This document shows positions 1 through 64,000 of a stretch of DNA of 64,000 nucleotides, in pieces. Every line of letters starts with the position of its first letter. The first letter of the stretch is position 1. Origin of the DNA: Candidatus Omnitrophota bacterium (lineage in GTDB: Bacteria > Omnitrophota > Omnitrophia > Omnitrophales > Aquincolibacteriaceae); the NCBI GenBank assembly GCA_016930235.1, contig JAFGHI010000047.1, positions 86,215 to 150,214 of the forward strand, given 5' to 3'. The notes under the pieces are model-generated. The model saw only the letters and a program-made list of their open reading frames with translations. It had not been told where the DNA came from and did no database searches. The position numbers and the translations under genes are program-made.

Positions 1-392
1 CCTAATTTGGTAGCCATGGACGGAAAATCATCAAAAAGAATAAAAATAATTATTGACGAGAAAAAAAAGGGGGAAATGCCCGTAACAAAAATAAATCTGA
101 ATATTTTCTTCCAAAAGGACAATGTGAATAAAAGAAATAGCGGGATACCCCAAAGGGAAATGCGCCATAAAACCTTCTGAGCATAATCAAGATAATGCTG
201 GGCACCGTGCTGACCCTGTCCTGTAATCACTCGATTCAAAAAAGGAAGGCTCCTCCCTTCATAGGCATCCATCAGGATCTTTTCTCCAAAGGAGAAATAG
301 ATGCCCCATAAAAAACCAAGAGCGAACAGAAAGAAAAAAAGGGAAAAAATTATTGGGTGTTTTGCCCGCCTGAAAAATCCGATTTTTGGCAT
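1..392 (-). CDS. hypothetical integral membrane protein; start inside the window, 3' end runs off the window start. Same frame as, and immediately downstream of, the ClC channel stop codon
   Basis: Manual minus-strand translation: an unbroken frame runs from the ATG at 390-392 (MPKIGFFRRAKHPIIFSLFFFLFALGFLWGIYFSF...MDAYEGRSLPFLNRVITGQGQHGAQHYLDYAQKVLWRISLWGIPLFLLFTLSFWKKIFRFIFVTGISPFFFSSIIIFILF...) to position 1. It contains three helix-like hydrophobic segments. The strand is T-rich and A-poor, so a chance ORF is possible. It is absent from the ORF track because it is edge-truncated. Confidence 0.25.
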   Translation of the reverse strand, partial: MPKIGFFRRAKHPIIFSLFFFLFALGFLWGIYFSFGEKILMDAYEGRSLPFLNRVITGQGQHGAQHYLDYAQKVLWRISLWGIPLFLLFTLSFWKKIFRFIFVTGISPFFFSSIIIFILFDDFPSMATKL

Positions 393-404
393 ACGGTCTT
401 TATT

Positions 405-2435
405 TTACATCCTGGGGAAGAAAAACCGTTTGAGTTTTTTCTCGAGAAGCCATTTTCGGAAATCTTGTTCGCTTTTCGGATGAACAACGGCCCAGATTTT
501 ATCGCGGCCCATGAGCACCGTACCCCCTTCCGGAACATGTGTCGTATTTTTTCTCTCGATGGAAGTCAAAACAATTCCATCTGGTAAATCCAAATCACGA
601 ATAAGTTTTCCTGCAAGGCTTGAACGCTGGGGGATGGTAAACCGAACAGTCACCGTCCCATTGGCTGACTCTGTTTGATGCTCCATGCGGCCTACGAGCT
701 CATCGCGGTGGATCGTCGCCCGCATGTAAGCTCTCAAAACATCATCATGCTTGAGTATCCCAACAATTTTCGAGGGGTCTGAGGGATCCATTACAGGAAG
801 ACGCGTTACTTTATGATCTGTCATCAAGCGAGCAACCTCGCTCAGAGGTTCGTCCGGAAAACACGTTTCGGGTAAAGGTACCGCAACATCATCAGTGACA
901 ATAACCGATAGGTCTTTTTCAAGCAAAAGTTCTTGCACCTCTTCAGGTTTGATATACCCCACAATATTCCCCTGGATCCCCGCCACAAAAAAGGTTTTTT
1001 GTTCTTGATGTGACATTTTCTTAATAAGCTCTTTTGCCGGAAGTTTTTTGGGAAGAATTTCATAATCATGAGTCATGGCATCACGTACTTGGATCGCTCC
1101 TAAAATCTTTACCTCCTCAAGGGGGCCAATATCAATACCGCGATCTTTTAATTTAATTGTGTAAATTGACTCGCGACTGATTAATTGAGAAATGGATGTC
1201 GAAACCACGACAGCCACCATAATCGGAAGAATCATTCGATAATCTCCCGTCATTTCAAAAACAATCAGAATAGCCGTCACGGGAGCATGCGCTGCACCTG
1301 CAAAAACCGAAGCCATCCCAACAAGGGCATAAGCGCCGGGAGGAGCCACAAGAAAAGGCATGCGTCCATAAAAAAGTTTTCCGATGGTTCCTCCTAAGGC
1401 TGCCCCAATAAAAAGGGCTGGAGCAAAAACACCCCCTGAACTCCCTGAACCTAGAGATAAGGAAGTGGCAAGAACCTTCATAAGCACCAGCGACAAAAGA
1501 ATCATGAAACTCAGATTTCCATGCAAAGCATTTTCGATGAAATCCAATCCAGCACCAAAAACTTGTGGGAAATAAAGGCCGATTATTCCCACCCCTAAAC
1601 CTCCTAAAACGGGTTTAAGCCATTCCGGAAATTTCAAAGATTCAAACAATCTTTCCGACCCATGAAGCGTATAAATAAAAGAGAGGGCTACAAAGGCTGA
1701 TAAAACGCCTAAAAACAAATAAATTAATATCTCGAAGGGACTCCACAAACTATAAACCGGCGCGACAAAAGCCGGATTATCCCCCAAAAAAATACGGCTG
1801 ACGATACTCGCCGCGACAGAAGCAACAACAACAGTGCTTAAGGCTCTTGCCCCAAAATCTCTCAAAATCACTTCAAGGGCAAACATGACTCCTGCAATCG
1901 GTGTATTAAAAACACCCGATATCCCTGCTGCCGCTCCGCAAGCAACCAGATTTTTAATCTTTGTCTCGCTCAACTTAAATAATTGGCCGGCGGTCGAACC
2001 CAAAGCAGATCCTGCTTGGACGATCGGACCTTCCCGCCCAACGGAAGCTCCTGATCCTATCGCCAAAGCCGATGCTAATGCTTTGATAACGACGACAATA
2101 GGCCGAATACGGCCACCTTGAAGAGCAATAGCTTTCATCACTTCAGGAACGCCGTGCCCTTTCGCTTCAGGCGCGAAGTAAGTCACGAGAGGCCCTACAA
2201 AAACACCGCCGATGGCGGGAATCAAAATAATTGCAAAGACACCAAAAATGCTAAGCCAATCCTTAAGCTCGCCAAAAAAGAATCCCCGACAAATTTCAAT
2301 AAACCGGATGAATCCGACCACTACAAATCCCGTCCCGACACCTACCAAGCTAGCAACAAGGATAGGAATGACAAGCCGCGATCTTGAAAGATACATCGTA
2401 AAATGTTTTTTTAAACTAGAATGAAATGAGGCCAA
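405..2435 (-). CDS. ClC-family voltage-gated chloride channel / H+-Cl- antiporter with C-terminal CBS pair and TrkA-C domain
   Basis: GSGASVGREGPIVQ (ClC selectivity GREGP motif), GKEGP-like second motif and multiple TM helices. CBS-like segments follow (IQVRDAMTHDYEIL..., VARLMTDHKVTRLPV). A TrkA-C-like tail follows (GKLIRDLDLPDGIVLTSIERKNTTHVPEGGTVLMGRDKIW). Confidence 0.85.
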   Translation of the reverse strand: MASFHSSLKKHFTMYLSRSRLVIPILVASLVGVGTGFVVVGFIRFIEICRGFFFGELKDWLSIFGVFAIILIPAIGGVFVGPLVTYFAPEAKGHGVPEVMKAIALQGGRIRPIVVVIKALASALAIGSGASVGREGPIVQAGSALGSTAGQLFKLSETKIKNLVACGAAAGISGVFNTPIAGVMFALEVILRDFGARALSTVVVASVAASIVSRIFLGDNPAFVAPVYSLWSPFEILIYLFLGVLSAFVALSFIYTLHGSERLFESLKFPEWLKPVLGGLGVGIIGLYFPQVFGAGLDFIENALHGNLSFMILLSLVLMKVLATSLSLGSGSSGGVFAPALFIGAALGGTIGKLFYGRMPFLVAPPGAYALVGMASVFAGAAHAPVTAILIVFEMTGDYRMILPIMVAVVVSTSISQLISRESIYTIKLKDRGIDIGPLEEVKILGAIQVRDAMTHDYEILPKKLPAKELIKKMSHQEQKTFFVAGIQGNIVGYIKPEEVQELLLEKDLSVIVTDDVAVPLPETCFPDEPLSEVARLMTDHKVTRLPVMDPSDPSKIVGILKHDDVLRAYMRATIHRDELVGRMEHQTESANGTVTVRFTIPQRSSLAGKLIRDLDLPDGIVLTSIERKNTTHVPEGGTVLMGRDKIWAVVHPKSEQDFRKWLLEKKLKRFFFPRM

Positions 2436-2470
2436 ATGATTACCTCACAATACCTTTCTTTGAATAAATT

Positions 2471-2959
2471 TCAGTTCATAAGCCCCTGCAATTTCAATAA
2501 TGCATGCTTCGCTAACAAATACTCGGGGTTATCGCTTACTGCTTTTTCAAAACATTGAATCGCGCGTAGCCAATCTCCTTTTTTCTCCCATATCCGCCCC
2601 AAATTATAATAAGGATAGCAATAACTTTCATAACGTCTTGCGGTCGTTGCTTTTTCAAGCCATGGAATGGCTTCATCCATTTTCCCTGTCTCGATCAAAT
2701 AAGCCCCGATATCATTATAGGGGTTACCATATTCAGGATCTAAGGCAATTGCTTTTTGACATTCTTCAATCGCATGATCATAAAGATTCTGAAAGCTATA
2801 AGCCCAACCCAAAAATGTATGAGCTTCTGGCGTTGGGTGAATTTCTATCGACTTCCGATAGTGATCGATAGCCTCATGAAGGAGCCCTTGCATCTGTTTT
2901 TCATATCCTTCCTGAACATACCGCATCGCTTCCTGCTGATGAAAACTACCTTCATTCAT
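2471..2959 (-). CDS. TPR repeat protein
   Basis: Tandem 34-aa repeats with W-LG-Y / A-F-A-P spacing (AIDHYRKSIEIHP..., AIEECQKAIALDPEYGNPYNDIGAYL..., AIPWLEKA...). Confidence 0.7.
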   Translation of the reverse strand: MNEGSFHQQEAMRYVQEGYEKQMQGLLHEAIDHYRKSIEIHPTPEAHTFLGWAYSFQNLYDHAIEECQKAIALDPEYGNPYNDIGAYLIETGKMDEAIPWLEKATTARRYESYCYPYYNLGRIWEKKGDWLRAIQCFEKAVSDNPEYLLAKHALLKLQGLMN

Positions 2960-3266
2960 ACTCTGTCCCTTTTTGCTGATGATTTAATTTTACTATAGGA
3001 TTATATGAGAACGCTGTTCTGATTTAAAACCTCATATCCATATGTCTATCAATAAGTTATGATAATATCCTCCGGTTAAATGCTCTATTATATAATTCTT
3101 AGCGGGATGGAGAGAATACATACGCGAAGCTATTATATCACAAACCACCTCTTATGGAGGATTCGGCAAACAGACTCTTCTCCAGCCAACTATTCCAGTC
3201 TTTCTCAAGATAGTCCAAGTTTCGTCCAAGACCTTGAATAATAGCATCATGAATGGTTTTCCCCGA

Positions 3267-4475
3267 TTAAATATTTTTTAAAAATGAAAGAAGAGGATAA
3301 AAACGAAATTTATCTTTTATATACAGAACAAAAGATAAAGATTGCTCATAGGCAAGAGGCACAAACGACGGAGGAATTTTCTCTGCCGCCAAGGGATCAT
3401 TCAAAATTTCAAAAGGCAGATAGGATTGACTTTTATAAACTTGCGCTAAGTTCAGAAAATACCGACTGTCATACAACGAAACCCCACGGATCCGATCTTC
3501 CTCGTAACGAGCCAACCCCTCATGGAACCAAAAAGGGACCGGATATCCTGCTGATAGATCATTGATGACAGAATGTGTATATTCATGTGCCAACACAGCC
3601 TTGAATTGTTTTTCATTTTCAAGCCCACTTGAAAAAGGTATTTTGATCCTTCCATCATTTAAGGCAGCTGCCCAATCCGGGCCGCTATGGATCTGCTCAA
3701 ATTTCATTTGGTCAACAAGCACAAAAACCAATCGATGTTTAATCCAATACTCAAAATCTTCCCCCACAAAATCCGATACCTCCTGAATCAAATCAAAGAT
3801 CCTCTTTGGATCGACGCCCATCAAATCTTCCTGAAACCTCAAAATCCAGTTACCATGCCTAATTTCTCGTGTTTGTTTTTCGATTTCCATCTCCCTAAAA
3901 AACTGCATCTTTTGTTCCCGGAAACTCTCATCCGGATTTCCTTTCAAACCTTCTTCCAGCAATCCGTTGGCTTCCTGAGTCGAGCCTTCCATGCGGTAGA
4001 CAATTTGAGAGAGCATAATTTTTAATTTGGAATTTTGAGGATCATAGCGAAGAGCTTTTTCAAAGTCAGCGCGGGCCTTTTTTAAGTCGTTAAGCCGATA
4101 AGCTTCATCCCCCCGCCAAGCGAGCACCGATGCCAGACTTTTATTAATATTTTCGTTTTCCGGTTCGAGCTTCCTGGCTTTTTGAAGGAATTTTTCAGCC
4201 GTCGTCCACTTTTGTTCATCAGCTTTCAAAAGTCCGCAATTATGGTAAATAATCGCAAGCTGTTCACGATAGTTATCCGAGGGGTTTTTGCGGTAAAAAG
4301 ATTCCCACTCTTTGACTAAAGCGCAGGAATCATCCGCTGCAAAAGGCTTAGTAGCCCTTCCTAAGAGCGAGGAAATCAGAAAGAGAACTATACTGATAGT
4401 AAGGATTGTTTCTTTTTTCATCCCCGATTGTCGAAGCTTTTTTTTCATCATAATTATGCCCTGGGAGAACAACAA
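3267..4475 (-). CDS. secreted or membrane-anchored TPR protein with C-terminal HExxH zincin-like domain (putative metallopeptidase)
   Basis: N-terminal hydrophobic signal/anchor (ILTISIVLFLISSLLG), TPR-like repeats, then AHEYTHSV...FWFHEGLARYEE (HExxH plus downstream E). The start may be the internal ATG at 4451 or 4421; the ORF overlaps the upstream MBL gene end. Confidence 0.5.
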   Translation of the reverse strand: MLFSQGIIMMKKKLRQSGMKKETILTISIVLFLISSLLGRATKPFAADDSCALVKEWESFYRKNPSDNYREQLAIIYHNCGLLKADEQKWTTAEKFLQKARKLEPENENINKSLASVLAWRGDEAYRLNDLKKARADFEKALRYDPQNSKLKIMLSQIVYRMEGSTQEANGLLEEGLKGNPDESFREQKMQFFREMEIEKQTREIRHGNWILRFQEDLMGVDPKRIFDLIQEVSDFVGEDFEYWIKHRLVFVLVDQMKFEQIHSGPDWAAALNDGRIKIPFSSGLENEKQFKAVLAHEYTHSVINDLSAGYPVPFWFHEGLARYEEDRIRGVSLYDSRYFLNLAQVYKSQSYLPFEILNDPLAAEKIPPSFVPLAYEQSLSFVLYIKDKFRFYPLLSFLKNI

Positions 4476-4995
4476 CCTGATCTCCGAGTTGTGCCAAACA
4501 TTTTAAGCTTTCATACATCTTCTCGGGATCGCCTCCTGCGATATCACATCGTCCACAGGCATTAATAAAAAGAGTGTCCCCCGAAAGCAGATGATTTTGA
4601 ACGAAGAAGCACAAACCTCCTGGGGTATGACCCGGCGTATGCAAACACTCAATCTCAATGTCCCCAATCCTAATTTTTTGTTTATCTCGCAACTTCTCGA
4701 TTCTATCCGGCTTCACTTTAATCATAGAGGCTTCATTTGCGTGAACATATATTTTGCCTTCCATCTTCTCTAAGAGTTCTTCGACACCGTTAGCATGGTC
4801 ATAATGCGTGTGCGTCAAAAGCCCTCCAACAATTTTCATCCCGTCACGGTGAGCTGTCTCAAGGAGCGCTGGGACATCCCAAGCAGGATCGACAACAAAG
4901 CATTCCCCTTTTTTTTGATCACCGACGAAATAGGAGAAATTCTGCATGGGCCCAATTTCGATTTGTTTCAAATATAATTTTGGTAAATTTTTCAT
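4348..4995 (-). CDS. MBL-fold metallo-hydrolase (glyoxalase II / hydroxyacylglutathione hydrolase-like)
   Basis: THTHYDHANG (HxHxDH zinc motif); GHTPG; downstream H and D ligands. ATGA overlap with folA upstream. Confidence 0.8.
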   Translation of the reverse strand: MKNLPKLYLKQIEIGPMQNFSYFVGDQKKGECFVVDPAWDVPALLETAHRDGMKIVGGLLTHTHYDHANGVEELLEKMEGKIYVHANEASMIKVKPDRIEKLRDKQKIRIGDIEIECLHTPGHTPGGLCFFVQNHLLSGDTLFINACGRCDIAGGDPEKMYESLKCLAQLGDQVVVLPGHNYDEKKASTIGDEKRNNPYYQYSSLSDFLALRKGY

Positions 4996-5477
4996 TTTAA
5001 ACCATTCTCCAAATATAGAAATTCAAGTCTCACACCCTTTTCTTCCGACACTTCTTTTTCTTTCAAGCAAAAAAAAGATGGGATCGGAGGATAGTAAGCA
5101 TCACCTTCGTAGAGAGCATGAATTTTTGTTACATAAAGCCCGTCGACATCATTGAACGTCTGCTTATAAAGGTCAGCCCCTCCAACAACAAAACATCTCT
5201 CTGTTTTAACGTTTTCGAAGGCCTCTTCGATTGACGAAAAAAAACAAACATTTTCAAAATTCCTCTTTGCTCGACTCAAAACGAAATTGACTCTGTTCGG
5301 CAGCGCTTTCCCAATACTCTCAAACGTTTTCCGGCCCATCAAGACAGTGCTTCCGGTTGTCACTTGTTTAAACCGTTTCAAATCAGAAGAAAAGTGCCAG
5401 GGAAGCTGATTGGCTTTGCCAATCACCCCATTATCTGAAACCGCAACAATATGAAAAAGTTTAAACGCTCTATTCAT
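4992..5477 (-). CDS. folA: dihydrofolate reductase
   Basis: GVIGKANQLPWHFSSDLKRFKQVTTGSTVLMGRKTFESIG, VVGGADLY - canonical DHFR motifs, 161 aa. Confidence 0.9.
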   Translation of the reverse strand: MNRAFKLFHIVAVSDNGVIGKANQLPWHFSSDLKRFKQVTTGSTVLMGRKTFESIGKALPNRVNFVLSRAKRNFENVCFFSSIEEAFENVKTERCFVVGGADLYKQTFNDVDGLYVTKIHALYEGDAYYPPIPSFFCLKEKEVSEEKGVRLEFLYLENGLK

Positions 5478-5479
5478 TT

Positions 5480-6275
5480 TTAAACTGCAATAGGGGCTTT
5501 AATCGCCGGGTGAGGGTTGTAATTTTCGATTTTGAAATCCTCATATTGAAATTGGAATAAATTCTTTACATCGGGATTTAGAATTATTTGAGGCAGCGAT
5601 CTTGGTTCACGGCTAAGTTGAAGATGGACTTGTTCTAAGTGATTCTGATAGATGTGGACATCACCGAAGGTGTGGACAAATTCACCCGGCTTGAGTCCTG
5701 TTACCTGGGAAATCATCACTAAAAGCAAGGAATATGAAGCGATATTAAAAGGGACCCCCAGGAAAACATCCGCGCTTCTTTGATAAAGCTGACACGATAA
5801 TTTTCCCTTCTGAACATAGAACTGAAAAAGGCAATGACACGGCGGTAAAGCCATCCGTTCAATTTCTCCAACATTCCAGGCGCTTAACATTAACCGGCGG
5901 CTATCGGGATTCGTTTTAATCTGTTCGACCAAGTTTGCCATCTGATCAACGGTTCGGCCATCCGGTTTTGTCCAAGATCTCCATTGCTTCCCGTAAACAG
6001 GGCCCAAATCCCCTTTTTCATCGGCCCATTCATCCCAAATTGTCACCCCGTGATCATGAAGGTACTGGATATTCGTATCCCCTCTTAGAAACCAAAGGAG
6101 TTCATAAATGACAGACTTTAAATGGACTTTTTTGGTGGTCACGAGCGGGAATCCCGCTTCTAGATCAAAGCGCATTTGATACCCAAAGGTGCTGACCGTC
6201 CCAACGCCGGTCCGGTCCTCTTTTGCGATCCCCGAAGATAAAATATGCCGAAGAAGATCCAAATATTGTTTCACT
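5480..6275 (-). CDS. thyA: thymidylate synthase (ThyA type)
   Basis: YLDLLRHIL...DRTGVGT...[12 protein letters not shown] (catalytic Cys), 264 aa from a GTG at 6275 (VKQYLDLL). AAGGAA Shine-Dalgarno 8 nt upstream. The ORF-track ATG at 6436 would add about 54 non-conserved residues and overlap the radical SAM gene. Confidence 0.9.
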
Positions 6276-6362
6276 GAGGTTCCTTTGTTTTTCCAGGAGA
6301 TATGACTTTTAGAGGATTTATTATACGTGATCCGGCGGGAAATTGCATCTTCCCCTTTTCCC

Positions 6363-7472
6363 TTATTTCTTGAACCAAAAACCAGGAACGAAGGTCTGAC
6401 AGCGTAAACATTGCCCCTTTCTAGGGGACAATTCATCTTTCAAAATCTGAAACCCAAATCTCTCAATCAAACATTCCCCGCAATGATGGCAATAGGTATT
6501 TTCCCCTTCTCGGACCCTGCCGGGGAGATTGCCGGCATAAATATAATTCAGGCCGGCTTTTTTACCTATTTCATAAGCATGCAAAAGATCTTGCGGTGAA
6601 GTATTCCGAGGCCCTATCATTTTATAATCACGGTGAAATGCCGTCACATGCCATGGAATATCCGGTGAAACGGAAACCAAAAAATCCGCAAGCTTTGACA
6701 ATTCATCTTTTGAGTCATTGTAACCGGGGATTAGCAACGTCACGACTTCCATCCAAAACCCCATGCGGGAAACCTGTCGAATGGTTTGACAAATTGTCTC
6801 GAGTTTTCCTCCAAGCTCACGGTAATGTTTGTCATCAAAACATTTAAGATCAATCTTGAACAAATCAAGCCATGGCCTCAAATAATCCAAGACTTCCTGG
6901 CTGGCATTTCCGTTAGAAACATAAGCTGTTATAAAACCTTCTGCTTTTGCCAGCTTAAAGATCTCAACAGCCCATTCGGATGTAATCAAAGGTTCGTTAT
7001 AAGTACTCGTGATCACCTGGCATTTCTGCTCAATTCCATATCGAATGATTTCTCTCGGAGAAATCTTAGTAATCGAAGAGCTTGCTTGGAAATCCCGAAG
7101 GGCCTGGCTTGAAATCCAATTTTGACAGAAGGAGCAATGAAAATCGCATCCGAGCATGCCAAAACTCAAAGCCCTGGCACCGGGAAGGGCATGATAAAAA
7201 GGTTTTTTTTCGATCGGATCGTCCTGTAACCCGGCTACATAACCCCATGGAACAAAAAGTTCCCCCCCTTGATTAAAGCGGACTTTGCATATGCCTTGGC
7301 GGTCATCAGCCATGACACAATAATGCCCGCAGCAATAACAACGCAACTCTCGATCAGCAAGCTTTTCATAGAGAGTCCCCTTGCGGGTCTGTCTGGCTAA
7401 TATCCCTGCTAGACCGCCATTTTCCATGAGCTTATTATACACCGCCTTGGATTCAGCCGTCACCTCAAGCAT
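6363..7472 (-). CDS. AmmeMemoRadiSam-system-type radical SAM enzyme (AmrS-like; PFL-activase-related)
   Basis: [11 protein letters not shown] (CxxxCxxC), N-terminal Cys cluster [11 protein letters not shown]-terminal CHHCGECL...CLRCQ. Overall resemblance to the AmrS family is from memory. Confidence 0.65.
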
Positions 7473-7483
7473 GATAGATCAAA

Positions 7484-7513
7484 TTCCAAAAACTTGACCC
7501 TGTACGCTCTTCC
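7484..7513 (+). promoter_or_regulatory. sigma70-like promoter for mutY (TTGACC - 18 nt - TATGAT); short or leaderless 5' UTR
   Basis: cTTGACCctgtacgctcttcccccTTATGATaaaccATG read directly; -10 ends about 15 nt before the ATG at 7529. Confidence 0.45.
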
Positions 7514-7528
7514 CCCTTATGATAAACC

Positions 7529-8593
7529 ATGCCCATAGCAAGGACGGTTTTGTTTCAAAAATATTTACTGCGCTGGTACAAAAGAAACGCCCGCCAACTA
7601 CCCTGGCGCAAGACAAAAAACCCTTACAAGATTTGGGTCTCCGAAATCATGCTTCAACAAACACAGGTCGAAACAGTTATCCCCTTCTACAAAAAATGGT
7701 GCCAAACATTCCCAAGCGTTCGAACACTTGCGAATACCCCTGCTCACAAAGTGATGAGGCTTTGGGCCGGGCTGGGATACTACCGAAGAGCCCGGGCACT
7801 TCACCAAACAGCAAAAATAATTGTTGAAAAGCACAAAAGCAAACTTCCAGTCTCCGTGAAAGATTTGATGAAACTTCCAGGGATCGGAAGATATACCGCC
7901 GGAGCCATAGCCAGCATCGCTTTTGGCAAAACGGCACCTGTTCTGGATGGCAATGTGATACGCGTCCTAACCCGCCTTCATGCGATTTCCAACCCGATCG
8001 ATTCTCCCATGACCATTCGAAAGCTATGGGAGATGGCGGAGAGCATGGTTCCCAAGAACCATGCCGGAGATTTCAACCAAGCCATGATGGAACTTGGAGC
8101 CATGATTTGCCGCCCGGATTCCCCAAAATGCGGCATTTGTCCTGTCTCAAAGTTTTGTTCGGCTTATCGAAAAAATATGACGAAAAAAATACCTTACCGT
8201 CTCAAGAAGGAAAGAATAAAAAAAATAACCTCCGCGGCGCTCATTTTTCAAAGAGATGGGAAAGTCCTAGTTCAAAAACAGCCGAGGGACGGCAGGTGGG
8301 GCAGTTTATGGATGTTCCCCTTTTGGGAAAACAAAAAAGATTTCTTGAAGGAGGCCGGATCCGGTCCGAAAAATATCAGGCACAAATTTACAATCCGTCA
8401 TGGTTTTACGAAATATTCCATTAATCTTCAAGTCTTCTCTAGCAGGACTTTCCGGCCCTTGTCCCTGTGGGCTAAGCCGTTGGAGAAAAAAAATCAATGG
8501 GTATCCATCCGGAATCTCGGAAAACTGGCTTTCCCATCGCCTCACAGAAAAATCGCAGAGTTTCTTTTGGAAGAGTCTTTCAAGGAACAATAA
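7529..8593 (+). CDS. mutY: A/G-specific adenine DNA glycosylase
   Basis: LLRWYKRNARQLPWR, HhH-GPD (LPGIGRYTAGAIASIAFG), 4Fe-4S cluster loop CRPDSPKCGICPVSKFC, C-terminal NUDIX-like domain. Confidence 0.9.
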   Translation: MPIARTVLFQKYLLRWYKRNARQLPWRKTKNPYKIWVSEIMLQQTQVETVIPFYKKWCQTFPSVRTLANTPAHKVMRLWAGLGYYRRARALHQTAKIIVEKHKSKLPVSVKDLMKLPGIGRYTAGAIASIAFGKTAPVLDGNVIRVLTRLHAISNPIDSPMTIRKLWEMAESMVPKNHAGDFNQAMMELGAMICRPDSPKCGICPVSKFCSAYRKNMTKKIPYRLKKERIKKITSAALIFQRDGKVLVQKQPRDGRWGSLWMFPFWENKKDFLKEAGSGPKNIRHKFTIRHGFTKYSINLQVFSSRTFRPLSLWAKPLEKKNQWVSIRNLGKLAFPSPHRKIAEFLLEESFKEQ

Positions 8594-8597
8594 GTTT

Positions 8598-10193
8598 TTA
8601 TAAGGCGGCGAGTTTCTTCCGGCAAAGGAGAAGACTTCCTGTGCGACTTACGGGCTCATAAGCTTCATAACCGCATGTCATCTCTTTGGTTTCCCACTCG
8701 GCAGAAGAATAGAAGGTATCAGGCGGGTAATCGTAAATTTTCCAATCGATCTGTTTCCCTTTTTCGAAAAGCGCTGATAGACCGTCTCGGTAAAATAAAT
8801 CCCATAAAAGATAAGAAGGTTCGTGAAGTCCCATGCTTTTCTCATGAACAATGTGTTTTCTAAAAGAGAAAAAAGGAATAAGGGGTTCCTCAGTAGAAAC
8901 AGAATCCGTAGAAGGGATAAGCTTAATCACTTCCTGAATGTCCTTGGTATGTAACGCCAACACCCGCTGGTAAAAGAACCCTGTTTTGAGCTGATAAAGA
9001 TGGTATCTTGCTCCCTGAAAAGCAGCTGTCCCAATAATGAATAGGATGACTCCAAGAAAAAAATTTTTTGCAGCGGCGGAAGAGCCGTCTAATAACCCGG
9101 ATAATCGAGTCCATCCGACCGCCCCTGCGGCCATGATAAAGGGATGAAGCATCACCGTATAATGATCATTAATCCCCACATGGACAGCCCCGAAATTGGA
9201 AGCCAAGAAATTGAGCAATACAATGGGAGTAACGGCCAGCAACATCTCAAACCCAATAAAAGGCAAAAAAGCTAACGGGCCAAACCAGCTCCAAAAATAC
9301 CAAAAACCCACCGGATGGATCATTTGCATCAATACCGGGATCGGATTCTTCAGAAATCCAGTCAATGCTTCTTCTTTTGTGCTGCCCAAAGTCGAAAAAA
9401 GTCCGATATCGGACCAATTCGGCTCAAATATTTCCATGATCCAAAAGAAACTGACGACAAACCATAAAAGCCCACCAACAAACCATCCGATAAAATAAAT
9501 ATTCCTCCGGTGTTTTTCCGTCAAGCTTAAGTCCCCTTCGCGTCCCAACCACTGTTTGATTAACAACACAACTCCAAGCGCAGCCACACACAAACTAATA
9601 TATTCCTTAAACATACTCCCCAATAAAAACAATACCGTAGCCAGGCCATATTTTCGTTTGAATAGAAAATATAATCCGCCGGCCAAATATGGCGTTGCCC
9701 AATTCTCAAAATAAAAATGACTTAAAGGCGGTGTGTAAACAGTTAAATAGCAAAGTAAATAAATATAAGAGACCCAACTATTTTTAGTTATTTCACGAAC
9801 TAAGAGATAAACAAAAATACCCGCAATAAGAAAGGAGATGGCATGAATAAAAAGACCTGTCTCAAAAAACGGGAGGAATCGGAAAAAAAACCCGTAAAGG
9901 AACCCCATCGGCATGAAATGCTTGCCGAGAAAGAAATAAATTTCGCCCGGCTCCGCATAAGAAACGGGGATTTCAAAATGGCCGGCTTGCCATAAGGAGG
10001 TCAGGAGAATGCCCGTATCAGCCGCACCAAAGACATAATTGGAAAGCTTCGCCCAAGCAGAAAAAAAATACTGCAGAGAAAATAAGATAAGAATAGCTGT
10101 TAAAATCGGGTATTCTTTTTTTAAGATTTCATCTTTCAATTTCAATGAAAGGCATCTCCAATCTTGAAGAACTTTTAGGCGGGAAAATACCAA
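8598..10193 (-). CDS. polytopic membrane protein, DUF2079-like (last gene of the glycan operon)
   Basis: More than 10 hydrophobic helices, no soluble catalytic motif recognised. Family assignment is from memory of DUF2079 sequences. Converges with mutY (4-bp gap). Confidence 0.45.
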   Translation of the reverse strand: MVFSRLKVLQDWRCLSLKLKDEILKKEYPILTAILILFSLQYFFSAWAKLSNYVFGAADTGILLTSLWQAGHFEIPVSYAEPGEIYFFLGKHFMPMGFLYGFFFRFLPFFETGLFIHAISFLIAGIFVYLLVREITKNSWVSYIYLLCYLTVYTPPLSHFYFENWATPYLAGGLYFLFKRKYGLATVLFLLGSMFKEYISLCVAALGVVLLIKQWLGREGDLSLTEKHRRNIYFIGWFVGGLLWFVVSFFWIMEIFEPNWSDIGLFSTLGSTKEEALTGFLKNPIPVLMQMIHPVGFWYFWSWFGPLAFLPFIGFEMLLAVTPIVLLNFLASNFGAVHVGINDHYTVMLHPFIMAAGAVGWTRLSGLLDGSSAAAKNFFLGVILFIIGTAAFQGARYHLYQLKTGFFYQRVLALHTKDIQEVIKLIPSTDSVSTEEPLIPFFSFRKHIVHEKSMGLHEPSYLLWDLFYRDGLSALFEKGKQIDWKIYDYPPDTFYSSAEWETKEMTCGYEAYEPVSRTGSLLLCRKKLAAL

Positions 10194-12616
10194 GGCATAT
10201 ATTCCGGAACCATCGTTTTTATTTTTTCGATAACATCATCCCGACCAGCGCCTTGGCGAACGCTTGCCACTAACGACATAATCTGTTCATTAATATCAGA
10301 TGGCGGATCTTGTATCGACTTCCAAATCTTAATCTTCTTATGAGAGGTCGGCATAGCTTCTTCACTATGCATTTCGATCTCTTCATTCAATTTTTCCCCT
10401 GGCCGAAGCCCGATGTAACGGATAGGCACCGCTTCTCTGGGAAGTCCCATTAATTGAACAAGATCCTTTGCTAAATCAACGATCTTGACGGGTTCACCCA
10501 TATCTAAAATAAAAATTTCAGACTTGGATCCCATCGCTGTGGCCTGCAAGATCAGGAAAACAGCCTCGGAAATCTCCATGAAATACCGTTTAACATTGGG
10601 GTCTGTTATGGTGATCGGCCCCCCTTGCTCAATTTGTTTTCGAAAAAGCGGGACAACGCTCCCTTTACTATTGAAGACATTCCCAAATCGTACCGCCATA
10701 AAACGCGTCCCGCTATTCTTCAAGCTTTGAGTATAGAGTTCGGCAATCCTCTTCGTTGCGCCCATAATGCTCCTGGGACGAATGGCTTTGTCTGAGGAGA
10801 TGAGAACAAAACTCTCTGCCCCATGCTCTAACGCCAAGTCCGCCATAATCTTGGATCCGAGAATATTGTTAAAAACCCCCTCCATATAGTGAATCTCCAT
10901 CAACGGGACATGCTTGAAAGCTGCGGCGTGATAAATAACATGAGGTTTGTGGCGTGAAAATATTTTCTGCATCTCATCGTAATTCGTCACACTCCGCAAA
11001 TAGGCAGCAACGCTTGTTTCAGAGGCCTTATTCTGTAAATCCGTCTCAATTTCATAAAGATTGTTTTCGGAATTATCGATTAAAATGAGTTCTTGAGGAA
11101 AATTTTGATGGATAATCTTGCTTAATTCTGACCCGATGGATCCACCCGCTCCAGTAACTAGAATACGTTTATTTTTTAAAAAGTTCTGAATGCCCGTAAG
11201 ATCCGCCTGTACCAGCTCACGACCCAAAAGATCAGAAACTTCAATATTTCGTAAACGCAACGGCAATACCTGTGGAGACATCAAAGGTGATGCATGTGGA
11301 AGAATCCGGCAAATAATATCCAAAGAACGGCAAACCTTAATAATATTTCGAATTTCATCCCCCGAAGCTTCCGGAAGCGCAATAATCACCTCATCTGTTT
11401 TCGTCACCCGGATAACCTGCGCAAGCTGTGTAATCGTTCCGATAACTTTAACGCCATGAATTCTTACACCAATTTTCTGAGGATCATTGTCCACAAATCC
11501 AATCGGCCAATAGCCCAAATCCGGCCGCCGGATATACTCTCTGACCAAGAATTCTCCCGGGTCCTCGGCCCCGACAATAAGAACACGCTTGCGTAAATCA
11601 AACCGGGGCTTGCGCAATTTCTCTGCGGTAACTTTGAAAACAATCCGAAGCCCCCCGAGCGCCATAATCAGCATAAACCAATCAATAATCACAATGGACC
11701 GCGGAATCGGGATGATCTGCAAGAGAAAAGGAACAAGCGGTAACAATAGCGTTCCGACCGAAACAGCTTTAATGATCGAAATTAATTCTTGAATGCCAAG
11801 ATACTGCCATAAACTTTGATAGAGGCCGAAATAGATAAAGCAGGGCGCTCTTAATAAAAATACGAAAGGGATAAGAGTTTTTAAAATCATCATATCGGCA
11901 GGAGGAATATCCCCCTCAAACCGAAGCGCAAAAGCCACATAAAAACTGCCGGTGGAAATAATAAGATCAGCGATAAGAAAAGCAAACCTTCGCCGGCTTT
12001 CAAGGATATATCGAAACTTGATGGAACTTAAAAGAAGAGTTGCAACGCCGCCAAAAAGGAATTTCCAGTCTTTAAAAATATCTTTGTTTCTAACGTACGC
12101 TAAATCAGCCTCTATCTTTTTAGGCAGGATCTTCTTGATGTAAAACTCTTCGACATCCCCTTCCTCAGGAATCATGGATTCTTCATCCCGGTTCGTAATC
12201 TGGTTGGGCCCCATTAACCCAGGTTGTACTTTCAATATTTTTCGTTCCTCTAATGTATATGTCCCTACAATTTCAGGGACTTCCGGACGGGGGCCTACGA
12301 TACTCATTTCTCCTTTAAAAACGTTAATAAACTGGGGGAGTTCATCAATCTTTAGCCATCGCAGCAGCCCTCCGACCTGAGTCACTCTGGGATCATTCCG
12401 ACTTGTTATCTTTGCCCCAACCGTTTCCGCGCTCTCGATCATCGTCCTGAATTTTAGGATATAAAATACCTTACCGTCCTTACCGACTCTTTTCTGTTTA
12501 TAAATAATGGGCCCTGGGGAATCAGAGCGAATCATAATCGCAGCAACCAGCATAATCGGGCTGACCAATAAGAGGCACACAAGAGAGACAACAATATCAA
12601 ACAATCTTTTTGCCAT
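10175..12616 (-). CDS. bifunctional fusion: PglC-type small phosphoglycosyltransferase (N-terminus) + PglF/CapD-type membrane-anchored UDP-sugar 4,6-dehydratase (C-terminus)
   Basis: N-terminus: single TM then IIYKQKRVGKDGKVFYILKFRTM...DELPQFINVFKGEMSIVGPRPEVPE (bacterial sugar transferase signature). Then 4 TM helices. Then ILVTGAGGSIGSEL (Rossmann), HAAAFKHVPL / YxxxK region and GATKR, typical of CapD/PglF/WbpM. Confidence 0.8.
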   Translation of the reverse strand: MAKRLFDIVVSLVCLLLVSPIMLVAAIMIRSDSPGPIIYKQKRVGKDGKVFYILKFRTMIESAETVGAKITSRNDPRVTQVGGLLRWLKIDELPQFINVFKGEMSIVGPRPEVPEIVGTYTLEERKILKVQPGLMGPNQITNRDEESMIPEEGDVEEFYIKKILPKKIEADLAYVRNKDIFKDWKFLFGGVATLLLSSIKFRYILESRRRFAFLIADLIISTGSFYVAFALRFEGDIPPADMMILKTLIPFVFLLRAPCFIYFGLYQSLWQYLGIQELISIIKAVSVGTLLLPLVPFLLQIIPIPRSIVIIDWFMLIMALGGLRIVFKVTAEKLRKPRFDLRKRVLIVGAEDPGEFLVREYIRRPDLGYWPIGFVDNDPQKIGVRIHGVKVIGTITQLAQVIRVTKTDEVIIALPEASGDEIRNIIKVCRSLDIICRILPHASPLMSPQVLPLRLRNIEVSDLLGRELVQADLTGIQNFLKNKRILVTGAGGSIGSELSKIIHQNFPQELILIDNSENNLYEIETDLQNKASETSVAAYLRSVTNYDEMQKIFSRHKPHVIYHAAAFKHVPLMEIHYMEGVFNNILGSKIMADLALEHGAESFVLISSDKAIRPRSIMGATKRIAELYTQSLKNSGTRFMAVRFGNVFNSKGSVVPLFRKQIEQGGPITITDPNVKRYFMEISEAVFLILQATAMGSKSEIFILDMGEPVKIVDLAKDLVQLMGLPREAVPIRYIGLRPGEKLNEEIEMHSEEAMPTSHKKIKIWKSIQDPPSDINEQIMSLVASVRQGAGRDDVIEKIKTMVPEYMPWYFPA

Positions 12617-12640
12617 ATTAAAATTCGTCCCTTTGGTTCT

Positions 12641-13828
12641 TCATCGGCGAAAGCCCTTCACAATGTCACACACGGCAGAAACGACATCGTAAGCATCCTC
12701 GTCTGTCATCTTGGGGTATAGTGGCAATGAAATCATCCGTTGATATTCCTCATAAACCACAGGAAAGTCTTCTGGTTTAAACCCATAATTATTCCGATAA
12801 TAGGGATGCAAATGAATGGGAACGTAATGAACGCTGCTTCCGATATTCCTGCCCCGCAGCTCTTGAATAAATTGATCCCTCGAAAGAGAAAGTCGCTCCA
12901 AATTCAAGCGCAGGATATACAAGTGCCAGGCATGATCGACCCCTGTTTTTTCAGTCGGAATTTCAATTTCTCCAAGCTGAGAAAACGCCTGATGATAAAT
13001 TTTAACAATCTGTCTTCGGCGATCCATAAATTGAGGAAGTTTTCGCATTTGATGGATCCCGATCGCTGCTTGAAGGTCCATCATATTGTACTTAAACCCG
13101 GAAGCAATAACTTCATAATACCAGCTCCCTGTCTCAGAATAACGGTCCCAGGCATCGCGATCAATCCCGTGAAGGCTGTAAACTCTCGCTTTTTCAACCA
13201 AATCCCGACTCCCGGTTAACATCCCGCCTTCTCCGGTCGTCATATTTTTGGTAGCGTAAAAACTGAAGGCCGTCAAATCACCTATCGCTCCGATCATACG
13301 TCCATTGAATTTGGCTGGAATAGCATGAGCTGCATCTTCTAAGACGAACAACTGATACCGCTTGGCTAAATCCATAATTAAGTCCATATCACAAGGATGT
13401 CCAGCAAAATGGACAGGAAGAATTGCTTTAACTTTTTTATCTCTTGTTTTCCTAAGATTTTCTTCGATCTTGAAAGGGTCAATATTGAGAGTATCGCGCT
13501 GGATATCGACTAAAAGAGGAGTTGCACCCACCTGCTCGATTACGTGAACTCCTGAACAAAACGTCATGGGAGTCGTTATCACAACATCCCCTTGACCAAT
13601 TCCCATAGCTGCCAATGCAGTATGAAGCGCCCCGGTCCCGGAACTTAACCCCAACGCAGCTTGAGCTCCAACCAAACGGGCAAATTCTCCCTCAAATTTT
13701 TTAGTCCTCGGTCCGGTTGTGATCCAGTCGGATCGAAGAGTCTCGATCATTTCGATGATTTCCTCTTCCCCTAAAAGCGGAGGGGAAAAAGGCAGGAACG
13801 TTTGTCTTGGCTTCGTCTGGCCGCTCAT
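12641..13828 (-). CDS. DegT/DnrJ/EryC1/StrS-family PLP aminotransferase (PglE/WecE-like UDP-4-keto-6-deoxy-sugar aminotransferase)
   Basis: LPFSPPLLGEEEI...DWITTGPRTKKFEGEFARLVGA; SFYATKNMTTGEGG (PLP lysine region). Confidence 0.9.
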   Translation of the reverse strand: MSGQTKPRQTFLPFSPPLLGEEEIIEMIETLRSDWITTGPRTKKFEGEFARLVGAQAALGLSSGTGALHTALAAMGIGQGDVVITTPMTFCSGVHVIEQVGATPLLVDIQRDTLNIDPFKIEENLRKTRDKKVKAILPVHFAGHPCDMDLIMDLAKRYQLFVLEDAAHAIPAKFNGRMIGAIGDLTAFSFYATKNMTTGEGGMLTGSRDLVEKARVYSLHGIDRDAWDRYSETGSWYYEVIASGFKYNMMDLQAAIGIHQMRKLPQFMDRRRQIVKIYHQAFSQLGEIEIPTEKTGVDHAWHLYILRLNLERLSLSRDQFIQELRGRNIGSSVHYVPIHLHPYYRNNYGFKPEDFPVVYEEYQRMISLPLYPKMTDEDAYDVVSAVCDIVKGFRR

Positions 13829-14550
13829 TTTTTCTCCGGCAGTTGTTTGATAAAATAATACTTGAACAATGTCAGAACCGCAAAAAGAAAGTCTTTAGCC
13901 TTGATCTTTTTACCTTCCTTCGAGGTCCTGCCTTCATAAGAGATAGGCAGCTCCATAATCCGAATACCCTTCTTAGCTAAGAGCGCAGTCACTTCGGGCT
14001 CGAATGAAAAACGATTTGCCTTAAGGGCGAGATGTTTGACAATATCAGCTCTAAAGACCTTGTAGCAAGTCTCCATATCGGTCAATGGAAGTTTAAACAA
14101 TAAATTAGTCAGAAATGTCAAAAAACGGTTTGCCATCCAATTAGGCCAAGCCATTCCTTTGGGATAACAGCATCCGAGAAAACGGCTCCCATAAACGACG
14201 TCGGCTTCACCCTTTAAGATAGGGTCCAATAATTTTGGTATCTCCGACGGCTTATATTCAGTATCGGCATCTTGGATAACAATCAGTTCCCCATGCGCTT
14301 GGCGAATTCCCTTCCGGATCGAATAGCCTTTCCCGCGATTAATTCTATTTTTAAATAAACGGATATTATTGTCCTCGTGCCTATTCTTTAATCTGATCAT
14401 CGTTTCCTTTTCATAGGTTCTATCAATGGAGGCATCATCGACGATAATGATCTCATGCGCAATAGGATATTTGACCGATTGCACATAATGGATAAGCTGT
14501 GCAATGGTATTATGCTCATTATACGTAGGGATAATGATTGACAATTTCAT
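13825..14550 (-). CDS. glycosyltransferase family 2 (polyprenyl-phosphate sugar synthase-like)
   Basis: MKLSIIIPTYNEHNTIAQL...IIIVDDASIDRT...VIQDADTEY (DXD). Start taken at the internal ATG, which forms an ATGA overlap with the upstream gene; the ORF-track start is 14652. Confidence 0.85.
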   Translation of the reverse strand: MKLSIIIPTYNEHNTIAQLIHYVQSVKYPIAHEIIIVDDASIDRTYEKETMIRLKNRHEDNNIRLFKNRINRGKGYSIRKGIRQAHGELIVIQDADTEYKPSEIPKLLDPILKGEADVVYGSRFLGCCYPKGMAWPNWMANRFLTFLTNLLFKLPLTDMETCYKVFRADIVKHLALKANRFSFEPEVTALLAKKGIRIMELPISYEGRTSKEGKKIKAKDFLFAVLTLFKYYFIKQLPEKK

Positions 14551-15257
14551 CCTCGTTCCGGCTCCCACCGAATAAGCCCGACATAATGTGAATTCATGAA
14601 CGGTATTCTCGATAAGACCCTGCATACTCCCAAGAATTTGGGCGCTAACCATCTCGCAAGAAAGGGGATCAAAGTTGCCTTTTTTAGGATAACTTTAGCT
14701 CCCGGAAATAATTTTCGGATCTCGCTTCCAGTAATCCCTTTAACGTTTCTATTCTTTGGGTTGTCGTATCGGAAATCATACCACAAAATAACGCCATTCT
14801 CTTTTAATACACGCCTCATTTCGTGAGCAATTTTTTGTTTTAAACGAGGATCTAAAATCGATGTAAACATCGTTGATTGCAAAACCACGTCGAAAAACTT
14901 ATCCGGCCAGGGTAAATTTTCGGCGTTCCCAGGGGATAAATTCGCATTTGGCAATACGGCCTTGGCTTTCTCAATAAGATGCGTCTCTAAATCAAGACCG
15001 TAAAGATTTTTCTGAGGGACATCCCAATTTGAAAAATCCTCGAGCCAAATGCCGGATCCACACCCCACTTCCAGGATTTTTTTGTTTTCTAATGGCAAAA
15101 TTTTCGCCACCTTAAGGAGCTCCAACATTTTCTCTTTTCTTTGATCATACATCAATCGATTTCCGGGCTGTTTTAAGGAGTAGAATGCAACGGGAATTTC
15201 CCTGGCCCGGCGATCGTATTCTTTCTTGATCCTTTCGATTTCCTTATTCTCGGTCAT
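14547..15257 (-). CDS. class I SAM-dependent methyltransferase
   Basis: ILEVGCGSGIWLEDF (motif I), downstream acidic motif II. Confidence 0.8.
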   Translation of the reverse strand: MTENKEIERIKKEYDRRAREIPVAFYSLKQPGNRLMYDQRKEKMLELLKVAKILPLENKKILEVGCGSGIWLEDFSNWDVPQKNLYGLDLETHLIEKAKAVLPNANLSPGNAENLPWPDKFFDVVLQSTMFTSILDPRLKQKIAHEMRRVLKENGVILWYDFRYDNPKNRNVKGITGSEIRKLFPGAKVILKKATLIPFLARWLAPKFLGVCRVLSRIPFMNSHYVGLIRWEPERG

Positions 15258-15281
15258 CCGTTTTTACTTTGCCCTTCGCTA

Positions 15282-16319
15282 TTAAACTTCCTGGGAAACC
15301 CATCGGTTAAAAAATAGAGGAAATCCTGCCAAAAAACCCAAACCATATGCCAAATGAATGATAAGAAAAATCAACGGAAGAAAAAAAATGTGCCTCAGCC
15401 CGTTCCTTACTGCAATCGACGAAGAAGCCCCTAAATTTGCCGCCAGATACGCCAGAGCACATGTTTTAAAAAGAATTCTTGGAATGACCCAGCAACACCC
15501 GAGGAAACCCGCGATAATGAATGTGGCAACAAACAGAGCGGGAACGAATTGCCTCAGCTTCATTTGTCGCGGATGCTTCTGTAGCACGCGGACCTTCCAT
15601 GCCCCATACTGAAAATACTGGCGGAACAAATCCCAGATTTTAGAACGAACTCTATATTTAATCCTGATATTACTATCCAAATATATTTTCTTTCCTTGTT
15701 TAAGCATGCGGTAACTGAATTCATCGTCTTGATTTCGGACCATTTCTTCGTCAAATAATCCGATCTCATCAAAAAGAGATCGTTTCCAAACGCCTGGGAA
15801 AACAGTCTCAACCCAACCGCTGATATTTGAAGATCGAAACTGAGCGCCCCCCGTCCCAAACCAAGAATTCATAGCTAATGCTACGGAATTCCCAAAATTT
15901 TCGGTGCCGAAAGCTTCCGTCCGCCCCCCAACGCTATCTGCCTTCAAACGATATAACTCTTCTACGCACCTTCTCACATAATCAGGCCCCACTTCAGCAT
16001 GTCCGTCAAGTCGTACGATGACTTCCCCTTTGGATTCCCGGATGGCCATGTTGAGACCGGTCGCCACAATTCTTTTCTCATTCAAAATCATTTTGATATT
16101 AGAACGTTGTCGTTGTAGGGACGATACGATCTCCCGTGTCCCGTCGATAGAACCACCATCTGCAATAATAATCTCCATTTTTTCTTTGGGGTAATCCTGA
16201 GCCAGTAAACTCTCGAGACATTGTTTTATCGATAAAGCCTCGTTAAGAATAGGCAGGATGATAGAAACAAACGGATATGAGTTCATGAAACCCCTTGTCC
16301 GGGTACCGACACAACGCAT
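15282..16319 (-). CDS. glycosyltransferase family 2 with C-terminal TM segments
   Basis: FVSIILPILNEALSIKQCLESL...IIIADGGSIDGT...RLDGHAEV; C-terminal hydrophobic helices. Confidence 0.8.
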   Translation of the reverse strand: MRCVGTRTRGFMNSYPFVSIILPILNEALSIKQCLESLLAQDYPKEKMEIIIADGGSIDGTREIVSSLQRQRSNIKMILNEKRIVATGLNMAIRESKGEVIVRLDGHAEVGPDYVRRCVEELYRLKADSVGGRTEAFGTENFGNSVALAMNSWFGTGGAQFRSSNISGWVETVFPGVWKRSLFDEIGLFDEEMVRNQDDEFSYRMLKQGKKIYLDSNIRIKYRVRSKIWDLFRQYFQYGAWKVRVLQKHPRQMKLRQFVPALFVATFIIAGFLGCCWVIPRILFKTCALAYLAANLGASSSIAVRNGLRHIFFLPLIFLIIHLAYGLGFLAGFPLFFNRWVSQEV

Positions 16320-17428
16320 GCACCGAAGGGAAGTTGACGTGTTGGATAAGGAAATGAAAAATTATCATAGACCCTCTTGAAGTTTCGATCTCTTAATCCC
16401 GTCAAAAATATTTTCAGCAACGAAAAGACATCCGTAACTGCTATGTCTTGAATGCATTTCAAATGGTAAGGGCAATCGTCTGGAAATCCAGTTACGAATT
16501 GGTAACAAGGGCAGCACGAATAATTTGATTGAATGATCATCACGTGGTCTCCCAAAGCAGCTGTTCTCTCCGGAACCGTGTAGGCATACAAAATACATGT
16601 AGGGATCCCTATAATAGCCGCAAGATGGCAAAGGGCGGAATCCACCCCAATAAAAAGATTAACCTGCTTTAATTCCTCAATGACTTCGCTCCAAGGCAAG
16701 CCAATTTTCTGCTGTGCTTGGACCGGCAACATATCCGAAATCTTTTTTATCTCTTCCCTTTCCGAACACGCACCGAAAATACTAATTTCAAGTGAAAAAG
16801 ATTCCCCGAATCGTCGGATGAGCCCTTGAAAGTTCTCGGGCGCCCAACACTTGGAACGACAGTGGGAAGTTGCGTGGATACCTATTTTGAGCTTCCCCCC
16901 CTCCCCCCGGCAAACATCAGCCCCTAGATTGACTTTCTCCTTCAAGGCCAAAATCGCTTTTTGTACCTCTTCATCCAAGAGACCTGTTAACTTTTGATTC
17001 GATACCAAGTCATGATCTTTCTCATCCCAAAAGGGCATCTCCTTATCTCGAAAAGAAAGGAGCCTCATACTCTTGGAAGAACGCCAACCTTTTTTCTCTT
17101 TGGCACAGGCCAATCGAAGAAGGGCATTTCCCCGTCGCCCGGCAGGGCAAACAGCATAAGCAGAGTCATAGGAAAAGCGCCTGAAAGATGACGCCAACCT
17201 TAAAAGATTTTGCAACCACGACTTTTTTTCATGCCATAGAAAAATGCGGTCTGCGGCTTGGAAATAACTCGTCACTTCTTGAGACCCATTGTCCGACACG
17301 ACAACATCGATCTGCATTCCCCGTGCTTGATAAGCCAGAAAAACGGGCAATGCCAAAATGGTGTTTCCCACACCTTCGACGCTGATGAAAAGAATACGTT
17401 TCTTGTCTGATTTTTCTAATGGATTCAT
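16283..17428 (-). CDS. glycosyltransferase family 9 (heptosyltransferase-like) with Cys-rich C-terminal tail
   Basis: ILFISVEGVGNTILALPVF, GVDSALCHLAAIIGIPTCILY (GT9 donor-binding region). Tail CCPCYQFVTGFPDDCPYHLKC. Start set at the internal ATG (ATGA overlap); the ORF-track start is 17473. Confidence 0.65.
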   Translation of the reverse strand: MNPLEKSDKKRILFISVEGVGNTILALPVFLAYQARGMQIDVVVSDNGSQEVTSYFQAADRIFLWHEKKSWLQNLLRLASSFRRFSYDSAYAVCPAGRRGNALLRLACAKEKKGWRSSKSMRLLSFRDKEMPFWDEKDHDLVSNQKLTGLLDEEVQKAILALKEKVNLGADVCRGEGGKLKIGIHATSHCRSKCWAPENFQGLIRRFGESFSLEISIFGACSEREEIKKISDMLPVQAQQKIGLPWSEVIEELKQVNLFIGVDSALCHLAAIIGIPTCILYAYTVPERTAALGDHVMIIQSNYSCCPCYQFVTGFPDDCPYHLKCIQDIAVTDVFSLLKIFLTGLRDRNFKRVYDNFSFPYPTRQLPFGACVVSVPGQGVS

Positions 17429-18651
17429 TTTAGTTGACGGTGTGTGAACCCGCCAGCTTCCTCGAAAAGGCATACGTGCTCATAGACAAACCTTTCTCTA
17501 TTAAAAAGGTGCTGTAACCGAAGCCGGCCTGCTTCTCCCATTTGTTTCCTAATTTCTGGATGATCGACAAAAAATGTTATTGCTTCGGAAAGCTTATGAA
17601 TATCCCCCGCTGGGACTAAAAGCCCGGTTTTGTTATCCTCAATAATCTCAGGAGCGCCTCCTAATTTTGTCGCAATAAGGGCTTTTTCCATTGCCATCGC
17701 CTCAAAAAGAACCCGAGGACTTGGATCCGGCAAAATGGACGGAAGGACACACAAATCCATACTCGCAATGCACTCGGGAACATCTTTTCGAAATCCCGTA
17801 AAAATCACATCGTTTTGTATCCCCAATCGAGAGACGAGTTTCCTGAGTTCTTGCTCATAGCCTCTATCTTCAAAAATAGCGCCTCCGACAACCATAAATT
17901 TAACATTCGGATTCCTCTTTCTTAAGCTGGCTGCGGCTTGAAGAAATTCTCGGTGCCCCTTCCATGCTGCCAACCGACTAAAAATTCCAACCACAATATT
18001 CTCTGCCGATATTGAAAATTCATCCCGTAATCGCGGCGCTACCCGATTAACATTAAATATTTCAAGGTCCGCCGTATTGTATATCACCTTAACCTTCTCG
18101 ATAAATTCATCCCCTGGGAACATCGCGTCTTTAACGGCCTTTGACGGGACAATAATTTTATATGGAATAATCTTTGCCATCTGCCGTAAAAATCTGATGA
18201 CCCAGCCAAAAAAGAGATTCGGTTTTACAATGTCATCAAAGTGCCATAAACAGCCAACGTCGGAAATTTTAGAGGCCAGACCTCCATACAGATGAGCAAA
18301 CATACCATTTGTCATAACAGCATGGATTTTAAAACGTCGGAACACTCCTCCTAATTTAAAGGCCATCAGAAAAACGATAAAGATATCTATGAAAACAGCG
18401 AAAGGATTAAAAATCTGAATTCGCCCTATTCTTGAGCTCGTTGACATTAACGAGGGCATGCGAACGATTTCGACTGAAACACCTAGGCGCTTTAAAGCCT
18501 CGGTTAAGGGCCCTTCAGTGGGGCAAATGACGATCACCTCAAAGTGTGATCGGTCTATGGATTTCTGTAAATCGATATTGTTGAGCTGGGCTCCTCCTAA
18601 AGAGGAGGTTTCCTCGATGAAGGCAAGTCTTATTTTGTTTTCTTCTTCCAT
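17425..18651 (-). CDS. glycosyltransferase family 4
   Basis: GGAQLNNIDLQKSI..., C-terminal EAMAMEKALIATKLGGAPEIIEDNKTGLLV (GT4 E-x7-E region). Confidence 0.85.
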   Translation of the reverse strand: MEEENKIRLAFIEETSSLGGAQLNNIDLQKSIDRSHFEVIVICPTEGPLTEALKRLGVSVEIVRMPSLMSTSSRIGRIQIFNPFAVFIDIFIVFLMAFKLGGVFRRFKIHAVMTNGMFAHLYGGLASKISDVGCLWHFDDIVKPNLFFGWVIRFLRQMAKIIPYKIIVPSKAVKDAMFPGDEFIEKVKVIYNTADLEIFNVNRVAPRLRDEFSISAENIVVGIFSRLAAWKGHREFLQAAASLRKRNPNVKFMVVGGAIFEDRGYEQELRKLVSRLGIQNDVIFTGFRKDVPECIASMDLCVLPSILPDPSPRVLFEAMAMEKALIATKLGGAPEIIEDNKTGLLVPAGDIHKLSEAITFFVDHPEIRKQMGEAGRLRLQHLFNRERFVYEHVCLFEEAGGFTHRQLK

Positions 18652-19409
18652 TCAGTTTCCCACAACAAAACATACTTCAAAAAAACATATAAAGCCACAA
18701 GATGAGCATAGAAAAATCCATGCAATCCATCCCTGAATCCAGCTTTTAAAAAATATCGGTCAAGAAAAACAACGAAGGGCTTGATCACAATATCAATCCA
18801 ACAAAATTTTCGCCCGGCTTTTAAGAGTTCTCCGCATTCATACCGCATATATCTTTCATACTTGAAGAGGTAGGAACTTATTCCTTTAAAATCATTATGG
18901 ATAAAATGTGTTTCCATTCTCTTGACTCTCCCAGGGACAATGAGTCTTGCGTGGACCTCTTTTGTCTGGAATTTCCCCTTATCTCTCCTGAATAAACGAA
19001 CATGATAGTCTGGGTAAAGCCCTCCGTAACGCAGCCATTTGCCATAAAAAAGATTTTTGAACCGGAACTCATAAGCATCCACATCCTGTCCCTGGCACTT
19101 TAGAGCTTCCCGAATTTCTTTTTCACCTCCGAGGTCTAATACTTCATCCGTATCAACCTGCAATACCCATTCATATTCGCATTGGGGGATCGCCCTATTT
19201 TTTTGCGCCGCTGAATTGATGTAAGGATGCTGCAAGATACGATCTGTATATTCGCGGCAGATTTCCAATGTTTTGTCCGTACTAAACGAATCGACAACCA
19301 GAATTTCATCCGCCCATTTGATCGATTCCAAAGTTTCACGGATAGTCCCCTCAGCATTATAGCAAGGCAAAAGAACTGTTATTTTTATGTCCTGCCTTTC
19401 CTGTTTCAT
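18630..19409 (-). CDS. glycosyltransferase family 2 (LPS-core-type)
   Basis: KITVLLPCYNAEGTIRETLESI...ILVVDSFSTDKTLEI...LQVDTDEV. Confidence 0.8.
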   Translation of the reverse strand: MKQERQDIKITVLLPCYNAEGTIRETLESIKWADEILVVDSFSTDKTLEICREYTDRILQHPYINSAAQKNRAIPQCEYEWVLQVDTDEVLDLGGEKEIREALKCQGQDVDAYEFRFKNLFYGKWLRYGGLYPDYHVRLFRRDKGKFQTKEVHARLIVPGRVKRMETHFIHNDFKGISSYLFKYERYMRYECGELLKAGRKFCWIDIVIKPFVVFLDRYFLKAGFRDGLHGFFYAHLVALYVFLKYVLLWETEWKKKTK

Positions 19410-20194
19410 GTCTTCGCCTTTAAGAATTTTTCGGCAAGCGCCTTCATAGCATATTCCAGATCATAAGCTCCGCTCACTTTCCGTTGAAATACATCCAAAC
19501 CATCGCTTCCCAGTACCTTATCGCGATTAAGAAGATAAGGATTAGCATGATAACTATTCCCTCTAAACCCACCTACCCTAACAGCACATTGATAACCACT
19601 CTCTTCTACTGTCTTCAGCTCACGTTTACCGTAAAGCCCGCCGGGATAAGCAAAAGATTTGACCTCAACATTCAAATGGTTTTCAATAATTTTTTTGGAA
19701 CCCCCGATTTCTTCCTCCAAATTCTCATCCGATAATGTTCTTAAATCATTATGATGATTGCTGTGAGCACCTATCTCGGCACCTTCTTGGACTAAAAAAC
19801 GTAAATCTTCCCACGCAAGAAGCGGTTTATCCTGCCCATAACGGCTCCAATCGCTCACTCCCCCGATCTTCTTTGCAACAACAAAAATCGTTGCGGGGAA
19901 ATGATATTGCTCAAGAACCGGCCATGCATTATGCTTAAAATCCAGATACCCATCATCAAACGTAAGACAAAGGGTGTCTTTTAAATCCTCATGCCGAATT
20001 AATCGTTTTACGACTTCCGATAACGGTAAAACCCGGTAATGCGCTTTTGAAAGAATTTCCATTTGTGATTGAAATAATTCGGGCTGTACGGCTAGAGGAT
20101 TTTGGGGCTCTTTTGAAATGCTATGATACATGAGAATCCTAAAATGATTTCTCCCAAACATCTTAGCGAAATTATCAATCATCATGCTTTGCAT
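19406..20194 (-). CDS. polysaccharide deacetylase (NodB-homology, CE4)
   Basis: LCLTFDDGYLDFKHNAWPVLEQYHFPATIFV...GAHSNHHNDL (TFDDG and H-x-x-H motifs). Confidence 0.8.
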   Translation of the reverse strand: MQSMMIDNFAKMFGRNHFRILMYHSISKEPQNPLAVQPELFQSQMEILSKAHYRVLPLSEVVKRLIRHEDLKDTLCLTFDDGYLDFKHNAWPVLEQYHFPATIFVVAKKIGGVSDWSRYGQDKPLLAWEDLRFLVQEGAEIGAHSNHHNDLRTLSDENLEEEIGGSKKIIENHLNVEVKSFAYPGGLYGKRELKTVEESGYQCAVRVGGFRGNSYHANPYLLNRDKVLGSDGLDVFQRKVSGAYDLEYAMKALAEKFLKAKT

Positions 20195-20209
20195 CGTAAG
20201 AAACGAAAT

Positions 20210-21706
20210 CTAAATTTTTGTTCCCGGAGTTATCTTTCCAGCCATTTTATAAATCTCAAAAGCCGCTCTTTTTTCGGCAAGAACAACGCTAGCATAAAAA
20301 TAAGCCAAGGCCATCATGGCCCAAAAAGGCGCATATTGCTCCGGCAGATTAAAAAACGGTTGCACAGTTAAAATGGCCAACGCAGCAACTGTGCTCCCCA
20401 CAAAACCGCAAAAATACTCGCGCAGCATACGCGACTTCGTCTTCCTATATTGGGACCATAATCGCCGAACGTTCGATAAAAATAAACTTAAATAAGCAAG
20501 CATTCCAAATATCCCGACATCAGCCCAAATCTGTAAAATATCACTATGCACCAAACCGCTGGAACCCCATCCATTACCTAAAATAGGGCTGTTCTGAACT
20601 ACTGACCATGCATATTTTGCTCTCGCCTCCCTTTCTTTAGCGCTTGAATCCTGTTTCTCTCCATAAATGGTATGCATTCTATCTTTCGCAACTTGCGGTG
20701 CTAAATAATACAAACACATAAGACCAATGACCGCCATGACAAAAAAACGTATCCCTTTGACCGAAAAATATGCCACAAAAGAAATCACGGAAGGAACCCA
20801 AACTCCTCGATGCCCTGAGATATAGATGGCACCCGCCGTAAAGATAAAAGACAAAAACAAAAAGAACCGATGTGTGTTTGTTCTGGAATTTCTAAGTTCG
20901 GCGAAAATTAAGGGGAACCAAATCGCGAGAAATCCAGCCAGCATCGCATTCCCCCAAAAGGCTGCCCCCGCTCTTTTAAATCCTTCCTCTCCTATTGTTG
21001 TTACCTCTTGCAGATAACCACCAAAAATTTTAACATATCCAAGCCCCATATATTCGCTAATCGAAAGAATCGACAAAAAAAGACAAACGGTAGCCATAAT
21101 GGTCAATATATTTTGGACATGACTAACCTCATGAACCATCCTTCTCACGACAATGTAACAAGGGATCGCTATCCACATCATTTTGGCATAAAATAATGAC
21201 TGGTTAATTTCATCGGGCGTTGAATCGACATACCAACCATTCAACACCGCCCATGCAGAAGACAGTGCCAGGATATAAACTGCCTTGGGAATCTTCGCAC
21301 GAGTCGACTTTACCGGCAAACGAACAAATAAGGCAACAATGGCTAACGCCACAACCAATATTTCACAAGGAACAACTCTGAAATATTTTCCAAAAAACAT
21401 TGTCCTTTGGCCTATGGAGAAAGTAATGAAAAGATAGTACATGATAAAAAGATACGCCTTCCGCGTCCCCATCGCGTAAGCAAAAATAGGCGGCACAATA
21501 ATAATGGCCGCAAAAACAGCCTGGCCCTTAAATGAAAAACTAGCCATCATGAGCCCAACAAATAAAAATATCCCGATAAAATATTGGATTGTCCTGACAG
21601 CTTCTTTTGTTGAGCTCAGCTGACTGACAAGTATTTCACGCATTGTGCGTCGAACTCTAACTTTCGGGGCAATCTGGAATCCCGGCGGTGGAATATTTTC
21701 TGTCAT
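20210..21706 (-). CDS. O-antigen ligase / Wzy_C-family polytopic membrane protein (WaaL-like ligase, O-antigen polymerase or PglL-type O-oligosaccharyltransferase)
   Basis: More than 10 TM helices with a large periplasmic loop carrying ...RGVWVPSV...HNGWGSSGLVHSDILQIWADVGIFG, typical of the Wzy_C domain. Confidence 0.65.
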   Translation of the reverse strand: MTENIPPPGFQIAPKVRVRRTMREILVSQLSSTKEAVRTIQYFIGIFLFVGLMMASFSFKGQAVFAAIIIVPPIFAYAMGTRKAYLFIMYYLFITFSIGQRTMFFGKYFRVVPCEILVVALAIVALFVRLPVKSTRAKIPKAVYILALSSAWAVLNGWYVDSTPDEINQSLFYAKMMWIAIPCYIVVRRMVHEVSHVQNILTIMATVCLFLSILSISEYMGLGYVKIFGGYLQEVTTIGEEGFKRAGAAFWGNAMLAGFLAIWFPLIFAELRNSRTNTHRFFLFLSFIFTAGAIYISGHRGVWVPSVISFVAYFSVKGIRFFVMAVIGLMCLYYLAPQVAKDRMHTIYGEKQDSSAKEREARAKYAWSVVQNSPILGNGWGSSGLVHSDILQIWADVGIFGMLAYLSLFLSNVRRLWSQYRKTKSRMLREYFCGFVGSTVAALAILTVQPFFNLPEQYAPFWAMMALAYFYASVVLAEKRAAFEIYKMAGKITPGTKI

Positions 21707-21721
21707 AATTTCTCTGTATAT

Positions 21722-22588
21722 CTATCCATAAAGAAAAAACCCAAAAAGGATTAGCCAAAGAATGAATGTCCCAATCATCCCTTTATCTCGCAAGAAAATC
21801 CTGATAGGGTCTTCTCCCTTATTTTTTTCAATAACTAAAAACAAATACCGCATGACACCATAAATCACAAAGGGCACCGTAAAATAAAGTTTGTTGCCTG
21901 AATAATAGATTGCTTGTTCAGAAACAGTATACAGTATGTAGGTAAGAATTGCGGCCGAAGACATGATGACTAAACACAAATCCAAATAAGGTACGCTATA
22001 GCTTGATAATACCTTCCGTTGTTTGTTTGCTTTCTTCTGCATCAGCACAAGTTCGCTGCGTCTTTTACCAAACCCAACAAACATGGCCAATAATCCTGTA
22101 CAAATAATGACCCAATGAGAAAGAGCAACCTCCACCACAAGGGCCCCCGCTAGCAGTCGGAATATATAAAAAAGGCTGAAGCAAACAACATCAACGATGA
22201 CAACCTGTTTGAGATAACAAGAATAAAGCCAGTTAATAATAATCACAAAAATCATTAAAATACCTAATTGCACATTGATACAAAAAGCAAAGAAGAGAGA
22301 AATCAACGCGAGGATGAGAACCGCCGCCCAACCTTTACGGAAAGACAACTGACCGGATGCAATGGGTCTTAGTTTTTTAATGGGGTGAAGCCTATCATTC
22401 TCGTAATCTAAGATATCATTGAAAATATAAACAGCGCCCATCATCGCCGTGTAAGTCAAAAAGACCAAAATAGAGCTGATTGCGAGATCTATCCTAAGAA
22501 GACGTAAACCGAAAACAAGCGGGACAAAAACAACAATATTTTTCACCCACTGCCTTGGTCTCATGCTAAGCAATATGGCTTGTATCAT
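21722..22588 (-). CDS. UbiA-family prenyltransferase, decaprenyl-phosphate 5-phosphoribosyltransferase-like (polyprenyl-P + PRPP)
   Basis: RPRQWVKNIVVFVPLVFG; YIFNDILDYENDRLHP (NDxxDxxxD); second Asp-rich motif; 8-9 TM helices; 288 aa. Confidence 0.7.
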   Translation of the reverse strand: MIQAILLSMRPRQWVKNIVVFVPLVFGLRLLRIDLAISSILVFLTYTAMMGAVYIFNDILDYENDRLHPIKKLRPIASGQLSFRKGWAAVLILALISLFFAFCINVQLGILMIFVIIINWLYSCYLKQVVIVDVVCFSLFYIFRLLAGALVVEVALSHWVIICTGLLAMFVGFGKRRSELVLMQKKANKQRKVLSSYSVPYLDLCLVIMSSAAILTYILYTVSEQAIYYSGNKLYFTVPFVIYGVMRYLFLVIEKNKGEDPIRIFLRDKGMIGTFILWLILFGFFLYG

Positions 22589-22839
22589 TTTATCCTTTGA
22601 CTAAAGCTTGAAAAAGACGACCCCATAACTTCTAAATATATTTTCCACGCTGATTCTTGATGCCCAACCGCCGACAGATGAATCCCGTCACAAAAAAATT
22701 CCTCTACTCTATTATTTAGTATCGGCTCCAAATCTAAAATCGACACCCCATCTCGTCGACATAAAACCTTAACAGAGTTCATAGCGCAGATCTCTAACAT
22801 ATTTGATATAAAGCAGTTAACGCAATTCTTGCTTTGCAC
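22585..22839 (-). pseudogene. possible remnant of an SGNH/GDSL hydrolase C-terminus (84-codon ORF) between a methyltransferase and the UbiA gene
   Basis: FFCDGIHLSAVGHQ resembles SGNH block V (DGxHxxxxG). No block I Ser-containing N-terminal part. A 93-codon signal-peptide-like ORF (22817..23098) overlaps the methyltransferase 3' end in another frame. Confidence 0.25.
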
Positions 22840-22844
22840 AAAAG

Positions 22845-23690
22845 CTATGCCTTTTTTGTCGCTTTAACAACCAGGTTAATGAATCGACGATTCGAATTAG
22901 ATGGTTCCGAAGCTTTCCCAAACCACTGAAATATTTTTGTCCCCAAGAATATGGGATTCCAAAGGGATATTTTCCCTTCGCCGAAACGAATCTTTCGGGC
23001 GAGTTTCCCTTGATCACCGGATAGCCCCCTTCCGATTCTGTAAATAAAGAAATGAGCGAAAGGAAAGCAAGAAGCTGAGGATAAAGAAACTTTTTCAACG
23101 CGAAATCCGGCTTGATAACATTTCTTTTCTATCGATCCCCGGGCATAAAGCCTTTCGTGATTTGTCCATGCGCCGGAAAAAACTCCCTTCCGCCACGGCG
23201 TTAACCCAAAAAATTCTCGGATTTTATTCAAGGGATCCCAGCAGAAGGGATAATCTTTATAAGGCACAGAGATTGATAGGACTCCTCCGGGCTTGAGAAC
23301 GCGGAATAATTCTTGAAGCGCTAAGAAGTCATCCTCAAGATGCTCCAGCAATTCAGAACAAATAATTTTGTCAAAACTCGCATCTAAAAAAGGAAGTTTT
23401 AAAACGGATCCTTGTACAAATCGATTACCCGCCCCCGCAACATCCTTCGCTGTTTTTAATCGCATGCTATCAAAATCAAGACCTATAAGAGATAACGACG
23501 GGTCAATTTTTTTGACTAAAGCCATCATCGTTCCAAGCCCGCACCCGCAATCCAAAACCTTCTCATTCTTTTGAAAATTCAAATCCTCCATTATTTGAGT
23601 CACACGTTCACAGTAAGCGACATCAGGCTCGTACTGGAGGTAGTGTTTAATCACAGCCTGAGAAGAAGAAAGATTTGTTTGAGCATCCAT
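22845..23690 (-). CDS. class I SAM-dependent methyltransferase
   Basis: VLDCGCGLGTMMALV (motif I), FDKIICSELLEHLED, LKPGGVLSISVP. Confidence 0.8.
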   Translation of the reverse strand: MDAQTNLSSSQAVIKHYLQYEPDVAYCERVTQIMEDLNFQKNEKVLDCGCGLGTMMALVKKIDPSLSLIGLDFDSMRLKTAKDVAGAGNRFVQGSVLKLPFLDASFDKIICSELLEHLEDDFLALQELFRVLKPGGVLSISVPYKDYPFCWDPLNKIREFFGLTPWRKGVFSGAWTNHERLYARGSIEKKCYQAGFRVEKVSLSSASCFPFAHFFIYRIGRGLSGDQGKLARKIRFGEGKISLWNPIFLGTKIFQWFGKASEPSNSNRRFINLVVKATKKA

Positions 23691-24847
23691 TATGATCTCG
23701 CGATAATCTCTTTGAACAACGATTCATATTCCTCGATAGTTTTTTTATAGCTATAGCATTGTTCAACGGCTTCTCTCGTCTTGATATAAGCAGAAGGATT
23801 ATGAACAATCCGCTCAACAGCTTGGGCAAGCATTAGAGGGTTATCGCATTGAACCACCTCTCCCATTCCTGTAACCCGGACGGCTTCACGCCCTCCAGGG
23901 ATATTGTTCACAATCACCGGGGTTCCACATAACATGGCCTCGACTTGAACAAGCCCCAAGCATTCCGTTTCGCTTGGAAGAACAAGCACGTCACAAGCAG
24001 AATAGAAATCCGCAACATCTTGCTCATTAAGAAGCATTCCCAAAAAAAGAATATCCTTCTCATGCTTCTCGATTAATTCTTTGCATCTTTCGAAGTAATT
24101 TTCGTAAAAGAGTTTGTGTGACCCAGCAAACACAAGCTTAACGGGGCCAATTCTTTCTTTGATCAGAGGAATCGCGCGGATGAGTCGATCCGGCCTCTTC
24201 TCTTCAACAAAACGTCCAGCATAACCCAGGATTATCTGCCCCTCTGCCCCCCACTTCTTTTTTAATCTGACTTTAGCATCCGAGCTTGGAACAGGAATCA
24301 CTGCTGGAGGATAAATCTTAACCGTCTTATTTTGAACGCGCCGCAAAAAACGAGACTGTTCAATATAGTCATGACTATATCCTGTAATTTTTCTTGCGAA
24401 TCGAGCTGCCAAAAAAGAAAGCCAATAAACGGCAGGTTCGACAAACAAACTAACGATTTTATCCTTCGGGAGCGTTAAATCGCCATGATGAGTAATAACA
24501 AATGGCTTACGCATAATTCGGCAAATGGGCGCTGTCCATATCATTTCAAGCGAAGGGCTATGGAGACTTACAGCATCGGCCCATTTAAGCCATGAAAATA
24601 CCTTGAAAAAGAAAGAAGGCGCAATAACACCGCGACTAATCCGAAAAAGAGGTTTGAAACGAATAATCCGCACTCCATCAACCCATTCCTCTTTTGGCTT
24701 CGCACGATCATGCCAGGCTGCCAATACAATCACCTCATGCCCCTTCTGCGCCATGCCACGTGCCATCCGTTCAATATGAAGAGTCATTCCCGTTCGGTGA
24801 GGCAAATAATAAGTCGTGATAATCAATAATTTCATAGGATACCCCAA
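23690..24847 (-). CDS. glycosyltransferase family 4
   Basis: MKLLIITTYYLPHRTGMTLHIERMARGMAQKGHEV...; C-terminal VEAMLCGTPVIVNNIPGGREAV. Confidence 0.85.
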   Translation of the reverse strand: MGYPMKLLIITTYYLPHRTGMTLHIERMARGMAQKGHEVIVLAAWHDRAKPKEEWVDGVRIIRFKPLFRISRGVIAPSFFFKVFSWLKWADAVSLHSPSLEMIWTAPICRIMRKPFVITHHGDLTLPKDKIVSLFVEPAVYWLSFLAARFARKITGYSHDYIEQSRFLRRVQNKTVKIYPPAVIPVPSSDAKVRLKKKWGAEGQIILGYAGRFVEEKRPDRLIRAIPLIKERIGPVKLVFAGSHKLFYENYFERCKELIEKHEKDILFLGMLLNEQDVADFYSACDVLVLPSETECLGLVQVEAMLCGTPVIVNNIPGGREAVRVTGMGEVVQCDNPLMLAQAVERIVHNPSAYIKTREAVEQCYSYKKTIEEYESLFKEIIARS

Positions 24848-26829
24848 ACTCGAAGTTCAACGCCGGGCTCAAACACCTCGAATTCGATTGATTCAATTTT
24901 AACTTCATCCTCCAAACCGTATTCGTAACTATAAATTTTAGCTTCGAAATCGCGCCAGCTTCCCGAGTAGGCTCTTTTCCCGGCCATATGAATTCTCTTT
25001 CTCCAGGAAAATACGGGCTCCGCGGTTTTACCCTTCCGCAATAAATCTTCTTCCATCCAGGAATGGGTTTCCTCCCCCTTAACAATGGGTAGATCCAAAC
25101 GCCCCTCTTTTGAAATAATTCTAATCCGTCCAATCATGACACCATCCGGAATACTCACCGACCCCGTAAGATTCGAAAGAAGGGTAAGATGTTTCGTTGA
25201 AAAATCGTTTTGATAATGAACCTTCTTGATTAATTCGTCGGTGATTGTCAGCGGACCGAGAATCTCAATTTCTTGCCCTTGAACCGACAAGTTGAATGGA
25301 AAATCTAGATCCATAAATTCCATACCCAACAATTCTTGCGGCAAAGGTTTCTGAATCGAAGGGGGCGCCGAATCATTATTTTTTTCATAGATCAACGCGG
25401 TCAAAGGCGGACGGACGATTTTCCTTTTTAAGGTGTATTCATTCTCGACATTCCGTAAAATATTATTTAATTCCTGATGCATCTCTTTTCTGAAATCAAA
25501 GAAAACCAATAATATCCTCGATAAATCTTCCTCTTGTTTCTCAATATTTAATAAATCCCAAGCCGAATGCATATTTTGAAAATCAGAAAAGTAATATCGG
25601 AAATATGGTTCCGCCCGCCCGCCGTAAAATACAGGCAAATCGGTTGTTTCATTTTCCAGAAAAACTTCCATATCATGCCACGATACGCGTTTGCCCGAAA
25701 AGGACCAGTCGCCCTTGAAGTAGCAGAACGAGGCGCCCAGATTAATGAGGATGAGCGCGGTTGAAAATACCAGTGCCCACCTACCTGAAAAACGGCTCAC
25801 TCCAAAACAAAGCGCAAGATAATACACCGGTAATAAAAAGAGAAGGTATCGAAATTGAACACCTGTGGTTTTGGGCGCAAAAGAGTCAAGCCCCAGGACA
25901 ATAAATATGAGAGTAAAAAAGGAAACACCCATAATGGCCTTTAATAATCGATTCTCCTTCATCCTTTGTATAGCGATGAAAAGGAGAACCGCATGGATTG
26001 AAAAAGCAGGAATAACAAGGAACCACAGCATGGGATAAACCGAATTACCGAGCACAAACTGATAAATCGTTATCGCAAGCTTCCCTAGATTAACAATCCC
26101 AAATCCCCTTGACTCGATATATCCGTGAACAGTTACCGCATGAGCATAATGCTGAAGCATATCATGGGCTTTTTCACGAAAAACATAAGCAAACACCAAA
26201 AGGATAAAGACCCCTAATCCGCAAATAATAATCTTCCATAAGCGCCGACGCTTCGAAAGAAAAAATAAGACAAGAAACTGAATGGCCACCAAAAATATCC
26301 CGAAACCATGAGACAAAATACAGAAGATGTCAGCGACACCCCACAAAAGACCTGCTCGAAGACTGCGTTGGAAGTAAAAATACGCAAAGGCCAACCAAGC
26401 AAATGTCGAATTCATCAAAAAGAAACTATAAAATCTTAGAGATTGTGAATGATAAAGAGCCAAGGGAGAAGTCGCAAGAAGGAGCCCGAGCAAAAACCCC
26501 ATTCTTGCATTGATCAAAAGGGAACCCAACATATAGATCAAACAACATGCAAATGCTCCAAAAAGAACAGAAGCAAATCGAAGCCATATCTCCGACGTTC
26601 CAAAAAAAGTCCAAACCTTCATGAACAAAAAATACAGTAAAGAATGGATATTCAATCCGAAGTATTTAATCTCTTCGACCGTATGGAATTCATCTCCGGA
26701 CAAAGTGCAGCGATTTAACCCGACAAGGCGAAATGCCAGAGAGAAAACAAAGAGACCGGCAAAAACAAAAAATAAATTTGTCCTGTTTATCCCCCAGCCC
26801 ACAGAGCTTAATGGAGACCGTAATTTCAT
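24832..26829 (-). CDS. GT-C fold membrane glycosyltransferase (ArnT/PMT, GT39/83-like) with C-terminal periplasmic domain
   Basis: About 12 TM helices; first-loop SGDEFHT (DE motif of GT-C enzymes); about 270-aa soluble C-terminal domain. Start set at the ATG giving an ATGA overlap with the upstream gene; the ORF-track start is 26907. Confidence 0.6.
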   Translation of the reverse strand: MKLRSPLSSVGWGINRTNLFFVFAGLFVFSLAFRLVGLNRCTLSGDEFHTVEEIKYFGLNIHSLLYFLFMKVWTFFGTSEIWLRFASVLFGAFACCLIYMLGSLLINARMGFLLGLLLATSPLALYHSQSLRFYSFFLMNSTFAWLAFAYFYFQRSLRAGLLWGVADIFCILSHGFGIFLVAIQFLVLFFLSKRRRLWKIIICGLGVFILLVFAYVFREKAHDMLQHYAHAVTVHGYIESRGFGIVNLGKLAITIYQFVLGNSVYPMLWFLVIPAFSIHAVLLFIAIQRMKENRLLKAIMGVSFFTLIFIVLGLDSFAPKTTGVQFRYLLFLLPVYYLALCFGVSRFSGRWALVFSTALILINLGASFCYFKGDWSFSGKRVSWHDMEVFLENETTDLPVFYGGRAEPYFRYYFSDFQNMHSAWDLLNIEKQEEDLSRILLVFFDFRKEMHQELNNILRNVENEYTLKRKIVRPPLTALIYEKNNDSAPPSIQKPLPQELLGMEFMDLDFPFNLSVQGQEIEILGPLTITDELIKKVHYQNDFSTKHLTLLSNLTGSVSIPDGVMIGRIRIISKEGRLDLPIVKGEETHSWMEEDLLRKGKTAEPVFSWRKRIHMAGKRAYSGSWRDFEAKIYSYEYGLEDEVKIESIEFEVFEPGVELRVWGIL

Positions 26830-28106
26830 GGCCGCCGTTGACCCTTTAAACGATTTGGCTTTGGCCTCTCTTTGCAGAAACGACTGCGAAAAAAACAGGA
26901 CAGCCAAAAAAGAGCGACAACGATATATGGAAAGATATAAGGTTTAAACGGAGCTAAGTAACGGGGTTCGACATGAAAAGGAATATGTAAAACGGTCATA
27001 TAAATAAAGGAAAACCAAAAAACGGACAAATCCTTTCCCTGTTTGCGGGTAAGAAATAAACCGACAATGAAAAACACCAATAAAGCCGAATCAAAAATAA
27101 CGACCGTCTCGCGCACGGCCGGCCCAGACCGGCTTGGATAACTTATCCACAGCCGGAGCACTCTCACCCCACAGCCCTTGAGATACTCAAGAGGACTCTC
27201 CGTAATACGACTTAAGGTTTCCCGAATATAAAGCGCTTCCAAATCGAGCGAAGGATCTTGTTGATAGGCCGTTTCTAATTTGCGATGGATCTCGTCAAGT
27301 TCGCGTCTTCTCGGATCTTCCGGATCATCCAACCAAAACCCCCAATGCCATAAATCATACTTCTGATCGACTGTCGCAAGAATCAAATTATGTCCCATAT
27401 TCCCTTTTGACAAAGGAATCCATTCGCGAAAGATTAGATAATTGCGAACCGTCCAAGGAGCGAGAACTATAACCATGGACATCACGAGCAAAACTGTGCC
27501 CCAAAACCATTCTTTCCCGCGTATCCCCTGCCAAAACAAATGCATAAGGATGACAGCCGGGAACAACAGCATGATGGGTTTACATAAAACAAGAAGCCCC
27601 AGGGAAAAACCGGTTGCGGTCAAAAAGAACTTTCTGCGGGTTTTGCCATACTGGATCCAGAACAACACCATGAGGGCTGTCAAAAAGATGCTCAAAATCT
27701 CCGTCAAAATACCCGAGGCATAATAGGCCAATGGAAAATAAAGCGCTAAACCAAGACTTGCCCCCAAGCTCACCTTCTCATCAAAAAAATGACGGGTAAT
27801 ATAAAACAATAAAACGCAACACCCTGAAAATATGAACGATTGAAAAATCAAAACGATCATAGGTTGATGCCCAAAAAAGAAATACAAAACGCCCAGGAAA
27901 AGAGGGTAAAGCGGCGGCTTGAGAATTAAAGGGCCTTTAGGCCCTACCAATCCTTTTCCATTTGCGAAATTCCACGCAAAGGTATCATACCAAGAACCGT
28001 CGGCACTCAAAGGCTGCCGATAATGAAAAACATAAATAAACATCAAGGCATGGAGGAGCGCTATGAACGCAATCGCAATAAGTATCATGTTTCTCTTACT
28101 CAGCAT
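26826..28106 (-). CDS. GT-C fold membrane glycosyltransferase (ArnT-like)
   Basis: FANGKGLVGPKGPLILKPPLYPLFLGVLYFFFG (KPPL signature region of ArnT/GT83-type enzymes), 10+ TM helices. Confidence 0.55.
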   Translation of the reverse strand: MLSKRNMILIAIAFIALLHALMFIYVFHYRQPLSADGSWYDTFAWNFANGKGLVGPKGPLILKPPLYPLFLGVLYFFFGHQPMIVLIFQSFIFSGCCVLLFYITRHFFDEKVSLGASLGLALYFPLAYYASGILTEILSIFLTALMVLFWIQYGKTRRKFFLTATGFSLGLLVLCKPIMLLFPAVILMHLFWQGIRGKEWFWGTVLLVMSMVIVLAPWTVRNYLIFREWIPLSKGNMGHNLILATVDQKYDLWHWGFWLDDPEDPRRRELDEIHRKLETAYQQDPSLDLEALYIRETLSRITESPLEYLKGCGVRVLRLWISYPSRSGPAVRETVVIFDSALLVFFIVGLFLTRKQGKDLSVFWFSFIYMTVLHIPFHVEPRYLAPFKPYIFPYIVVALFWLSCFFRSRFCKERPKPNRLKGQRRP

Positions 28107-28911
28107 GTTCTTTCCTAAAAATGCCGAAAAGACTTGTTCCCCATGGAAGGCAGATATTTATCTTCATAATGAGAAAATTTTCCAGCCGAAGGAGGCGAAA
28201 TAGAATCCAGTTAAGCCCGTAGGGTAGTTTATCAATATCGGAAAGCGGCCTGCCTTGAATCTGCCAAAAGACAACTTTCCGAATAATTCTAATGATCGCA
28301 ATGGGTAAAAATGCAAAGAAATTCCAATGCGTCAAACGGACTCTTTTTAATTTTATCCCTGAAAACAATCGAAGAAATGATTTTCTGCTGTAACGCCTGA
28401 CGTGGCCGAGAAAACGGTCATGCGTGCTGTAAAGAAATGGATGCGCGGGAACAGAAAAAACGATATACCCCCCTGTTTTCAAAACCCGCGTCAATTCCTT
28501 CACGGCCTTCTCATGTTCTTGGATGTGCTCTAAAACGTCGAGACAAATAATAAGGTCAAAAGCTTCACTCGCTAAAGGAAGTTGGATAATATCAGCCTGC
28601 ATGCGATTCTCAGGAATTTGACTAACGGCCTTACGGCTGAAATCGATAGCTAAAAATTTCCCATATTGCTCTAAACCGCCCAAATCATCTCCCGTCCCAC
28701 AGCCAGCGTCCAAGCAAAGAATATGTCTGGGCAACTTGAAAGACGCGAGAAGGGCCAAAATCAACTCTTTCCTGCCTCGAAACCACCAGTAGGATCGATA
28801 AATACCAAACGTCCGATAATTATGCAGACTCTCGAAAATATAACGGCTGAGCCTTTCGAAAAGTGTCTCTCGATCGTTCTTCCGTATTTTGATGTGATCT
28901 TTATTGTCCAT
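28096..28911 (-). CDS. class I SAM-dependent methyltransferase
   Basis: ILCLDAGCGTGDDLGG (motif I), FDLIICLDVLEHIQE, LKTGGYIVFSVP. Confidence 0.8.
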   Translation of the reverse strand: MDNKDHIKIRKNDRETLFERLSRYIFESLHNYRTFGIYRSYWWFRGRKELILALLASFKLPRHILCLDAGCGTGDDLGGLEQYGKFLAIDFSRKAVSQIPENRMQADIIQLPLASEAFDLIICLDVLEHIQEHEKAVKELTRVLKTGGYIVFSVPAHPFLYSTHDRFLGHVRRYSRKSFLRLFSGIKLKRVRLTHWNFFAFLPIAIIRIIRKVVFWQIQGRPLSDIDKLPYGLNWILFRLLRLENFLIMKINICLPWGTSLFGIFRKEHAE

Positions 28912-29011
28912 GGAATAAGCTCAAAAAGTCTTCTTTTAAATTATCAGGGCTATAACGGCTTATTACATCGAAACCCAAAAGAATTTTAGAACGATCATTC
29001 ATTATCGGATT

Positions 29012-30169
29012 TTACTTAGCCTTATAGATATCGATATATTTTTGACACGTCCTCTGCCAAGAATAATTTGCAACCGTCATCTTATTTTTAGATCCAATTT
29101 CATCACGCCCAGGACCTAGTCTCATCATGCGTCGAATCCCTTCGGCAATATCTTCTTTCGTCGCGCGAACGCATATATTGTTCACAGGATCCAAAAATTC
29201 TGAAAGCCCCCCTGTATTTGTGAAAACAACGGCTTTACCAGCAGCCATCGCCTCTAACCCTACGATCCCGAAGGGTTCATAACGTGAAGGGATAACAACA
29301 AATTCACAATGCTTAAGCAATCTAGCAACATCCTTATCCGTTAAGCGGCCTGCAAAATGGATCCGACTACCCATCCCTTTCAAATTGACTAATTTCTCCA
29401 ACCTTGATTTTCCCTCACCTTCTCCCGCAAGAACAAGGTGGATTTCTGGGAAATCGCTTGAAACTTCCGAAAAAGCCTCCAAGAGAAGATCGAAACCTTT
29501 CTTATGCACCATACGACCATATGCGAAAAGATATCGAAAAGAAAAGGGGGAATTTGAATCCACAGCTTTAAACATTCCTGCATCAACGCCATTATGAATC
29601 GCGTGGATTTTGTTTTTAAGAGACGGCATCAGCGCTAAAATTTTTTGCGCCAAATATTGTGAACAGGCCGTAACCGCATCTGCTCTTTTCAAAATACGAA
29701 CCCATTCCTTCGACGGTCCTTCTTCCCGCTTAATCTCGCTTCCCGGCTTGAACCATCTTTCAGTATCGTCCCCATGTAACGACACGATCAATCGAAATCC
29801 TTGTTTGTCTTTTAGCTTAGATGCAAAGTATATTTGGTTATCGGGAAAATGAACATTAACAATATCCGGCTGAAATTCGCGAATCATACGATCTGCCTTT
29901 CCCCTTGAGTCCGGACAATAATATAAAGATGCAAGAAATAGATCCATCCTCCCACGAAAAAGATACGTTAACTTTGGTTTTAAAAAAAGTAATCGCCGGA
30001 CAGAAACGTTATCGATCTCTTCGTGAGAAGGTAATGACCGTGGATATCTTTGAGTTAAAACTAACACTTGATGGTTCTCTGCTATAAGATGTTGGGCCAA
30101 TTGGCGGCAGACCTCTTGGAGCCCTCCCAGTACAGGCACATAGGAACTTGGCCATAAGAGAATACGCAT
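29012..30169 (-). CDS. glycosyltransferase family 4
   Basis: C-terminal LEAMAAGKAVVFTNTGGLSEFLDPVNN...; start set at MRILLW (ATGA overlap); the ORF-track start is 30292. Confidence 0.85.
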   Translation of the reverse strand: MRILLWPSSYVPVLGGLQEVCRQLAQHLIAENHQVLVLTQRYPRSLPSHEEIDNVSVRRLLFLKPKLTYLFRGRMDLFLASLYYCPDSRGKADRMIREFQPDIVNVHFPDNQIYFASKLKDKQGFRLIVSLHGDDTERWFKPGSEIKREEGPSKEWVRILKRADAVTACSQYLAQKILALMPSLKNKIHAIHNGVDAGMFKAVDSNSPFSFRYLFAYGRMVHKKGFDLLLEAFSEVSSDFPEIHLVLAGEGEGKSRLEKLVNLKGMGSRIHFAGRLTDKDVARLLKHCEFVVIPSRYEPFGIVGLEAMAAGKAVVFTNTGGLSEFLDPVNNICVRATKEDIAEGIRRMMRLGPGRDEIGSKNKMTVANYSWQRTCQKYIDIYKAK

Positions 30170-30171
30170 GA

Positions 30172-31098
30172 TTAACTCCGGAAGTTTGAGCCCTTCGTTT
30201 GCATCAATTCCCATTTTTGTTTTAAAATCCCGCATCGCCATGCTCCAACGGCCAAAAAAATTATGGGGATACCCCATAAACGATTTTTCCATCCAACAAT
30301 CTTTCGGGCATTTGTCAAAGGCTCATAAATCATTCCCGCAATAAAATTAAAGATCTTGAGGAAATCTTTTATGCAACGCAAACCGTGGGGGAAAATGGAG
30401 TACATAGTTTTCCATTTCTTTCGAACAAGGTAATAGGCCTTGCCATACATATAATATTGATGCAAGAAAGATTTTAAGGTTGCCCGATGATGATGGTAGA
30501 CCTTGATTTCGGGATCGTAGTAGACTTTGTACCCTAGATTTTGAACCCTCCAGCAGAAATCAACATCTTCCCCTCGAAATAATTTCTCATCTTGCTGACC
30601 AACTTTATCGATAATTTCTCGTTTAAAAGAACTATTCACCCCAGGAACGACGCGGACGTACCGTGGGGAAGGCCAGGCTGGAAATGTTAATGCATCAGAA
30701 ACCTTACCTACGATTGCGTCCACATTAGTTCCAATAACAACTCCTCCAACAGCACCGGCTTCCGGATGGTCTTCGTGAGTTTTTTTCATCCGGGTAACCC
30801 AATCAGGGAAAACTTCAGCATCATCATCGGTCAAAGCAATGATATCTCCGCAACAATAAGGAAGCCCAACATTTCGGCTTGTTGCAAGATTTTTATTCTG
30901 TGTTTTGATGAGCCGGATTTTTATAGCGGTTTTTTTTATGAATTGTTCAACAACTTCATCCGCTCTCTCATCTCCCCCATTAACAACAATAATTTCATCC
31001 GGTTTCTCGTCCGTATGCTCAACGAGCGAACACAAGGATTTCCTTAATAACTCATGCCGTTGATAAGTGCAAATTAAGACTGAAAAAGTTTTATTCAT
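30172..31098 (-). CDS. glycosyltransferase family 2
   Basis: FSVLICTYQRHELLRKSLCSL...IIVVNGGDER...ALTDDDAEV (DXD). Confidence 0.85.
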   Translation of the reverse strand: MNKTFSVLICTYQRHELLRKSLCSLVEHTDEKPDEIIVVNGGDERADEVVEQFIKKTAIKIRLIKTQNKNLATSRNVGLPYCCGDIIALTDDDAEVFPDWVTRMKKTHEDHPEAGAVGGVVIGTNVDAIVGKVSDALTFPAWPSPRYVRVVPGVNSSFKREIIDKVGQQDEKLFRGEDVDFCWRVQNLGYKVYYDPEIKVYHHHRATLKSFLHQYYMYGKAYYLVRKKWKTMYSIFPHGLRCIKDFLKIFNFIAGMIYEPLTNARKIVGWKNRLWGIPIIFLAVGAWRCGILKQKWELMQTKGSNFRS

Positions 31099-32203
31099 TT
31101 TTTGATGGTTTTTGAGTTAGATAGCCCAAAAATCTGTCAGCAGCATGATCCCATGTCGAATTTTTCTGCACATAAACTCGGCCCGCTTGCCCCATTCTAT
31201 TTCTAAGATCAGCATCCGTAGCAAGACGAATGATTGCCTGATCGATCTCATTTTCATGAGCCGGGTTGATCAATAACCCTGCCTCTTGCGGAACTGTCTC
31301 TATAAAGCCCTCGGTATTCGAAACAATCACGGGAAGACCGCAACTCATAGCTTCATGACAAGCCACCGAATTGCCTTCGTCATCAGGTAACATCATAAAA
31401 ATATCCGCCATATTGTAGTAATCCGCTAAACTTACGGTTTCCCCTCCAAAATAAATTTTGTCTTCTAACTGAAAATCTAAGACGGCACGGCGAAGATCAG
31501 GCTCGTTCTTCCCTTTACCCAAAATAAAATATCGCAGGCGGGGGATAGATTGACTAAGTCTTTGAACTGCCTTGATTCCTTTCCACGTCCCCTTCCGATC
31601 CTCCAAAGCGGAAACATGAATTACCACAATGTCGTTATCTGAAAAACCGAATTTCTGCCGCAACATTTTCCGTGTCAGCGGGTTCGGAGAAAAATAATCC
31701 GGGTCGGTACCGACCGGCAAGACAGAAACCGAACGTCGGAAAAATCCTTGGGCTTCGTCGGCAATCCAAGTTGCGTCAGCAAGGATACGCTTCGCCACTG
31801 CTCCCCATCCATATTTTCGAAACGAGTGATAGCGATGGGGCACCGATGAATAGGGATAACAAAGGTACAATGTCAGAGGTAGCTCTTTAAAATGGCTTAC
31901 AAATTTCCATGTAGGGCCTTCTCCGTAATCCGCGAAAAACACGACTATGTGGTCATAAGAATGCTTTAAGAAATGTTGCCCGTAAAAAGGTAAAACCGTC
32001 AAATATTTGAAATACCGCCCTGTTGGATAAGTATAGACTTTGACCGCTGGGGCAGGCTGTATAAGGGGTTCCATAAATTTAGACGCTGAAATGATGGATG
32101 CTTCATGCCCCTTTTTGACAAGTGAATTTGAAAGACTGATAATCAGTGTTTCAATGCCACGCCTTAAACGAAAAGTGTGGAAGTGCCAAAACGCAATCTT
32201 CAT
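31091..32203 (-). CDS. glycosyltransferase family 4
   Basis: MKIAFWHFHTFRLRRGIETLIISL...; HEAMSCGLPVIVSNTEGFIETV. Confidence 0.8.
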   Translation of the reverse strand: MKIAFWHFHTFRLRRGIETLIISLSNSLVKKGHEASIISASKFMEPLIQPAPAVKVYTYPTGRYFKYLTVLPFYGQHFLKHSYDHIVVFFADYGEGPTWKFVSHFKELPLTLYLCYPYSSVPHRYHSFRKYGWGAVAKRILADATWIADEAQGFFRRSVSVLPVGTDPDYFSPNPLTRKMLRQKFGFSDNDIVVIHVSALEDRKGTWKGIKAVQRLSQSIPRLRYFILGKGKNEPDLRRAVLDFQLEDKIYFGGETVSLADYYNMADIFMMLPDDEGNSVACHEAMSCGLPVIVSNTEGFIETVPQEAGLLINPAHENEIDQAIIRLATDADLRNRMGQAGRVYVQKNSTWDHAADRFLGYLTQKPSKNE

Positions 32204-33024
32204 TTTTTGACTCCGACACCCAGAATTTGAAGCGATATCTTTTTTCGAATCGTTCGAGGGACTGGAACCATTCGATGGAAAAACTGCCCCAATAGGTAGA
32301 TCATTTCACTCGTCCATGAATAACGCCGGTACCAAGGCGGCCAAAAAAAGAGTGTCTTCCATGGATAAATGCCGTCCAGGACAACGTTTTGAAGTCCCGA
32401 ATCACTCATTTCTTCAGCTAAAATGTCTGCTGTCATGGCATCCACCGGAGGTTGATCTGTATAACCTGGCCATCCCAATTTTTCCCAATAAGCCTTCCAC
32501 GGATGAGCTGTATGCTGAACAATAATAGCTACATGTCCTCCCGGCTTGGTCACCCTAACCATTTCGTCAATAGCTCTTTTTCTCTGATCCTTTTGCGTAA
32601 AATATTCCAAGACTGCCTGGTTGAAGACCAAATCATAGGTATCTGAGGGAATTCCCATTTGTAGAAGGTTCCCCCGGGTAAAACGAATCCGTTGAGCTTC
32701 CCCTTCGGTCTGCACTTTGGCCCACAAACCCTTCCCGATCGAAATTGCCTCCTCATTGTAATCGAAGGCATCAACACGAAACCCAAGCAAAGCCAATGAA
32801 ACGGCGAACATGCCCGTACCGCAACCAGCTTCCAAAACGCGAGTTTTCGAACCCGGATGCCGAACCGTTTGTTTCAACATCCGGCTAATCCATTCGGACT
32901 TTCCATACCGCAAGAGATTCTCTCGGTTCATCGCAGTCGGATCAAACCATGAAAGATCTCCGCGTTGATAGAATGGCCTCCATCGTTCACCGGCTTCGCT
33001 TTTAAGGCCATTGACTACTGCCAT
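32200..33024 (-). CDS. class I SAM-dependent methyltransferase
   Basis: VLEAGCGTGMFAVSLALLG (motif I), YDLVFNQAVLEYF, TKPGGHVAIIV. Confidence 0.8.
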   Translation of the reverse strand: MAVVNGLKSEAGERWRPFYQRGDLSWFDPTAMNRENLLRYGKSEWISRMLKQTVRHPGSKTRVLEAGCGTGMFAVSLALLGFRVDAFDYNEEAISIGKGLWAKVQTEGEAQRIRFTRGNLLQMGIPSDTYDLVFNQAVLEYFTQKDQRKRAIDEMVRVTKPGGHVAIIVQHTAHPWKAYWEKLGWPGYTDQPPVDAMTADILAEEMSDSGLQNVVLDGIYPWKTLFFWPPWYRRYSWTSEMIYLLGQFFHRMVPVPRTIRKKISLQILGVGVKK

Positions 33025-33057
33025 GACTCACTCCTTTTCAATAAACTCTTTTTGAAC

Positions 33058-36000
33058 CTAAGCATCCGCTTTCGTACAAATATAAATCCAATCTGCTCCT
33101 TTTGTTGAGCCTATCACATAATTATGGGCTTCTACTTTGAACCCCGCCTGTTCAAGACAAAGGAAGAAATCACGGCCGAATTTCATAATCGGTGTTCCTG
33201 TGATCACTTTTCGAGGATCTTTTTTTTCGGTTTTCTGCAATTCTCTATCGCTAAATTCCGAAAGGATCAAAATTCCACCTTTTTTCAAGCACCGATATAA
33301 TTCTTTAATGGCCTTTTCCCAGCCCTCAACGTATTCAAGGACATGGAAACAGATAACGAGATCAAAAGCCTCATCTCGAATACCTAAATGGCATACGTCC
33401 ATAACACTATCTGCCGGTATGAACCCTCGATCAATCGTCACGCAAGAAACTCCTGCCTCCAATAAATATTTCTTCAATCCTAACCAAGGCCCTATATCTA
33501 AACATTTCATCCCCTTTCTTAATAGGCGCCTATCTTCAAATAGCTGGACAAGCCCACGATGCCTTTCCAAACTACGGCATTTTGGACACTGAGCCCCTGG
33601 CCGATAAGCCCAAGGAGAAACAACGGGGAAAAACTCAACCCCCTTCCAACCGCAAATGCTACAAACTTTACCCTTAAAACTTTGGGGGACTATTGCATTC
33701 ACGACCGATAACCCAAATTTGACTAAAAGCCCCTTCGCCCATTGAAGAAACTGTCCGCTTTTGATCCATTGCCGTAATTTCACTATAAAATTTTTTGTTG
33801 TTCGCTCATCGCCTAATTTGGAAATCTGACCATAAAATAAATCTATATATTTTTCAGCGATCGTTCCCCAGCAATATTTCTCTTCAACAACGATTCTCCC
33901 GGTTCTCCCCATTTCTTTCCTTAAATTTTGAGAGTTTAAAAGTTTTTTGATGGCTCTGCCGAGTTCTTCAGCATTGGTTTCATCCACCAGGAAACCCGTT
34001 TCCTTTGTCACTAAATCAGGGTAAGGCACATGCCTGGAGACAATCACCGGAAGCTCCATCGCAAAAGCCTCTAAGATCACATTAGGAAATCCCTCGCCTT
34101 TGGACAAAAGGATGAAAATATCCGCCAAGGCATAGTAAGGGAGAATATCTACCCCTTCCGTCACAAAATGAACATGCGAATTAAGATTTAGTTTCTGAAC
34201 TAAACGATGCAACTTTGAATAATAGGGCCCGGCCCCGACTATCCAATACCGAACAGGAATATTCTCATCAACCATTTTCCGGACAGCCCTAATGACATGC
34301 TGGATACCTTTGCGTACCTCAAGAGCCGAAACAGTAAGCAAAACGCATTCGTTTTCATAAATTCCGAACATTTTTCGGATATTGTTTCTATTGTGATCTT
34401 GCGGTTTGAATTTTTGATGATCAATCCCATTAGGAATAACCTGCACCTTCCTTCCAAAAAAGGAGGCAACACCTTGAGCCATCGGACCCGTTTTTACAAC
34501 AATCCCATCAATTGCTTTATCGAACCTTAAAAACTTGAATTTCTTGAACCGGTGCGACGTATGCTCAAAAGGATACCCAACGATAAAATTAATTTTGGTT
34601 TTTTTAATATACCGTAGGATTTTAAGCGGAAGGGCCTCGCCACAATCCGAAAAGTAAATATTGACGGCATCATAATCATTTTTCAGGAACCAATAAAGAT
34701 AGAACGGGATAACAAGAATAGCTTGAAAATACCTGAAACGCGGACTTTTGATTAGTTTCACTTCCGGAGAAACTGCTGTTACGGAACACCCTAGGTCACC
34801 GCTCCATGTATAGAGATCGACCTTGTGTCCGCGCGCCGCCAATTCATTCGCCAAATGAATGCTTGAACGTTCAATCCCTCGAAAATATCGGAACAAAAAC
34901 GGAGAAATGATCGCTATTTTTAAAGGACGTTTCCTTATCCCCTGCCATTCTTCTTTTCCCAAGTCGAAACAATCACGAAAAAGCTTGAGATATTCATTGG
35001 CAATAACACTCCAGGCATATTTTTTAACGGCCTGTTCACGGTTTGCTTTCCCCATTTGCAAACGCTTATCAGAAGAATCAAGAAGGTCGGAAACAACCTG
35101 GCACACTTTACCAATTTCTTCCCGTTTGACATAATGAGCTCCATTCTGAGCAGCCATTTGATTTAGCGGAGGATTGTCTGCAAGCACAAGCGGTAGTCCG
35201 GAAGACATTGCTTCCAACAAAGCTAAAGGTGACCCTTCCCCTTTGGAAAGAAATAAGAAAATATCGGAGGCAAGATAATAATCTGAAGTATTTGTAACCG
35301 CGCCTCCAAACTTAACATGTTTTTCAAGGCGGTGCATTTCAACATGTTTTTTTAACTTTTTGGCCTCCGGGCCATCTCCCAAAACAAGATACAAAACATC
35401 CGGATGACTTTGGCGAACCTGATCAATAACATCAATGCAATAATCTATCCCTTTACGCTTTTCAAATGCGGCAATCGTAAGAATAATTTTCATATCTAAA
35501 GGAAGGCCTAACTTCGCCCTTAAATCTTTTTTGTTCGTATTCTTTGCGAGACAAAACTCCTCGGGATTAACACCGCTTGAAATCACCGGGATTTTCCTGT
35601 TCAGCAAAAACGCCGCCTGCTCAGCGACATAATCGCTGACCCCAACAATGACTTTTGCATGCTTCACTAAAAAACATTTTTCCATCATACGGTAACGGTG
35701 TGGAACTTGTTCGGCAGGATAATGAAGAATCAAACAAGTCGAAGCTAGAAATTCAGGCGCCAATCGAAAAGCAATATTCTCGCCATGCCATGCAAACAAA
35801 ATGCATGTTACATCGGGTCGCAATTTTCTTAAAATAAAAGGATAAATAATGCCTGCGAAAAAGCTGCGGAAATATTTGGGCAAGCAAACAGTATGAAGGT
35901 GCACATTTGTCTCTAACGGTCCCCAAGGCCATGCCTTATTTTCTTTCCACGTAATAATGTGAACATCAACACCTTGTTTTGAAAAAGAATTAGCCACCTC

Positions 36001-36066
36001 AACCGTAAAACGTTCGATCCCTCGAAGGTGACGAAATAAAAAAGGTGATATTAAAACAATCTTCAC
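33058..36066 (-). CDS. tri-domain enzyme: GT4 - GT4 - SAM methyltransferase (1002 aa)
   Basis: Two full GT4 units (MKIVLISPFLFRHLRGIERF...EAMSSGLPLVLADNPPL; then LKIAIISPFLFRYFRGIERSS...LEAFAMELPVIVSRHVPY). Then a zinc-ribbon-like CSICGW...CPKCRS and the methyltransferase core MKCLDIGPWLG...FDLVICFHVLEYVEG...LKKGGILILSE. Confidence 0.8.
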   Translation of the reverse strand: MKIVLISPFLFRHLRGIERFTVEVANSFSKQGVDVHIITWKENKAWPWGPLETNVHLHTVCLPKYFRSFFAGIIYPFILRKLRPDVTCILFAWHGENIAFRLAPEFLASTCLILHYPAEQVPHRYRMMEKCFLVKHAKVIVGVSDYVAEQAAFLLNRKIPVISSGVNPEEFCLAKNTNKKDLRAKLGLPLDMKIILTIAAFEKRKGIDYCIDVIDQVRQSHPDVLYLVLGDGPEAKKLKKHVEMHRLEKHVKFGGAVTNTSDYYLASDIFLFLSKGEGSPLALLEAMSSGLPLVLADNPPLNQMAAQNGAHYVKREEIGKVCQVVSDLLDSSDKRLQMGKANREQAVKKYAWSVIANEYLKLFRDCFDLGKEEWQGIRKRPLKIAIISPFLFRYFRGIERSSIHLANELAARGHKVDLYTWSGDLGCSVTAVSPEVKLIKSPRFRYFQAILVIPFYLYWFLKNDYDAVNIYFSDCGEALPLKILRYIKKTKINFIVGYPFEHTSHRFKKFKFLRFDKAIDGIVVKTGPMAQGVASFFGRKVQVIPNGIDHQKFKPQDHNRNNIRKMFGIYENECVLLTVSALEVRKGIQHVIRAVRKMVDENIPVRYWIVGAGPYYSKLHRLVQKLNLNSHVHFVTEGVDILPYYALADIFILLSKGEGFPNVILEAFAMELPVIVSRHVPYPDLVTKETGFLVDETNAEELGRAIKKLLNSQNLRKEMGRTGRIVVEEKYCWGTIAEKYIDLFYGQISKLGDERTTKNFIVKLRQWIKSGQFLQWAKGLLVKFGLSVVNAIVPQSFKGKVCSICGWKGVEFFPVVSPWAYRPGAQCPKCRSLERHRGLVQLFEDRRLLRKGMKCLDIGPWLGLKKYLLEAGVSCVTIDRGFIPADSVMDVCHLGIRDEAFDLVICFHVLEYVEGWEKAIKELYRCLKKGGILILSEFSDRELQKTEKKDPRKVITGTPIMKFGRDFFLCLEQAGFKVEAHNYVIGSTKGADWIYICTKADA

Positions 36067-38561
36067 AGCGAATAGTCTCTGTGGGTTTTCGCCCTGTTCA
36101 TTTTCATGCTTGTTTGTTCCACAACTTCAAGAATCGCATCGGCAGTTTTCTCCCACGTGAAGGACTTAGCTCGAGCTAAACCGAGATCTCTTTGCTTCTG
36201 CTTCCAGCCTTGACCTTGTTGACTCATTCTCCAGATCGCATCAGAAATGGATTCGGCATCGTTTGGATCAAAAGGCAATCCAACATTACCTGCGACTTCC
36301 GGCAATGTTGTCGCCGAAGAGTAAAGGACAAGACATTGGCATGCCATCGCTTCAAATAACACCAAACCAAACCCTTCGAAAATTGAAGGGTAAATCATCG
36401 CCTCGGCACCGGAATATAAAACCGGCAATTCCCGGGGTAGCACTTCACCCAATATCACGACATTCTCTGATAAACCCAATTCTCTCATCCCGCTTTTGAT
36501 TTTTTCGGCCGATTCCTTCCATTCCAACGACCCGCTTAACACTAATTGATAGGGCCATTGATCTTTCTTTTTAAGTATTGCTACGGCCTCAAATAATTTT
36601 CTGTGGTTCTTATGGGGCCAAAATCCAGCCGGATAAAATAAATAAGGTTTGTGGATTTTGTATTTTGAGCGAATCGGGAGGACTTCATCCTCCGATTTTC
36701 TTGTAAAGAACCCGCTATCAACCCCGTAGGGGACGACATAAATTTTATTTCCTTCAATCCCGTATGTTTCCATAATTGTCTTTTTAGTGTGGTCGGCCGG
36801 GGCAATGATGGCATCGGCATGGGTTACGGCTTCTCGGTATTGCTTACGCTTAGCATGCCTCGTTTTAAACTCGTCAATATATTCATAAATCAAATCATGG
36901 ACGACGACAATCGAGGGCAAACAAATCGACCGATCGATATCCGGAGAAGGATATAATACAGCGCCGATGGATGAATCTTTTTCGATCATCTTCGCCACGG
37001 ATTCCTCTCGAGCGAATCCTCTCAATAATTTCTTCACCGCTCGTTTCCAAAGAGGGGCGGGTTCCCATGTCGGGATAACTGTTAGTTTCATACGATGATC
37101 CAAAAAAGGCTTCCACAAATGCCCATTTTGATTTGATGCCATAATGACAGACTCAAAGGGCTTCTTCATCTCGGCAAACCCCTTCATAATTCCCTGCGAA
37201 AATGTTTTCCCTCCATACAACTTATATGCAGGAACATCAAGCATAGAAATTGCAAATTTGAATCTCGACGCTGTTTCATTATCAACTCGACCCCGGACTT
37301 CTGTTTTAAGAGAAACAACTTCCGTCACGAAATCAAGATAATCATCCGCTACTTTATTGTGATCATAGAGCCGGCTCATTCTTTCAAAACCAGCTACGCC
37401 CATGTTTTTAAGCATTTTTGCATCGCTTGCAAGCCGGATAATCGCTTCGGACAATTCAATGCCATGATCAGGTTTCACGAGTATTCCCGTTACTTGATCC
37501 TCTACTGTTTCGGCGATTCCCCCAATCCGGGATGCAACCACCGGAATACCCATCGCCGCCGCTTGAGCGCATGTATAAGAAAAACTCTCATAGATGAGCG
37601 ATGGAACAACCGCAAGATCAGCTCTTCTGTACCATTGTAGAAGTGTCTCCTGATCAACAAAACCCACGCAGGTAACCTGTGCTTCTAGCCCAGCATTTTT
37701 AAAATATTGTTTCATTCTCTGACCTTGAGTTTGCTTTTCTCCGTAATATCTGTCTTCACCAATGATCACAAAATGAATATTTTTGACATCCGCGCACACT
37801 TTCGATATGGCATTTTTAAGAACCTCAATCCCCTTCACCCTCTCAAGCCGTCCGACATACAGGACAATCTTTTTGCCAGTAAGCTTACCTTCCGGATCTA
37901 CCTTTGAATATTCAGTTTTGTCTTGAGTTAACCGGGCGGTTTCAAACATCTTCAAATCTAACGAATTGGGAATGACCTTCTTTATGGAATTCTTCGATGA
38001 GCAAACGCTCAGTATGACCCTCATCATATCTCCCGAGGGCGCTGTAATTCCATCTGCGCGACAAATACAATATTTCTCCATCCACTCAATTACGGCTGTG
38101 GAAAAAGGCATCTCGGAAGGGGCATAATACTTTTTTAAAATAAAAATAGGCGTATGACAACGGACAAGAACAGGATGTCTCTTTTTTCTTAATAGATGAA
38201 AAAAACCTTCGCCCTCAACCTCTGCAAATTCAATACAATCAATGGGAATGGTTCTTTCAAGCTTTTTTAACTTTTGGGAAACTTTAAAGCTGTAAAAGAG
38301 TTGATTCGCGGTACGGAAAAACCGGCCCACCAGAAACAATCGTGTCGGCCAATAGGGAGAAGCATGATAAATTCGATGAACTGCTATCCCTTCTCTTTCT
38401 TCAATCTCCGGGATTTCTTTAGTACAACGAGAAGCAACGATCGTCACACGATGACCTTTCTTCACTAATGCTTTTGAAAGATAGTAATTACACATAGCAA
38501 TCCCGCCATATCCGCTGTGCGGCGGAAACCAGCGATTGACCAAAACGATGCTATAGCTCAT
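36063..38561 (-). CDS. tandem GT4 - GT4 glycosyltransferase (about 830 aa)
   Basis: MSYSIVLVNRWFPPHSGYGGIAMCNYYLSKAL... with AQAAAMGIPVVASRIGGIAETVEDQVTGILV. A second unit follows, ending ...FEAMACQCLVLYSSATTLPEV. Start set at the ATG with ATGA overlap; the ORF-track start is 38606. Confidence 0.8.
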   Translation of the reverse strand: MSYSIVLVNRWFPPHSGYGGIAMCNYYLSKALVKKGHRVTIVASRCTKEIPEIEEREGIAVHRIYHASPYWPTRLFLVGRFFRTANQLFYSFKVSQKLKKLERTIPIDCIEFAEVEGEGFFHLLRKKRHPVLVRCHTPIFILKKYYAPSEMPFSTAVIEWMEKYCICRADGITAPSGDMMRVILSVCSSKNSIKKVIPNSLDLKMFETARLTQDKTEYSKVDPEGKLTGKKIVLYVGRLERVKGIEVLKNAISKVCADVKNIHFVIIGEDRYYGEKQTQGQRMKQYFKNAGLEAQVTCVGFVDQETLLQWYRRADLAVVPSLIYESFSYTCAQAAAMGIPVVASRIGGIAETVEDQVTGILVKPDHGIELSEAIIRLASDAKMLKNMGVAGFERMSRLYDHNKVADDYLDFVTEVVSLKTEVRGRVDNETASRFKFAISMLDVPAYKLYGGKTFSQGIMKGFAEMKKPFESVIMASNQNGHLWKPFLDHRMKLTVIPTWEPAPLWKRAVKKLLRGFAREESVAKMIEKDSSIGAVLYPSPDIDRSICLPSIVVVHDLIYEYIDEFKTRHAKRKQYREAVTHADAIIAPADHTKKTIMETYGIEGNKIYVVPYGVDSGFFTRKSEDEVLPIRSKYKIHKPYLFYPAGFWPHKNHRKLFEAVAILKKKDQWPYQLVLSGSLEWKESAEKIKSGMRELGLSENVVILGEVLPRELPVLYSGAEAMIYPSIFEGFGLVLFEAMACQCLVLYSSATTLPEVAGNVGLPFDPNDAESISDAIWRMSQQGQGWKQKQRDLGLARAKSFTWEKTADAILEVVEQTSMKMNRAKTHRDYSL

Positions 38562-40657
38562 ACGCCTGATTTCTCCTTTAAATGCCGACAATGGATTAAA
38601 GGACAATCGATATAGCCGGGATAAAGAATATTCACTGAATGGTACCGCCTTTGAAGGCTGTCCACCAATTGATCGAAAGAGTAACGATGATCACGCGGGG
38701 GGTTATGTACCTCCATCCAAATTTCTTCAATCGGTATCTTAAAGAAATTTGGATCTTCTAAAATTACATTATATTCCCCCCCTTCAATATCCATTTTAAA
38801 AAGATCGACTTTTGTTATCCCGTTATCTTGGCAAAATTGAGAAAAACTCTTGCTTTGAACTTCAACCTTCTCATCTGGAAACTCCGCGTTATAAGGATAG
38901 AGAGAGGAGAAACCGGACATTTTAGATATATAAAAATCTGTAAGCGTTCCTGGCTGAGACTGGATTGCAAAGTGATAAGGATAAATTTTCCCTTTAAAAC
39001 ATTCTTGCCGCGCGGTCCTCTCCAACACCTCATAAACATAAGGATTGGCTTCTATGGCATGAACTTCCGAATTTGGCATCTTCATATGGGCCAAAAGGGA
39101 GAAAAGGCCGATATGAGCACCGACATCAACAACTATTTTTTTATTCCGACCATATCGAATTCGGTAATTCTCCGTAACAAATATTTCGTCAAAAACCCTC
39201 CAACTAGTAAAACTATCATAAACTTTGACCCTGGCGCCGCATCGGAACAAAAACTCCCGAATTTCGACTTTGTCAGTTCGTGCCGCTAAATACTGCCTCC
39301 AATTCTTAAGATAAAAAAATGCTTTAAACCGGACCATCCAATAAGCAGGCCGCCAAGCGAAATAACGCTTCCACAAATCATCAACCCTTGCGCTAAAATC
39401 AGCCCTTTCAACCGTGATGGATCTTTCCAATATCTTTTCAAAATTCCTGGAGGCTATTTCCCAATTCCATTTATCACGAACATATTGTTTCCCTTTTTGA
39501 GACATCGATTTCCAAAGATCCTCTTCTTTAATAAGCTTCAGCACTTTTGAAGCAAATTCCTGGGGATCAAAATCGGAAAGAAACCCTACTTCTCCATCCA
39601 ATACGGTTTCCCGAACACCCCCCGACTTAACGGCTACCACAGGAAGGCCCATAGCCATCGCTTCGAGCGGCGCCATTCCAAAGGGCTCTAGTCTTGAGCC
39701 GTAGACGAAAACTTTGGCTGTGCCATAAAGTTCGCATAATTCTTTCTCTGAAACCCTTTCTCTAATTTCTACTTGAACCTCTAAGTTTTCACAAAGCCGA
39801 ATAAGGTTCTTGCGACGCTCTTCGCGACAGCAATCAACAACAACCACCCATCGGGGGCGTTTGTCTTTGGGAATCAAACTCAAAGCTCTTACGACAAAGG
39901 CATGCCCTTTATTTGCCGTCAAGGACCCCACTGTTAAAACAAAGTTTCCGCGTTCCGGTCCCGTAGGCGCCATCACGAATCGCTCTAAATCAATGGCCGG
40001 ATAAAAAACTTTCGCTTCATAACCATAAGCCATAAAGATTTTCTCAGCTGAGAAATAAGAGTTTGCTAATACCGTCCCGTGACAGCATCTCGGAAAATTT
40101 TTATCGGCCTCCTTTTTCCACAAATAATGAAATAGAGCAATTGCTGGTTTATACCAAATCGAGACTATCTTGGAAACTAGCGGCTTGGCTTCCCCATCGT
40201 TTTCCAGCTCATCATGAAAAAGTGCCGGCGGGTCATAAAAAAGGCGTTCCGGTTCCTGAAGGTAAAGAAAAAAACGTGTTTTAAGATACCGGGTTAAATG
40301 GGGAATTTTGACATATTGATCAATCCCGATAAAAACGAAATCGTAATTTTTCCGGTCTATTTCTTTCGCTAATATTTTTGCGGTTTGATCCAGGGATCTG
40401 AGATTTCTCCAAAAAAAGTATGCATTAACATACTCACGAATGATCGGACAATGCCCAGAAATACGCGGCTTTAAAAAAACAGGGATTTCATAGCACTCAT
40501 CAGCCATGGATGATAGAGGAGAAAAATCTTCCCCAGCTTTGTTAAACCGATAGAGATCTAAGTGATACCCCATCGCTTTCAACATCTTCATGACACCATG
40601 GAGTAAAACAACCGCTCCGCCGAGATGATGGTGATTAAAGACGGCTACCTTTTTCAT
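38558..40657 (-). CDS. GT4 glycosyltransferase fused to a C-terminal FkbM-family methyltransferase
   Basis: N-terminus MKKVAVFNHHHLGGAVVLLHGVMKM...LEAMAMGLPVVAVKSGGVRETVLDGEVGFL (GT4). C-terminus IVVDVGAHIGLFSLLAHMKMPNSEVHAIEANPYVYEVLER (FkbM-type motif). The first in-window start codon is TTG at 40681; the ATG at 40657 is preferred. Confidence 0.8.
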   Translation of the reverse strand: MKKVAVFNHHHLGGAVVLLHGVMKMLKAMGYHLDLYRFNKAGEDFSPLSSMADECYEIPVFLKPRISGHCPIIREYVNAYFFWRNLRSLDQTAKILAKEIDRKNYDFVFIGIDQYVKIPHLTRYLKTRFFLYLQEPERLFYDPPALFHDELENDGEAKPLVSKIVSIWYKPAIALFHYLWKKEADKNFPRCCHGTVLANSYFSAEKIFMAYGYEAKVFYPAIDLERFVMAPTGPERGNFVLTVGSLTANKGHAFVVRALSLIPKDKRPRWVVVVDCCREERRKNLIRLCENLEVQVEIRERVSEKELCELYGTAKVFVYGSRLEPFGMAPLEAMAMGLPVVAVKSGGVRETVLDGEVGFLSDFDPQEFASKVLKLIKEEDLWKSMSQKGKQYVRDKWNWEIASRNFEKILERSITVERADFSARVDDLWKRYFAWRPAYWMVRFKAFFYLKNWRQYLAARTDKVEIREFLFRCGARVKVYDSFTSWRVFDEIFVTENYRIRYGRNKKIVVDVGAHIGLFSLLAHMKMPNSEVHAIEANPYVYEVLERTARQECFKGKIYPYHFAIQSQPGTLTDFYISKMSGFSSLYPYNAEFPDEKVEVQSKSFSQFCQDNGITKVDLFKMDIEGGEYNVILEDPNFFKIPIEEIWMEVHNPPRDHRYSFDQLVDSLQRRYHSVNILYPGYIDCPLIHCRHLKEKSGV

Positions 40658-40691
40658 GAATAATTTTTCTTTATCATTCAAAGAACATGCG

Positions 40692-42572
40692 TTAAAAGAA
40701 TTTTTGCTCTTCCCAATATTGGTAAAACTTACCTTTCTTTTCTATCAACTCATTAAGCATACCTTCCTCAGCCAAACTCCCGTTTTCAATCACAAGGATC
40801 TTGTCAGCATGTTTAACGGTTGATAACCGGTGCGCAATCACGATAGAGGTTCTTCCCTTGACAGCTACATCGATTGCTGTCTGAATTAATCGCTCGGTTC
40901 GCGAATCAAGTGCGCTTGTGGCTTCATCTAAAATAAGTATTTCTGCTTCTTTAAGAAGGGCCCTTGCAATAGCCACCCGTTGTTTTTCACCGCCTGAGAG
41001 CCTGACACCACGGTCACCTATCATGGTATCGAGCTTCTCCGGTAACCGACTGACAAACTCACTCAGTTGCGCTTTGGCAATGGCTTCATAAATTTTTTCT
41101 TCCGGGCACTTCCCCTCTAATCCATAGGTAATATTTGCTCTGAGCGTATCATTAAACAGCAATACGTCCTGACTGATAAAAGAGATGTGCTGTCTTAACG
41201 ATTGAAAAGTAAATTCCCTGATATCTGCTCCATCAACTAATATTGTCCCCGGGGGACAGTCATAAAAGCGCATGAGTAAGTTGATGATCGTTGTTTTCCC
41301 TGCTCCCGTAGGACCGACTATCGCAATCATCTTTCCTTTCTCGATGCTGAAACTTAGATCTTTTAATATGGGCGTATTCTTAAAATAAGAAAAACTCATG
41401 CCCTTAAATTGAATCTCTTTTTCAAGTCCATTGAATTGAACCGCACCTTCGATGACAAAATATTTATCCTTATCATCACGCATCTGCATAATTTTTGAAA
41501 TAGGGCCGCTCGTCCTAGCCAAAGCCAACCTCATTCGATTAAGAACGCCGAATGACCCCATCGCACGCCGAATGACAAAAAAGAACACCAAAAGACTAGA
41601 AATTTCCGCTGCTTGTTCCTTGACGATCACAAAAGCCATCGAGCCCACCAAGATCAGCAGTGCTGCTAAAGTAATAATTTCATGAAGCGGCTGGATAAGA
41701 AACTGCTTTTTAGTCATGCTCACCTGAATCTCTGCAATTAAATCACTGGCCTTTGCAAATTTCTTTTTTTCATCTTCCTCTTTGGTGTAGGCTTTCACCA
41801 AAGGGATGCAAGACAAGATATTAAAAATATCTTCGCTGAGGCTCTGGCTCGCTTGTGCGAAATAGCTTGAGGTTCTTCTCATGTTCTTAACCAGCCAGCT
41901 CAGCGAATAATGCAAGATGGGAAAAACAATTAGACTGAAGATGGTCAATTTCCATGAAAGGAAAAGCATCAAGGCCAAGTAGATAAAAAGAAGGAAGACT
42001 TCAGACAGAAGGGCATGCGCTTCCCGGATCATATACCCTAATTCATGAGTAAACCCTCCCAGCACGGTATGGAGATATCCGGTATTATTCCTGTCAAAAA
42101 ACATCTTGCCGAAGCTTAAATAACGCTCGAAGATTAATTTTCTCAAATTACTGCAAAATTTTTCAATTTGATAGGCAAGCAAAACCGTCGAGCCATACAT
42201 CAAAACATTCTTCGTGACACTCGCAAAGAAAATGACCGCAATAATTAACAAAAAGGTATAGGCGTTCGGTCTTTCATATATGACCTCTGGCATCATATTA
42301 ACAAGATTCCCAAGGATGGGCATCTCGCGAATAAAGCTATAGTCTCTCTCAATCATTCCCTTCATCATGGGGACAAGAAGACCTATGCTAATACCCTCAA
42401 AGACAGCTCCAAGTAACGAAAGAATTGCCGGGATCACTAACAGAATGGGTTTCGCATCCAACCCTCGCATAAAATCTCGCAAGTACCTGAAGGTAAGATA
42501 AATCCTTGCGTTTTGGAGCTTTTCTTTGAGGATCCTTTTACTCTCTCGTTTTTTTTCTGTCCAATAACTCAT
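40692..42572 (-). CDS. ABC exporter, fused TMD-NBD half-transporter (MsbA/PglK-like lipid-linked glycan or lipid flippase)
   Basis: 6 TM helices, then GPTGAGKTTIINLL (Walker A), LSGGEKQRVAIARAL (signature), ILILDEATSALD (Walker B), IVIAHRLSTV (H-loop). Confidence 0.9.
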   Translation of the reverse strand: MSYWTEKKRESKRILKEKLQNARIYLTFRYLRDFMRGLDAKPILLVIPAILSLLGAVFEGISIGLLVPMMKGMIERDYSFIREMPILGNLVNMMPEVIYERPNAYTFLLIIAVIFFASVTKNVLMYGSTVLLAYQIEKFCSNLRKLIFERYLSFGKMFFDRNNTGYLHTVLGGFTHELGYMIREAHALLSEVFLLFIYLALMLFLSWKLTIFSLIVFPILHYSLSWLVKNMRRTSSYFAQASQSLSEDIFNILSCIPLVKAYTKEEDEKKKFAKASDLIAEIQVSMTKKQFLIQPLHEIITLAALLILVGSMAFVIVKEQAAEISSLLVFFFVIRRAMGSFGVLNRMRLALARTSGPISKIMQMRDDKDKYFVIEGAVQFNGLEKEIQFKGMSFSYFKNTPILKDLSFSIEKGKMIAIVGPTGAGKTTIINLLMRFYDCPPGTILVDGADIREFTFQSLRQHISFISQDVLLFNDTLRANITYGLEGKCPEEKIYEAIAKAQLSEFVSRLPEKLDTMIGDRGVRLSGGEKQRVAIARALLKEAEILILDEATSALDSRTERLIQTAIDVAVKGRTSIVIAHRLSTVKHADKILVIENGSLAEEGMLNELIEKKGKFYQYWEEQKFF

Positions 42573-42693
42573 GATGGGGTCCGACTTTCCTTGTTCCCGT
42601 TTGGGTGTTTAGCTACAGCTTCGCCCTCTCAGTCCCAAATATCCTTCATGGAACCTACGAGGTCATATCCAACTAACAAGTTACTAGCTTTCT

Positions 42694-43323
42694 TTAAAGC
42701 GGTTGAACACAAGCTTCGTCCACTTGGACTGACACCGATTGCATTAATAAATCAAGCGAGATGACCAAACGGCAGTGCCGATCCTTGCGGACGATATACC
42801 CTTCCGTTCCTTTAAAAGGACCTGTTGAAATATAAACCCGGGCGCCTTCTTTTAAGTAAGGGAACGGATCCAAAGGTATTTCCTCCTCGACAAATTTTCG
42901 AAGACTTACAATATCCTTCTCGGGAACTTCGATCGGATTCGACGGCTTAGGCCCTACAAATCGAACAGCGCCGGCAGTATTTAGCACCTGCCATCTTTCC
43001 TTGAAAGGAATACGAACGAAAAGATACCCTTTGAACAAAGGCTCCTCGATCAATTTTTTGCGATCGGACCATTGCCGTGAAATTCGTCTCATGGGCAGAA
43101 AGGTTTCGATCCCTTTCTTTTGTAATTCCCGATCCGTTAACTTTTCATGCCGGCTCTTGGCATAAAGTGCAAACCAACGTACCTGGTTCCACTTCTTCTT
43201 GATTCCCTCATCCCAAGAAACAGCATTCCAAGATTCTTGCGACTCTTGAATCATGGGATAATCCCCCGTGAAGACAGTTAGAAAACACGGAAATTTATAC
43301 TCATTCTCCCGCGTCTTCCTCAA
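42694..43323 (-). CDS. NusG-family paralog (NGN + KOW), operon-specific transcription antiterminator of the RfaH/UpxY/LoaP type
   Basis: NGN: VRWFALYAKSRHEKLTDRELQKKGIETFLPM...EEPLFKGYLFVRIPF. KOW: EGARVYISTGPFKGTEGYIVRKD. About 40 N-terminal residues fall outside the NGN fold. The ORF-track start is TTG at 43323; an internal ATG lies at about 43254 (MIQESQ). Confidence 0.75.
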   Translation of the reverse strand: MRKTRENEYKFPCFLTVFTGDYPMIQESQESWNAVSWDEGIKKKWNQVRWFALYAKSRHEKLTDRELQKKGIETFLPMRRISRQWSDRKKLIEEPLFKGYLFVRIPFKERWQVLNTAGAVRFVGPKPSNPIEVPEKDIVSLRKFVEEEIPLDPFPYLKEGARVYISTGPFKGTEGYIVRKDRHCRLVISLDLLMQSVSVQVDEACVQPL

Positions 43324-43358
43324 TCTCCATTTAATTCAACGGTGAACTAGGAAGAGGG

Positions 43359-43577
43359 CTACGAATTGTTCATTCGGTTAAGGAGCCAGGCATCTAAAAC
43401 ATCTTTCTTAAAACGCCATTGCCCGCCTATTTTAGTAGCCGGAATCTCCTGTTTTTTCAAAAGGCGGTATATCGTCACCAAGTGAAAACCAAGATATTTG
43501 GCCGCTTCCTTTGGCGTCATGATTTGGGTTCTCTCATGCCTGCGTCTTTCTGGGTGTTCTGACTTCTGGGGATCCAT
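43359..43577 (-). CDS. excisionase-family helix-turn-helix DNA-binding protein (MerR-superfamily HTH_17), first gene of the operon
   Basis: MTPKEAAKYLGFHLVTIYRLLKKQEIPATKIGGQWRFKKDVLDAWL, 72 aa. ATG at 43577 is preceded by AAGGAG 7 nt upstream. Confidence 0.7.
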   Translation of the reverse strand: MDPQKSEHPERRRHERTQIMTPKEAAKYLGFHLVTIYRLLKKQEIPATKIGGQWRFKKDVLDAWLLNRMNNS

Positions 43578-43906
43578 AATCTTACTCCTTCTTTTTATGC
43601 GTTGCTTGTTTTTGTTGTACTAAAGTTATAATTCTTTACACTCTTTTATTGAAGATACAGTCAATATTATAAGGTGTCAAGTATTGATAGTTGATACTAT
43701 ACGCTATGGAGAACCTAACCTTTTGATTTAAAGTAACTTAGGTAAATTTGAGCCAAACAAGAATTTCATTGATTCTATAGGCTAAATATACTAAGCTTAA
43801 GGGGAAATGCGTAAGGCAAGAAAGAGCGCCTACTAGCAATGTGATGCAATGAGTAACACCAAAAATACCCGATTTTTAATGCTGTCGGTGCTTCTATAGA
43901 TGGTAT

Positions 43907-43936
43907 TTGACGAAGAGGCTATTTTAAAAATACAAT
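43907..43936 (+). promoter_or_regulatory. sigma70-like promoter (TTGACG - 18 nt - TACAAT) for the plus-strand secreted-protein gene
   Basis: tTTGACGaagaggctattttaaaaaTACAATagg read directly. About 45 nt upstream of the ATG at 43984, which has AAAGGAGA 8 nt upstream. Confidence 0.5.
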
Positions 43937-43983
43937 AGGCCTCGTAAACAAACGCAATCGTATCTCAAAAAGGAGACGAAACT

Positions 43984-44493
43984 ATGAAGAAACTCTTTCC
44001 CCTGTTTCTGGTGGTACTTGCTTTATTGATGGCCCCCATAGCTTTTGCTGGCGATGTTTGGGAAATGGCCGAATCTGACCAATACGGAACCAAATTGGGC
44101 GGGATGTTAGGCCGAGGCGGCATTAATATTGCAACGTGCTTTGTCGATGTCATTGTTCACACCGTTGAAGGAACACAAGAAGGCCCTGCTTTTGTGGGGA
44201 CTCTAGGAGGCCTTGGCAGCGGTATTGCTTGCACAGCCTTGAGAGTTACTTCCGGAGCTTTGGATGTTGTCACTTCGTGGGTTCCTGGATTCAACGGTTT
44301 CCCAGTTTCAAAATCTTACTCGGATTGTTTGGATTTTGGAGGAACCTCTTCGTATTCTTCTTCAACTTCCGGATATTCGGCTCCAGCTTATTCGTCTTCA
44401 AGCACGTCAACATACGCAGCACCTGCTCAATCATCATCCTCAAAGACAAAAGCCGTCGAAGAACACGACCCGATGAAATATGTAAAGAAATAG
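43984..44493 (+). CDS. small secreted protein with Ser/Thr/Ala/Pro-rich C-terminal tail; paralog of 47742..48113
   Basis: Signal peptide MKKLFPLFLVVLALLMAPIAFA. Conserved core KLGGMLGRGGINIATCFVDVIVHTVEGTQEGPAFVGTLGGLGSGIACTALRVTSGALDVVTSWVP shares the K-x-G-R-G-x-x-N-x-x-T ... P-V/F-x-G ... pattern with the 47742 protein. Tail SSYSSSTSGYSAPAYSSSSTSTYAAPAQSSSS. Confidence 0.6.
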   Translation: MKKLFPLFLVVLALLMAPIAFAGDVWEMAESDQYGTKLGGMLGRGGINIATCFVDVIVHTVEGTQEGPAFVGTLGGLGSGIACTALRVTSGALDVVTSWVPGFNGFPVSKSYSDCLDFGGTSSYSSSTSGYSAPAYSSSSTSTYAAPAQSSSSKTKAVEEHDPMKYVKK

Positions 44494-44500
44494 TTCGAAG

Positions 44501-44539
44501 AAAAAAACGCCCCGTCAATATTGACGGGGCGTTTTTTTA
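44501..44539. terminator. bidirectional rho-independent terminator shared by convergent genes 43984..44493 (+) and pyrE (-)
   Basis: AAAAAAACGCCCCGTCAAtaTTGACGGGGCGTTTTTTT: perfect 12-bp GC-rich stem, 2-nt loop, T-tract on the plus strand and A-tract (T-tract on the minus strand). Confidence 0.85.
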
Positions 44540-44550
44540 TGTCTTGACTC

Positions 44551-45096
44551 TTACAAACCTAAATCGGCAAGCGAAAACATCGGTGAGTAATTATAGGGCG
44601 CCAAGGCCTCACGAGCCCCTTCATTACGATCCACTAAACAAATCACTTTGACAATCCTGGCCTTGAGTTTTTCCACCTCTTGAATAGCCGTTAGAACGGA
44701 CCCCCCTGTCGTAATCACGTCTTCAACCATGACAACGCGATCTCCTTCTTCTATAGGAGGTCCTTCAATCACTCTCTGCATCCCATGCTCCTTAACGCTC
44801 TTACGCACAATAAAGGCTTTAATAGGGTGTCCCGTCTGAGAGCTAAGAAGAGCTACGGCGGCAGCGATTGGATCTGCGCCGATCGTCGGCCCGCCTATAG
44901 CATCGACTTCCTGTCCATGGAGCATTGAAAGGACACTTTTCGCTACCATGAGTATCCCCTGAGGATCCAAAGTGACTTGCTTGCCATCAATATAGAAATT
45001 TGCCTTTTTCCCTGAAGCAAGTGTCCGCTCCCCTTTGATAACTGCCTTCTCTTTGATTGTCTTAAGCAAATCCTCGCGGAGTTTATTTTCGTCCAT
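44551..45096 (-). CDS. pyrE: orotate phosphoribosyltransferase
   Basis: GERTLASGKKANFYIDGKQVTLDPQG..., PRPP-binding VMVEDVITTGGSVLTAIQ. Confidence 0.9.
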   Translation of the reverse strand: MDENKLREDLLKTIKEKAVIKGERTLASGKKANFYIDGKQVTLDPQGILMVAKSVLSMLHGQEVDAIGGPTIGADPIAAAVALLSSQTGHPIKAFIVRKSVKEHGMQRVIEGPPIEEGDRVVMVEDVITTGGSVLTAIQEVEKLKARIVKVICLVDRNEGAREALAPYNYSPMFSLADLGL

Positions 45097-45189
45097 GGTC
45101 TATCCCCTCGTCATAAAATCACAAACTCGCAGGCCATATTCTACTCGCGAAAAGGAGCCAGAGCCAAATGAAATTTTGGGCTTCTTCAT

Positions 45190-45930
45190 TTATAGAGTTG
45201 AGACTTTTTCTTGAATCCTTCGTGATAACCCTTTAATCATTTGGGCTTCGCTATGAATCAAACCGCTTCTTTTTAAGATACCGTGAAAGGTGGCAACAAT
45301 ACGTTCTAGCGTATCATTCCCTTCCCTTTCATAACCCAAGGCATAAAGAGAACTTTTGAAACGTTCAAGAGCTTCATGAAACTCCTTTTTCGAAACATAA
45401 GGCAGCAAAAAATCTTCACCGCCTTCTCCTTGATCCCAAGCCCCTCCGGACAAGCTAAACACGATAATCATCACAGCTTGCGCTAAATTAATCGAAGGAT
45501 AGGCACTGGATGTAGGGATCGAAATACCCCAATCACAAAGATCTAACGCAGCATTATCAAGCCCTTTCGACTCCTTCCCAAATAAGATGGCCACCCGGCA
45601 TTTTGAAGCTTTCCGTACAATCCCAGAAATCGCTACATGAAAATCCTTGAAGTTCTGCCATTTTTTTCTTCTTCTCCGGGTTGTCCCGACAACAAGGGTC
45701 ATGTCGCAAATCGCTTCCTCGAGGGTTTGATATACCTGGGCTTTCTCAAGCTGGTCAACCGCCGACATGGCAAGTTTTCGGCCTTTCTTTTTCCAATTTG
45801 AAGGTGGCCTAACCAACCGTAAATCTAAAAACCCCATATTCTTCATGGCACGAGCTGTTGACCCAATATTATCCGGATTCTCCGGCTCAACAAGAACCAC
45901 CGCAATATTCGTTTTTTTAAAGGGGCTCAT
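45190..45930 (-). CDS. SpoU/TrmH-family RNA 2'-O-methyltransferase (TrmJ-like)
   Basis: NIAVVLVEPENPDNIGSTARAMKNMGF (SPOUT motif 1), ...ILFGKESKGL..., LNLAQAVMIIVF (motif 3), 246 aa. Confidence 0.8.
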   Translation of the reverse strand: MSPFKKTNIAVVLVEPENPDNIGSTARAMKNMGFLDLRLVRPPSNWKKKGRKLAMSAVDQLEKAQVYQTLEEAICDMTLVVGTTRRRRKKWQNFKDFHVAISGIVRKASKCRVAILFGKESKGLDNAALDLCDWGISIPTSSAYPSINLAQAVMIIVFSLSGGAWDQGEGGEDFLLPYVSKKEFHEALERFKSSLYALGYEREGNDTLERIVATFHGILKRSGLIHSEAQMIKGLSRRIQEKVSTL

Positions 45931-45988
45931 AAATATTAAATGCTGCGTTTACTTCAAATTTCGTGTTATTCTTTCTTTCAAGATTACA

Positions 45989-46810
45989 ATGAACGGGCCT
46001 TCTATGTCTAGCAAATTACCCCTCATCATCGCTCACCGCGGGTCATCCGCTTATTTACCTGAGAACACGATCCCTGCCTTTAAGCTTGCTTTTGAAGAGC
46101 ACCACGCGGATATGATTGAATTTGATATTCGATGGACAAAAGAAGGTATCCCTGTCGTCTTTCATGACGAAAATCTTGAAAGGACAACGAATGCTCAAGG
46201 GAAGGTTTCAGACTATTCTTTAGAAGAGTTACGAAAATTTGATTCGGGATATCGCTTTGATCCTGTTGGGAATCAACAGTACCCCTGCCGGGGGAAGGGA
46301 TTTCAAATACCGCTTTTTGAGGAACTTCTCGATCACTTTAATCAAAAACCTCTTGCCATTGAAATCAAAGAAAATTCCGTTGAGTTGACCCATTTGCTCA
46401 TGAAACTTATCGCCAAACATAAAAACCATAAAAATACCGTGATAGGTTCTGAATATGCCTGCGTCAGCAAAACGCTTCGAAAATTCTACCCGGATCAAAA
46501 ACGCTTTTATTCTAAATGCGAAATAACGATGACATTGCTCGAAAAATATTGGCCTTTGGGTCCCCCCAAAAAAGATCCCTTTGGCGTTGCATCTGTCCCC
46601 ATTCACTACCGAGGAATACGTTTCGATACTTTATCCTGGATTCGTCATCTGCATCGTAAGAATTCGAAAGCTTTTTTTTGGACCATCGATAATGCTGAAA
46701 TGATTCGAAAACTTGCTGGATTGGGAGCGGACGGCATTGTAACCAATGACCCCGCCAAAACACGAAATATCCTCACGAAGAAGACCGAAACTGTTCCCAA
46801 AGACGCTTAA
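45989..46810 (+). CDS. glycerophosphodiester phosphodiesterase (GDPD/UgpQ family)
   Basis: LPLIIAHRGSSAYLPENTIPAFKLAFEEHHADMIEFDIRWTKEGIPVVFHDENLERTTN (HRG...E.D...H catalytic motifs). Start moved to the ATG at 45989 (MNGPSM); the ORF-track start 45767 overlaps the divergent trmJ-like gene. Confidence 0.85.
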   Translation: MNGPSMSSKLPLIIAHRGSSAYLPENTIPAFKLAFEEHHADMIEFDIRWTKEGIPVVFHDENLERTTNAQGKVSDYSLEELRKFDSGYRFDPVGNQQYPCRGKGFQIPLFEELLDHFNQKPLAIEIKENSVELTHLLMKLIAKHKNHKNTVIGSEYACVSKTLRKFYPDQKRFYSKCEITMTLLEKYWPLGPPKKDPFGVASVPIHYRGIRFDTLSWIRHLHRKNSKAFFWTIDNAEMIRKLAGLGADGIVTNDPAKTRNILTKKTETVPKDA

Positions 46811-47135
46811 ATCTTGCCTCATAGATCATACGGTAAGTGGAAAGTTTATCTGGAAACAAATGCCTGACTTTTTCTTCGAGATTTCTTTTGGCAATCTCAA
46901 TATCAACGGCAAGACATCCCTCATCCAGAATCATGCGGCATATCTTCTCGGACTCCCGCTGGATTACCTTTGCTTTTTTTCTTTCCTCTTCGCTTTCACA
47001 AAACCTTAAAAAATCGTCGATGCTTTGAATGAGTGATATATCAAGAGAATAGCCGCATCGGCAGACCCCTTTGACATTGTTTTCTAGCATTGCGGCGTCA
47101 TGTTGGAGTCCGCATTGAGGGCAGCGAATAGCCAT
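46773..47135 (-). CDS. small zinc-ribbon protein
   Basis: MAIRCPQCGLQHD...GVCRCGYSL (CPxCG...CxCG), helical acidic/basic C-terminus. Its 3' end overlaps the convergent GDPD gene by about 38 nt. Confidence 0.45.
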   Translation of the reverse strand: MAIRCPQCGLQHDAAMLENNVKGVCRCGYSLDISLIQSIDDFLRFCESEEERKKAKVIQRESEKICRMILDEGCLAVDIEIAKRNLEEKVRHLFPDKLSTYRMIYEARFKRLWEQFRSSS

Positions 47136-47156
47136 AAATAATAATTTTCGAATCGA

Positions 47157-47738
47157 TTAAAACTCGATCCCTTTTTGGGCTGAAACTCCGTCCCGGAAAT
47201 GATGCTTAAGACATTTCATTTCTGTAACAAGGTCCGCGATCCCAATAATTTCAGCGGGTGCTTTATCGCCCGTAAGAATAACATGCTTCATCGGGGGCTT
47301 CTTCTTCAAGGCTTGGACAACTTTGGAGACAGGGAGGAAATGATAATGCATCGCGTAGTTAATCTCATCAAAGACAACGACCTCATGAATATCATCATGA
47401 AGAATCTGGCAACACTTTTCCCAAGCCTTTTCGGCTGTTTTAACATCTTGATCAAAATCTTTCGACTCCCAGGTAAAACCATCTCCAAAACAGTAAAAGC
47501 TAAATTCTCCTGAAAATTTCTCTGCAATTTCGGCTTCGCCCGTTTTCCATTTTCCTTTCAAGAATTGAATGACAGCTACTTTCATCCCGTGTCCTAAAGC
47601 CCTGAAGGCTGCCCCAAAAGCAGCTGTGGATTTTCCCTTCCCATCCCCTGTATAGACAATGATTAAACCTTTCTTTTTATTCGAAGGCCCCCTCTTCGGA
47701 CAAGACCGAGGTGCTTGATCCCTTCTATTATTCGCCAT
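47157..47738 (-). CDS. cobO: ATP:cob(I)alamin adenosyltransferase (CobA/CobO/BtuR family)
   Basis: GLIIVYTGDGKGKSTAAFGAAFRALGHGMKVAVIQFLKG (P-loop variant typical of CobO), VVFDEINYA, ILTGDKAPAEII. Confidence 0.85.
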   Translation of the reverse strand: MANNRRDQAPRSCPKRGPSNKKKGLIIVYTGDGKGKSTAAFGAAFRALGHGMKVAVIQFLKGKWKTGEAEIAEKFSGEFSFYCFGDGFTWESKDFDQDVKTAEKAWEKCCQILHDDIHEVVVFDEINYAMHYHFLPVSKVVQALKKKPPMKHVILTGDKAPAEIIGIADLVTEMKCLKHHFRDGVSAQKGIEF

Positions 47739-47741
47739 TGT

Positions 47742-48113
47742 TTATTCTGTCTGCCAAGGATATTCCGGCAATCCCATAGGCTCTGTCCACGGACGGACAT
47801 CATCCGTAACAAGAGAGACCCAAGGAAACAAGGTAATATCATTCGCTGCCGAGGCCGAACGCACACTTAGGTTATAAACAAACCGTGGGATCCCCGTCAC
47901 AGGCCAAAGTCTTGAATGATCTCCTGATTCCCGTTTGAACGTCATTGGAATTTCAGCCGGCAGCGTAAGGGCATTGACAAGTCCGCGTTTCATCACCGTG
48001 CCCCACCGAGCAAGAGGACTTTTCTCAGTTTGTCTTTCAACGGCGGCATAGCCGGTTGTCAATCCTATCCCTAAAATAACGGTTAAGAAAATAAATGTTT
48101 TTTTCATACGCAT
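47742..48113 (-). CDS. small secreted protein or lipoprotein, paralog of 43984..44493
   Basis: MRMKKTFIFLTVILGIGLTTGYA signal. Core MKRGLVNALTLPAEIPMTFKRESGD...PVTGIPRFVYNLSVRSASAANDITLFPWV aligns with the K-x-GRG-x-N..T / PV-G / G-RV-G pattern of the 43984 protein. Confidence 0.5.
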   Translation of the reverse strand: MRMKKTFIFLTVILGIGLTTGYAAVERQTEKSPLARWGTVMKRGLVNALTLPAEIPMTFKRESGDHSRLWPVTGIPRFVYNLSVRSASAANDITLFPWVSLVTDDVRPWTEPMGLPEYPWQTE

Positions 48114-48194
48114 CTCCTTGTAACATGACCTCAAAAGCACCGCAATAACTTCTATAATACTAGAAGGAACACCCCGATAGCAAAAACTCTCCTC

Positions 48195-48255
48195 AAAAAA
48201 AAACAACCCGCGGCTTTAAAAGGCAATACCCTTTAAAACCGCGGGCTTCTTCTTT
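48195..48255 (-). terminator. probable intrinsic terminator downstream of gene 48280..48744
   Basis: Minus strand reads CCGCGG-n-CCGCGGG, an imperfect GC-rich hairpin followed by TTGTTTTTTTTTGAGGAG (T-run). Confidence 0.45.
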
Positions 48256-48279
48256 TTCGTTTCTGGGCGCGACGATTTC

Positions 48280-48744
48280 TTAATAAACCTGCTCACGCGC
48301 CTGAGCCATCCGCGTACGAACATCAGAACGCAAGGTTTCTTCTCTTTCAAAGCGGCGCTGGCGAGAAGTCTCCAAAGTCCTTTGGGCATCTGCCATCTGC
48401 TGTTGAGCAAGTACTTCTGTACGATACTTTTCTTGAGCGCTCTGATAAGCGTCCACGGAACTCCACGCGTGGTTGGCTATAAGAGGGCCCAGCCCTGCCC
48501 AAACAATCCCACCACCTACAAGTCCGCCGAGAATAGCAACGGTTGTGATCGCAGCGACTTCAACACCTGCCATAATCTTTGTCTTCCCACTGCCCAACTC
48601 ATCATTCATCGCCTGACCTGTTGTCGGGAGTAACATCGACGCGCTGGCTTCCTTCAGCCCATAGGCATATACCGATGGTGTGGTAAAAGCAAAGAGCATG
48701 AAAAAGGCCATCACAAGAGACAATGCTTTTGTTTTCATAGTCAA
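48280..48744 (-). CDS. secreted or membrane-anchored protein with glycine-zipper segment and coiled-coil tail
   Basis: Signal MTMKTKALSLVMAFFMLFAFTTPSVYA; AGVEVAAITTVAILGGLVGGGIVWAGLG (GxxxG zipper); Q/R/E-rich C-terminus. Confidence 0.45.
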   Translation of the reverse strand: MTMKTKALSLVMAFFMLFAFTTPSVYAYGLKEASASMLLPTTGQAMNDELGSGKTKIMAGVEVAAITTVAILGGLVGGGIVWAGLGPLIANHAWSSVDAYQSAQEKYRTEVLAQQQMADAQRTLETSRQRRFEREETLRSDVRTRMAQAREQVY

Positions 48745-48828
48745 ATCTCCTCCTGAATATATTTCGTTCCCAGGGTAATATAGTTAACGGCTCCTCAAGG
48801 GAGAATCTTTAACGGGTGAATCCTAACT

Positions 48829-50214
48829 TTATCTCACTTTCATGAAATAAAGTGTCCTACCGGTGGGTTCTAATTTGACTCTGTTTTCGATATGAAAATA
48901 CTGCGAAAATGCCTGCTCAAAACCGGCTTCGTTATATTGCGGGAAGATATCCTCTCTTACCGATAGCATCCTTTCAACTTGAATATCCTCCTTAGGGACA
49001 AATTCGATGACAAGGAACTTGCCTAAACGACTGAATAATTTGGCTAAATAATCAAGGGGTAAATTATTAGAAATCGCTAAATGGTGGACTAAAGCCAGCG
49101 CCAAAAGGAGATCGGCGGGCGGTCTTTCGAAAAACGATGCCCTTTCCCGAAGTTCCCATCCAATAGACGGCGTGGGATTACAAAGGTCAAGCACAAGGGG
49201 GAGGACATTCTTCTTCCCCTCTTTTCGGCACAAAGCATAATTCTTCTCCACAGCCGCCGGATCAACATCAAAAGAAATGACCTGATTCGAAACGTCGGAT
49301 GCAAGGCGGCTAAAAACGCCTGTGTTGGCCCCTAAATCCCATACAATCCCGGGTTTCTTTTCTTTGAGATACCCCCGGACAAACGCCTTCTTCTTCTCTA
49401 GACCTTCGGCATTACAGTCTGCCGTCCCATAATACTCCGCCCACTCGGTCCCGGAAGGTTTCCACCGAAGGCCAAGAACAATTTTTTCAAGACTGTCGAT
49501 AAGGCCAAGCATTGCCGATTTCGAAAACGCTCCACTTTCAACTTTCGAGGCAGCAACGAATTTCTTTCCGTAAAAACGCTGGCTCAAGGCATGCAAATGA
49601 ACATGAGCCAAATAAGAAGGCAAGAAATAGGTCCAAAAAGGGAGAAGTCTGCTTCCAAAATCCAAAGGGATGCCGTCCAAATGAATTTGAGAAAGCCTAT
49701 GGAAACGAACATCACAATGCACCATCAGCATTAAGGGCAGGAGAAAATGCTGACAAAATTGGCGGTAAGCAACCCATGGTTTCCCTTCCCGATACTTTTC
49801 GAATGACAAAGTATCAATCAAGACGGGGCACCCGTTGGAAAATTGTATGTTAAAGGCACTGCTATCCTTGAGGCACATACCCGCTTGAATGGCCATTTTT
49901 TGAATCTTAAGCGTCGCCAAGGCGGCTTCCTTCATTTGACTGAAACACCATTCATAAGGATATGAGATAAAGGCAATGGGCTCCGGAGCAATAACTTTGT
50001 AGCACTCCTTCGGGTTCTCTCCTGGACATTCTATCTCTTCGTGCGAAACCAGAAGGTTCTCTCCGACAAGAATCTCATAGAGACCGGAGGACATCAAGAG
50101 ATCATAATCCTGTTTGTAGCCCGGATTGATTTGACGATAGAGTTTTCCATTACGGATAAATAAGAAACCGCTTGGGTCGCGGAAAGAACTGACGATTTTG
50201 GATGAGTCTTTCAA
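48829..50214 (-). CDS. two-domain protein: about 250-aa N-terminal domain of unknown function + C-terminal class I SAM methyltransferase
   Basis: C-terminal VWDLGANTGVFSRLASD (motif I), ISFDVDP, LGKFLVIEFVPKED. The N-terminal domain has no motif I recognised. Confidence 0.65.
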   Translation of the reverse strand: MKDSSKIVSSFRDPSGFLFIRNGKLYRQINPGYKQDYDLLMSSGLYEILVGENLLVSHEEIECPGENPKECYKVIAPEPIAFISYPYEWCFSQMKEAALATLKIQKMAIQAGMCLKDSSAFNIQFSNGCPVLIDTLSFEKYREGKPWVAYRQFCQHFLLPLMLMVHCDVRFHRLSQIHLDGIPLDFGSRLLPFWTYFLPSYLAHVHLHALSQRFYGKKFVAASKVESGAFSKSAMLGLIDSLEKIVLGLRWKPSGTEWAEYYGTADCNAEGLEKKKAFVRGYLKEKKPGIVWDLGANTGVFSRLASDVSNQVISFDVDPAAVEKNYALCRKEGKKNVLPLVLDLCNPTPSIGWELRERASFFERPPADLLLALALVHHLAISNNLPLDYLAKLFSRLGKFLVIEFVPKEDIQVERMLSVREDIFPQYNEAGFEQAFSQYFHIENRVKLEPTGRTLYFMKVR

Positions 50215-50216
50215 TG

Positions 50217-50450
50217 CTACTTTTCCTTTGGCTTTCCCTTGGATAAGAGATTGCGGAAGAAATCCTTAACATTTTTCCAGAAGGCCTTAATCGTAAACGA
50301 TGCGGCTAAAAGTCCGGCGAGAATGATTTGTATCAGGTAGCTTCCGCTCCCAGGATCGAGATAAGCAAAAGCTTTTGCCTGCACAAGGACATTGACTAAA
50401 ACCATACCCGCGACAACAGCCAAGATTTTTTTACGATTAAGCTTAAACAT
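50217..50450 (-). CDS. 77-aa small membrane or signal-anchored protein, translationally coupled to the downstream methyltransferase
   Basis: KKILAVVAGMVLVNVLVQAKAFAYLDPGSGSYLIQIILAGLLAASFTIKAFW - two hydrophobic segments, basic tail. Its stop abuts the ATG of 48829..50214. Confidence 0.35.
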   Translation of the reverse strand: MFKLNRKKILAVVAGMVLVNVLVQAKAFAYLDPGSGSYLIQIILAGLLAASFTIKAFWKNVKDFFRNLLSKGKPKEK

Positions 50451-50471
50451 AAGCCCCCCTTCCTTAAATCC

Positions 50472-51971
50472 TTAACGCCAATTCGATAAAAGATTAGCCA
50501 AAATGCGTACCCCGACACCTGTCGCCCCTTTGGGGCAGTCAAAACGCGGTTGATCACACCAGGCAGTTCCCGCAATATCCAAATGGGCCCATGGGGTCTT
50601 TTCAGGAACAAACTCTTTCAAAAACATGGTCGCCGTAATCGTTCCTGCCCCGCCCGTGCCGATATTGTAAAGGTCTGAATGATGTCCTTTCATGACTTTG
50701 CCGTATTCTTCCCACATCGGAAGCTCCCAACAACGTTCACCCGTCACCTCACCCGCTTTTTTAATCTTGGAAAGCAACGGCTGGTTATTCCCCAACAATC
50801 CAATCGCTTTGTCACCAAAGGTGTAGGCACACGCTCCGGTTAGAGTTGCAAAATCGATGATTGCCTTCGGCTTGAATTTTTCAGTATAAGCTAAGGCATC
50901 CCCAAGAATCAAACGGCCTTCAGCATCGGTATTAAGGACTTCCACTGTTTTGCCATTGAACATTCGGATAATATCCCCCGGTCTCTGCGGATTTTCGGCT
51001 ACCATATTTTCGACCACCGCTGCCAAGCCCACAACATGAACAGGTAGTGACAGACTCGCAATGGTCTGCATCGCCGCAATCACCGTCGCAGCGCCTGCCA
51101 TATCGTACTTCATCTTTTCCATATCTTTAGAGGGCTTAATCGATATTCCGCCTGTATCAAAGGTCACGCCTTTGCCGACCAGACAAACCGTTCCCTTTTT
51201 CTTGTGACGTTCCCCATACTCCATCACAATCAAAGCCGGCGGTGTCTTGCTGCCTTGATTAACTGCAAGGATTCCGCCCATCTTCAGTTTCTTAAGTTCA
51301 CTTAGCCCCAGAACCTGGCATTTCAGCTTTGATTCCCTCGCCATTTCTTTTGCCGCTTGGGAGAGCGTTATGGAATTCATGATATTGCCCGGCTCATTGC
51401 ATAAGTTGCGCGCAAAATTAACGCCGTTTGCGATAATTTGCGCTTTAGCGATTTTCTGATTCACCACGGTTTCGCTTGCCTTTTTCCCCAAAAGATATTC
51501 AACGGTTGCGATCTCGGGGAGATTTTCCTCTTTTTTAGTTTTATACTTATCAAAAGAGTAAGATGCGAGCATGATTGTCTCGGTCATCATCTCTAAAACA
51601 TCCGGAAGCTTTATTCTCCCGTCTGTGAAACTTTCGGCTAAAATTCTCACGCGAACAGCTTTCTTGGCTTTGGCCATCTGGACAATTTTTCCAACGGCCT
51701 CCCTTAAAGAAATCTCACGGTATTTCTTCGGATCGCCAAGCCCTAAAGCAACGATTTCAGGGGCTTCCTGATAAGCCGTCTGGATGGAAGACAAAATTTC
51801 GCCTGCTTTCCCGATAAACCGTTCCTTCCGGGTCGCTGCCTGAAGCAGTTTTAAGAACTCCGGCTCCACGGACTCTACCAACTTTACATTTTTTACTTTC
51901 TGAAAACATCCGATGGCCAAAAGATCAGCGGGCGTTCTTTTTTTCGATGAGGAAAGTATTTGAAATTTCAT
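50472..51971 (-). CDS. pepA: leucyl aminopeptidase (M17 family)
   Basis: NTDAEGRLILGDAL (M17 signature), VGKGVTFDTGGISIKP, 499 aa. Confidence 0.9.
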   Translation of the reverse strand: MKFQILSSSKKRTPADLLAIGCFQKVKNVKLVESVEPEFLKLLQAATRKERFIGKAGEILSSIQTAYQEAPEIVALGLGDPKKYREISLREAVGKIVQMAKAKKAVRVRILAESFTDGRIKLPDVLEMMTETIMLASYSFDKYKTKKEENLPEIATVEYLLGKKASETVVNQKIAKAQIIANGVNFARNLCNEPGNIMNSITLSQAAKEMARESKLKCQVLGLSELKKLKMGGILAVNQGSKTPPALIVMEYGERHKKKGTVCLVGKGVTFDTGGISIKPSKDMEKMKYDMAGAATVIAAMQTIASLSLPVHVVGLAAVVENMVAENPQRPGDIIRMFNGKTVEVLNTDAEGRLILGDALAYTEKFKPKAIIDFATLTGACAYTFGDKAIGLLGNNQPLLSKIKKAGEVTGERCWELPMWEEYGKVMKGHHSDLYNIGTGGAGTITATMFLKEFVPEKTPWAHLDIAGTAWCDQPRFDCPKGATGVGVRILANLLSNWR

Positions 51972-52028
51972 AATAAGCCTCCTTCTATAACCTGTGATTA
52001 TACCACGGCATGCCCTGATTTAGATCCG

Positions 52029-53123
52029 CTAGTTCTCAGGGATCCATGGTTTTAAATATTCATAGAAAGCTTCTGCGATGAGCCGATTCCCTTCCCGTGT
52101 TTGATGGACATGATCTTCCATCGCAGATAAATCGGCAGGCACCTTTTTTGCTAAATCAAAAAATTCGGCCCCGGGGTTTTCTTCCGCCACTTCCTTTATT
52201 GCAGAATCTGCATAATCAAAGGAAGATAGAAGAAGTGCTTTCGGCATAAAATAAGTTATCAGCTCATCTTCTTTTTCAGAGGTCACCTCTTTAACCAACC
52301 GAACCTGCGTTGATAAAACAAGTTTGATGTCATACTTACCGCAAACAGCGGCTATCAGTTCTAAATTCCGCTTGTAAACCTTTTTCCCATACGCAAGGTC
52401 TTCCTCACTCAAAGCATCCAATCCGTCATGTAAATAATCGAAAGGTTCTTGCGTTCCTGTTTTTGAAAGTAAAACGGCCCGAAGTTTCCCATAGACGGCA
52501 TAAATAAATCTTATAAAATACGATCCCTTCGAAATCTCCCTTATCATACTCGGCGGATTTTTGATAACAGCGGACCAGTGATGGTAAACCGGGTTGTCGG
52601 GAGACACAAAATGCCAATATTTCATATCATTCCACGTTTGATTTACAATCACAAGATCGGGATTTAAATCTAAAATTCTCGTGATAAGTAAAATTAAGGA
52701 ATGATAGGTGGTATATCCTGCTACTCCAGCGTTAATCACCTCGACAAAAGGGTAGCCGCCATCGTGAAAACGCTTTTCCAGCTGTGCCGGCCAACTTTCT
52801 TCGTCATTGAGTCTGTAACCGAAAACCGAGGATCCTCCCAAACAAACAATCCGGAATGTCTTTTCCGGTTTCTCGGCAGAAAAATCCTTTCCGCGAAAGC
52901 CGAGCCGGTTAACGGATATTGCCATGAGGGGATGATTCAGTTTGAAATTCGGAGTAAGCTCATACCCCAAAAATGCAACCGGGCGATACAGATAATCCGG
53001 CAAGCCAAAGGCCTTGACGTCGCGCCCAGAAACGACAAAAAAAAGTCTGCTGGTCAGCTCGGCCAAAATAAGAAGCAATAAAATCCAAAGACTTAAGGAT
53101 ATGAACTTCTTTTGTTTCAACAT
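52029..53123 (-). CDS. SGNH/GDSL-family hydrolase, N-terminally membrane-anchored
   Basis: N-terminal TM (ISLSLWILLLLILAELT), FRIVCLGGSSVFG (block I, Ser nucleophile), ...DHVHQTREG (block V D-x-x-H). Confidence 0.7.
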   Translation of the reverse strand: MLKQKKFISLSLWILLLLILAELTSRLFFVVSGRDVKAFGLPDYLYRPVAFLGYELTPNFKLNHPLMAISVNRLGFRGKDFSAEKPEKTFRIVCLGGSSVFGYRLNDEESWPAQLEKRFHDGGYPFVEVINAGVAGYTTYHSLILLITRILDLNPDLVIVNQTWNDMKYWHFVSPDNPVYHHWSAVIKNPPSMIREISKGSYFIRFIYAVYGKLRAVLLSKTGTQEPFDYLHDGLDALSEEDLAYGKKVYKRNLELIAAVCGKYDIKLVLSTQVRLVKEVTSEKEDELITYFMPKALLLSSFDYADSAIKEVAEENPGAEFFDLAKKVPADLSAMEDHVHQTREGNRLIAEAFYEYLKPWIPEN

Positions 53124-53132
53124 CGTCCCTTT

Positions 53133-53492
53133 CTATTGAGCAAAAAACATTCTAAAAGACAAAATAAGCAGGCAAACAGCAAATAATCTCCGAAGCAGTA
53201 CCCCGCTTAACTCCAGGGATATCCCGGCACCGATCCACGCCCCGACAATTGCGAAAACGGCTAAAATTCCGGCCGTCTTCCAATCGGTCATTCCCGCAAG
53301 GCTGTGACGCGAAAGCGCGACGATAGTCGTGGGGACAATAACGGCCAAAGAAGTTGCTATTGCTTGATGGGGACCCAGATAACGGAAAAGCACCAGAAGA
53401 GGAATAAAGACAACGCCGCCGCCAACCCCGAACGTCCCGCTGACGACTCCCCCAAGCATTCCAACCGCTGCTAAAAAAACAAATGTTCCCAT
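53133..53492 (-). CDS. TauE/SafE (TSUP) family small membrane protein, half-size
   Basis: MGTFVFLAAVGMLGGVVSGTFGVGGGVVFIPLLVLF, 4 TM helices, 119 aa. Confidence 0.55.
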   Translation of the reverse strand: MGTFVFLAAVGMLGGVVSGTFGVGGGVVFIPLLVLFRYLGPHQAIATSLAVIVPTTIVALSRHSLAGMTDWKTAGILAVFAIVGAWIGAGISLELSGVLLRRLFAVCLLILSFRMFFAQ

Positions 53493-53520
53493 AGTTAATT
53501 CTTCCTTTCTAATTCGTCCT

Positions 53521-53937
53521 TTAATGCCCTGCTAAATTAAGCGCCTCATTGACCATTTTATCAACTTTTTTGATATTCGCATGCGTCCTCGGGACATGGC
53601 AAAAAACAACCCGTCGAAAACGGCTCGACTGTTCCCTGACTTTTTGAAAGAGTGTCAGAATATGCGGCGCTTTGACGCGATATTGCCCTGACAATTGTTT
53701 TGCGACTAGTTCACTGTCCACAAAATAATCGATCTCCTGAATGCCAAGGCCCCTCGCCAGCTCAAGCCCCACCATCACTGCCGTATACTCGGCAACATTA
53801 TTGGTCGCCTCCCCTATAACTTCCTGATGTTCCTGAAGAGGTTCTCCTTGCTCGGAGCAGATGAGGACTCCAATGGCTGCAGGCCCAGGATTTCCCCGAG
53901 CACCGCCATCAGAATAAATTTTCGCTTTTTTTAACAT
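53521..53937 (-). CDS. rnhA: ribonuclease HI
   Basis: KIYSDGGARGNPGPAAIGVLI (DEDD Asp1), VAEYTAVMVGLELA (Glu), ...FCHVPRTHANIKKVDKM. Confidence 0.9.
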   Translation of the reverse strand: MLKKAKIYSDGGARGNPGPAAIGVLICSEQGEPLQEHQEVIGEATNNVAEYTAVMVGLELARGLGIQEIDYFVDSELVAKQLSGQYRVKAPHILTLFQKVREQSSRFRRVVFCHVPRTHANIKKVDKMVNEALNLAGH

Positions 53938-53962
53938 CGAAATTGGGTTCCCGGTATGAGGC

Positions 53963-54649
53963 TTAAGAAGATGGGTGATCTTTCTTTCCCTGATGAAATG
54001 TTTTTACCTGTTCTTCAACCGTCTCTATTTCCTTTTGCAGGGAGCGGACACGATTTTTGAGGGCCTTCAGCGGATCGGGAAGATCCCCGTGATCCAAATC
54101 GATTTCAGAAACCTTTTTTCCTTCTTTTCTGACAATTTCAGCAGGAACACCCACTACGGTGCACTGATCCGGAACAGAATGTATCACTACGGAACCAGCT
54201 CCTACCTTGACATAATTGCCAAGGCAGATATTGCCCAAAACCTTAGCGCCCGCACCAATCACAACATTATTCCCAAGAGTAGGATGCCTTTTCCCCCGTT
54301 GAATACCCGTTCCGCCTAAGGTCACACCCTGATAAAGCGTTACATTTTCTCCGGTTTCGGTCGTTTCCCCTATCACAACCCCCATGCCGTGATCAATGAA
54401 AAATCCGGGCCCAATTTTAGCGCCGGGATGAATCTCGATACCCGTCAGAAATCTCGCAAGCTGTGACATAAGCCTCGGGATAAAAGGTATCTTCAGACAA
54501 TACAAAAAATGAGAAAAACGATGAATAAGAAGCGCATGAAACCCTGAATAAAGGAATATGACTTCTAAAAATCCCAGAAGGGTCCTCGCAGCAGGATCCC
54601 GTTCAAAGCAAGCCTTAAAGTCGCGGTAAATAGTATAAAAAGGATTCAT
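53963..54649 (-). CDS. cysE: serine O-acetyltransferase
   Basis: Hexapeptide repeats [44 protein letters not shown]; N-terminal SAT helical domain ([12 protein letters not shown]...). The ORF-track start is TTG at 54670; the in-frame ATG at 54649 (MNPFYTIY) is preferred. Confidence 0.9.
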
Positions 54650-54988
54650 AAAGGATTCATTATTCCACAATTACAGCGTTTGTCAATTGGACAAGCATAA
54701 CCCCTGAAACCGCTTCGACCACCGCGGCCGTGGCCGTTTTTTAGACCCCAGACAGACTAGACACTTTTCTCGTTGTCTTCAAGAGGAGTTAAGAGACGCC
54801 ATTCTCAATGGAATGGGGAATGGCGGATCGCAACAGTGAGGACCACTCAAACCGGCGTTCATTTTTCGCGGTCCGAACGATCCTCGAAAAGACAAGGAGA
54901 AAAGGGGCTTGCCTGCCTAACAAGATGTCGGGCAAGCGTCCCATGTTAGGAATGATTGAAAAGGCCACCTACGCGGTGGGCGAAGCGG

Positions 54989-57900
54989 TTACGCCATTTG
55001 GGCGAGGTATTCGGCAACCTGCTGCTGGGTGTAGATCCACTCCAGCGCATCACGGGTGATTTCAAGGCTGGTTCCGTTATACCGAACGGCTCCGCCAAAG
55101 ACTTCGGGAATCTTCTCCAAAAGCTCCGCTGTTATTGCTGATTCGGAAGCAAAAACAGAAGACAACACCATCGCTACAGGAAATGCCGAAATCGACCGGA
55201 TATCCCGTAAATGGACAAACCGTAAGAGATACTCAGCAGAAACGTCATACGAGGGAATCCCGTAGACCAAAGCATTTGGGTTCTTCTCAAAATATCTCGC
55301 AAGATGAAGGGCCGTCGTTTGAGGATCTAAGACGATCATTTTGGCGATGCCGGATTGACGAACCGTCTTTAAAAATTCCGCGTGCGCGGGATTCTCAACA
55401 TCCCGCGGTGTGACAAAAACACGGATATCCGCTTGGACACGGGACCCATAATCCATCCTGAGTTTTTGAATCTTCTCCAAATAGGTCAAAAGCCATGCTT
55501 TGATTTGTTCGAGCTCATCACTCGTCTCATCTAAAGGAAACCCGAAGGCAAAATTGAGTTTTTCTGCGGGATGCTCTGAAAGAAACTGGTCATAGAGATT
55601 AAAGACTTCTGCCATCTTCCCTTGGACAAAATCCTCAGTCTTAGCCTCATCCCAGGCATGGACAACTTCACCAGCAACAACCTCCCCCGATTGCCTCAGG
55701 ATGTATTCGGGATTCAGAGCTTCAACGCGTACCGCCTCACGAACTGCATCGAAATTGCTACGAGTCTGATCTGCCAAAGCCCCGGCTGCTTCTTCGGCCA
55801 AGACAGTTTCAATTCCCGCTAAAGCATTCAAGGCCTGATGAGCGAGATCTTTCAAATCAAACCTGAGTGGTTGGGACATCAACCGCAATTCTGATTTTCC
55901 TTTCAATTCGCGCAATTCGCGGCTAATTAAAACCTGCGCTATTCCTAAGACCCGAAACTCAATATTTTTATCATGCTCTGTTATATCAACGATCGGAGAT
56001 TTTGAAAAAACCCGCTTGACGGTTTTAAGTTGTTCCAAGAGTTCCTCGAGATTCAAATCCTCCTCAAACCGAATCAACGCCCCGTCAACTTTTGCTTTTC
56101 GCAAGTCCTCTAAATTTATCGAGTCAGGATTTGCTATGGCCGGATAAGACGTTCGTAAATAATACTTACTATAAACGTCAAGATGCTGCTGAACGATTTT
56201 AAGGATTTCTGACCGCGTTAACGCAGCATTCTCGCCGGTTTGAAGTGCCTGGATCATTTCATCAATGAATTGCTTAGGCATTGCTAACGAATCCTCTTCC
56301 CGGAGTTCCGAGCGCTTAGCATCTCTTGTCTTCATTTTGATTGTCCAAGCAATCGGATTTTCTCCATCATAAAGGGTACCCACTTCAACATTTTCAAATC
56401 CATGCCCTTCCATTAGAGCCTGAATACCCGCTTCATCTTGAAACTTTTCAGCCGCCTGAATCGTATCCTTCCACCCGAGCTCCTTGATATCCCAGTAGGT
56501 TTTTGATTTAGCTGCCAACTCAATGGCCTTGTCTCCGTTTTCTGTCATCACACTTGCCAACTGATCTAAAATGGCTACGCCGATTTCATCACCTTGAAAC
56601 TCACCCACTGAAACTTTCAATTGCTCAGCTATTTTTTGTCTCAGCGTTTCAATGCGCTCAGCGATTTGCTTTTTTAGCAAATTCCGCCTACGAACACTCT
56701 TTGCGCTTGTCGTACTGAAAGATTGAACCAGCCCAAAAAGACCGCTCTCATCAATCCACGACTTCTGCTTAAGCCCTCGAACCATTGTCTGGACACGTTC
56801 CGAAAGAGGATGGGTGATCACAAACATAAGGATTCCGCCGGGCGCAAGGACGCGATCAATCTCAGCCAAGGATTTATTCATATCCGTAAACTCTAAGGCC
56901 TTTGTTCCGATGACCACATCAAAAACCTCGTCGCCAAAAGTCATATTTTCCGCTGACATTTGCTTAAATGTAACTGTCTCGGATCCCGTGAATTGTCTGG
57001 GTGAAAACTTGGCAAAATCAATCCCTGTCAATTCAAAATCTGCTGATAAACCGCGAGCCGCTTCCAGGGCATCTAAATCCGGCCCTGTCCCTATCTCTAG
57101 AACTCTCGCATGGGGCTCTGCTTGTTTGAGCGAAGAGAAAAATTCCTCCCAATAAGAATTAATCTGAGCGCTGCCCTCACGATTGGCCCCGGCCTGCTCA
57201 TCTCTCTTCTTCCAAAAATAATCCCACATGAGCTTACGTGACTGCGACAACATCGAAACGGTTTGTTCACCTTTCATCTGAAGAATACCCGCTGTCGAAT
57301 TGCGCAGCTCAGATCTTTCGATTTCATCCGAGCGAAAATCGGGGCGGCGGGCATCGAATCTTCGACTGAGACGAACTGCCGCTTTCAACATGGGAAAAAC
57401 ATCCCGGAAATTCGTATTAGAACCCCTTCCCGAATCAATCCAGGCAATCCCTCTTTGAGTAAATTCGTAGGGCGTATATTTCAAGAAGGCCAAAAGCAAT
57501 TCGAGGTCAAATGCGTATCCCGTCTCCGTAAGATTTCCCCGCAATATTTCGTAGATGTTTCTCGGCAGAACCTTGAGCGCAATCTGGGTATCGCTTACGT
57601 TACGAAGTGCCGGGGCTATCTTATGGACGGCACCGACAAAAGTTTCGCTCCGGAGATTAGCATACGGGCTTCTCCCCAATGTAACAGAATCGATAAGGTG
57701 CCGTGAACCTATCGCCATCCCGGCCCCTTCCTCAATAAGGGGCTTGAGAACAATTCCGATCTGCCTTAAATCAATACTGAGATCAGCATCCGTATAAATA
57801 AGGTAATGAACCCCCATCTCCAAAAGTTTATCCAACCCCAAATGGATCGCACCGCCCTTACGGCTTTGATTTGCATAGGCCGCGCCTTTTTCTCTCGCGA

Positions 57901-60900
57901 GAAAATAGACGAAAACTTTTTTATTCAATAATGTTGGGTATTCACTTCTCAAAATTTCTTCCGCTTTCCGGCCGATAAAATGCGGGTCTCCGTCATCAAC
58001 AATCGCAAGCCGGTAATCGAGAACATCCGAATATTCTCCGAATAAATCATCCAGCTGAGCTAGTTTTACCCTTAAGAAATCCTCGCCCAATTTATGCTGC
58101 GAGGGCTTTAAAATCCTGTAATGTTCATTAAACATAGCAAAGGTAATGCCGATTAAAACTGGACCCTCTAAATCGCCGTGTTGTTTTTGAACTCTTATTT
58201 CCTCTGCCAGCGCAGCGATATAGTCTTTGGATAATTTGACCTTGCCGTTAACAGCCCGCAGCTCAGGACCCGTCAAATCGACTGTAAACGGGTTCAAAAG
58301 ATCCGGTGCGATTCTTAGTTCGGAGCGTTTCTGGGGCTGGTGATACACATAAGTTCCATCCGTAGTCTCCTGAATGCCCGGGAAATGGTCTTTATCTTCG
58401 ATCATTTCCTGAAGCACTCCGCGAATAGGGATAATCCTGTCTGCTTGCTCCTCTGGGCCGCTGCTCAAAACCGCATCAGAATTTCCTTCGATTACCTTCA
58501 TCTCGCCGTTTAATTTGCCCATAACATGAACGAGATTTCTCCACCACCAACTCCTATTGAGTCTCATTTGGATTTCATCCGCCGACAAAGCCCTTCCGGG
58601 TTTTAAAGCAAGCGTGCGGTAAAATGTCCGTTTGACTCCCCACATAATTTTATTGACCAAAATTTGACCTTCTGAAGATGTATCTTGCGTCTCACTTTCA
58701 ATTATACGATCCAGCTCCCGGATCTTCTCCCGCGCAAGAGGATCTAAAAAGATTGCGTTAACAATCTTTTCCCAGCTGTTTGTCATCAATTCCATGAAGC
58801 GGCCCCAAGTGATCAGCTGCAGCCACAACACAAAACTCCTCACCTTTTGGCTTTCAGAATGCAGGCGCGCTAAATAACCAATCCCGACAACCCCGAGGGC
58901 GGCAAAAAGAAGAAAATAAGGAAATTCGGCCTGCGCTAATAGAAGCCTCAATTCCGAGCGTTGATCCGCAACTTTTGTCATGATTTTCACGCGGCGGATA
59001 GCCTCAAGTACCGGCTTCCTTTGGTTTGGCCATTGCCACAGCCCGGGCTTCCTGGCCAGAAGATTGAACTTCATCCTCAACCTTGCAACATGCTGCTGGA
59101 GCGATTGATATTGGAGGTTCTCCTGGATCGCCTCCATGTAATAAGCGCGGTAAAGGAGATCCAGAAGCTCATAAGCTTCCCGGAACTGTCCTTCCTGAGC
59201 CAGGGCTTCGACTTCCAAAGCTGCGCGTCCGGTTTCTTCCAGACGAATCCGGTGGGCAAAGAAATCGGCGCGGTGTTTGACTCCTCCCTTTTTGGATTCT
59301 ATATCACGAAGTCTGTCTTTTAAGATTTGTCCAGCTCCTTCGAGAAGACCGAGTTCCTCGGTTATCTTCATCCTGCTCGTTTGAACCGCATCTTCAATTT
59401 TTGCCAGGGCCGTGACGATATTTTCCCCTGCTTTTCTTTTATGATCCTTTGTCCCCTTATTCAAAAGACCGCCCTCGCCGCCGCGCGTATGAAGGACCCA
59501 GCCAACCATTTCCGCAACTTCCTCTTTTAAATATTCAGGAAGATCGGGCCCGTATTCCCGGAAAATATCGGTGATATAATCAATCACAACGACGCGGTTA
59601 AGGATCTGCTCATAGTCCCGGTCCTGATTCACGAGCGTATGCACCTGACTTCTTAGGGCCGTATCCAAATCTTCAAGATGAATTTCCGTCGGACGAAGCA
59701 CATACGTGACAGAGCCGTCAGGCAATGTCTCTTTGACCCAACGATCGGATTTGATTATAACTTCGCTTTCCTCACCCTCCGCCAGCTTCGGCTTCTCAAA
59801 AATCCGGAACTGATGATAATCATAAACCGTGGATACCTGACCGTGGTGTCCGACAACTTCGATTTTAAGAACGTTGGCCCGGCTAATGGCCTTTCTCCAT
59901 CTCCAAGCAAATTGCCTCGCTAAACGCAGATAACTTAAATAAGCCCCGCTCATCAGAAGGGTTTCAATCGCAGTTTCATTGAGTGACTCCATTTCAAGGT
60001 GGGTCTTGGCTTGTAGCAATTGGGTTTTGACGCGCGCAAGATGAAGAGCGACAAACTGCCGGTTAAGATCCGTAAGCCGTTTAAAATTATCATCCTGATA
60101 AGCAAAATCCCAACCTTGGTTCAAGGATTTGATTTGCACAAGCATTTCTGCTGACTTTTTTCTTAGCGCTTTCGCTTTAGCCTGAATATTTAACGCCGGA
60201 TTCTTAGAAATCGCTTCGATTTCCGATAAAAGCTTCTGCTCCTCTTCAAACCGCGGGCTTCCGGCTTCTGGGCGGATGCGGACCGAAAACGCTTCCAATC
60301 TTTGAGCGTAATTGCGAATCTCCCCGAGTTTTTCCGCCGCCTTCTCACCCTTCCCATTATCGCGAAAACGGCGGTACTGGCTAAAGAGCACGATCAATTG
60401 CCGGGCATACTTAAACATTTCGGTTGCCCGCGCCCTTGCTTGTTCGCGTAATTCATACGCGTAATCAATCTGCCGCTGAATCGCTTCCTGTGCACCCTGA
60501 TTCTGATCAGCGCGCAGTTCCGAGCGCCGTCTTTGGCCATCCTCCGCAAGCAGCCCGATTTCCCGGTAGAGAAAGTTAAGGTGGTTCCCGCTTGCCCCTT
60601 TTTTGTCTATTACCGATTGCGGGACTTGATGAGTACTCAAAGTCTCAATCATCTTTTGCATCATGTTAGGATAACGGTAATAATAGATATTGCCCGCCAC
60701 AAGAATCAAAAGTTTCAATAAGCGATGATGGGAAAACTCTTCAAAAGGCAAATCCAGCCGGTTAATCAAGAATGTTTGGTAATCAAGAATAACTTGTTTT
60801 TCGACATTGCGGATCCTCCTCCAAACCTCCTTTTCCGGCATCTTTTTTAAATCGTTAAGTGATTCTATCTTCAGTGCTTTATGCGTCCAAGGATCGCGGT

Positions 60901-63900
60901 AATGGATTGCTGATTTGGGGTCATCCAAATAATCCGTTAAAATACCGGCCATTTCTTCGGCCTTTTCCGGAGGAAATCCGTCAATCGTAAACAGGGTTTC
61001 GAAAATGCCCTGGCGTTCACCCTTGGCAAAAAACTCAAATTCTCCGAGATCAAGATCTAACGCCCGATCCCCTTTCATCACTTCGATCGCCAATCGCGGG
61101 ATGACAATTTTGAGCAAGGCCTCATGAGCCTTCTCAACTTGTCCTTGTTCGGCATATACTTCCGCGATTTGCTTCCAAATCCCAAAAGGGAGCACGCCTC
61201 CTTCTCGAGCCGCATCTCTGTAATTTTCCAAGGCTTCTTCATAAAGCTCAATCGCCTCCTCCCTTTTGCCTTGTAAGCGCTTGATGGTTGCCAGTCTAAA
61301 AAGGGATCGCCCCATAAGACCAAAAACAAATTGGACCCCGGGAGCCGGTTCTATCCGATAGTTGGGATATTGGACTTTAAAAGACTCCACGGCTTCGACC
61401 GTGCCCGCAATCGCCTTTTTCGTCTCTTCCTCAACCTTCTCCCAGTTTACTCCGATTCGGTGAAGAGCCCACTTTGCCCATCCCCGGACCCTGGTATCTG
61501 TTTCATACGGGTCTGAAAGGACATCGAGTAAAATATTGACGGCACTGGGGTACCTCAAAAGCCCCATCCCTTTGGCCGCTTCCGCCCGGACACGGTGATA
61601 TTCCCCCTTACTCTGTAAGGGAACGCCCAATAATCCGACAATCGTTTCTTTTTCCTCCCCCGTTTCATATCTCGCCTGCCCTAAAAGAAAGGCGGCATTC
61701 CTTCTTCGCATTCTGTTCTCATCACCTTTTTTCACGAGGTCTTGTTTGGCTTGCTTGATATTCTCTTCGGTAATTGTTGAAGAATAAATCTCACTAAAAA
61801 TGGCCCTCTTCAAAGCCACAAGATACGGAAGGCTAATCTGATCATTATTCCCTCTCATCCTGCGGTAAATTTCCCGGATGACTCTTCGAACGCTTTCGTT
61901 CTTATGCGGATCCAAGGATCCTTGATTTAACCCGTCATAAATTGCGCGGACCGACTCGTTTAATTGATCTAATGTACTAGCCCGCGCCAGACCGGACGAA
62001 AGATTGTAAACAACGGCCGCAAGTTCATTGCGCTTGTATGTCGTTTCTTCGTTAAGCCCAGCAACAACCTCTGACAGGTAAACCCTCCCGGTTTGTCCCG
62101 GCACATTTTCCAATTCTCCGATAGCGAGAAGAATTTGTTCGTGTTTATCTAAAAGTTGGCGCTCTCTTGGATCCGGAGCATCAGGATGTTCCTGACTCCA
62201 AACTTTTTTTTGAGCCCGCACAAACACGGGATCCCGCTCAATTTCAAGGCGTAGGCGCTTTAAATCCTCTAATCGATTGGCCTCCTTCAGGTGATCCAAA
62301 ACATACCAAAGATTTCTTGTGGTATGCCCCGTAATTCCGTCAACAAGATGCCATTCTTCTTGGTACTGGGTTTCAGCTTGAGAAATCATGTTGGAAAATT
62401 CATGACGCGCAGTGTATGAAGCGCCGATATTGGCAGAACTATAAGGGACAAACAGAATCCCGATTTCATTTAAAAATTCAACGGCCCTGGGAGTAGCAGC
62501 GTTAGGATTGGCCTCCATCACAATTTTCACTTCGCTGGTCCTGAACCGCATCGCTTGTGAAGCCGTAAACGTGTAAGGAGGTGACGTAAGAAAAAGGATG
62601 TCGGTTGGGGGACTGAATATCTTCTCTTCCCCCTCCTGCGAGGATAAATATTGAACTCCGTGGCTGTTGAAAGCATCCGCCAAATCTCGAAAATCGGGTT
62701 TCTGACCATGATTAATCCTGCGCGACGCCTCGCGGATCAAGTTTCTGGGGAGATTACCTTCCTCGGAAAAAACCGCATCGTCTGCGTCCAAAACACCCGC
62801 AAACCGTATCCCGACTGAAGCTGGATAATCATGCAGGATCACGCTCGCGATCTCTGAAGCGATTTCGCCAAATCCATAGAAGCTGACATTAAAGGATTCC
62901 GGTTCTTTGCCTCCAAAATAGTTGTTTTGAACATAAGGATGCCGGACCACCGCCAGGGCCGCTGCGACAGGCCCCACACCGTGAACTTTCCACTGTTTTT
63001 TGGGAATTCCGTGTAAAGCCTCCTCTGTGACACCAACAGCCGGAGGCAAAAACATTTTAGAAATGGGTTGCCCTTTATTTCCCCACCTTTGTTGGTCATA
63101 ACCAAAAGCCCCGAATGTGACGTAATCCATATCTTCGGGTGACATGCGTGTACCGGGTGAAGCAATGTATTTTGAGCCCAGAATATTGACGCTGACCCAT
63201 GACTTGGCAAGAGTGTCGAGGACTTTGCGTTTGTCGGCGCCCGGTCTGGCCACAACCGCCCCGTGCGCCCCGTCAAAAAAACTGTGCCCTCGGTGTGATG
63301 AATCTGAGGTTTCGGCCTGTTTTGGAATTAGCGCGAATTCGTTGGCGACTTTTCTATCAAAATCTTTACTGCCACTTGTTTCTCGGACATCAAAATAATC
63401 AACCGGTCCTTCCGATAAAATAATTTCAAGGGATTCGATGCCGGCCCTGCCCCCATAGATTGCGAGCATCGCATCAAAATCTTTTGAGTAAGTGTAATAA
63501 ATCCGGTAAGGTTTTCCTTTGGGTTTAACCCGCTTCAGAAGCCTCTTCATAAAAGGAACCGGCATCAAAGTCAGCGTTACAGGAACTTTTTGCGCTATCC
63601 GGGCCGGGTCATTAAAATTGCTCTCTTCCCAGATAATCATGTTCCACAACTGGAAAAGATCCGGCCGCTTCCTGTCGCTAAAAACACCTTGGAGTCTCCT
63701 CAGGGCCCTGTAAAGTTCATACTCCCTGACCAGCCAATTCCAAAATTCCCTGAAAAGGTTGGCCGATTTCACTGATTGGAGCCGCCCGGCGCTGGGAGTT
63801 CCTTCATTAGGAGATTTTTCTGCCTGTCTTAATTCGGCGCGGCGTGATTCTTGCGGATACATCCAGGCAACAATTTCCCGCATAAAAGAAGGCAGATCTT

Positions 63901-64000
63901 TTTGATGCCGAAGTATGTAATCTTGCCAATTTTTGGGGAAATCATTCCACGGAAGGATATGCTGTTTAATATCCACAATATAGCGCTTGGCGGATGTCCC
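54989..64000 (-). CDS. giant multidomain protein (at least 2995 aa; ORF still open at window end, N-terminus not in window). Order: ELFV-dehydrogenase-like domain, HEAT/TPR repeats, about 900-aa coiled-coil-like region, hydrophobic hairpin, GT2 glycosyltransferase domain, class I SAM methyltransferase domain, C-terminal domain of unknown function
   Basis: GDH-like: YRIYYTYSKDFD..., VSFYGFGEIASEIASVILHDYPASVGIRFAGVLDADDAVF (Rossmann), MEANPNAATPRAVEFLNEIGILFVPYSSANIGASYTARHEFSNM (about 62300..63560). HEAT: NRMRRRNAAFLLGQARYETG...AVNILLDVLSDPYETDTRVRGWAKWALHRIG (about 61350..61720). TM hairpin FPYFLLFAALGVVGIGYLARL (58865..58930). GT2: DYRLAIVDDGDP...HYLIYTDADLS...GSR (about 57350..58050). MT: ARVLEIGTGPDLDALEAARGL...FDVVIGTKALEF...LAPGGILMFVI (about 56750..57130). 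The first in-window codon is GTG at 63976 and the frame remains open through 64000. Confidence 0.85.
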   Translation of the reverse strand, partial: GTSAKRYIVDIKQHILPWNDFPKNWQDYILRHQKDLPSFMREIVAWMYPQESRRAELRQAEKSPNEGTPSAGRLQSVKSANLFREFWNWLVREYELYRALRRLQGVFSDRKRPDLFQLWNMIIWEESNFNDPARIAQKVPVTLTLMPVPFMKRLLKRVKPKGKPYRIYYTYSKDFDAMLAIYGGRAGIESLEIILSEGPVDYFDVRETSGSKDFDRKVANEFALIPKQAETSDSSHRGHSFFDGAHGAVVARPGADKRKVLDTLAKSWVSVNILGSKYIASPGTRMSPEDMDYVTFGAFGYDQQRWGNKGQPISKMFLPPAVGVTEEALHGIPKKQWKVHGVGPVAAALAVVRHPYVQNNYFGGKEPESFNVSFYGFGEIASEIASVILHDYPASVGIRFAGVLDADDAVFSEEGNLPRNLIREASRRINHGQKPDFRDLADAFNSHGVQYLSSQEGEEKIFSPPTDILFLTSPPYTFTASQAMRFRTSEVKIVMEANPNAATPRAVEFLNEIGILFVPYSSANIGASYTARHEFSNMISQAETQYQEEWHLVDGITGHTTRNLWYVLDHLKEANRLEDLKRLRLEIERDPVFVRAQKKVWSQEHPDAPDPRERQLLDKHEQILLAIGELENVPGQTGRVYLSEVVAGLNEETTYKRNELAAVVYNLSSGLARASTLDQLNESVRAIYDGLNQGSLDPHKNESVRRVIREIYRRMRGNNDQISLPYLVALKRAIFSEIYSSTITEENIKQAKQDLVKKGDENRMRRRNAAFLLGQARYETGEEKETIVGLLGVPLQSKGEYHRVRAEAAKGMGLLRYPSAVNILLDVLSDPYETDTRVRGWAKWALHRIGVNWEKVEEETKKAIAGTVEAVESFKVQYPNYRIEPAPGVQFVFGLMGRSLFRLATIKRLQGKREEAIELYEEALENYRDAAREGGVLPFGIWKQIAEVYAEQGQVEKAHEALLKIVIPRLAIEVMKGDRALDLDLGEFEFFAKGERQGIFETLFTIDGFPPEKAEEMAGILTDYLDDPKSAIHYRDPWTHKALKIESLNDLKKMPEKEVWRRIRNVEKQVILDYQTFLINRLDLPFEEFSHHRLLKLLILVAGNIYYYRYPNMMQKMIETLSTHQVPQSVIDKKGASGNHLNFLYREIGLLAEDGQRRRSELRADQNQGAQEAIQRQIDYAYELREQARARATEMFKYARQLIVLFSQYRRFRDNGKGEKAAEKLGEIRNYAQRLEAFSVRIRPEAGSPRFEEEQKLLSEIEAISKNPALNIQAKAKALRKKSAEMLVQIKSLNQGWDFAYQDDNFKRLTDLNRQFVALHLARVKTQLLQAKTHLEMESLNETAIETLLMSGAYLSYLRLARQFAWRWRKAISRANVLKIEVVGHHGQVSTVYDYHQFRIFEKPKLAEGEESEVIIKSDRWVKETLPDGSVTYVLRPTEIHLEDLDTALRSQVHTLVNQDRDYEQILNRVVVIDYITDIFREYGPDLPEYLKEEVAEMVGWVLHTRGGEGGLLNKGTKDHKRKAGENIVTALAKIEDAVQTSRMKITEELGLLEGAGQILKDRLRDIESKKGGVKHRADFFAHRIRLEETGRAALEVEALAQEGQFREAYELLDLLYRAYYMEAIQENLQYQSLQQHVARLRMKFNLLARKPGLWQWPNQRKPVLEAIRRVKIMTKVADQRSELRLLLAQAEFPYFLLFAALGVVGIGYLARLHSESQKVRSFVLWLQLITWGRFMELMTNSWEKIVNAIFLDPLAREKIRELDRIIESETQDTSSEGQILVNKIMWGVKRTFYRTLALKPGRALSADEIQMRLNRSWWWRNLVHVMGKLNGEMKVIEGNSDAVLSSGPEEQADRIIPIRGVLQEMIEDKDHFPGIQETTDGTYVYHQPQKRSELRIAPDLLNPFTVDLTGPELRAVNGKVKLSKDYIAALAEEIRVQKQHGDLEGPVLIGITFAMFNEHYRILKPSQHKLGEDFLRVKLAQLDDLFGEYSDVLDYRLAIVDDGDPHFIGRKAEEILRSEYPTLLNKKVFVYFLAREKGAAYANQSRKGGAIHLGLDKLLEMGVHYLIYTDADLSIDLRQIGIVLKPLIEEGAGMAIGSRHLIDSVTLGRSPYANLRSETFVGAVHKIAPALRNVSDTQIALKVLPRNIYEILRGNLTETGYAFDLELLLAFLKYTPYEFTQRGIAWIDSGRGSNTNFRDVFPMLKAAVRLSRRFDARRPDFRSDEIERSELRNSTAGILQMKGEQTVSMLSQSRKLMWDYFWKKRDEQAGANREGSAQINSYWEEFFSSLKQAEPHARVLEIGTGPDLDALEAARGLSADFELTGIDFAKFSPRQFTGSETVTFKQMSAENMTFGDEVFDVVIGTKALEFTDMNKSLAEIDRVLAPGGILMFVITHPLSERVQTMVRGLKQKSWIDESGLFGLVQSFSTTSAKSVRRRNLLKKQIAERIETLRQKIAEQLKVSVGEFQGDEIGVAILDQLASVMTENGDKAIELAAKSKTYWDIKELGWKDTIQAAEKFQDEAGIQALMEGHGFENVEVGTLYDGENPIAWTIKMKTRDAKRSELREEDSLAMPKQFIDEMIQALQTGENAALTRSEILKIVQQHLDVYSKYYLRTSYPAIANPDSINLEDLRKAKVDGALIRFEEDLNLEELLEQLKTVKRVFSKSPIVDITEHDKNIEFRVLGIAQVLISRELRELKGKSELRLMSQPLRFDLKDLAHQALNALAGIETVLAEEAAGALADQTRSNFDAVREAVRVEALNPEYILRQSGEVVAGEVVHAWDEAKTEDFVQGKMAEVFNLYDQFLSEHPAEKLNFAFGFPLDETSDELEQIKAWLLTYLEKIQKLRMDYGSRVQADIRVFVTPRDVENPAHAEFLKTVRQSGIAKMIVLDPQTTALHLARYFEKNPNALVYGIPSYDVSAEYLLRFVHLRDIRSISAFPVAMVLSSVFASESAITAELLEKIPEVFGGAVRYNGTSLEITRDALEWIYTQQQVAEYLAQMA

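Follow-up and report, generated by a model that had tools for sequence, protein, structure and literature searches.

Analysis of a 64,000-nucleotide window (the whole stretch of DNA examined) suggests, with a probability of roughly 0.6, that the gene run at positions 8598–43577 constitutes the principal strain-variable locus for surface glycan in an Omnitrophota bacterium, specifying a lipid-linked, ABC-exported glycan and transcribed as one antiterminated unit. Judged from the sequence, the product is most likely O-antigen-like, and both its methylation and its ligation by a Wzy_C protein are probable. The substance of the earlier note holds, in that a packed single glycan locus with an ABC exporter, a Wzy_C protein and numerous embedded methyltransferases and without Wzx, Wzz or Wza was recovered; the type of exporter, several domain counts and the supposed uniqueness of the methyltransferase content require revision.

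The ORF survey of this region gave an unbroken run of 28 ORFs on the minus strand (29 genes had been counted previously), with coding sequence occupying about 99% of the span. The 27 junctions comprise 16 start/stop overlaps and 11 gaps (2, 5, 15, 15, 24, 24, 33, 34, 100, 104 and 121 bp), these counts depending on the choice of the most plausible start codons. Eleven of the overlaps are of the 4-base ATGA/GTGA type, in line with the many ATGA overlaps already reported, and the other five measure 1, 8, 11, 19 and 22 nt. The claim that no gap exceeds 121 bp is true if the 84-residue ORF at 22585–22839 is counted as a gene; leaving it out opens a gap of 256 bp. Internal promoters or terminators splitting the region, a possibility raised in the earlier note, were sought, and such sites were no commoner than in shuffled sequence (promoter-like sites, 34 versus 36.6 and 24 versus 36.4; terminator-like sites, 26 versus 22.2 and 24 versus 22.7). 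The chromosomal slot is conserved, with PRTase/SpoU on one side and MutY/ThyA on the other; the last gene runs convergently towards mutY, whose end is at 8593. The features, in the direction of transcription, are as follows.

44501–44538, no strand assigned, perfect palindrome of 19+19 nt with A7/T7 flanks, arms 100% complementary with 0 nt between them
43652–43680, minus, candidate operon promoter TTGACA-17-TATCTT (promoter scan and alignment with relatives)
43359–43577, minus, HTH_17 (excisionase/MerR-like) DNA-binding protein, 72 residues, first gene (domain match and relatives)
42694–43254, minus, UpxY-family NusG paralogue, NGN + KOW, 186 residues (Pfam NusG, NCBIfam)
42615–42637, minus, 23-nt ops-like element TGGGACTGAGAGGGCGAAGCTGT, core GCGAAGC, in the 121 bp leader before the first biosynthetic gene
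40692–42572, minus, fused TMD–NBD ABC exporter of MsbA/PglK/HepA type (Pfam ABC_membrane and ABC_tran, NCBIfam)
38558–40657, minus, GT4 + FkbM-family methyltransferase fusion (Pfam, NCBIfam)
36063–38561, minus, double GT4 glycosyltransferase (Pfam)
33058–36066, minus, GT4–GT4–methyltransferase, three modules, 1002 residues (Pfam)
32200–33024, minus, SAM methyltransferase, stop overlapping the next GT4 start (ATGA) (Pfam)
31091–32203, minus, GT4 glycosyltransferase (Pfam)
30172–31098, minus, GT2 glycosyltransferase (Pfam, NCBIfam)
29012–30169, minus, GT4 glycosyltransferase (Pfam)
28096–28911, minus, SAM methyltransferase (Pfam)
26826–28106, minus, GT-C membrane glycosyltransferase, PMT_2 (Pfam)
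24832–26829, minus, GT39/PMT_2-like GT-C with about ten TM-like segments followed by a soluble C-terminal domain, about 290 residues long (homologues)
23690–24835, minus, GT4 glycosyltransferase (Pfam)
22845–23690, minus, SAM methyltransferase (Pfam)
22585–22839, minus, 84-residue ORF without a family match, which may be the C-terminal remnant of an SGNH hydrolase (DGIHLS)
21722–22588, minus, UbiA-family polyprenyl-phosphate phosphoribosyltransferase, DPPR-synthase type (Pfam UbiA, NCBIfam)
20210–21706, minus, Wzy_C membrane protein of the O-antigen ligase, O-oligosaccharyltransferase or polymerase family (Pfam)
19406–20194, minus, polysaccharide deacetylase, NodB/PgaB/ArnD fold (Pfam)
18630–19409, minus, GT2 glycosyltransferase (Pfam)
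17425–18651, minus, GT4 glycosyltransferase (Pfam)
16283–17428, minus, GT9 (heptosyltransferase-family) glycosyltransferase (Pfam, NCBIfam)
15282–16286, minus, GT2 glycosyltransferase with two C-terminal TM-like segments (Pfam)
14547–15257, minus, SAM methyltransferase (Pfam, relatives)
13825–14550, minus, GT2 with best matches to the polyprenyl-phosphate sugar synthases AglJ, PpgS and ArnC, all below cut-offs
12641–13828, minus, DegT/PglE/PseC-type sugar aminotransferase (Pfam, NCBIfam)
10175–12616, minus, PglC-type phosphoglycosyltransferase fused to a PglF-type membrane 4,6-dehydratase (Pfam, NCBIfam, relatives)
8598–10193, minus, DUF2079 polytopic membrane protein, GT-C-like, last gene (Pfam)

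The palindrome is a predicted bidirectional terminator-like hairpin between the upstream PRTase/SpoU genes and the glycan operon. The −35 hexamer of the candidate promoter is conserved across the six loci compared, and a TATCAA upstream of it is also kept in relatives. The HTH_17 gene precedes upxY in seven of eight examined Omnitrophota-family relatives. UpxY scores 144 bits against NCBIfam NF033644, above the family cut-off of 100, and an identical NCBI protein carries the name UpxY family antiterminator; the first two genes of the run thus do not encode glycan enzymes. This regulatory head of conserved promoter, HTH_17, UpxY and ops-like element was absent from the earlier note. The combination of the UpxY antiterminator, the element and the promoter is the best available evidence for a single transcription unit.

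The 23-nt element lies between upxY and the exporter gene, 42 nt ahead of the start of the latter, and occurs once in the window, where 0.01 chance matches are expected. It is found between upxY and the next gene in all nine independently fetched UpxY loci, despite a lack of alignment in the flanking sequence. Exact matches in metagenomes number at least 120, on contigs of 33–67% GC. A UpxY ORF on the same strand directly adjoins the motif in 75 of 121 instances, and an opposite-strand neighbour in none; homologues of the glycan proteins of the window lie downstream of it at 18 of 70 loci, versus upstream at three of 73. The Bacteroides fragilis opsE (CTGCGAAGCATA) has the identical core GCGAAGC, and this core fits the published ops hairpin consensus YGCGNAGCR, the Escherichia coli ops being GCGGTAGC (PMC11685472).

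Profile searches identified nine GT4 catalytic modules (four single modules, two double ones and one in the FkbM fusion); the count of at least 12 given earlier is reached only if N- and C-terminal Pfam half-domains are tallied separately. There are four GT2 genes rather than five, the single GT9 was confirmed by its family match, and the GT-C-type membrane proteins number three instead of two (PMT_2, the 665-residue GT39-like protein and DUF2079). The GT39-like protein has no Pfam match of its own, and its homologues carry PF13231. The six SAM-methyltransferase modules proposed were all recovered, as four free-standing proteins, one fused to GT4–GT4 and one FkbM fused to GT4. The free-standing methyltransferases, all coupled to or embedded among glycosyltransferase genes, have only generic NCBIfam matches. 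From the fusions and the translational coupling, we infer that methyl groups are placed on sugar hydroxyls; N-methylation of the amino sugar, or methylation of a non-sugar target, is an alternative possibility. The GT4–methyltransferase fusions can be likened to WbdD. They also resemble WsaE, in which two glycosyltransferases and a methyltransferase are combined and which caps an ABC-exported S-layer glycan that a Wzy_C protein then transfers (PMC2943079). The density of methyltransferases, described as unusually high, is not unique, since a relative has five such genes in its first 10 kb.

The exporter carries ABC_membrane and ABC_tran on one polypeptide, as a half-transporter, an architecture that rules out an ABC-2 Wzm/Wzt pair. 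Its best NCBIfam score is with HepA_fam (509 bits; cut-off 725), followed by MsbA (405; 602) and PglK (237; 1000), so that no curated cut-off for these three models was passed. No Polysacc_synt (Wzx), Wzz or Poly_export domain was found in the ORFs of the region or its flanks, as had been reported. Since canonical Wzm/Wzt fills the same chromosomal slot in five relatives (with a Wzt_C domain in three), the window exporter most likely does the job proposed for it, ABC-dependent export of a putative glycan substrate, albeit as an MsbA-like protein. Because of this transporter type, E. coli O8/O9a and Klebsiella O12, suggested previously for comparison, are not the closest models; Helicobacter pylori Wzk/WaaL, which pairs a PglK-like ABC flippase with WaaL (PMC2841628), and Campylobacter jejuni PglK/PglC/PglF/PglE are each closer in parts.

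Family profiles also matched the remaining enzymes named in the earlier note, namely the deacetylase, the aminotransferase, the PglC–PglF-like fusion, the UbiA-family phosphoribosyltransferase and the Wzy_C protein. The UbiA-family protein passes the DPPR-synthase model NF008977 (246 bits; cut-off 234). The Wzy_C protein has a Pfam score of 45 bits and no match in a PDB sequence search, and its sequence cannot assign it as ligase, O-oligosaccharyltransferase or polymerase. The window lacks genes for a PglD-type acetyltransferase, a DprE1/E2 epimerase and heptose nucleotide-sugar synthesis.

In relatives the two ends of the locus are retained while its interior varies, with cassettes of 21, 32 and 35 kb measured at the same site. 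The position after upxY, filled here by the MsbA-like ABC protein, is often held by Wzm/Wzt (with or without Wzt_C) in relatives; some relatives are also methyltransferase-rich, and one has GT9, Wzy_C, PMT_2 and at least three methyltransferases in its cassette. The PglC/PglF fusion gene is the conserved last anchor. The run MT–GT2–DegT–PglC/PglF closes the locus in relative L153, and in relative L154 methyltransferase, GT2 and PglC/PglF genes also stand at the end, but are ordered differently.

In the proposed pathway, transcription would start at the one conserved sigma70-like promoter (43680–43652) and pass through HTH_17 and upxY to the ops-like element (42637–42615), where RNA polymerase would pause. 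The model follows RfaH/ops and Bacteroides UpxY/opsX by analogy: the operon's own UpxY would load onto the paused enzyme and make it resistant to termination and polarity across the 34 kb of translationally coupled genes that follow. A 4-amino-4,6-dideoxy-HexNAc-type sugar would be formed by the PglF-like dehydratase together with the DegT aminotransferase and placed on undecaprenyl phosphate by the fused PglC-like transferase. At the cytoplasmic face the nine GT4, up to three GT2 and one GT9 modules would lengthen the chain, and the six methyltransferase modules, of which two are joined to GT4 modules as in WsaE or WbdD, would methylate it; the conserved tail genes (MT–GT2–DegT–PglC/PglF) would make primer and adaptor, and the variable head genes the bulk and cap. 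Once the MsbA/PglK-like protein has carried the completed lipid-linked glycan over the inner membrane, the three GT-C-type enzymes could attach side residues in the periplasm from polyprenyl-phosphate sugars supplied by the UbiA-type phosphoribosyltransferase and the PpgS/ArnC-like GT2. The deacetylase may work on such a donor or on the product. The Wzy_C protein would transfer the glycan en bloc to an acceptor, somewhat more likely lipid A–core than a surface protein.

It is possible, though doubtful, that the product is a protein O-glycan of an S-layer or outer-membrane protein, with Wzy_C serving as an O-oligosaccharyltransferase of PglL/WsaB type instead of a WaaL ligase and the pathway otherwise unchanged. 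Wzy_C is shared by PglL, PilO and WsaB (PMC2943079), initiation uses a PglC/PglF/PglE-like module of the kind seen in bacillosamine-based protein glycosylation, and a putative O-glycosylation ligase is the sole NCBIfam match (28 bits) for the Wzy_C protein. However, this protein has no TPR domain, profile search found no PglL_A or Wzy_C_2 signature, and no S-layer gene adjoins it; GT9, an LPS-core heptosyltransferase family, occurs here and in a relative's cassette, and O-antigen loci classically take the form of a hypervariable cassette at a fixed chromosomal site. Quite unlikely is a mere co-location of two or more co-oriented glycan modules, one for an exported polymer (22.8–42.6 kb) and one for core, linker or periplasmic modification (8.6–22.6 kb), the latter possibly with its own internal promoter. 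The 256 bp stretch with its doubtful ORF, together with the G+C minimum of the cluster at 20–23 kb, could mark the junction, and promoter-like hexamers occur within the cluster (e.g. 22738–22711 and 22614–22587). The contrast between conserved tail and variable head genes points the same way, as does the grouping of GT2, deacetylase, GT-C and UbiA genes, which resembles a self-contained lipid-linked sugar modification of Arn or PpgS type. Nevertheless, such promoter-like sites are not in excess over shuffles, GT-C genes occur in both halves, only a single conserved promoter and a single ops-like element were found, and a relative's 32 kb cassette has the same split layout. Moreover, one pathway needs both halves because the initiating transferase is encoded at the far 3′ end, the exporter at the opposite (5′) end.

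The 23-nt element might instead act in RNA, as a ribosome-binding or start-codon context or by binding some other factor, which is rather unlikely. The motif lies just upstream of a UpxY coding region in 54 of 121 instances, mostly within about 30 nt, and in the closest two dozen or so its final AT and the next G can make a start codon, with GAGAGGG placed like a Shine–Dalgarno sequence. Its 5′ part pairs with upstream sequence in 62% of cases versus 36% in shuffles; the stability of the 36 nt upstream did not exceed controls, leaving an RNA hairpin there weakly supported. Against this, the motif marks no ORF start in the window or in any of the eight related Omnitrophota loci, falling 56–138 nt after the upxY stop, its invariant core matches the ops hairpins defined by experiment in Bacteroides and E. 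coli, and an Rfam search returned no match. Under the preferred reading, of an antiterminated surface-glycan operon, the glycan cluster itself is a fairly ordinary locus of a known kind, and the chief new lead is the 23-nt recruitment-like signal, shared without alteration by very different bacteria.

All substantial open reading frames (ORFs) between positions 8598 and 43577 lie on the minus strand, and the listing of short ORFs adds one of 84 residues (22585–22839) and one of 72 residues (43359–43577), giving a total of 28. Start codons were picked by position relative to the upstream stop, and two of the picked starts coincide with gene calls of an independent assembly. Eleven of the 27 junctions are 4-base ATGA/GTGA overlaps, five further overlaps measure 1, 8, 11, 19 and 22 nt and the remaining 11 are gaps of 2, 5, 15, 15, 24, 24, 33, 34, 100, 104 and 121 bp; ∼99% of the 34,980-bp span is coding. 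The single unbroken run proposed in an earlier note on this DNA is real, with 28 same-strand ORFs, 16 overlaps and a largest gap of 121 bp. At the 3′ end the stop of the last gene lies 4 nt from that of the convergent mutY. Promoter-like and terminator-like consensus matches within the locus show no excess over dinucleotide shuffles. A single transcription unit is supported most strongly by the antitermination head, which the earlier note overlooked.

Features of the locus in transcription order
44501–44538, 5′ of the locus: perfect palindrome of 19 + 19 nt with A7/T7 flanks, lying between the locus and the PRTase and SpoU genes
43680–43652, minus strand: candidate promoter, TTGACA-17-TATCTT
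43359–43577, minus strand: gene 1, HTH_17 DNA-binding protein
42694–43254, minus strand: gene 2, UpxY-family NusG paralogue (NCBIfam NF033644, 144 bits against a cut-off of 100)
42615–42637, minus strand: 23-nt ops-like element
40692–42572, minus strand: gene 3, fused ABC_membrane and ABC_tran exporter of 626 aa with six TM-like segments
Minus strand: genes 4–6, GT4-FkbM; GT4-GT4; GT4-GT4-methyltransferase
Minus strand: genes 7–11, methyltransferase; GT4; GT2; GT4; methyltransferase
Minus strand: gene 12, GT-C (PMT_2)
Minus strand: gene 13, 665-aa polytopic protein with no Pfam match of its own; homologues carry PF13231
Minus strand: genes 14–16, GT4; methyltransferase; 84-aa ORF (22585–22839)
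Minus strand: gene 17, UbiA-family decaprenyl-phosphate phosphoribosyltransferase (NF008977, 246 bits against a cut-off of 234)
Minus strand: genes 18–19, Wzy_C protein (45 bits against a cut-off of 31.7); polysaccharide deacetylase
Minus strand: genes 20–24, GT2; GT4; GT9; GT2; methyltransferase
Minus strand: gene 25, GT2 with best matches to the polyprenyl-phosphate sugar synthases AglJ, PpgS and ArnC, each below cut-off
Minus strand: gene 26, DegT aminotransferase (PseC 375 against 423, ArnB 368 against 631)
10175–12616, minus strand: gene 27, PglC-type phosphoglycosyltransferase fused to a PglF-type dehydratase
8598–10193, minus strand: gene 28, DUF2079

The locus contains 9 GT4, 4 GT2 and 1 GT9 modules, 3 GT-C-type proteins and 6 methyltransferase modules. 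The earlier note correctly described a run of glycan genes, but its numbers of GT4 (at least 12), GT2 (5) and GT-C (2) domains are superseded by these counts. DUF2079 is a putative member of the Pfam GT-C clan, and the 665-aa protein is identical to a protein named 'glycosyltransferase family 39 protein [Candidatus Omnitrophica bacterium]' by NCBI. The GT and methyltransferase paralogues of the locus share at most 33% pairwise identity and the window contains no long DNA repeats, which rules out recent duplication as the source of their density. In sequence searches of the PDB, neither the 665-aa protein nor the Wzy_C protein had a match, and the three-module GT4-GT4-methyltransferase protein had generic GT4 matches only. 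No tRNA genes were found in the window, and no Rfam family reached the gathering threshold over its whole length, with only noise around the leader at E values of up to 10.

None of the window ORFs scanned carries a flippase, Wzz/PCP or OPX domain of a Wzx/Wzy-dependent pathway (Wzx, Wzz, Wza and Wzc; profiles Polysacc_synt, Wzz and Poly_export). A separate ABC-2 permease and ATPase of the Wzm/Wzt type and a Wzt_C domain are likewise absent from the window, the fused ABC protein being its sole transporter. The interpretation of the locus as encoding an ABC-exported glycan stands in outline, but the transporter class used as its model (Wzm/Wzt) has to be replaced by a fused MsbA-like exporter. 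The exporter is an MsbA-fold half-transporter encoded among glycan genes, as in systems of the PglK/Wzk kind, with best models that all fall below cut-off (HepA_fam, 509 against 725; MsbA, 405 against 602; PglK, NF050066, 237 bits against 1000), such that orthology to PglK is not supported at the equivalog level; its nearest homologues are from Omnitrophota. The initiating enzyme is of the Bac_transf (PglC/WbaP) type, fused to PglF, and not of the WecA (MraY-like) type. PglC-, PglF- and PglE-like domains are all present in the cluster and no acetyltransferase (PglD or other) is, whereas one relative has a Hexapep gene 3′ of DegT. The UbiA-family protein, which scores above the NF008977 cut-off, would correspond to the synthesis of a polyprenyl-phosphoribose donor; no FAD-oxidase or matching SDR pair resembling the DprE1/DprE2 2′-epimerase, by which a ribose donor is turned into an arabinose donor, was found among the window ORFs, and such genes could lie elsewhere in the genome. 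Given the absence of both a PglD-type acetyltransferase and DprE1/E2 from the cluster, the pentose donor may be ribofuranose, or the epimerase may be encoded elsewhere. The transfer enzyme belongs to the Wzy_C family, an assignment from sequence that does not extend to the subtype, and there is no match to STT3 (PglB); WaaL, PglL and Wzy share one fold, so that structure prediction or a fold search could not separate them. Multi-domain glycosyltransferases (GT4-GT4, GT4-GT4-methyltransferase and GT4-FkbM) are present as architectures, which may have polymerizing or chain-terminating roles.

Three window proteins are identical to NCBI 'Candidatus Omnitrophica bacterium' MAG entries and also occur in the Logan assembly of run SRR13394437. 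An anammox source (Kuenenia or Brocadia), initially suspected from the G+C content and from publications on methylated S-layer glycans, was rejected in view of these identities and of the Omnitrophota affiliation of the nearest ABC homologues. Homologues of UpxY number in the hundreds (60–73% identity), and the surroundings of eight of them were fetched and compared. Seven of the eight loci share a common frame (PepA, RsmB-like, GDPD, SpoU, PRTase, a small opposite-strand ORF, HTH_17 and UpxY), and the content downstream of this frame is different in each. The gene after upxY encodes Wzm/Wzt in five loci (L150–L152, L155 and L156, with Wzt_C detected in L150–L152) and an MsbA-like ABC protein in the window and two loci, followed by varied sets of GT4, GT2, methyltransferase, sulfotransferase, acyltransferase, NeuB and pyruvyl-transferase genes. 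The far end is again kept: orthologues of the PglC–PglF fusion (61–65% identity) close the cassette beside convergent GCV_T and MutY genes, continuing in locus L154 with rSAM, ThyA, DHFR and MBL-fold genes as in the window. The fusion is preceded by methyltransferase, GT2 and DegT genes in L153 and by methyltransferase and GT2 genes in another order in L154. Cassette sizes, obtained for the relatives by joining overlapping loci, are ∼21 kb (L155 and L153), ∼32 kb (contig SRR28401841_20, L156 to L154) and 35 kb in the window. The 32-kb relative also encodes GT9, Wzy_C, PMT_2 and at least three methyltransferases, and another relative has five methyltransferase genes within its first 10 kb. The common flanks and ends and the differing interiors indicate that the locus is a surface-glycan cassette that is hypervariable in content, keeps its head and tail and sits in a fixed chromosomal slot. 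Polysaccharide cassettes that vary between populations are described in a preprint on Omnitrophota genomes (10.64898/2026.06.07.730766).

In the eighth locus (L029, 4631–9902), Wza (Poly_export), Wzc (Wzz and AAA_31) and a 687-aa Wzy_C-TPR protein are encoded immediately 5′ of upxY and an MsbA-like ABC gene follows it, an arrangement indicating that OPX/PCP export parts and an ABC exporter can coexist around a UpxY regulator. The PglC–PglF fusion (Bac_transf, CoA_binding_3 and Polysacc_synt_2; ∼810–870 aa) is widespread (homologues P0130–P0249) and is found in Omnitrophica, KSB1, Armatimonadetes, Nitrospinaceae and Deltaproteobacteria MAGs. Within the window cassette, the 84-aa ORF at 22585–22839 (minus strand) ends in a DGIHLS-type motif resembling the last block of SGNH/GDSL hydrolases, lacks the N-terminal half of such an enzyme and has no Pfam match. 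This doubtful gene falls at 20–23 kb, where the G+C content of the cluster is lowest, and the two together may mark an old cassette junction or remnant.

Several other ORFs lie on the 5′ side of the locus. An ORF of 169 residues on the plus strand (43984–44493), for which Pfam gives no match, has an N-terminus resembling a signal peptide and a tail rich in Ser; in seven of the eight relatives an unannotated opposite-strand ORF of 154–164 residues is found at this position, between the PRTase and HTH_17 genes. A 461-aa ORF at 48829–50214 (minus strand) has no Pfam match, and relatives carry an RsmB/F-type methyltransferase of 339–439 residues there. Two minus-strand ORFs lie at 53133–53492 and 53521–53937; one, of 119 residues, matches positions 1–110 of 237 of the TauE/SafE sulfite-exporter profile and may be a truncated or split gene, and its neighbour is an RNase H/RVT_3-type ORF. 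A giant minus-strand ORF of at least 2995 residues (54989–63976) contains class I methyltransferase and ELFV-dehydrogenase domains with HEAT and TPR repeats. Its start lies 24 nt short of the end of the window, past which the ORF probably extends. It fits the multi-enzyme giant proteins reported for Omnitrophota, and one relative encodes a 6398-aa phosphorylase/GDE/GH77 protein on the same side of the locus.

The second gene of the locus passes the UpxY family model and falls below the cut-offs of the RfaH, LoaP and NusG models; its score of 78 bits against an RfaH cut-off of 144.5 indicates that this NusG paralogue is not an RfaH. No UpxZ trans-inhibitor gene follows upxY, the next gene being the ABC exporter. 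Upstream of HTH_17 a −35 hexamer, TTGAC(A/T), and an adjacent (A/T)TCAA box are kept in six loci while their surroundings drift. A Bacteroides-type invertible promoter was ruled out, as no convincing inverted repeats flank the promoter.

The gap between upxY and the ABC gene (121 bp) has, in the first four loci fetched, a sole common block, TGkGACyGArrGGGCGAAGCTrT. This element is single-copy in the window (42615–42637; chance expectation 0.01 matches) and lies between upxY and the following gene in all nine independently fetched UpxY loci. Inside it, in the leader, is an ops-type sequence (GGGCGAAGCT at 42617–42626), the core of which, GCGAAGC, is identical to that of Bacteroides fragilis opsE and fits the core of the hairpin consensus, the bases flanking the core differing from Y and R. 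The published non-template-strand hairpin consensus is YGCGNAGCR, with opsE reading CTGCGAAGCATA and Escherichia coli ops reading GCGGTAGC (PMC11685472). A search of the literature found no paper pairing the 23-nt sequence with NusG, and no Rfam family matched it.

An exact-match scan of metagenome contigs produced at least 120 matches, and nothing around the 23-mer aligns between contigs. Among the matches listed, the 23-mer is essentially invariant across genomes of 33–67% G+C and also stands alone before glycan genes. UpxY ORFs near the motif were located by searching all ORFs with an HMM built from the UpxY homologues; among the matches listed, a same-strand UpxY ORF adjoins the motif in 75 of 121 instances and an opposite-strand UpxY ORF in none. 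The motif lies just 5′ of the UpxY ORF in 54 of these 75, and in many of the 54 its final AT together with a G forms the start codon (e.g. 4541–4563(−) in contig L042; also L036, L061 and L068), with the GAGAGGG of abutting copies placed like a ribosome-binding site. It lies 3′ of upxY in 15, as it does in the window, mostly 56–138 nt past the stop, and overlaps the predicted start in six. There are two fixed architectures, with the motif abutting upxY in most non-Omnitrophota contigs (metagenome loci L030–L149) and following upxY in the Omnitrophota family. Same-strand ORFs matching the glycan proteins of the window occur downstream in 18 of 70 loci versus upstream in three of 73, among the matches listed. 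One contig (L088) has two motif copies (648–670 and 841–863), 193 nt apart, before one UpxY gene.

We put at roughly one half the probability that this sequence serves one widespread UpxY-type clade as a hitherto undescribed recruitment site spanning phyla, a 'universal ops'. No UpxY ORF is found at 46 motif loci, including 12245–12267(−) in contig L043, and some of these copies lie directly 5′ of a PglC/PglF homologue (L043). Such copies could be targets in trans, as in the RfaH/ops system, or alternatively short-contig artefacts. A generic stable RNA hairpin 5′ of the motif was rejected, as the 36 nt preceding it do not have a lower minimum free energy than random or control windows. The GkGAC of the motif pairs with upstream sequence in 62% of instances versus 36% with the upstream sequence shuffled, and a pause-hairpin analogue at the motif is weakly supported.

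Recruited NusG paralogues have been shown to act as antiterminators in the RfaH system and, in Bacteroides, in that of UpxY. By the same mechanism, a single transcript would initiate near 43645, RNA polymerase would pause at the ops-like site (within GCGAAGCTGT) and the operon's own UpxY would load there, suppressing termination and polarity across the next 34 kb. A perfect 8-bp palindrome followed by T7 (TTATGGGG-TAT-CCCCATAA; 30261–30279), within the GT2 gene at 30172–31098, is a strong intrinsic-terminator look-alike and could be the type of site that an antiterminator must override.

In the first step of the predicted pathway, the PglF-like, DegT and PglC-like functions would make a 4-amino-4,6-dideoxy-HexNAc-type sugar and place it on undecaprenyl phosphate, and chain extension and methylation would follow on the cytoplasmic face, the conserved tail genes presumably supplying the primer and adaptor and the variable head genes the bulk and cap. 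The six methyltransferases suggest internal and terminal methylation, with N-methylation of the amino sugar also possible. The MsbA-like ABC protein, which occupies the same position as Wzm/Wzt in sister genomes, would export the glycan; Helicobacter pylori Wzk, which works with WaaL, is a precedent for such an exporter (PMC2841628). In the periplasm, GT-C enzymes may decorate the glycan from polyprenyl-phosphate donors produced by the UbiA-type enzyme and the PpgS/ArnC-like GT2, the deacetylase would act on the donor or the product and the Wzy_C protein would pass the glycan to its acceptor. We lean towards lipid A-core as this acceptor, on account of the GT9 genes and of a population pattern resembling that of O-antigens. 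A serious alternative is a protein acceptor, given the heavily methylated O-glycan on the S-layer of the PVC bacterium Kuenenia (PMC5088730).

The head of the locus resembles the Bacteroides UpxY/opsX capsule operons (B. fragilis PSA–PSH), with which it shares a UpxY-family NusG paralogue heading a long polysaccharide operon, a GCGNAGC leader element with a core identical to that of opsE and many co-directional coupled GT genes downstream. It differs in lacking a UpxZ gene and an invertible promoter, in having an HTH_17 gene before upxY and in the position of the element after upxY instead of before it; moreover, its 23-nt sequence is invariant across phyla, whereas the Bacteroides opsX sites are ∼40 bp and locus-specific. 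The RfaH/ops system (JUMPStart) of proteobacterial LPS, capsule and F-pilus operons shares recruitment of a NusG paralogue at a short leader element (by analogy in the window), the GCG..AGC hairpin logic and long envelope-glycan operons, but RfaH is encoded elsewhere and acts in trans, whereas the window UpxY is encoded in its own operon.

Among glycan pathways, the H. pylori WecA/Wzk/WaaL and Campylobacter jejuni Pgl systems, in which a fused MsbA-like ABC protein moves a complete undecaprenyl-PP-linked glycan for en bloc transfer, are likened to the window by their genes, and Pgl also shares PglC-, PglF- and PglE-like initiation enzymes. Unlike these, the window lacks PglB (STT3) and PglD, its exporter misses the PglK and MsbA equivalog cut-offs and its cluster, which includes GT-C decoration enzymes and six methyltransferases, greatly exceeds theirs in size. 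Multi-module GT4 proteins, ABC export and a Wzy_C transfer enzyme are shared with E. coli O8/O9a WbdA/WbdD and Geobacillus stearothermophilus WsaE/Wzm/Wzt/WsaB; the GT4-GT4-methyltransferase protein follows the same GT-GT-methyltransferase module logic as WsaE, the enzyme that assembles an S-layer glycan for ABC export and caps it with methyl groups (PMC2943079). The Wzm/Wzt transporters of these systems (some with Wzt_C) occupy the same slot in relatives of the window but are absent from the window itself, and its initiation is of the PglC type and not of the WecA type of O8/O9a. A DPPR-synthase-type UbiA, a PpgS/ArnC-like GT2, a NodB-fold deacetylase and several GT-C enzymes in one cluster recall mycobacterial UbiA/DPPR-EmbA-C and PpgS/Rv3779 and the ArnC/ArnD/ArnT system, but genes for the DprE1/DprE2 epimerase, ArnA and the small flippase were not found in the window and the GT2 matches are below their cut-offs.

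The glycan cluster is large, yet it belongs to known kinds and is not exceptional among them, and its parts were already named by the NCBI pipeline. What merits follow-up is the 23-nt ops-like element, which is invariant and associated with UpxY genes in very different genomes. Omnitrophota are tiny, often host-dependent bacteria, and to our knowledge nothing is known experimentally about their cell surface. The locus is an obvious candidate for a strain-variable surface antigen of these organisms and predicts a heavily modified, probably methylated, lipid-linked glycan. Its regulatory head extends the UpxY/ops antitermination logic, hitherto worked out in gut Bacteroides, to another phylum, and the 23-nt sequence provides a tag with which any genome can be searched for operons under UpxY/ops control. 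If the 'universal ops' reading is true, antiterminated polysaccharide regulons would become readable from sequence in uncultivated phyla (Omnitrophota and soil lineages), and the 35-kb operon would be a natural test of how far one antiterminator carries RNA polymerase.

Follow-up and report, generated by a model that had tools for sequence, protein, structure and literature searches.

The locus described here raises the question of why an initiating phosphoglycosyltransferase (PGT) and a sugar-nucleotide dehydratase are encoded as a single polypeptide, and which sugar this polypeptide would place first on its lipid carrier. The stretch of 64,000 nucleotides (64 kb) that was analysed is referred to below as the window. 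In the initial annotation, the fusion was taken for a substrate-channelling arrangement dedicated to a bacillosamine-like sugar. The analysis indicated that the 813-aa protein is probably the bifunctional initiating enzyme of a surface-glycan operon of approximately 35 kb, in which steps 1 and 3 of the pathway are fused and UDP-FucNAc4N is the most likely sugar. The positions of the features are listed in Table 1.

Table 1. Features of the window discussed in the text.
Feature	Positions	Strand	Basis
Bifunctional PGT-dehydratase protein, 813 aa	10175..12616	(-)	ORF, Pfam and NCBIfam; NCBI MBN1688947.1
PGT catalytic domain (aa 1-200)	12017..12616	(-)	PF02397; alignments to WbaP and PglC
Four-TM-helix bundle (aa 208-331), PglF/WbaP-type membrane anchor	11624..11995	(-)	Hydropathy and AlphaFold2
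Rossmann-like PF13727 domain (aa 340-440)	11297..11599	(-)	Pfam, 60.6 bits
SDR-fold UDP-GlcNAc 4,6-dehydratase domain (aa 456-790)	10247..11251	(-)	PF02719, PglF match
DegT-family PLP aminotransferase, 395 aa, predicted WbgX-type UDP-4-keto-6-deoxy-GlcNAc C4-aminotransferase	12641..13828	(-)	Pfam and similarity
GT2 glycosyltransferase, AglJ/PpgS/ArnC-like polyprenyl-phosphate sugar synthase type	13825..14652	(-)	Context gene
DUF2079 polytopic membrane protein, last operon gene	8598..10193	(-)	PF09852, 112.6 bits; context gene
UpxY-family NusG-like antiterminator	42694..43323	(-)	NF033644, 143.8 bits (cut-off 100)
CysE serine O-acetyltransferase, only hexapeptide-repeat/left-handed beta-helix protein of the 64 kb	53963-54670	(-)	TIGR01172, 235.5 bits (cut-off 210.65)

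The coordinates first given for a fusion at position 10175, next to an aminotransferase gene, were exact, and the product was 100% identical to an NCBI protein from an Omnitrophota MAG. It consists of a small-type monotopic PGT and a full-length, membrane-anchored dehydratase of the PglF/CapD type. The HMM assignment that had been proposed as a check was carried out with Pfam, and PF02397 (Bac_transf) was found at the N-terminus (aa 3-194, E-value 2.5e-57, 193.7 bits against a gathering cut-off of 27) and PF02719 (Polysacc_synt_2) at the C-terminus (aa 485-764, 3.1e-104, 348.7 bits), with PF13727 (CoA_binding_3) between them (aa 263-439, 2.6e-16). The PF02397 domain was complete, which disposes of the possibility that the N-terminal part is a mere TM anchor of CapD. 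Hydropathy revealed one N-terminal hydrophobic helix (aa 5-28), in agreement with the single helix claimed for a small, PglC-class PGT. Four TM segments followed, at aa 211-231, 242-264, 277-299, and 307-329. The corresponding helices in the AlphaFold2 model (mean pLDDT 85.6) were located at aa 208-232, 239-262, 275-299, and 306-335, and this bundle aligned with the N-terminus of WbgZ. The order of the modules was hence monotopic PGT, four TM helices (4TMH), PF13727 and PglF-type UDP-GlcNAc 4,6-dehydratase, so that the PF02719 SDR domain stands behind a 4TMH bundle and PF13727 as in PglF/WbpM/CapD. The large-PGT model TIGR03025 also matched the protein, in two stretches with a total of 318.3 bits (cut-off 295.55). 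The PF13727 domain, or “DUF,” of WbaP has been reported to bind uridine nucleotides (PMC10942596).

The catalytic motifs were intact in both halves of the protein. In the PGT half, S19-P20 of the N-terminal helix (nt 12533-12604) aligned with the Ser-Pro of WbaP. Among 35 fused homologues, P20 was conserved in at least 90%, and both the Asp-Glu dyad D91-E92 (in KIDELPQ) and the PRP motif P109-R110-P111 were invariant or near-invariant. Judging from the hydrophobic stretch and its Ser-Pro break, the helix would be re-entrant, and the domain is predicted to move a phosphosugar onto undecaprenyl phosphate (Und-P) with release of UMP. In the dehydratase half, the NAD-binding motif TGAGGSIGS (GxxGxxG) was followed by the catalytic residues S608-D609-K610 and by M618, which replaces the SDR tyrosine; the PglF counterparts are T395, D396, K397, and M405. 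The D and K were invariant and the T was at least 90% conserved in homologues, the Ser of the window protein being a conservative change. This domain scored 268.8 bits against C. jejuni PglF, and Foldseek matched its AlphaFold2 model to the PglF crystal structures 5bju/5bjw with a target-normalised TM-score of 0.95, an rmsd of 2.0 Å and 42% identity. The equivalog of the inverting PseB/FlaA1 dehydratases was not reached (TIGR03589, 147 bits; cut-off 407.75).

The identity of the sugar depends in the first place on the aminotransferase. This enzyme had been described as following the fusion immediately; since both genes are on the minus strand, it lies upstream of the fusion, at a distance of 25 nt. 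PF01041 (DegT) was assigned with an E-value of 2.8e-121 (405.6 bits), and Lys194, in SFYATK, was identified as the Schiff-base (PLP) lysine. The description as PglE-like was not upheld: in the comparisons, the PDB ranking included, the highest score corresponded to WbgX (392 bits), followed by ArnB (303), Spr1654 (244), QdtB (177), PseC (138), PglE (122), and WbpE (100). Likewise, the C3-aminotransferase of a different pathway, named in the initial annotation as a possible objection, is disfavored by the scores of WbpE and QdtB against that of ArnB, and the enzyme resembles the C4 enzymes. WbgX of S. sonnei (47% identity) was the best plasmid match, and Spr1654 is a predicted AATGal aminotransferase (PMC5936713). 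The NCBIfam equivalog cut-offs of ArnB (367.6 bits vs. 631) and PseC (374.7 vs. 423.5) were both missed. WbgX, ArnB, and Spr1654 all install an axial (galacto or L-arabino) 4-amine. By similarity to these three, the 4-amine of the product would be axial as well, the role of WbgX itself having been deduced from genetics and the glycan structure. A Priestia aminotransferase, equally similar to the enzyme of the window, is followed by a GNAT acetyltransferase gene.

The specificity of the PGT domain could not be read from its sequence, and an assignment by similarity was rejected, because many PGTs of differing specificity, large ones among them, share about 40% identity with this domain, and its best E-values (about 1e-50) fall short of the thresholds of 1e-61 to 1e-71 at which the published PGT network is isofunctional (PMC11626204). 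The top scores were obtained with PGTs from Parabacteroides (161 bits, locus L090) and Fusobacterium (156 bits, locus L091 of F. vincentii), which are counterparts, in other strains or species, of characterised enzymes, and PglC reached 91 bits. The genes around them form an aminotransferase-PGT pair in the former and a dehydratase-PGT-aminotransferase cassette in the latter. The mobile-loop motif GLLLP marks diNAcBac-specific PGTs (PMC10186338); read against that work, it was not found in the PGT domain, where the equivalent loop is ESAETVGAKITSRNDPRVTQVG. The diNAcBac-specific PglC subgroup also has an aromatic box of five residues, one of them in the C-terminal extension; in this comparison, the alignment with PglC ended at aa 162-164, and the C-terminus of the domain ran on into the TM bundle.

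Additionally, the window was searched for an N-acetyltransferase. The Pfam scan covered 45 ORFs of at least 90 aa, chosen by greedy non-overlap selection, and a methyltransferase ORF outside this selection (14547-15257) was scanned separately with Pfam. Neither a PglD-like or other sugar N-acetyltransferase nor a GNAT was found among the ORFs of the 64-kb window. The claim that the locus lacks a PglD-like enzyme was therefore correct, and extends to the entire window: the only left-handed beta-helix (LbH) protein, considered as the missing PglD, was rejected as such and is CysE. Five further fused loci had no acetyltransferase gene beside the cassette either, and none was found among the ten genes scanned upstream of it in four unfused loci (L001, L062, L065, and L076).

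These results bear on an alternative close to the original proposal, in which the product of a functionally PglE-like aminotransferase is UDP-4-amino-QuiNAc (bacillosamine), possibly acetylated to diNAcBac by an enzyme encoded at an unlinked site, and the PGT is a PglC-type diNAcBac/Bac transferase. The PGT does belong to the small PglC class, C. jejuni PglF, from the diNAcBac pathway, is the nearest solved relative of the dehydratase domain, and an acetyltransferase could be encoded beyond the 64 kb, elsewhere in the genome. Some FucNAc4N PGTs also accept UDP-Bac, the two amines not being sharply separated (PMC11626204). Nevertheless, PglF-type dehydratases also serve FucNAc4N pathways (PMC11626204). 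FucNAc4N with a free amine is more likely than diNAcBac because the aminotransferase resembles WbgX, ArnB, and Spr1654 rather than the distant PglE, GLLLP is absent and the only LbH protein is CysE. A bacillosamine-type sugar is also made less likely by the gene order, which matches wbgX-wbgY-wbgZ of the FucNAc4N-containing S. sonnei O-antigen. Hence, the alternative was considered unlikely, although worth keeping in mind. From the original proposal of a bacillosamine-like UDP-4-amino-4,6-dideoxy-HexNAc, the C4-aminotransferase type was retained, and bacillosamine became the less likely sugar.

The genomic context was consistent with a glycan operon. The UpxY-family gene heads a single-strand operon with the aminotransferase, the fusion and the DUF2079 gene at its far end; GT4 and GT2 glycosyltransferases, methyltransferases, an MsbA/PglK/HepA-like ABC transporter and a Wzy_C-type ligase are also encoded. 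The GT2 gene next to the cassette overlaps the aminotransferase start by 4 nt, its true start being likely Met35 at 14550; it was rejected as a WbgW orthologue (28% identity over 109 aa). The DUF2079 gene shares 19 nt with the 3′ end of the gene for the fusion and is absent at the related Omnitrophota loci L081, L086, and L087. An ArnB/ArnC/ArnT-like Und-P route, composed of the aminotransferase, the GT2 and DUF2079, was weighed as the chief function of the aminotransferase and set aside, because in relatives the latter two do not stay with the cassette.

The aminotransferase accompanies the PGT and the dehydratase in other genomes. In GTDB genomes, unfused counterparts were found as adjacent genes, a small PGT and then the dehydratase, spaced by about -19 to +51 nt (L062 and L065, for example, show 4-nt overlaps) or, in L063, by 256 nt; with a tighter adjacency window, 12 loci carried this gene pair. 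The matches of the GTDB scan that appeared “full-length” were rejected as fusions in cultured strains, as ORF analysis resolved them into separate adjacent genes. The aminotransferase was directly upstream of the unfused pair in L001, L045, L062, L065, and L076, and a DegT gene was directly upstream in six of the eight fused loci examined (window, L082, L086, L087, L088, and L089). No adjacent aminotransferase was present at the other two, L083 and L081, the latter 62% identical and with the same flanking genes. This arrangement indicates that the fusion derives from a conserved aminotransferase-PGT-dehydratase cassette, apparently by loss of a stop codon.

The loci without an adjacent aminotransferase are compatible with a second alternative, in which the PGT transfers the dehydratase product, UDP-4-keto-6-deoxy-GlcNAc, itself to Und-P and the aminotransferase serves another sugar of the glycan. 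PGTs specific for a keto sugar have been reported (WreU and Cps9F; PMC11626204), and the joining of consecutive enzymes would be the simplest rationale for a fusion. Furthermore, fusions lacking an aminotransferase domain were seen in which a dehydratase is joined to a polytopic PGT or, with the two parts in the opposite order, to a monoPGT. Against this, the aminotransferase gene lies directly upstream, often overlapping, at most of the fused loci and at several of the unfused ones, the same three genes constitute the S. sonnei FucNAc4N cassette, and no other enzyme producing a 4-keto sugar for the aminotransferase was seen in the operon. This second alternative thus appears improbable, somewhat more so than the first.

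The fusion is not peculiar to this locus; it proved to be widespread and common in environmental bacteria. The order PGT-4TMH/DUF-dehydratase was shared by 111 of the 120 best database clusters (clustered at 90% identity; 38-65% identical to the window protein), and 58 of the 150 best representatives at 50% identity carried the PGT-dehydratase fusion. These 111 clusters, drawn from NCBI, ENA, JGI, and Logan assemblies, were collinear and similar in length (811-819 aa in the closest group), and the linker and both catalytic cores were conserved. That the single ORF is an assembly or frameshift artefact joining two genes, or its PGT part only the TM anchor of CapD, can consequently hardly be credited, even if the window is part of a metagenome-assembled genome and the two genes are separate, abutting or overlapping by 4 nt, in many others. 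No description of a PF02397+PF02719 fusion was found in the literature full text searched, a coverage that did not extend to the monoPGT-fusion network paper.

The preferred pathway to an initiating FucNAc4N would then comprise four steps. In step 1, the SDR domain, held at the cytoplasmic face by the four TM helices, would convert UDP-GlcNAc into UDP-4-keto-6-deoxy-GlcNAc, as PglF and WbgZ do. In step 2, the separate, translationally adjacent aminotransferase (PLP, Lys194) would produce a UDP-4-amino-4,6-dideoxy-HexNAc, most likely UDP-D-FucNAc4N (AATGal), with an axial, unacylated amine. In step 3, the PGT domain, with its re-entrant helix and D91-E92, would put the sugar-1-phosphate on Und-P, and UMP would be released. 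In step 4, the Und-PP-sugar would prime the glycosyltransferases, methyltransferases, ABC transporter and ligase of the operon. Direct channelling is not implied, because step 2, which lies between those of the two fused domains, is left to the unfused enzyme; the fusion claimed at first was real, and the channelling was overstated. The likely benefit of the fusion would be a fixed 1:1 stoichiometry and a common place at the membrane for the first step and the last, and the shared PF13727 domain may provide a common feedback by uridine nucleotides.

A broader and rather doubtful speculation is that the 4TMH-PF13727 module is a general platform for docking and uridine-nucleotide sensing, PglF-like dehydratases binding a small PGT in trans as large PGTs do in cis, and that the fusions represent a frozen membrane metabolon. 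The occurrence of fusions in both gene orders and with both the monotopic and polytopic PGT superfamilies, and of a stand-alone PGT-4TMH-DUF protein, encoded in L045, would fit this idea. [quoted passage not shown]

The finding of the fusion overturns nothing established. The locus predicts how a large, heavily methylated surface glycan would be started in this Omnitrophota bacterium, with a 4-amino-4,6-dideoxy-HexNAc whose amine is probably free. In Shigella, Bacteroides, and pneumococcus, such free-amine sugars make polysaccharides zwitterionic. As the fusion ties the initiating PGT to the dehydratase, this family, abundant in uncultured lineages, offers a ready-made genomic link between a PGT and its sugar-nucleotide pathway, which is needed for the annotation of PGT specificity. 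The fusions are also natural single-chain constructs for asking whether the early stages of glycan assembly are organised by PglF-type membrane anchors.

Among the known systems, the closest was the wbgX-wbgY-wbgZ cassette of S. sonnei and Plesiomonas shigelloides O17, in which the order GT2, aminotransferase, small PGT and 4TMH-DUF dehydratase is the same. On the S. sonnei pINV plasmid, a GT2, WbgX, the 196-aa PGT WbgY, and the 639-aa dehydratase WbgZ are encoded, and the identities to the window were 47% for the aminotransferase, 43% for the PGT and 36% for the dehydratase, TM and DUF parts included. The three activities are adjacent and on one strand in the window, as in that cassette; both have a 4-nt GT2/aminotransferase overlap, in spite of GT2 genes that are not orthologous, and both lack an acetyltransferase. 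One constituent of the form I O-antigen of S. sonnei is FucNAc4N, its amine being free (PMC4368438). WbgY and WbgZ are made from two genes 14 nt apart, whereas the window encodes one polypeptide, and the remaining cluster comprises Wzx/Wzy in S. sonnei and an ABC transporter, many GT4s and methyltransferases in the window.

The C. jejuni PglF/PglE/PglD/PglC pathway shares the logic of a 4TMH-anchored 4,6-dehydratase, a DegT C4-aminotransferase and a small monotopic PGT. It differs in having PglD, GLLLP, a distantly related aminotransferase and an unfused PGT and dehydratase, and the predicted product of the window would have, unlike diNAcBac, a free and probably axial amine. The systems whose relatives gave the top PGT scores were the FucNAc4N systems of Bacteroides fragilis (WcfR/WcfS) and Fusobacterium; the genes of L090 and L091 are unfused, and their aminotransferases are more distant from the window enzyme (244-247 bits). 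UDP-FucNAc4N is the substrate of WcfS and of a PGT from F. nucleatum, and it has been prepared with PglF plus WcfR (PMC11626204).

The 813-aa protein belongs to the known class of bifunctional monoPGTs (BiPGTs), in which one chain unites a monoPGT core with a further catalytic domain from its pathway (PMC11626204, PMC10942596), as in PglB of Neisseria gonorrhoeae. The examples named for this class have an acetyltransferase or a glycosyltransferase as partner, whereas the 813-aa protein carries a polytopic dehydratase and is thereby transmembrane instead of monotopic. Large PGTs (WbaP, WcaJ, and CpsE), whose substrates are simple UDP-hexoses, contain the same three modules, 4TMH, PF13727 and PGT core, with the first two N-terminal to the PGT; in the protein of the window, this order is permuted, the PGT coming first and the SDR dehydratase being appended at the end.

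The 813-residue protein was confirmed as a fusion of a phosphoglycosyl transferase (PGT) and a dehydratase, as the initial annotation had proposed: Pfam placed PF02397 at its N-terminus and PF02719 at its C-terminus, and the catalytic residues of both domains were intact. These residues (D91-E92 and P109-R110-P111 in the PGT; TGAGGSIGS, S608-D609-K610 and M618 in the dehydratase) were also conserved in fused homologues. Hydropathy analysis revealed a single N-terminal hydrophobic helix (aa 5-28, with S19-P20 inside) and, C-terminal to it, four TM segments within aa 211-329; a re-entrant helix combined with an even TM count would place every catalytic domain in the cytoplasm. The AlphaFold2 model of the fusion, built with 35 homologues as input, was confident (mean pLDDT 85.6), with a pTM of 0.56 that is normal for a multidomain protein. 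When superposed on the crystal structure of C. jejuni PglF, the C-terminal domain gave a TM score of 0.95, an rmsd of 2.0 A and 42% identity. Both ORFs lie on the minus strand, and the positions first given for them were exact. The adjacency of the aminotransferase gene also held, but this gene does not follow the fusion gene; on the coding strand it lies upstream, separated by 25 nt.

The possibility that the fusion was an artefact was excluded, since 111 of the best 120 database clusters (90% identity clustering, 38-65% identity) showed the same collinear order of PGT, four-TM-helix bundle with PF13727 domain (4TMH/DUF) and dehydratase, across NCBI, ENA, JGI and Logan assemblies. These clusters came from Omnitrophota, KSB1, Armatimonadota, Nitrospinaceae and Deltaproteobacteria. 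An identical protein from a Candidatus Omnitrophota MAG was found in NCBI (MBN1688947.1) under the generic label 'polysaccharide biosynthesis protein'. Of the 150 top-ranking representatives (50% identity), 58 had the collinear order and 78 were plain PglF-like proteins; three (P0255, P0259 and P0262) had the reverse order, dehydratase-monoPGT, and four metagenomic proteins of 945-1013 aa (P0038, P0217, P0240 and P0264) carried a polytopic PF00953 PGT (WecA/MraY family) N-terminal to a 4TMH-PF13727-PglF-type dehydratase. The PGT-dehydratase architecture is a widespread, recurring solution. Fused and unfused forms were intermixed in a rough NJ tree of the dehydratase domain. In the proteins P0200 and P0232, a response-regulator receiver domain was observed at the C-terminus.

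Apparent full-length matches in the GTDB scan were rejected as fusions, since ORF analysis resolved them into abutting separate genes, a small PGT followed by a PglF-like dehydratase. The gaps in these unfused GTDB pairs were about -19 to +51 nt, with 256 nt in the locus L063, and the tighter adjacency window used with the dehydratase tree marked 12 such loci. An aminotransferase was encoded directly upstream of the unfused pair in the loci L001, L045, L062, L065 and L076. The fusion gene of the window is this aminotransferase-PGT-dehydratase cassette minus the PGT stop codon. When eight fused loci were examined, DegT was found directly upstream, often overlapping, in six, and L081 and L083 had no adjacent DegT. 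The locus L081 (GCA_964385615.1, CAYLPP010000005.1) encodes a fused orthologue with 62% identity, neighboured as in the window by MutY, DHFR and a TPR protein; no aminotransferase was present within 8 kb, and genes for UDP-glucose dehydrogenase, an epimerase, PMT_2 and GT2 adjoined the fusion. Judging from L081, the primer sugar may vary among close relatives.

A search of 72,556 plasmids with the aminotransferase gave the S. sonnei invasion plasmid as the top match (47% identity, 96% of the query). The S. sonnei genes wbgW-X-Y-Z encode a GT2, an aminotransferase, a 196-aa sugar transferase and a 639-aa dehydratase, in an order identical to that of the window, and a 4-nt GT2/aminotransferase overlap is common to both regions. 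WbgY was 43% identical to the PGT domain, and WbgZ was 36% identical to fusion residues 209-776, TM and DUF parts included. The O-antigen of S. sonnei is zwitterionic and contains L-AltNAcA and FucNAc4N (PMC4368438). When aminotransferases were compared by phmmer, WbgX (392 bits) fell within the range of those of other cassettes (368-597). More distant were ArnB (303), Spr1654 (244), which is a predicted AATGal aminotransferase (PMC5936713), PseC (138), PglE (122) and the C3-aminotransferase WbpE (100).

The PGT domain was about 40% identical to many PGTs, large PGTs among them, and its scores lay under the published isofunctional-cluster thresholds (PMC11626204), so PGT similarity is not decisive for the sugar. 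The top scores were obtained with PGTs of Parabacteroides (161 bits) and Fusobacterium (156 bits), located in aminotransferase-PGT and dehydratase-PGT-aminotransferase cassettes, respectively, and PglC reached 91. The GLLLP loop, a mark of diNAcBac PGTs, was absent from the window PGT. The claim that the locus lacks a PglD-like N-acetyltransferase was borne out for the 64 kb, where the sole left-handed beta-helix protein was CysE; a scan of the ten genes upstream in four other cassette loci likewise gave no acetyltransferase. Overall, a 4-amino-4,6-dideoxy-HexNAc primer, as first suggested, is well supported. The bacillosamine-type, PglE-like part of that suggestion is less likely, given the PglE and WbgX scores and the missing GLLLP loop. 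A galacto-configured sugar (FucNAc4N) whose amine stays free is the likelier reading, not a proven one.

In the proposed pathway, the tethered dehydratase domain would convert UDP-GlcNAc to UDP-4-keto-6-deoxy-GlcNAc, the soluble aminotransferase (Lys194-PLP) would convert this keto sugar to the UDP-4-amino sugar, and the monotopic PGT domain would then yield Und-PP-sugar (Und-P, undecaprenyl phosphate) and UMP. The Und-PP-sugar would be the primer for products of the ~35-kb glycan operon. Substrate channelling, initially ascribed to the fusion, does not agree with this scheme: the fused domains perform the first and third steps and the second is unfused, so that no direct product channelling would occur within the fusion unless the PGT took the keto sugar. 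Co-localisation, fixed stoichiometry and possibly shared PF13727 regulation would be more defensible benefits. The PF13727 domain of WbaP binds uridine nucleotide, and UMP inhibits WbaP (PMC10942596).

The homology of the 4TMH-DUF module between large PGTs and PglF-like dehydratases has been called puzzling (PMC10942596). Speculatively, this module could be a PGT docking and regulatory platform common to both, an idea that several observations fit. Every module of a large PGT is present in the fusion, in permuted order, and the protein passed TIGR03025 (318.3; cut-off 295.55). In the set of 150 representatives (50% identity), fusions of a dehydratase with a PGT came in either order and involved the monotopic as well as the polytopic PGT superfamily. 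Finally, L045 (Verrucomicrobiota MAG CAYMDA010000019.1) carries a 474-aa ORF (7872-9296) with a PGT at aa 44-228, then a 4TMH/PF13727-like region at aa 251-461, and no dehydratase domain; from its sequence, this protein has the appearance of a large PGT that has been circularly permuted. Directly downstream of it (9368-11344) lies a complete PglF-like dehydratase that has a 4TMH/DUF of its own, and the aminotransferase is upstream.

The operon occupies about 35 kb of one strand (43.3 kb to 8.6 kb) and encodes many GT4 and GT2 enzymes, several SAM methyltransferases, a polysaccharide deacetylase and a UbiA prenyltransferase, together with a Wzy_C-type ligase/polymerase and an MsbA/HepA/PglK-like ABC transporter. 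At its head lies a NusG paralogue of the UpxY antiterminator family, an arrangement shared with Bacteroides capsule loci but present here in Omnitrophota. The GT2 beside the aminotransferase probably starts at Met35 (nt 14550), immediately past the stop codon of the methyltransferase gene upstream of it; with the UbiA and DUF2079 proteins, it suggests a second route, in which donors linked to polyprenyl monophosphate would serve extracytoplasmic modification. Three multi-domain glycosyltransferase genes stand in a row; domain fusion is an operon-wide habit, not peculiar to the PGT gene. The 691-aa ORF inside the operon had no Pfam or NCBIfam match, and the 461-aa ORF outside it no Pfam match. 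The giant 2995-aa ORF gave weak matches to Glu/Leu/Phe/Val dehydrogenase, HEAT, TPR and class I SAM methyltransferase families, and most of it had no family match.

Coordinates of the fusion, its domains and neighbouring genes in the window
Feature	Position	Strand	Details
DUF2079 polytopic membrane protein	8598-10193	-	
Fusion ORF	10175-12616	-	813 aa
PF02397 Bac_transf	aa 3-194 of fusion		Pfam, E 2.5e-57
PF13727	aa 263-439 of fusion		Pfam
PF02719 Polysacc_synt_2	aa 485-764 of fusion		Pfam, E 3.1e-104
DegT aminotransferase	12641-13828	-	395 aa; Pfam E 2.8e-121
GT2, AglJ/PpgS/ArnC polyprenyl-phosphate sugar synthase type	13825-14652	-	
UbiA-family prenyltransferase	21722-22588	-	
ORF	24832-26907	-	691 aa
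GT4-GT4-methyltransferase	33058-36066	-	1002 aa
GT4-GT4	36063-38606	-	847 aa
GT4-FkbM methyltransferase	38558-40681	-	707 aa
UpxY-family antiterminator (NusG paralogue), operon head	42694-43323	-	143.8 bits, cut-off 100
ORF	48829-50214	-	461 aa
Giant ORF	54989-63976	-	2995 aa

Enzymes, pathway logic and cassette had all been described before, and NCBI contains a record of this very protein. No description of a PGT::PglF-type fusion was found in the literature searched. Bifunctional monoPGTs are a recognised class, for which the cited partners are acetyltransferases or glycosyltransferases (PMC11626204, PMC10942596), and purification of two 'transmembrane' BiPGTs of about fitting size, their domain make-up unstated, is already under way in the same groups (PMC12776464).

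Follow-up and report, generated by a model that had tools for sequence, protein, structure and literature searches.

A WaaL-fold ligase-type protein encoded in a variable glycan operon of a Candidatus Omnitrophica genome

The 498-aa protein encoded at positions 20210..21706 (minus strand) of the window, i.e., the whole stretch of 64,000 nucleotides that was analysed, is related, though very distantly, to the enzyme by which bacteria join completed glycan chains to their outer surface. The evidence supports a ligase-type protein of the Wzy_C/WaaL fold that acts downstream of an ABC exporter and transfers glycans en bloc. We tentatively favour the reading of an integral-membrane glycosyl ligase, neither a polymerase nor a member of the PglL family, with lipid A-core as the most likely acceptor; it would thus be the O-antigen ligase of an UpxY-controlled glycan island.

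Omnitrophota are ultra-small and probably predatory or parasitic bacteria, and we know of no experimental data on their cell surface. Their contact with hosts and with phages is probably governed by surface glycans. The ligase gene is assigned here to a glycan island that varies among strains and occupies a fixed position in the chromosome, and an unnamed ligase subfamily is defined along with its conserved partner genes.

The ligase protein and its subfamily

The first-pass annotation described a polytopic protein with the Wzy_C motif, and its coordinates and length are correct. The Pfam Wzy_C domain (PF04932) was matched at residues 286-406 (45.1 bits, cut-off 31.7, E 1.2e-11) and is the sole Pfam match of the protein, even at E<=1. 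The polytopic nature is evident from hydropathy peaks and from the AlphaFold model, which has 14 long helices; these reach beyond the membrane, so that a positive-inside check based on DSSP helix ends carried no information.

Structure comparison of the predicted model revealed the polytopic fold of WaaL, and the sole strong match was the ligase WaaL of Cupriavidus metallidurans (PDB 7tpj). It should be noted that this fold-level clustering is trivial, because WaaL is the only solved structure of the Wzy_C family among the matches. Searches of PDB sequences with the single protein (phmmer) and with a 4-sequence profile (hmmsearch) yielded 0 matches at E<=10, and placement beside WaaL at the sequence level is therefore impossible. 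Firm clustering with WaaL ligases, which the first-pass annotation had set against its own proposal of a protein acceptor, was not found by sequence: neither the PDB entries nor E. coli WaaL were detectable.

The catalytic residues are nevertheless traceable. A comparison of the 50-sequence family profile with E. coli WaaL by hhalign (probability 0.6%, a non-significant score that served for the residue register only), combined with the motif, aligned R215, R288 and H338 of the E. coli enzyme with R300, R359 and H387. These three residues are kept in 132, 126 and 125 of 132 family members, respectively, and share one membrane face in the predicted model; the extracytoplasmic loops of the protein thus carry the two Arg and the His that characterize the Wzy_C superfamily. 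Two additional arginines, R101 and R245, are near-invariant in the family. Together with D353 and S355, these five residues make up the candidate catalytic or donor-binding set (R101, R245, R300, D353, S355, R359, H387). The periplasmic Arg/Arg/His is common to the WaaL proteins of C. metallidurans and E. coli K-12, which, as proposed for the protein studied here, act after export of the lipid-linked glycan. Differences from WaaL are the 12% identity, a length greater by ~80-95 residues with 14 predicted helices, the extra R101 and R245, the position of the gene in a variable glycan island, and a family that extends to Chloroflexota lacking lipopolysaccharide (LPS).

The family comprises ~380 clusters at E<=1e-10 and is an unnamed subfamily of the known Wzy_C/WaaL-fold kind; 48 of 50 members matched Pfam Wzy_C. 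Among named models, the highest score, for the protein itself and for 9/50 members, was obtained with TIGR03097 (PEP_O_lig_1, putative O-glycosylation ligase, exosortase A-associated), although it reached 28.2 bits versus a cut-off of 188.1; no exosortase gene was found among the window ORFs. The NCBIfam model RfaL did not match the protein and matched three of the 50 members weakly. DUF5935 is absent from 50/50 members and is found, combined with Wzy_C, in the next tier of relatives.

Of ~30 family representatives looked up, only five bear an organism name. Members of the family were found in Chloroflexota MAGs (P0039, P0043), with a cassette of the same composition as in Omnitrophota: a hexapeptide acyltransferase, GT2c, GT4a, GT4c, DegT, PMT_2 and a PglC-like transferase. 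The identity of the Chloroflexota proteins to the Omnitrophota ligase is only 19-21%; consequently, their acceptor specificity may differ.

The operon and its chromosomal site

The ligase gene is part of an operon of ~34.7 kb in a Candidatus Omnitrophica MAG; 26-27 genes lie on one strand with gaps of <=121 bp, which is indicative of a single operon. A large glycan operon had been proposed for this locus, and the Pfam content of the genes agrees with that proposal. Scans for promoters and terminators of the operon produced matches no commoner than those in shuffled sequence. The ligase is the 17th gene of the operon, or the 18th if an 84-aa ORF is included. All operon genes described below are on the minus strand.

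Gene 1 (42694..43323) encodes an UpxY-family NusG-like antiterminator (Pfam NusG; NCBIfam antiterm_UpxY, 143.8 bits, cut-off 100). It is followed by a fused TMD+NBD ABC exporter of the MsbA/HepA/PglK class (40692..42572; Pfam ABC_membrane and ABC_tran), which probably serves as the flippase or exporter of the lipid-linked glycan. Its earlier assignment as a PglK/MsbA-type exporter holds for the single-polypeptide architecture, whereas a specific relation to PglK does not: scores for HepA_fam (509 bits) and MsbA (405) exceed that for PglK (237), and all three are below the respective NCBIfam cut-offs. The region 33058..40681 encodes three multi-domain proteins (Pfam), namely GT4+FkbM methyltransferase (707 aa), GT4+GT4 (847 aa) and GT4+GT4+methyltransferase (1002 aa). 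These cytoplasmic proteins have the same design as WsaE and WbdA (PMC2943079) and are likely to build and cap the chain. Next are a methyltransferase, GT4d, GT2d, GT4c and a second methyltransferase (28096..33024; Pfam); GT2d and GT4c belong to the cassette that travels with the ligase.

Two GT-C-type membrane glycosyltransferases are encoded at 24832..28106: a 426-aa protein with PMT_2 (Pfam, 31.3 bits) and a 691-aa protein with at least 8 TM helices (TM peaks) plus a C-terminal domain and without any Pfam match. The latter shares 27-37% identity over 340-675 aa with proteins of four related loci (L004, L005, L008, L010), and those of L008 and L010 bear PMT/PMT_2 matches. We considered a PglB/STT3-type N-oligosaccharyltransferase for the 691-aa protein and rejected it, as there is no STT3 Pfam match and no WWD motif; it resembles the PMT_2 type instead.

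GT4b, a methyltransferase and the 84-aa ORF follow at 22585..24847 (Pfam). The ORF is a gene call without a Pfam match that contains DGIHLSAVGH and resembles a C-terminal remnant of an SGNH hydrolase. Directly upstream of the ligase is a UbiA-family gene (21722..22588; Pfam UbiA, 73.8 bits) of the polyprenyl-phosphate phosphoribosyltransferase (DPPR-synthase) type, which exceeds the cut-off of the NCBIfam equivalog NF008977 (246.3 versus 234 bits) and has no counterpart in 7/7 related loci. The region 17425..20194 contains a polysaccharide deacetylase, immediately downstream of the ligase, GT2c and GT4a (Pfam); none of the three reached the cut-off of an NCBIfam model. The last parts of the operon encode a heptosyltransferase-like GT9 protein, GT2b, a methyltransferase, GT2a and a DegT aminotransferase (12641..17473; Pfam), then an 813-aa fusion of an initiating phosphoglycosyltransferase with a PglF-like 4,6-dehydratase and, as the final gene, a DUF2079 membrane protein (8598..12616). 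GT2a resembles polyprenyl-phosphate-sugar synthases, with AglJ, PpgS and ArnC as the best, sub-threshold NCBIfam matches. The fusion combines Pfam Bac_transf, CoA_binding_3 and Polysacc_synt_2, i.e., PglC- and PglF-like parts (NCBIfam EPS_sugtrans, 318 bits, cut-off 295.6), and has an 813-aa orthologue in L004. The previously suggested bacillosamine-type initiation is borne out by this fusion and by the DegT aminotransferase, while the set is incomplete, the operon having no PglD-like acetyltransferase; a hexapeptide acyltransferase adjoins DegT or the ligase in orthologous loci. TPR proteins at 2471-4475 fall outside the operon.

The most constant partners of the ligase are GT2c (37-53% identity, 6/7 related loci) and GT4a (all seven). 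GT4c is found in six of the seven (30-45% identity), and GT2d in four (47-59%), with 27% identity in two more. The variable island that the operon forms has a fixed site, with mutY on one side and PRT-SpoU-GDPD-CobO on the other. The same chromosomal site has other glycan content in L014 and L015, where NusG-like genes head the variable glycan loci as well, and no glycan locus in L016. Hyper-variability among strains has been reported for an Omnitrophota cassette whose annotated parts are the same. In these respects the operon appears to behave like an O-antigen locus, i.e., a strain-variable surface-glycan island.

The proposed pathway and lipid A-core as acceptor

The first-pass annotation noted that there is no Wzx and no Wzz, and none was found among window ORFs of at least 150 aa. 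Extending this to 10 contexts (the window, L001-L005, L008, L010, L011 and L012), we detected neither Wzx nor Wzz/PCP; three loci have ABC exporters in place of Wzx. In L001 and L003, Wzm/Wzt genes adjoin the ligase orthologues, one of them with a weak Wzt_C domain. In Wzm/Wzt systems, chains are finished in the cytoplasm and exported complete. Relatives located beside Wzm/Wzt, and never with Wzx or Wzz, are indicative of an en-bloc ligase without a polymerase. Likewise, WbdA/WsaE-like multi-domain glycosyltransferase-methyltransferase proteins in the window point to cytoplasmic polymerization and capping.

Whereas the domain, the fold, the conserved residues, the genomic context and the synteny are observed, the donor, the order of steps and the acceptor are inferred. 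Polyprenyl phosphate would be primed with a sugar of the 4-amino-4,6-dideoxy-HexNAc type by the PglC/PglF/PglE-like enzymes, and the small GT2/GT4/GT9 enzymes would add an adaptor. Still in the cytoplasm, the chain would then be lengthened and capped by the three multi-domain GT4/methyltransferase proteins, after which the fused ABC exporter would carry the completed glycan, linked to polyprenyl diphosphate, across the inner membrane to its outer face. There, the GT-C proteins may decorate the glycan from polyprenyl-phosphate-sugar donors; the UbiA-type phosphoribosyltransferase and the ArnC/PpgS-like GT2 might produce these donors. Finally, the ligase would transfer the whole chain to the acceptor, with R300 and R359 (and R101 and R245) holding the diphosphate and H387 as the putative catalytic residue.

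A similar arrangement is known from the WecA-Wzk-WaaL pathway of Helicobacter pylori, which lacks Wzx, Wzy and Wzz, as here, and in which a PglK/MsbA-class ABC flippase made of a single polypeptide feeds a WaaL-type ligase; this PglK-type flippase has been reported to supply Und-PP-linked glycan to a true WaaL. In contrast to the single operon studied here, with its bacillosamine-type primer, GT4/methyltransferase chain builders and GT-C enzymes, the H. pylori pathway has scattered genes and uses WecA/GlcNAc for priming. The exporter studied here also scores nearer to HepA/MsbA than to PglK.

Lipid A-core is favoured as the acceptor because the phylum is diderm. Omnitrophica have been placed in the diderm PVC group, PVC bacteria have been counted among the diderm-LPS lineages, and RcpA secretins have been described in Omnitrophota; a TonB-dependent receptor is encoded by a syntenic relative (L014). 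From this phylum placement, the source MAG probably produces LPS. No lipid A, Kdo or core genes (lpx, kds, waaA, lpt) were found in the window or in 10 related loci, and no statements on lpx or lipid A were found in the Omnitrophota/Omnitrophica papers examined. The GT9 protein, earlier put forward in support of a conventional WaaL, is present in the locus (Pfam, 65.8 bits); a GT9 gene in the operon and in L004 counts for lipid A-core, although the protein is far below the heptosyltransferase cut-offs, with heptosyltransferase II as the best NCBIfam match (56.8 versus 134.6 bits). The glycosyltransferases flanking the ligase were also considered as LPS-core enzymes (LgtF/WaaE/WaaG-like) and rejected, no NCBIfam model supporting this. 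Further observations argue against lipid A-core: the ligase gene is within a variable glycan island, away from core genes; the family and its cassette are shared with Chloroflexota, which have been described as devoid of LPS; and RfaL is unmatched, PEP_O_lig_1 gives only 28 bits, and sequence similarity to genuine WaaL is undetectable. With lipid A-core as its acceptor, the protein would be no more than the phylum's O-antigen ligase.

Alternative acceptors and the polymerase reading

The initial alternatives for the protein were a WaaL LPS ligase and a PglL-like O-oligosaccharyltransferase (O-OTase); membership in the Wzy_C/WaaL-fold ligase type holds, while membership in the PglL family does not. 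PglL of Neisseria uses bacillosamine-primed donors. The PglL/PglS/TfpO(PilO)/TfpM enzymes share Wzy_C and the catalytic residues with the protein studied here (R224, R298 and H349 in PglL). However, PglL_A and Wzy_C_2 are absent from it (E<=1) and from all 50 family members (E<=0.01); the PglL_A motif (PF15864) was built for separating PglL from WaaL (PMC3643930). PglL (620 aa) and PglS (548 aa; sizes from PMC9829042) have a large C-terminal periplasmic domain, whereas the model of the Omnitrophota protein consists of TM helices and short loops, without an extra C-terminal periplasmic or TPR domain. The TfpO/PilO/TfpM gene is directly downstream of its cognate pilin gene; no pilin gene was found in the window, and the ligase gene is inside a polysaccharide operon, a location that has been used as an argument against PglL (Schulz et al., PMC3643930).

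An O-OTase of a class distinct from PglL, PglS, TfpO and TfpM is unlikely, yet it is the strongest of the alternatives. The ABC-exported, methyl-capped finished chain would leave polyprenyl diphosphate for Ser, Thr or Tyr of secreted or surface proteins, as predicted for WsaB of Geobacillus stearothermophilus and WsfB of Paenibacillus alvei. All known O-OTases have Wzy_C and the same catalytic His/Arg (PMC3643930, PMC9829042), and the Geobacillus/Paenibacillus S-layer glycan route has the design found here, i.e., a PGT primer, a multi-domain glycosyltransferase-methyltransferase terminator, an ABC exporter and an in-cluster Wzy_C protein; this similarity is one of pathway design, compared by description and not by sequence (PMC2943079). 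The hosts of WsaB and WsfB are monoderm Firmicutes with a nearby S-layer acceptor gene and a TPR motif or partner, whereas no S-layer (SLH) gene and no ligase-adjacent TPR partner was recognised in the window. The occurrence of the same cassette in LPS-less Chloroflexota, bacillosamine-type primer genes typical of pgl systems, and the best, though weak, NCBIfam match to a putative O-glycosylation ligase also count for a protein acceptor; the low identity of the Chloroflexota relatives counts against it. It should be noted that the H. pylori WecA/Wzk/WaaL route is needed for both LPS and adhesin glycosylation, so that the two ligase roles need not exclude each other.

The proteins encoded at 43984 and 47742 had been proposed as acceptors on account of Ser-rich tails. 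Such a tail is present in the 43984 protein (Ser/Thr in 17/30 residues), the only real window gene with a Ser/Thr-rich tail; the 47742 protein has a signal peptide, 7% Ser and no low-complexity tail. The former (43984..44493, plus strand) is secreted and TIGR04073-like, its 36.8 bits falling short of the cut-off (50). It has a low-complexity linker rich in Ser and, in its C-terminal part, the conserved motif HDPxxYVKK; its family comprises 386 proteins. In 3/4 genomes examined, a gene beside the operon start encodes a secreted protein whose disordered linker is rich in Ala/Pro/Ser/Thr; this favours the O-OTase reading, but strong Ser-richness is an outlier of the family (3/120 members). The gene is 22 kb from the ligase and is part of the conserved chromosomal flank; its counterparts adjoin different glycan loci and, once (L016), none. 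We rejected a dedicated, co-inherited acceptor, since the gene is missing from the 7 related ligase loci and present at the empty site. These results weaken the case for both neighbours, and a role of the 43984 protein as glycan acceptor is speculative.

It is improbable that the ligase and a GT-C partner act as a unit that transfers the polymer to an acceptor that is neither lipid A nor a peptide. The acceptor sugar might be pre-placed by a PMT_2-type enzyme on a protein, glycolipid or cell-wall polymer, or a dedicated glycolipid anchor might be made by the conserved GT2c/GT4a genes, which are constant neighbours across phyla. Wzy_C is fused to PMT_2 in an 889-aa Chloroflexota protein (TAK34801.1); in L011, the PMT_2 gene overlaps the ligase start and a 667-aa GT-C-like gene follows the ligase. 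Genes of the PMT_2 or 691-aa type are present in the window and in 7/8 loci (L002, L003, L004, L005, L008, L010 and L011; not L001). A sugar hydroxyl is, moreover, the natural acceptor in WaaL chemistry. Conversely, this evidence is purely contextual, side-chain decoration explains the GT-C genes more simply, the fusion occurs in one representative only, and we know of no precedent for a primed-acceptor mechanism.

The Chloroflexota relatives and the GT-C fusion would be compatible with a protein or GT-C-primed acceptor. Taken broadly, it is possible, but doubtful, that the family constitutes a novel class of en-bloc glycan transferases with a PMT_2-type partner, which would move an ABC-exported, bacillosamine-primed polysaccharide to a protein or GT-C-primed acceptor and not to lipid A. 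With such a new class of O-linking transferase, uncultured nanobacteria would have an O-glycosylation system of the S-layer or "general" type, whose substrates might be the TIGR04073-like proteins with an Ala/Pro/Ser-rich linker. O-linking transferases are sought for making glycoconjugates, since they can move whole polysaccharides.

Finally, it is very improbable that the protein is a polymerase of the Wzy type, which would join oligosaccharide units linked to polyprenyl diphosphate once the ABC protein has flipped them: Pfam Wzy_C is matched by many Wzy polymerases, 1/50 family members weakly matches the repeat-unit polymerase model TIGR04370, and an exporter of the PglK/Wzk type could in principle stand in for Wzx, but the 10/10 contexts without Wzx and Wzz/PCP, the two orthologues next to exporters of completed chains, the multi-domain proteins that imply cytoplasmic growth and capping, and the only strong fold match all point to a ligase.

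The Wzy_C protein and its family

The gene under study occupies 20210-21706 (minus strand) and specifies a 498-aa protein. Its start is sound, because the TAG of the preceding UbiA-family gene is followed by 15 nt with the purine-rich AGAGAA, and then by ATG. The first-pass annotation had described a polytopic Wzy_C protein, and both features were recovered: hydropathy gives many membrane segments, and Wzy_C (Pfam, PF04932) covers residues 286-406 with 45.1 bits (gathering score 31.7), no other Pfam domain being found down to E<=1. The sole NCBIfam match, TIGR03097 ("putative O-glycosylation ligase, exosortase A-associated"), is far below threshold (28 bits vs 188). The database entry of the identical protein reads [quoted passage not shown], and PDB sequence searches with the protein alone and with its profile gave no match.

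In E. coli WaaL, R215, R288 and H338 are functionally important and are common to PglL (Schulz et al., PMC3643930). The surrounding motifs (TQTRAT, SLGAR and HNEIIEAG) have as counterparts SGHRGV (R300), SAKER (R359) and HSDILQIW (H387); the hhalign register, with an insignificant score, places S355/R359 on WaaL S284/R288 and H387 on H338. We counted conservation over 132 aligned family members: R300 is present in all of them, R101 in 130, S355 in 128, R359 in 126, H387 in 125, and R245 and D353 in 124 each. With helices taken as alternating, these residues share one non-cytoplasmic face, and the WaaL motif, H[NSQ]X9GXX[GTY], is found at H387. Judged from conserved residues, shared face and motif, the protein belongs to the WaaL-fold superfamily and is predicted to be catalytically intact. 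It should be noted that this membership is silent on the acceptor, because protein O-oligosaccharyltransferases (O-OTases) have the same domain and residues (PMC3643930; PMC9829042) and WaaL is the sole solved superfamily member among the matches.

A word-index search turned up just three close relatives, at 35-41% identity, followed by a tier of DUF5935+Wzy_C proteins. In an exhaustive profile search, 86 cluster representatives passed E<=1e-30, and relaxing the limit to E<=1e-10 raised the number to 376, most of them full-length proteins of 440-500 aa. Among 50 aligned members, 48 match Wzy_C and none matches PglL_A, Wzy_C_2 or DUF5935; weak NCBIfam matches are to PEP_O_lig_1 (9), RfaL (3), IctB (2) and a repeat-unit polymerase model (1). 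The family is a subfamily without a name, and our protein adds a very divergent member to a kind of protein that is already known. Organism-named members come from Candidatus Omnitrophica (the protein itself and P0017), a Chloroflexota bacterium (P0039) and an Anaerolineae bacterium (P0043); the Chloroflexota members are only 19-21% identical to it.

The operon and its genomic site

The region 43323-8598 contains 26-27 minus-strand genes, neighbours overlapping or being separated by <=121 bp, and promoter-like and terminator-like matches among them are not above their frequency in shuffled sequence; we read this region as a single operon of ~34.7 kb. It opens with an UpxY-family antiterminator (143.8 bits, NCBIfam cut-off 100) and a fused ABC_membrane+ABC_tran exporter. 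The exporter, annotated earlier as PglK-like, is indeed a fused single polypeptide; however, its NCBIfam scores, all below cut-off, are far higher for the HepA family (509 bits) and MsbA (405) than for PglK (237). Next come three multi-domain GT4/methyltransferase proteins (707, 847 and 1002 aa), several single GT2, GT4 and methyltransferase genes, a PMT_2 GT-C protein (26826-28106; Pfam), a 691-aa membrane protein without a Pfam match, a GT4, a methyltransferase, an 84-aa ORF, a UbiA-family protein that exceeds the NCBIfam equivalog cut-off for decaprenyl-phosphate phosphoribosyltransferase (21722-22588, minus strand; 246.3 bits vs 234) and the Wzy_C gene. Downstream of the latter are a polysaccharide deacetylase (19406-20194), then GT2, GT4, GT9, GT2, methyltransferase, GT2 and DegT aminotransferase genes, an 813-aa Bac_transf + CoA_binding_3 + Polysacc_synt_2 fusion (Pfam) and, at the end, a DUF2079 protein. 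As first described, no Wzx-like or Wzz-like protein is encoded, judging by the window's ORFs of at least 150 aa. The bacillosamine-type set was recognized in part: primer genes of that type are present, although the PglD-like acetyltransferase found in orthologous loci is missing.

The UbiA gene, directly upstream of the Wzy_C gene, is not in any of seven related loci. Decaprenyl-phosphate phosphoribosyltransferase performs step one of the mycobacterial arabinan-donor pathway; since the window has no DprE1/DprE2-like epimerase, the sugar of the lipid-linked donor may be ribose instead of arabinose. The 84-aa ORF (22585-22839, minus strand) fills the gap between the methyltransferase and UbiA genes and contains DGIHLSAVGH, which resembles the block that ends the conserved part of SGNH/GDSL hydrolases. 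The ORF is probably what remains of a gene, and would mark a rearrangement at the acquisition of the UbiA gene. One glycosyltransferase, GT2a (13825-14652, minus strand), has its best matches, all sub-threshold, to the polyprenyl-phosphate sugar synthases AglJ, PpgS and ArnC. Together with the cytoplasmic deacetylase and the PMT_2 protein, it is reminiscent of the Arn / Lgm / PpgS-Rv3779 scheme, in which a free amino sugar is added outside the cytoplasm; a formyltransferase is additionally present in L011, a contig with a relative of the Wzy_C gene. Within 12641-14652, DegT overlaps the next GT2, and the operon has no PglD-like hexapeptide acyltransferase; in L003, L004, L005, L008 and L010 such a gene comes after DegT or after the ligase. 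The only hexapeptide protein of the window (53963-54670) lies ~10 kb past the operon and shares 28-30% identity with the L004/L005 copies.

The operon is flanked at its far end by radical-SAM and MutY genes (6363-8593) and on the other side by a TIGR04073-like gene, PRT, SpoU, GDPD, CobO and PepM17 (43984-51971). In two contigs with relatives of the 43984 protein, the 43984-type gene is placed as in the window, with PRT-SpoU-GDPD-CobO on one side and, on the other, a glycan locus that begins with a divergent NusG-like gene and differs in content: NeuB, NeuC-like and NeuA-like (nonulosonic-acid) genes in L014; Wzm, Wzt(Wzt_C) and GTs in L015. In a third (L016), radical-SAM and MutY are near the 43984-type gene with only a GCV_T gene between, and no glycan locus lies between the MutY side and that gene. 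Thus, the operon (8598-43323) is a variable island that occupies a constant place between mutY and the 43984-type gene, and the latter is part of the conserved flank. An independent preprint describes an Omnitrophota polysaccharide cassette as hyper-variable between strains, its annotation including an O-antigen ligase, an LPS exporter and heptosyltransferase II.

The 43984 protein (43984-44493, plus strand) belongs to a family of 386 proteins, several labelled as TIGR04073 family by JGI; all members with a phylum named at source are Candidatus Omnitrophica. They are secreted proteins of ~160 aa: a signal peptide, a conserved ~95-aa TIGR04073-like domain, a variable low-complexity linker, Ala/Pro-rich and disordered (median 38 aa; pooled Ala 20%, Pro 18%, Glu 13.5%, Ser 8%, Thr 5.5%), and a strictly conserved C-terminal HDPxxYVKK that may serve in sorting or anchoring. 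The window's linker is an outlier (37% Ser), and only 3/120 members have >=15 Ser+Thr within 30 residues. Of the two proteins credited earlier with Ser-rich tails, the 43984 protein has one, whereas the 47742 protein has a signal peptide and ordinary composition. The latter (47742-48206) and 48280-48744, both on the minus strand, are two more small secreted proteins beside CobO, with small ORFs at the same position in L014-L016; the former has an KRGLVNALTLPAEIP motif that resembles the TIGR04073 core, the model itself not being matched. Further on, a giant ORF (54989-63976, minus strand, at least 2995 aa) runs beyond the window end; it has methyltransferase, HEAT, TPR and Glu/Leu/Phe/Val-dehydrogenase-like domains and no Ser/Thr-rich stretch, and is consistent with giant genes reported for Omnitrophota.

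Gene neighbourhoods of the relatives

We compared ten further contexts, and counted the cassette over seven loci. GT4a accompanies the ligase in 7/7, GT2c (37-53% identity) adjoins it in 6/7, GT4c and DegT are each found in 6/7, GT2d, GT2b and a methyltransferase in most, and a hexapeptide acyltransferase in several; PMT_2-type GT-C proteins and homologues of the 691-aa membrane protein also belong to the cassette. In L004, nearly all of the operon's downstream half recurs, with GT9, PMT_2 and an 813-aa PGT-dehydratase fusion. The exporter type varies by locus, being ABC2_membrane + ABC_tran adjoining the cassette in L001, and a GT2-ABC2_membrane fusion with an ABC ATPase having sub-threshold Wzt_C in L003; neither Wzx nor Wzz occurs in the ten contexts. 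In a Chloroflexota MAG, the same kind of cassette holds an 889-aa protein with PMT_2 in its N-terminal and Wzy_C in its C-terminal half (P0039 / TAK34801.1; L008 10001-12670, also L009), and in L011 the ligase start is overlapped by a separate PMT_2 gene, followed by a 667-aa membrane protein. The fusion and the overlap suggest that the ligase and a GT-C enzyme cooperate. One distant member (L012) stands in an unrelated context of beta-helix proteins and transposases.

Predicted glycan transfer and candidate acceptors

Wzm/Wzt pathways finish the chain in the cytoplasm, so that a Wzy_C protein there is a ligase, not a polymerase. The three multi-domain GT-methyltransferase proteins agree with what is described for WbdA/WsaE, where the chain is built and methyl-capped in the cytoplasm (PMC2943079). 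The Wzy_C protein is very probably an en-bloc ligase for an exported, finished glycan.

As for its acceptor, we tentatively favour lipid A-core. O-antigen loci behave as variable, antiterminator-controlled islands at a fixed site, as this operon does. Omnitrophica are placed in the PVC group, described as firmly diderm and counted with diderm-LPS lineages, and Omnitrophota have genes for RcpA secretins of the outer membrane. A BtuB-type cobalamin uptake set in the syntenic relative L014 (13938-20507) is direct evidence, at the level of genes, that the lineage has an outer membrane; it comprises a TonB-dependent receptor (Plug + beta-barrel) and FecCD/ABC/periplasmic-binding genes, and adjoins CobO and CbiA. 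In H. pylori, a true WaaL is supplied by a PglK-type ABC flippase. The GT9 gene, cited earlier in support of WaaL, also points this way; however, neither it nor the flanking GTs match a core-enzyme model (NCBIfam), and no lipid A or core genes are found in the window or related loci. Against lipid A-core are also the position of the ligase inside a variable island and the occurrence of its family and cassette, at the 19-21% identity noted, in Chloroflexota, described as wholly without lipopolysaccharides.

Transfer to a protein is rather unlikely. The pathway design is that of S-layer glycan clusters with the predicted Wzy_C O-OTases WsaB and WsfB (PMC2943079), and the bacillosamine-type primer genes and a nearby secreted protein with an Ala/Pro/Ser/Thr linker are consistent with it. 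Conversely, every PglL-specific criterion fails, so the PglL-type identity first proposed is not retained, and the adjacency of the 43984 gene, taken earlier as an acceptor clue, is accounted for by conserved synteny (L014-L016). The two roles may coexist, because the H. pylori WecA/Wzk/WaaL route is needed for both LPS and adhesin glycosylation. Another acceptor, or one primed by a GT-C enzyme, appears quite improbable, the Chloroflexota PMT_2-Wzy_C fusion being among the evidence for the primed one. This fusion and the Chloroflexota relatives could make the finding more notable, its interest being otherwise moderate.

That the protein is a polymerase, as the single weak match to the repeat-unit polymerase model would have it, is very hard to credit, given that the operon and related contexts are devoid of Wzx and Wzz and that Wzm/Wzt-type exporters stand beside relatives (L001, L003).
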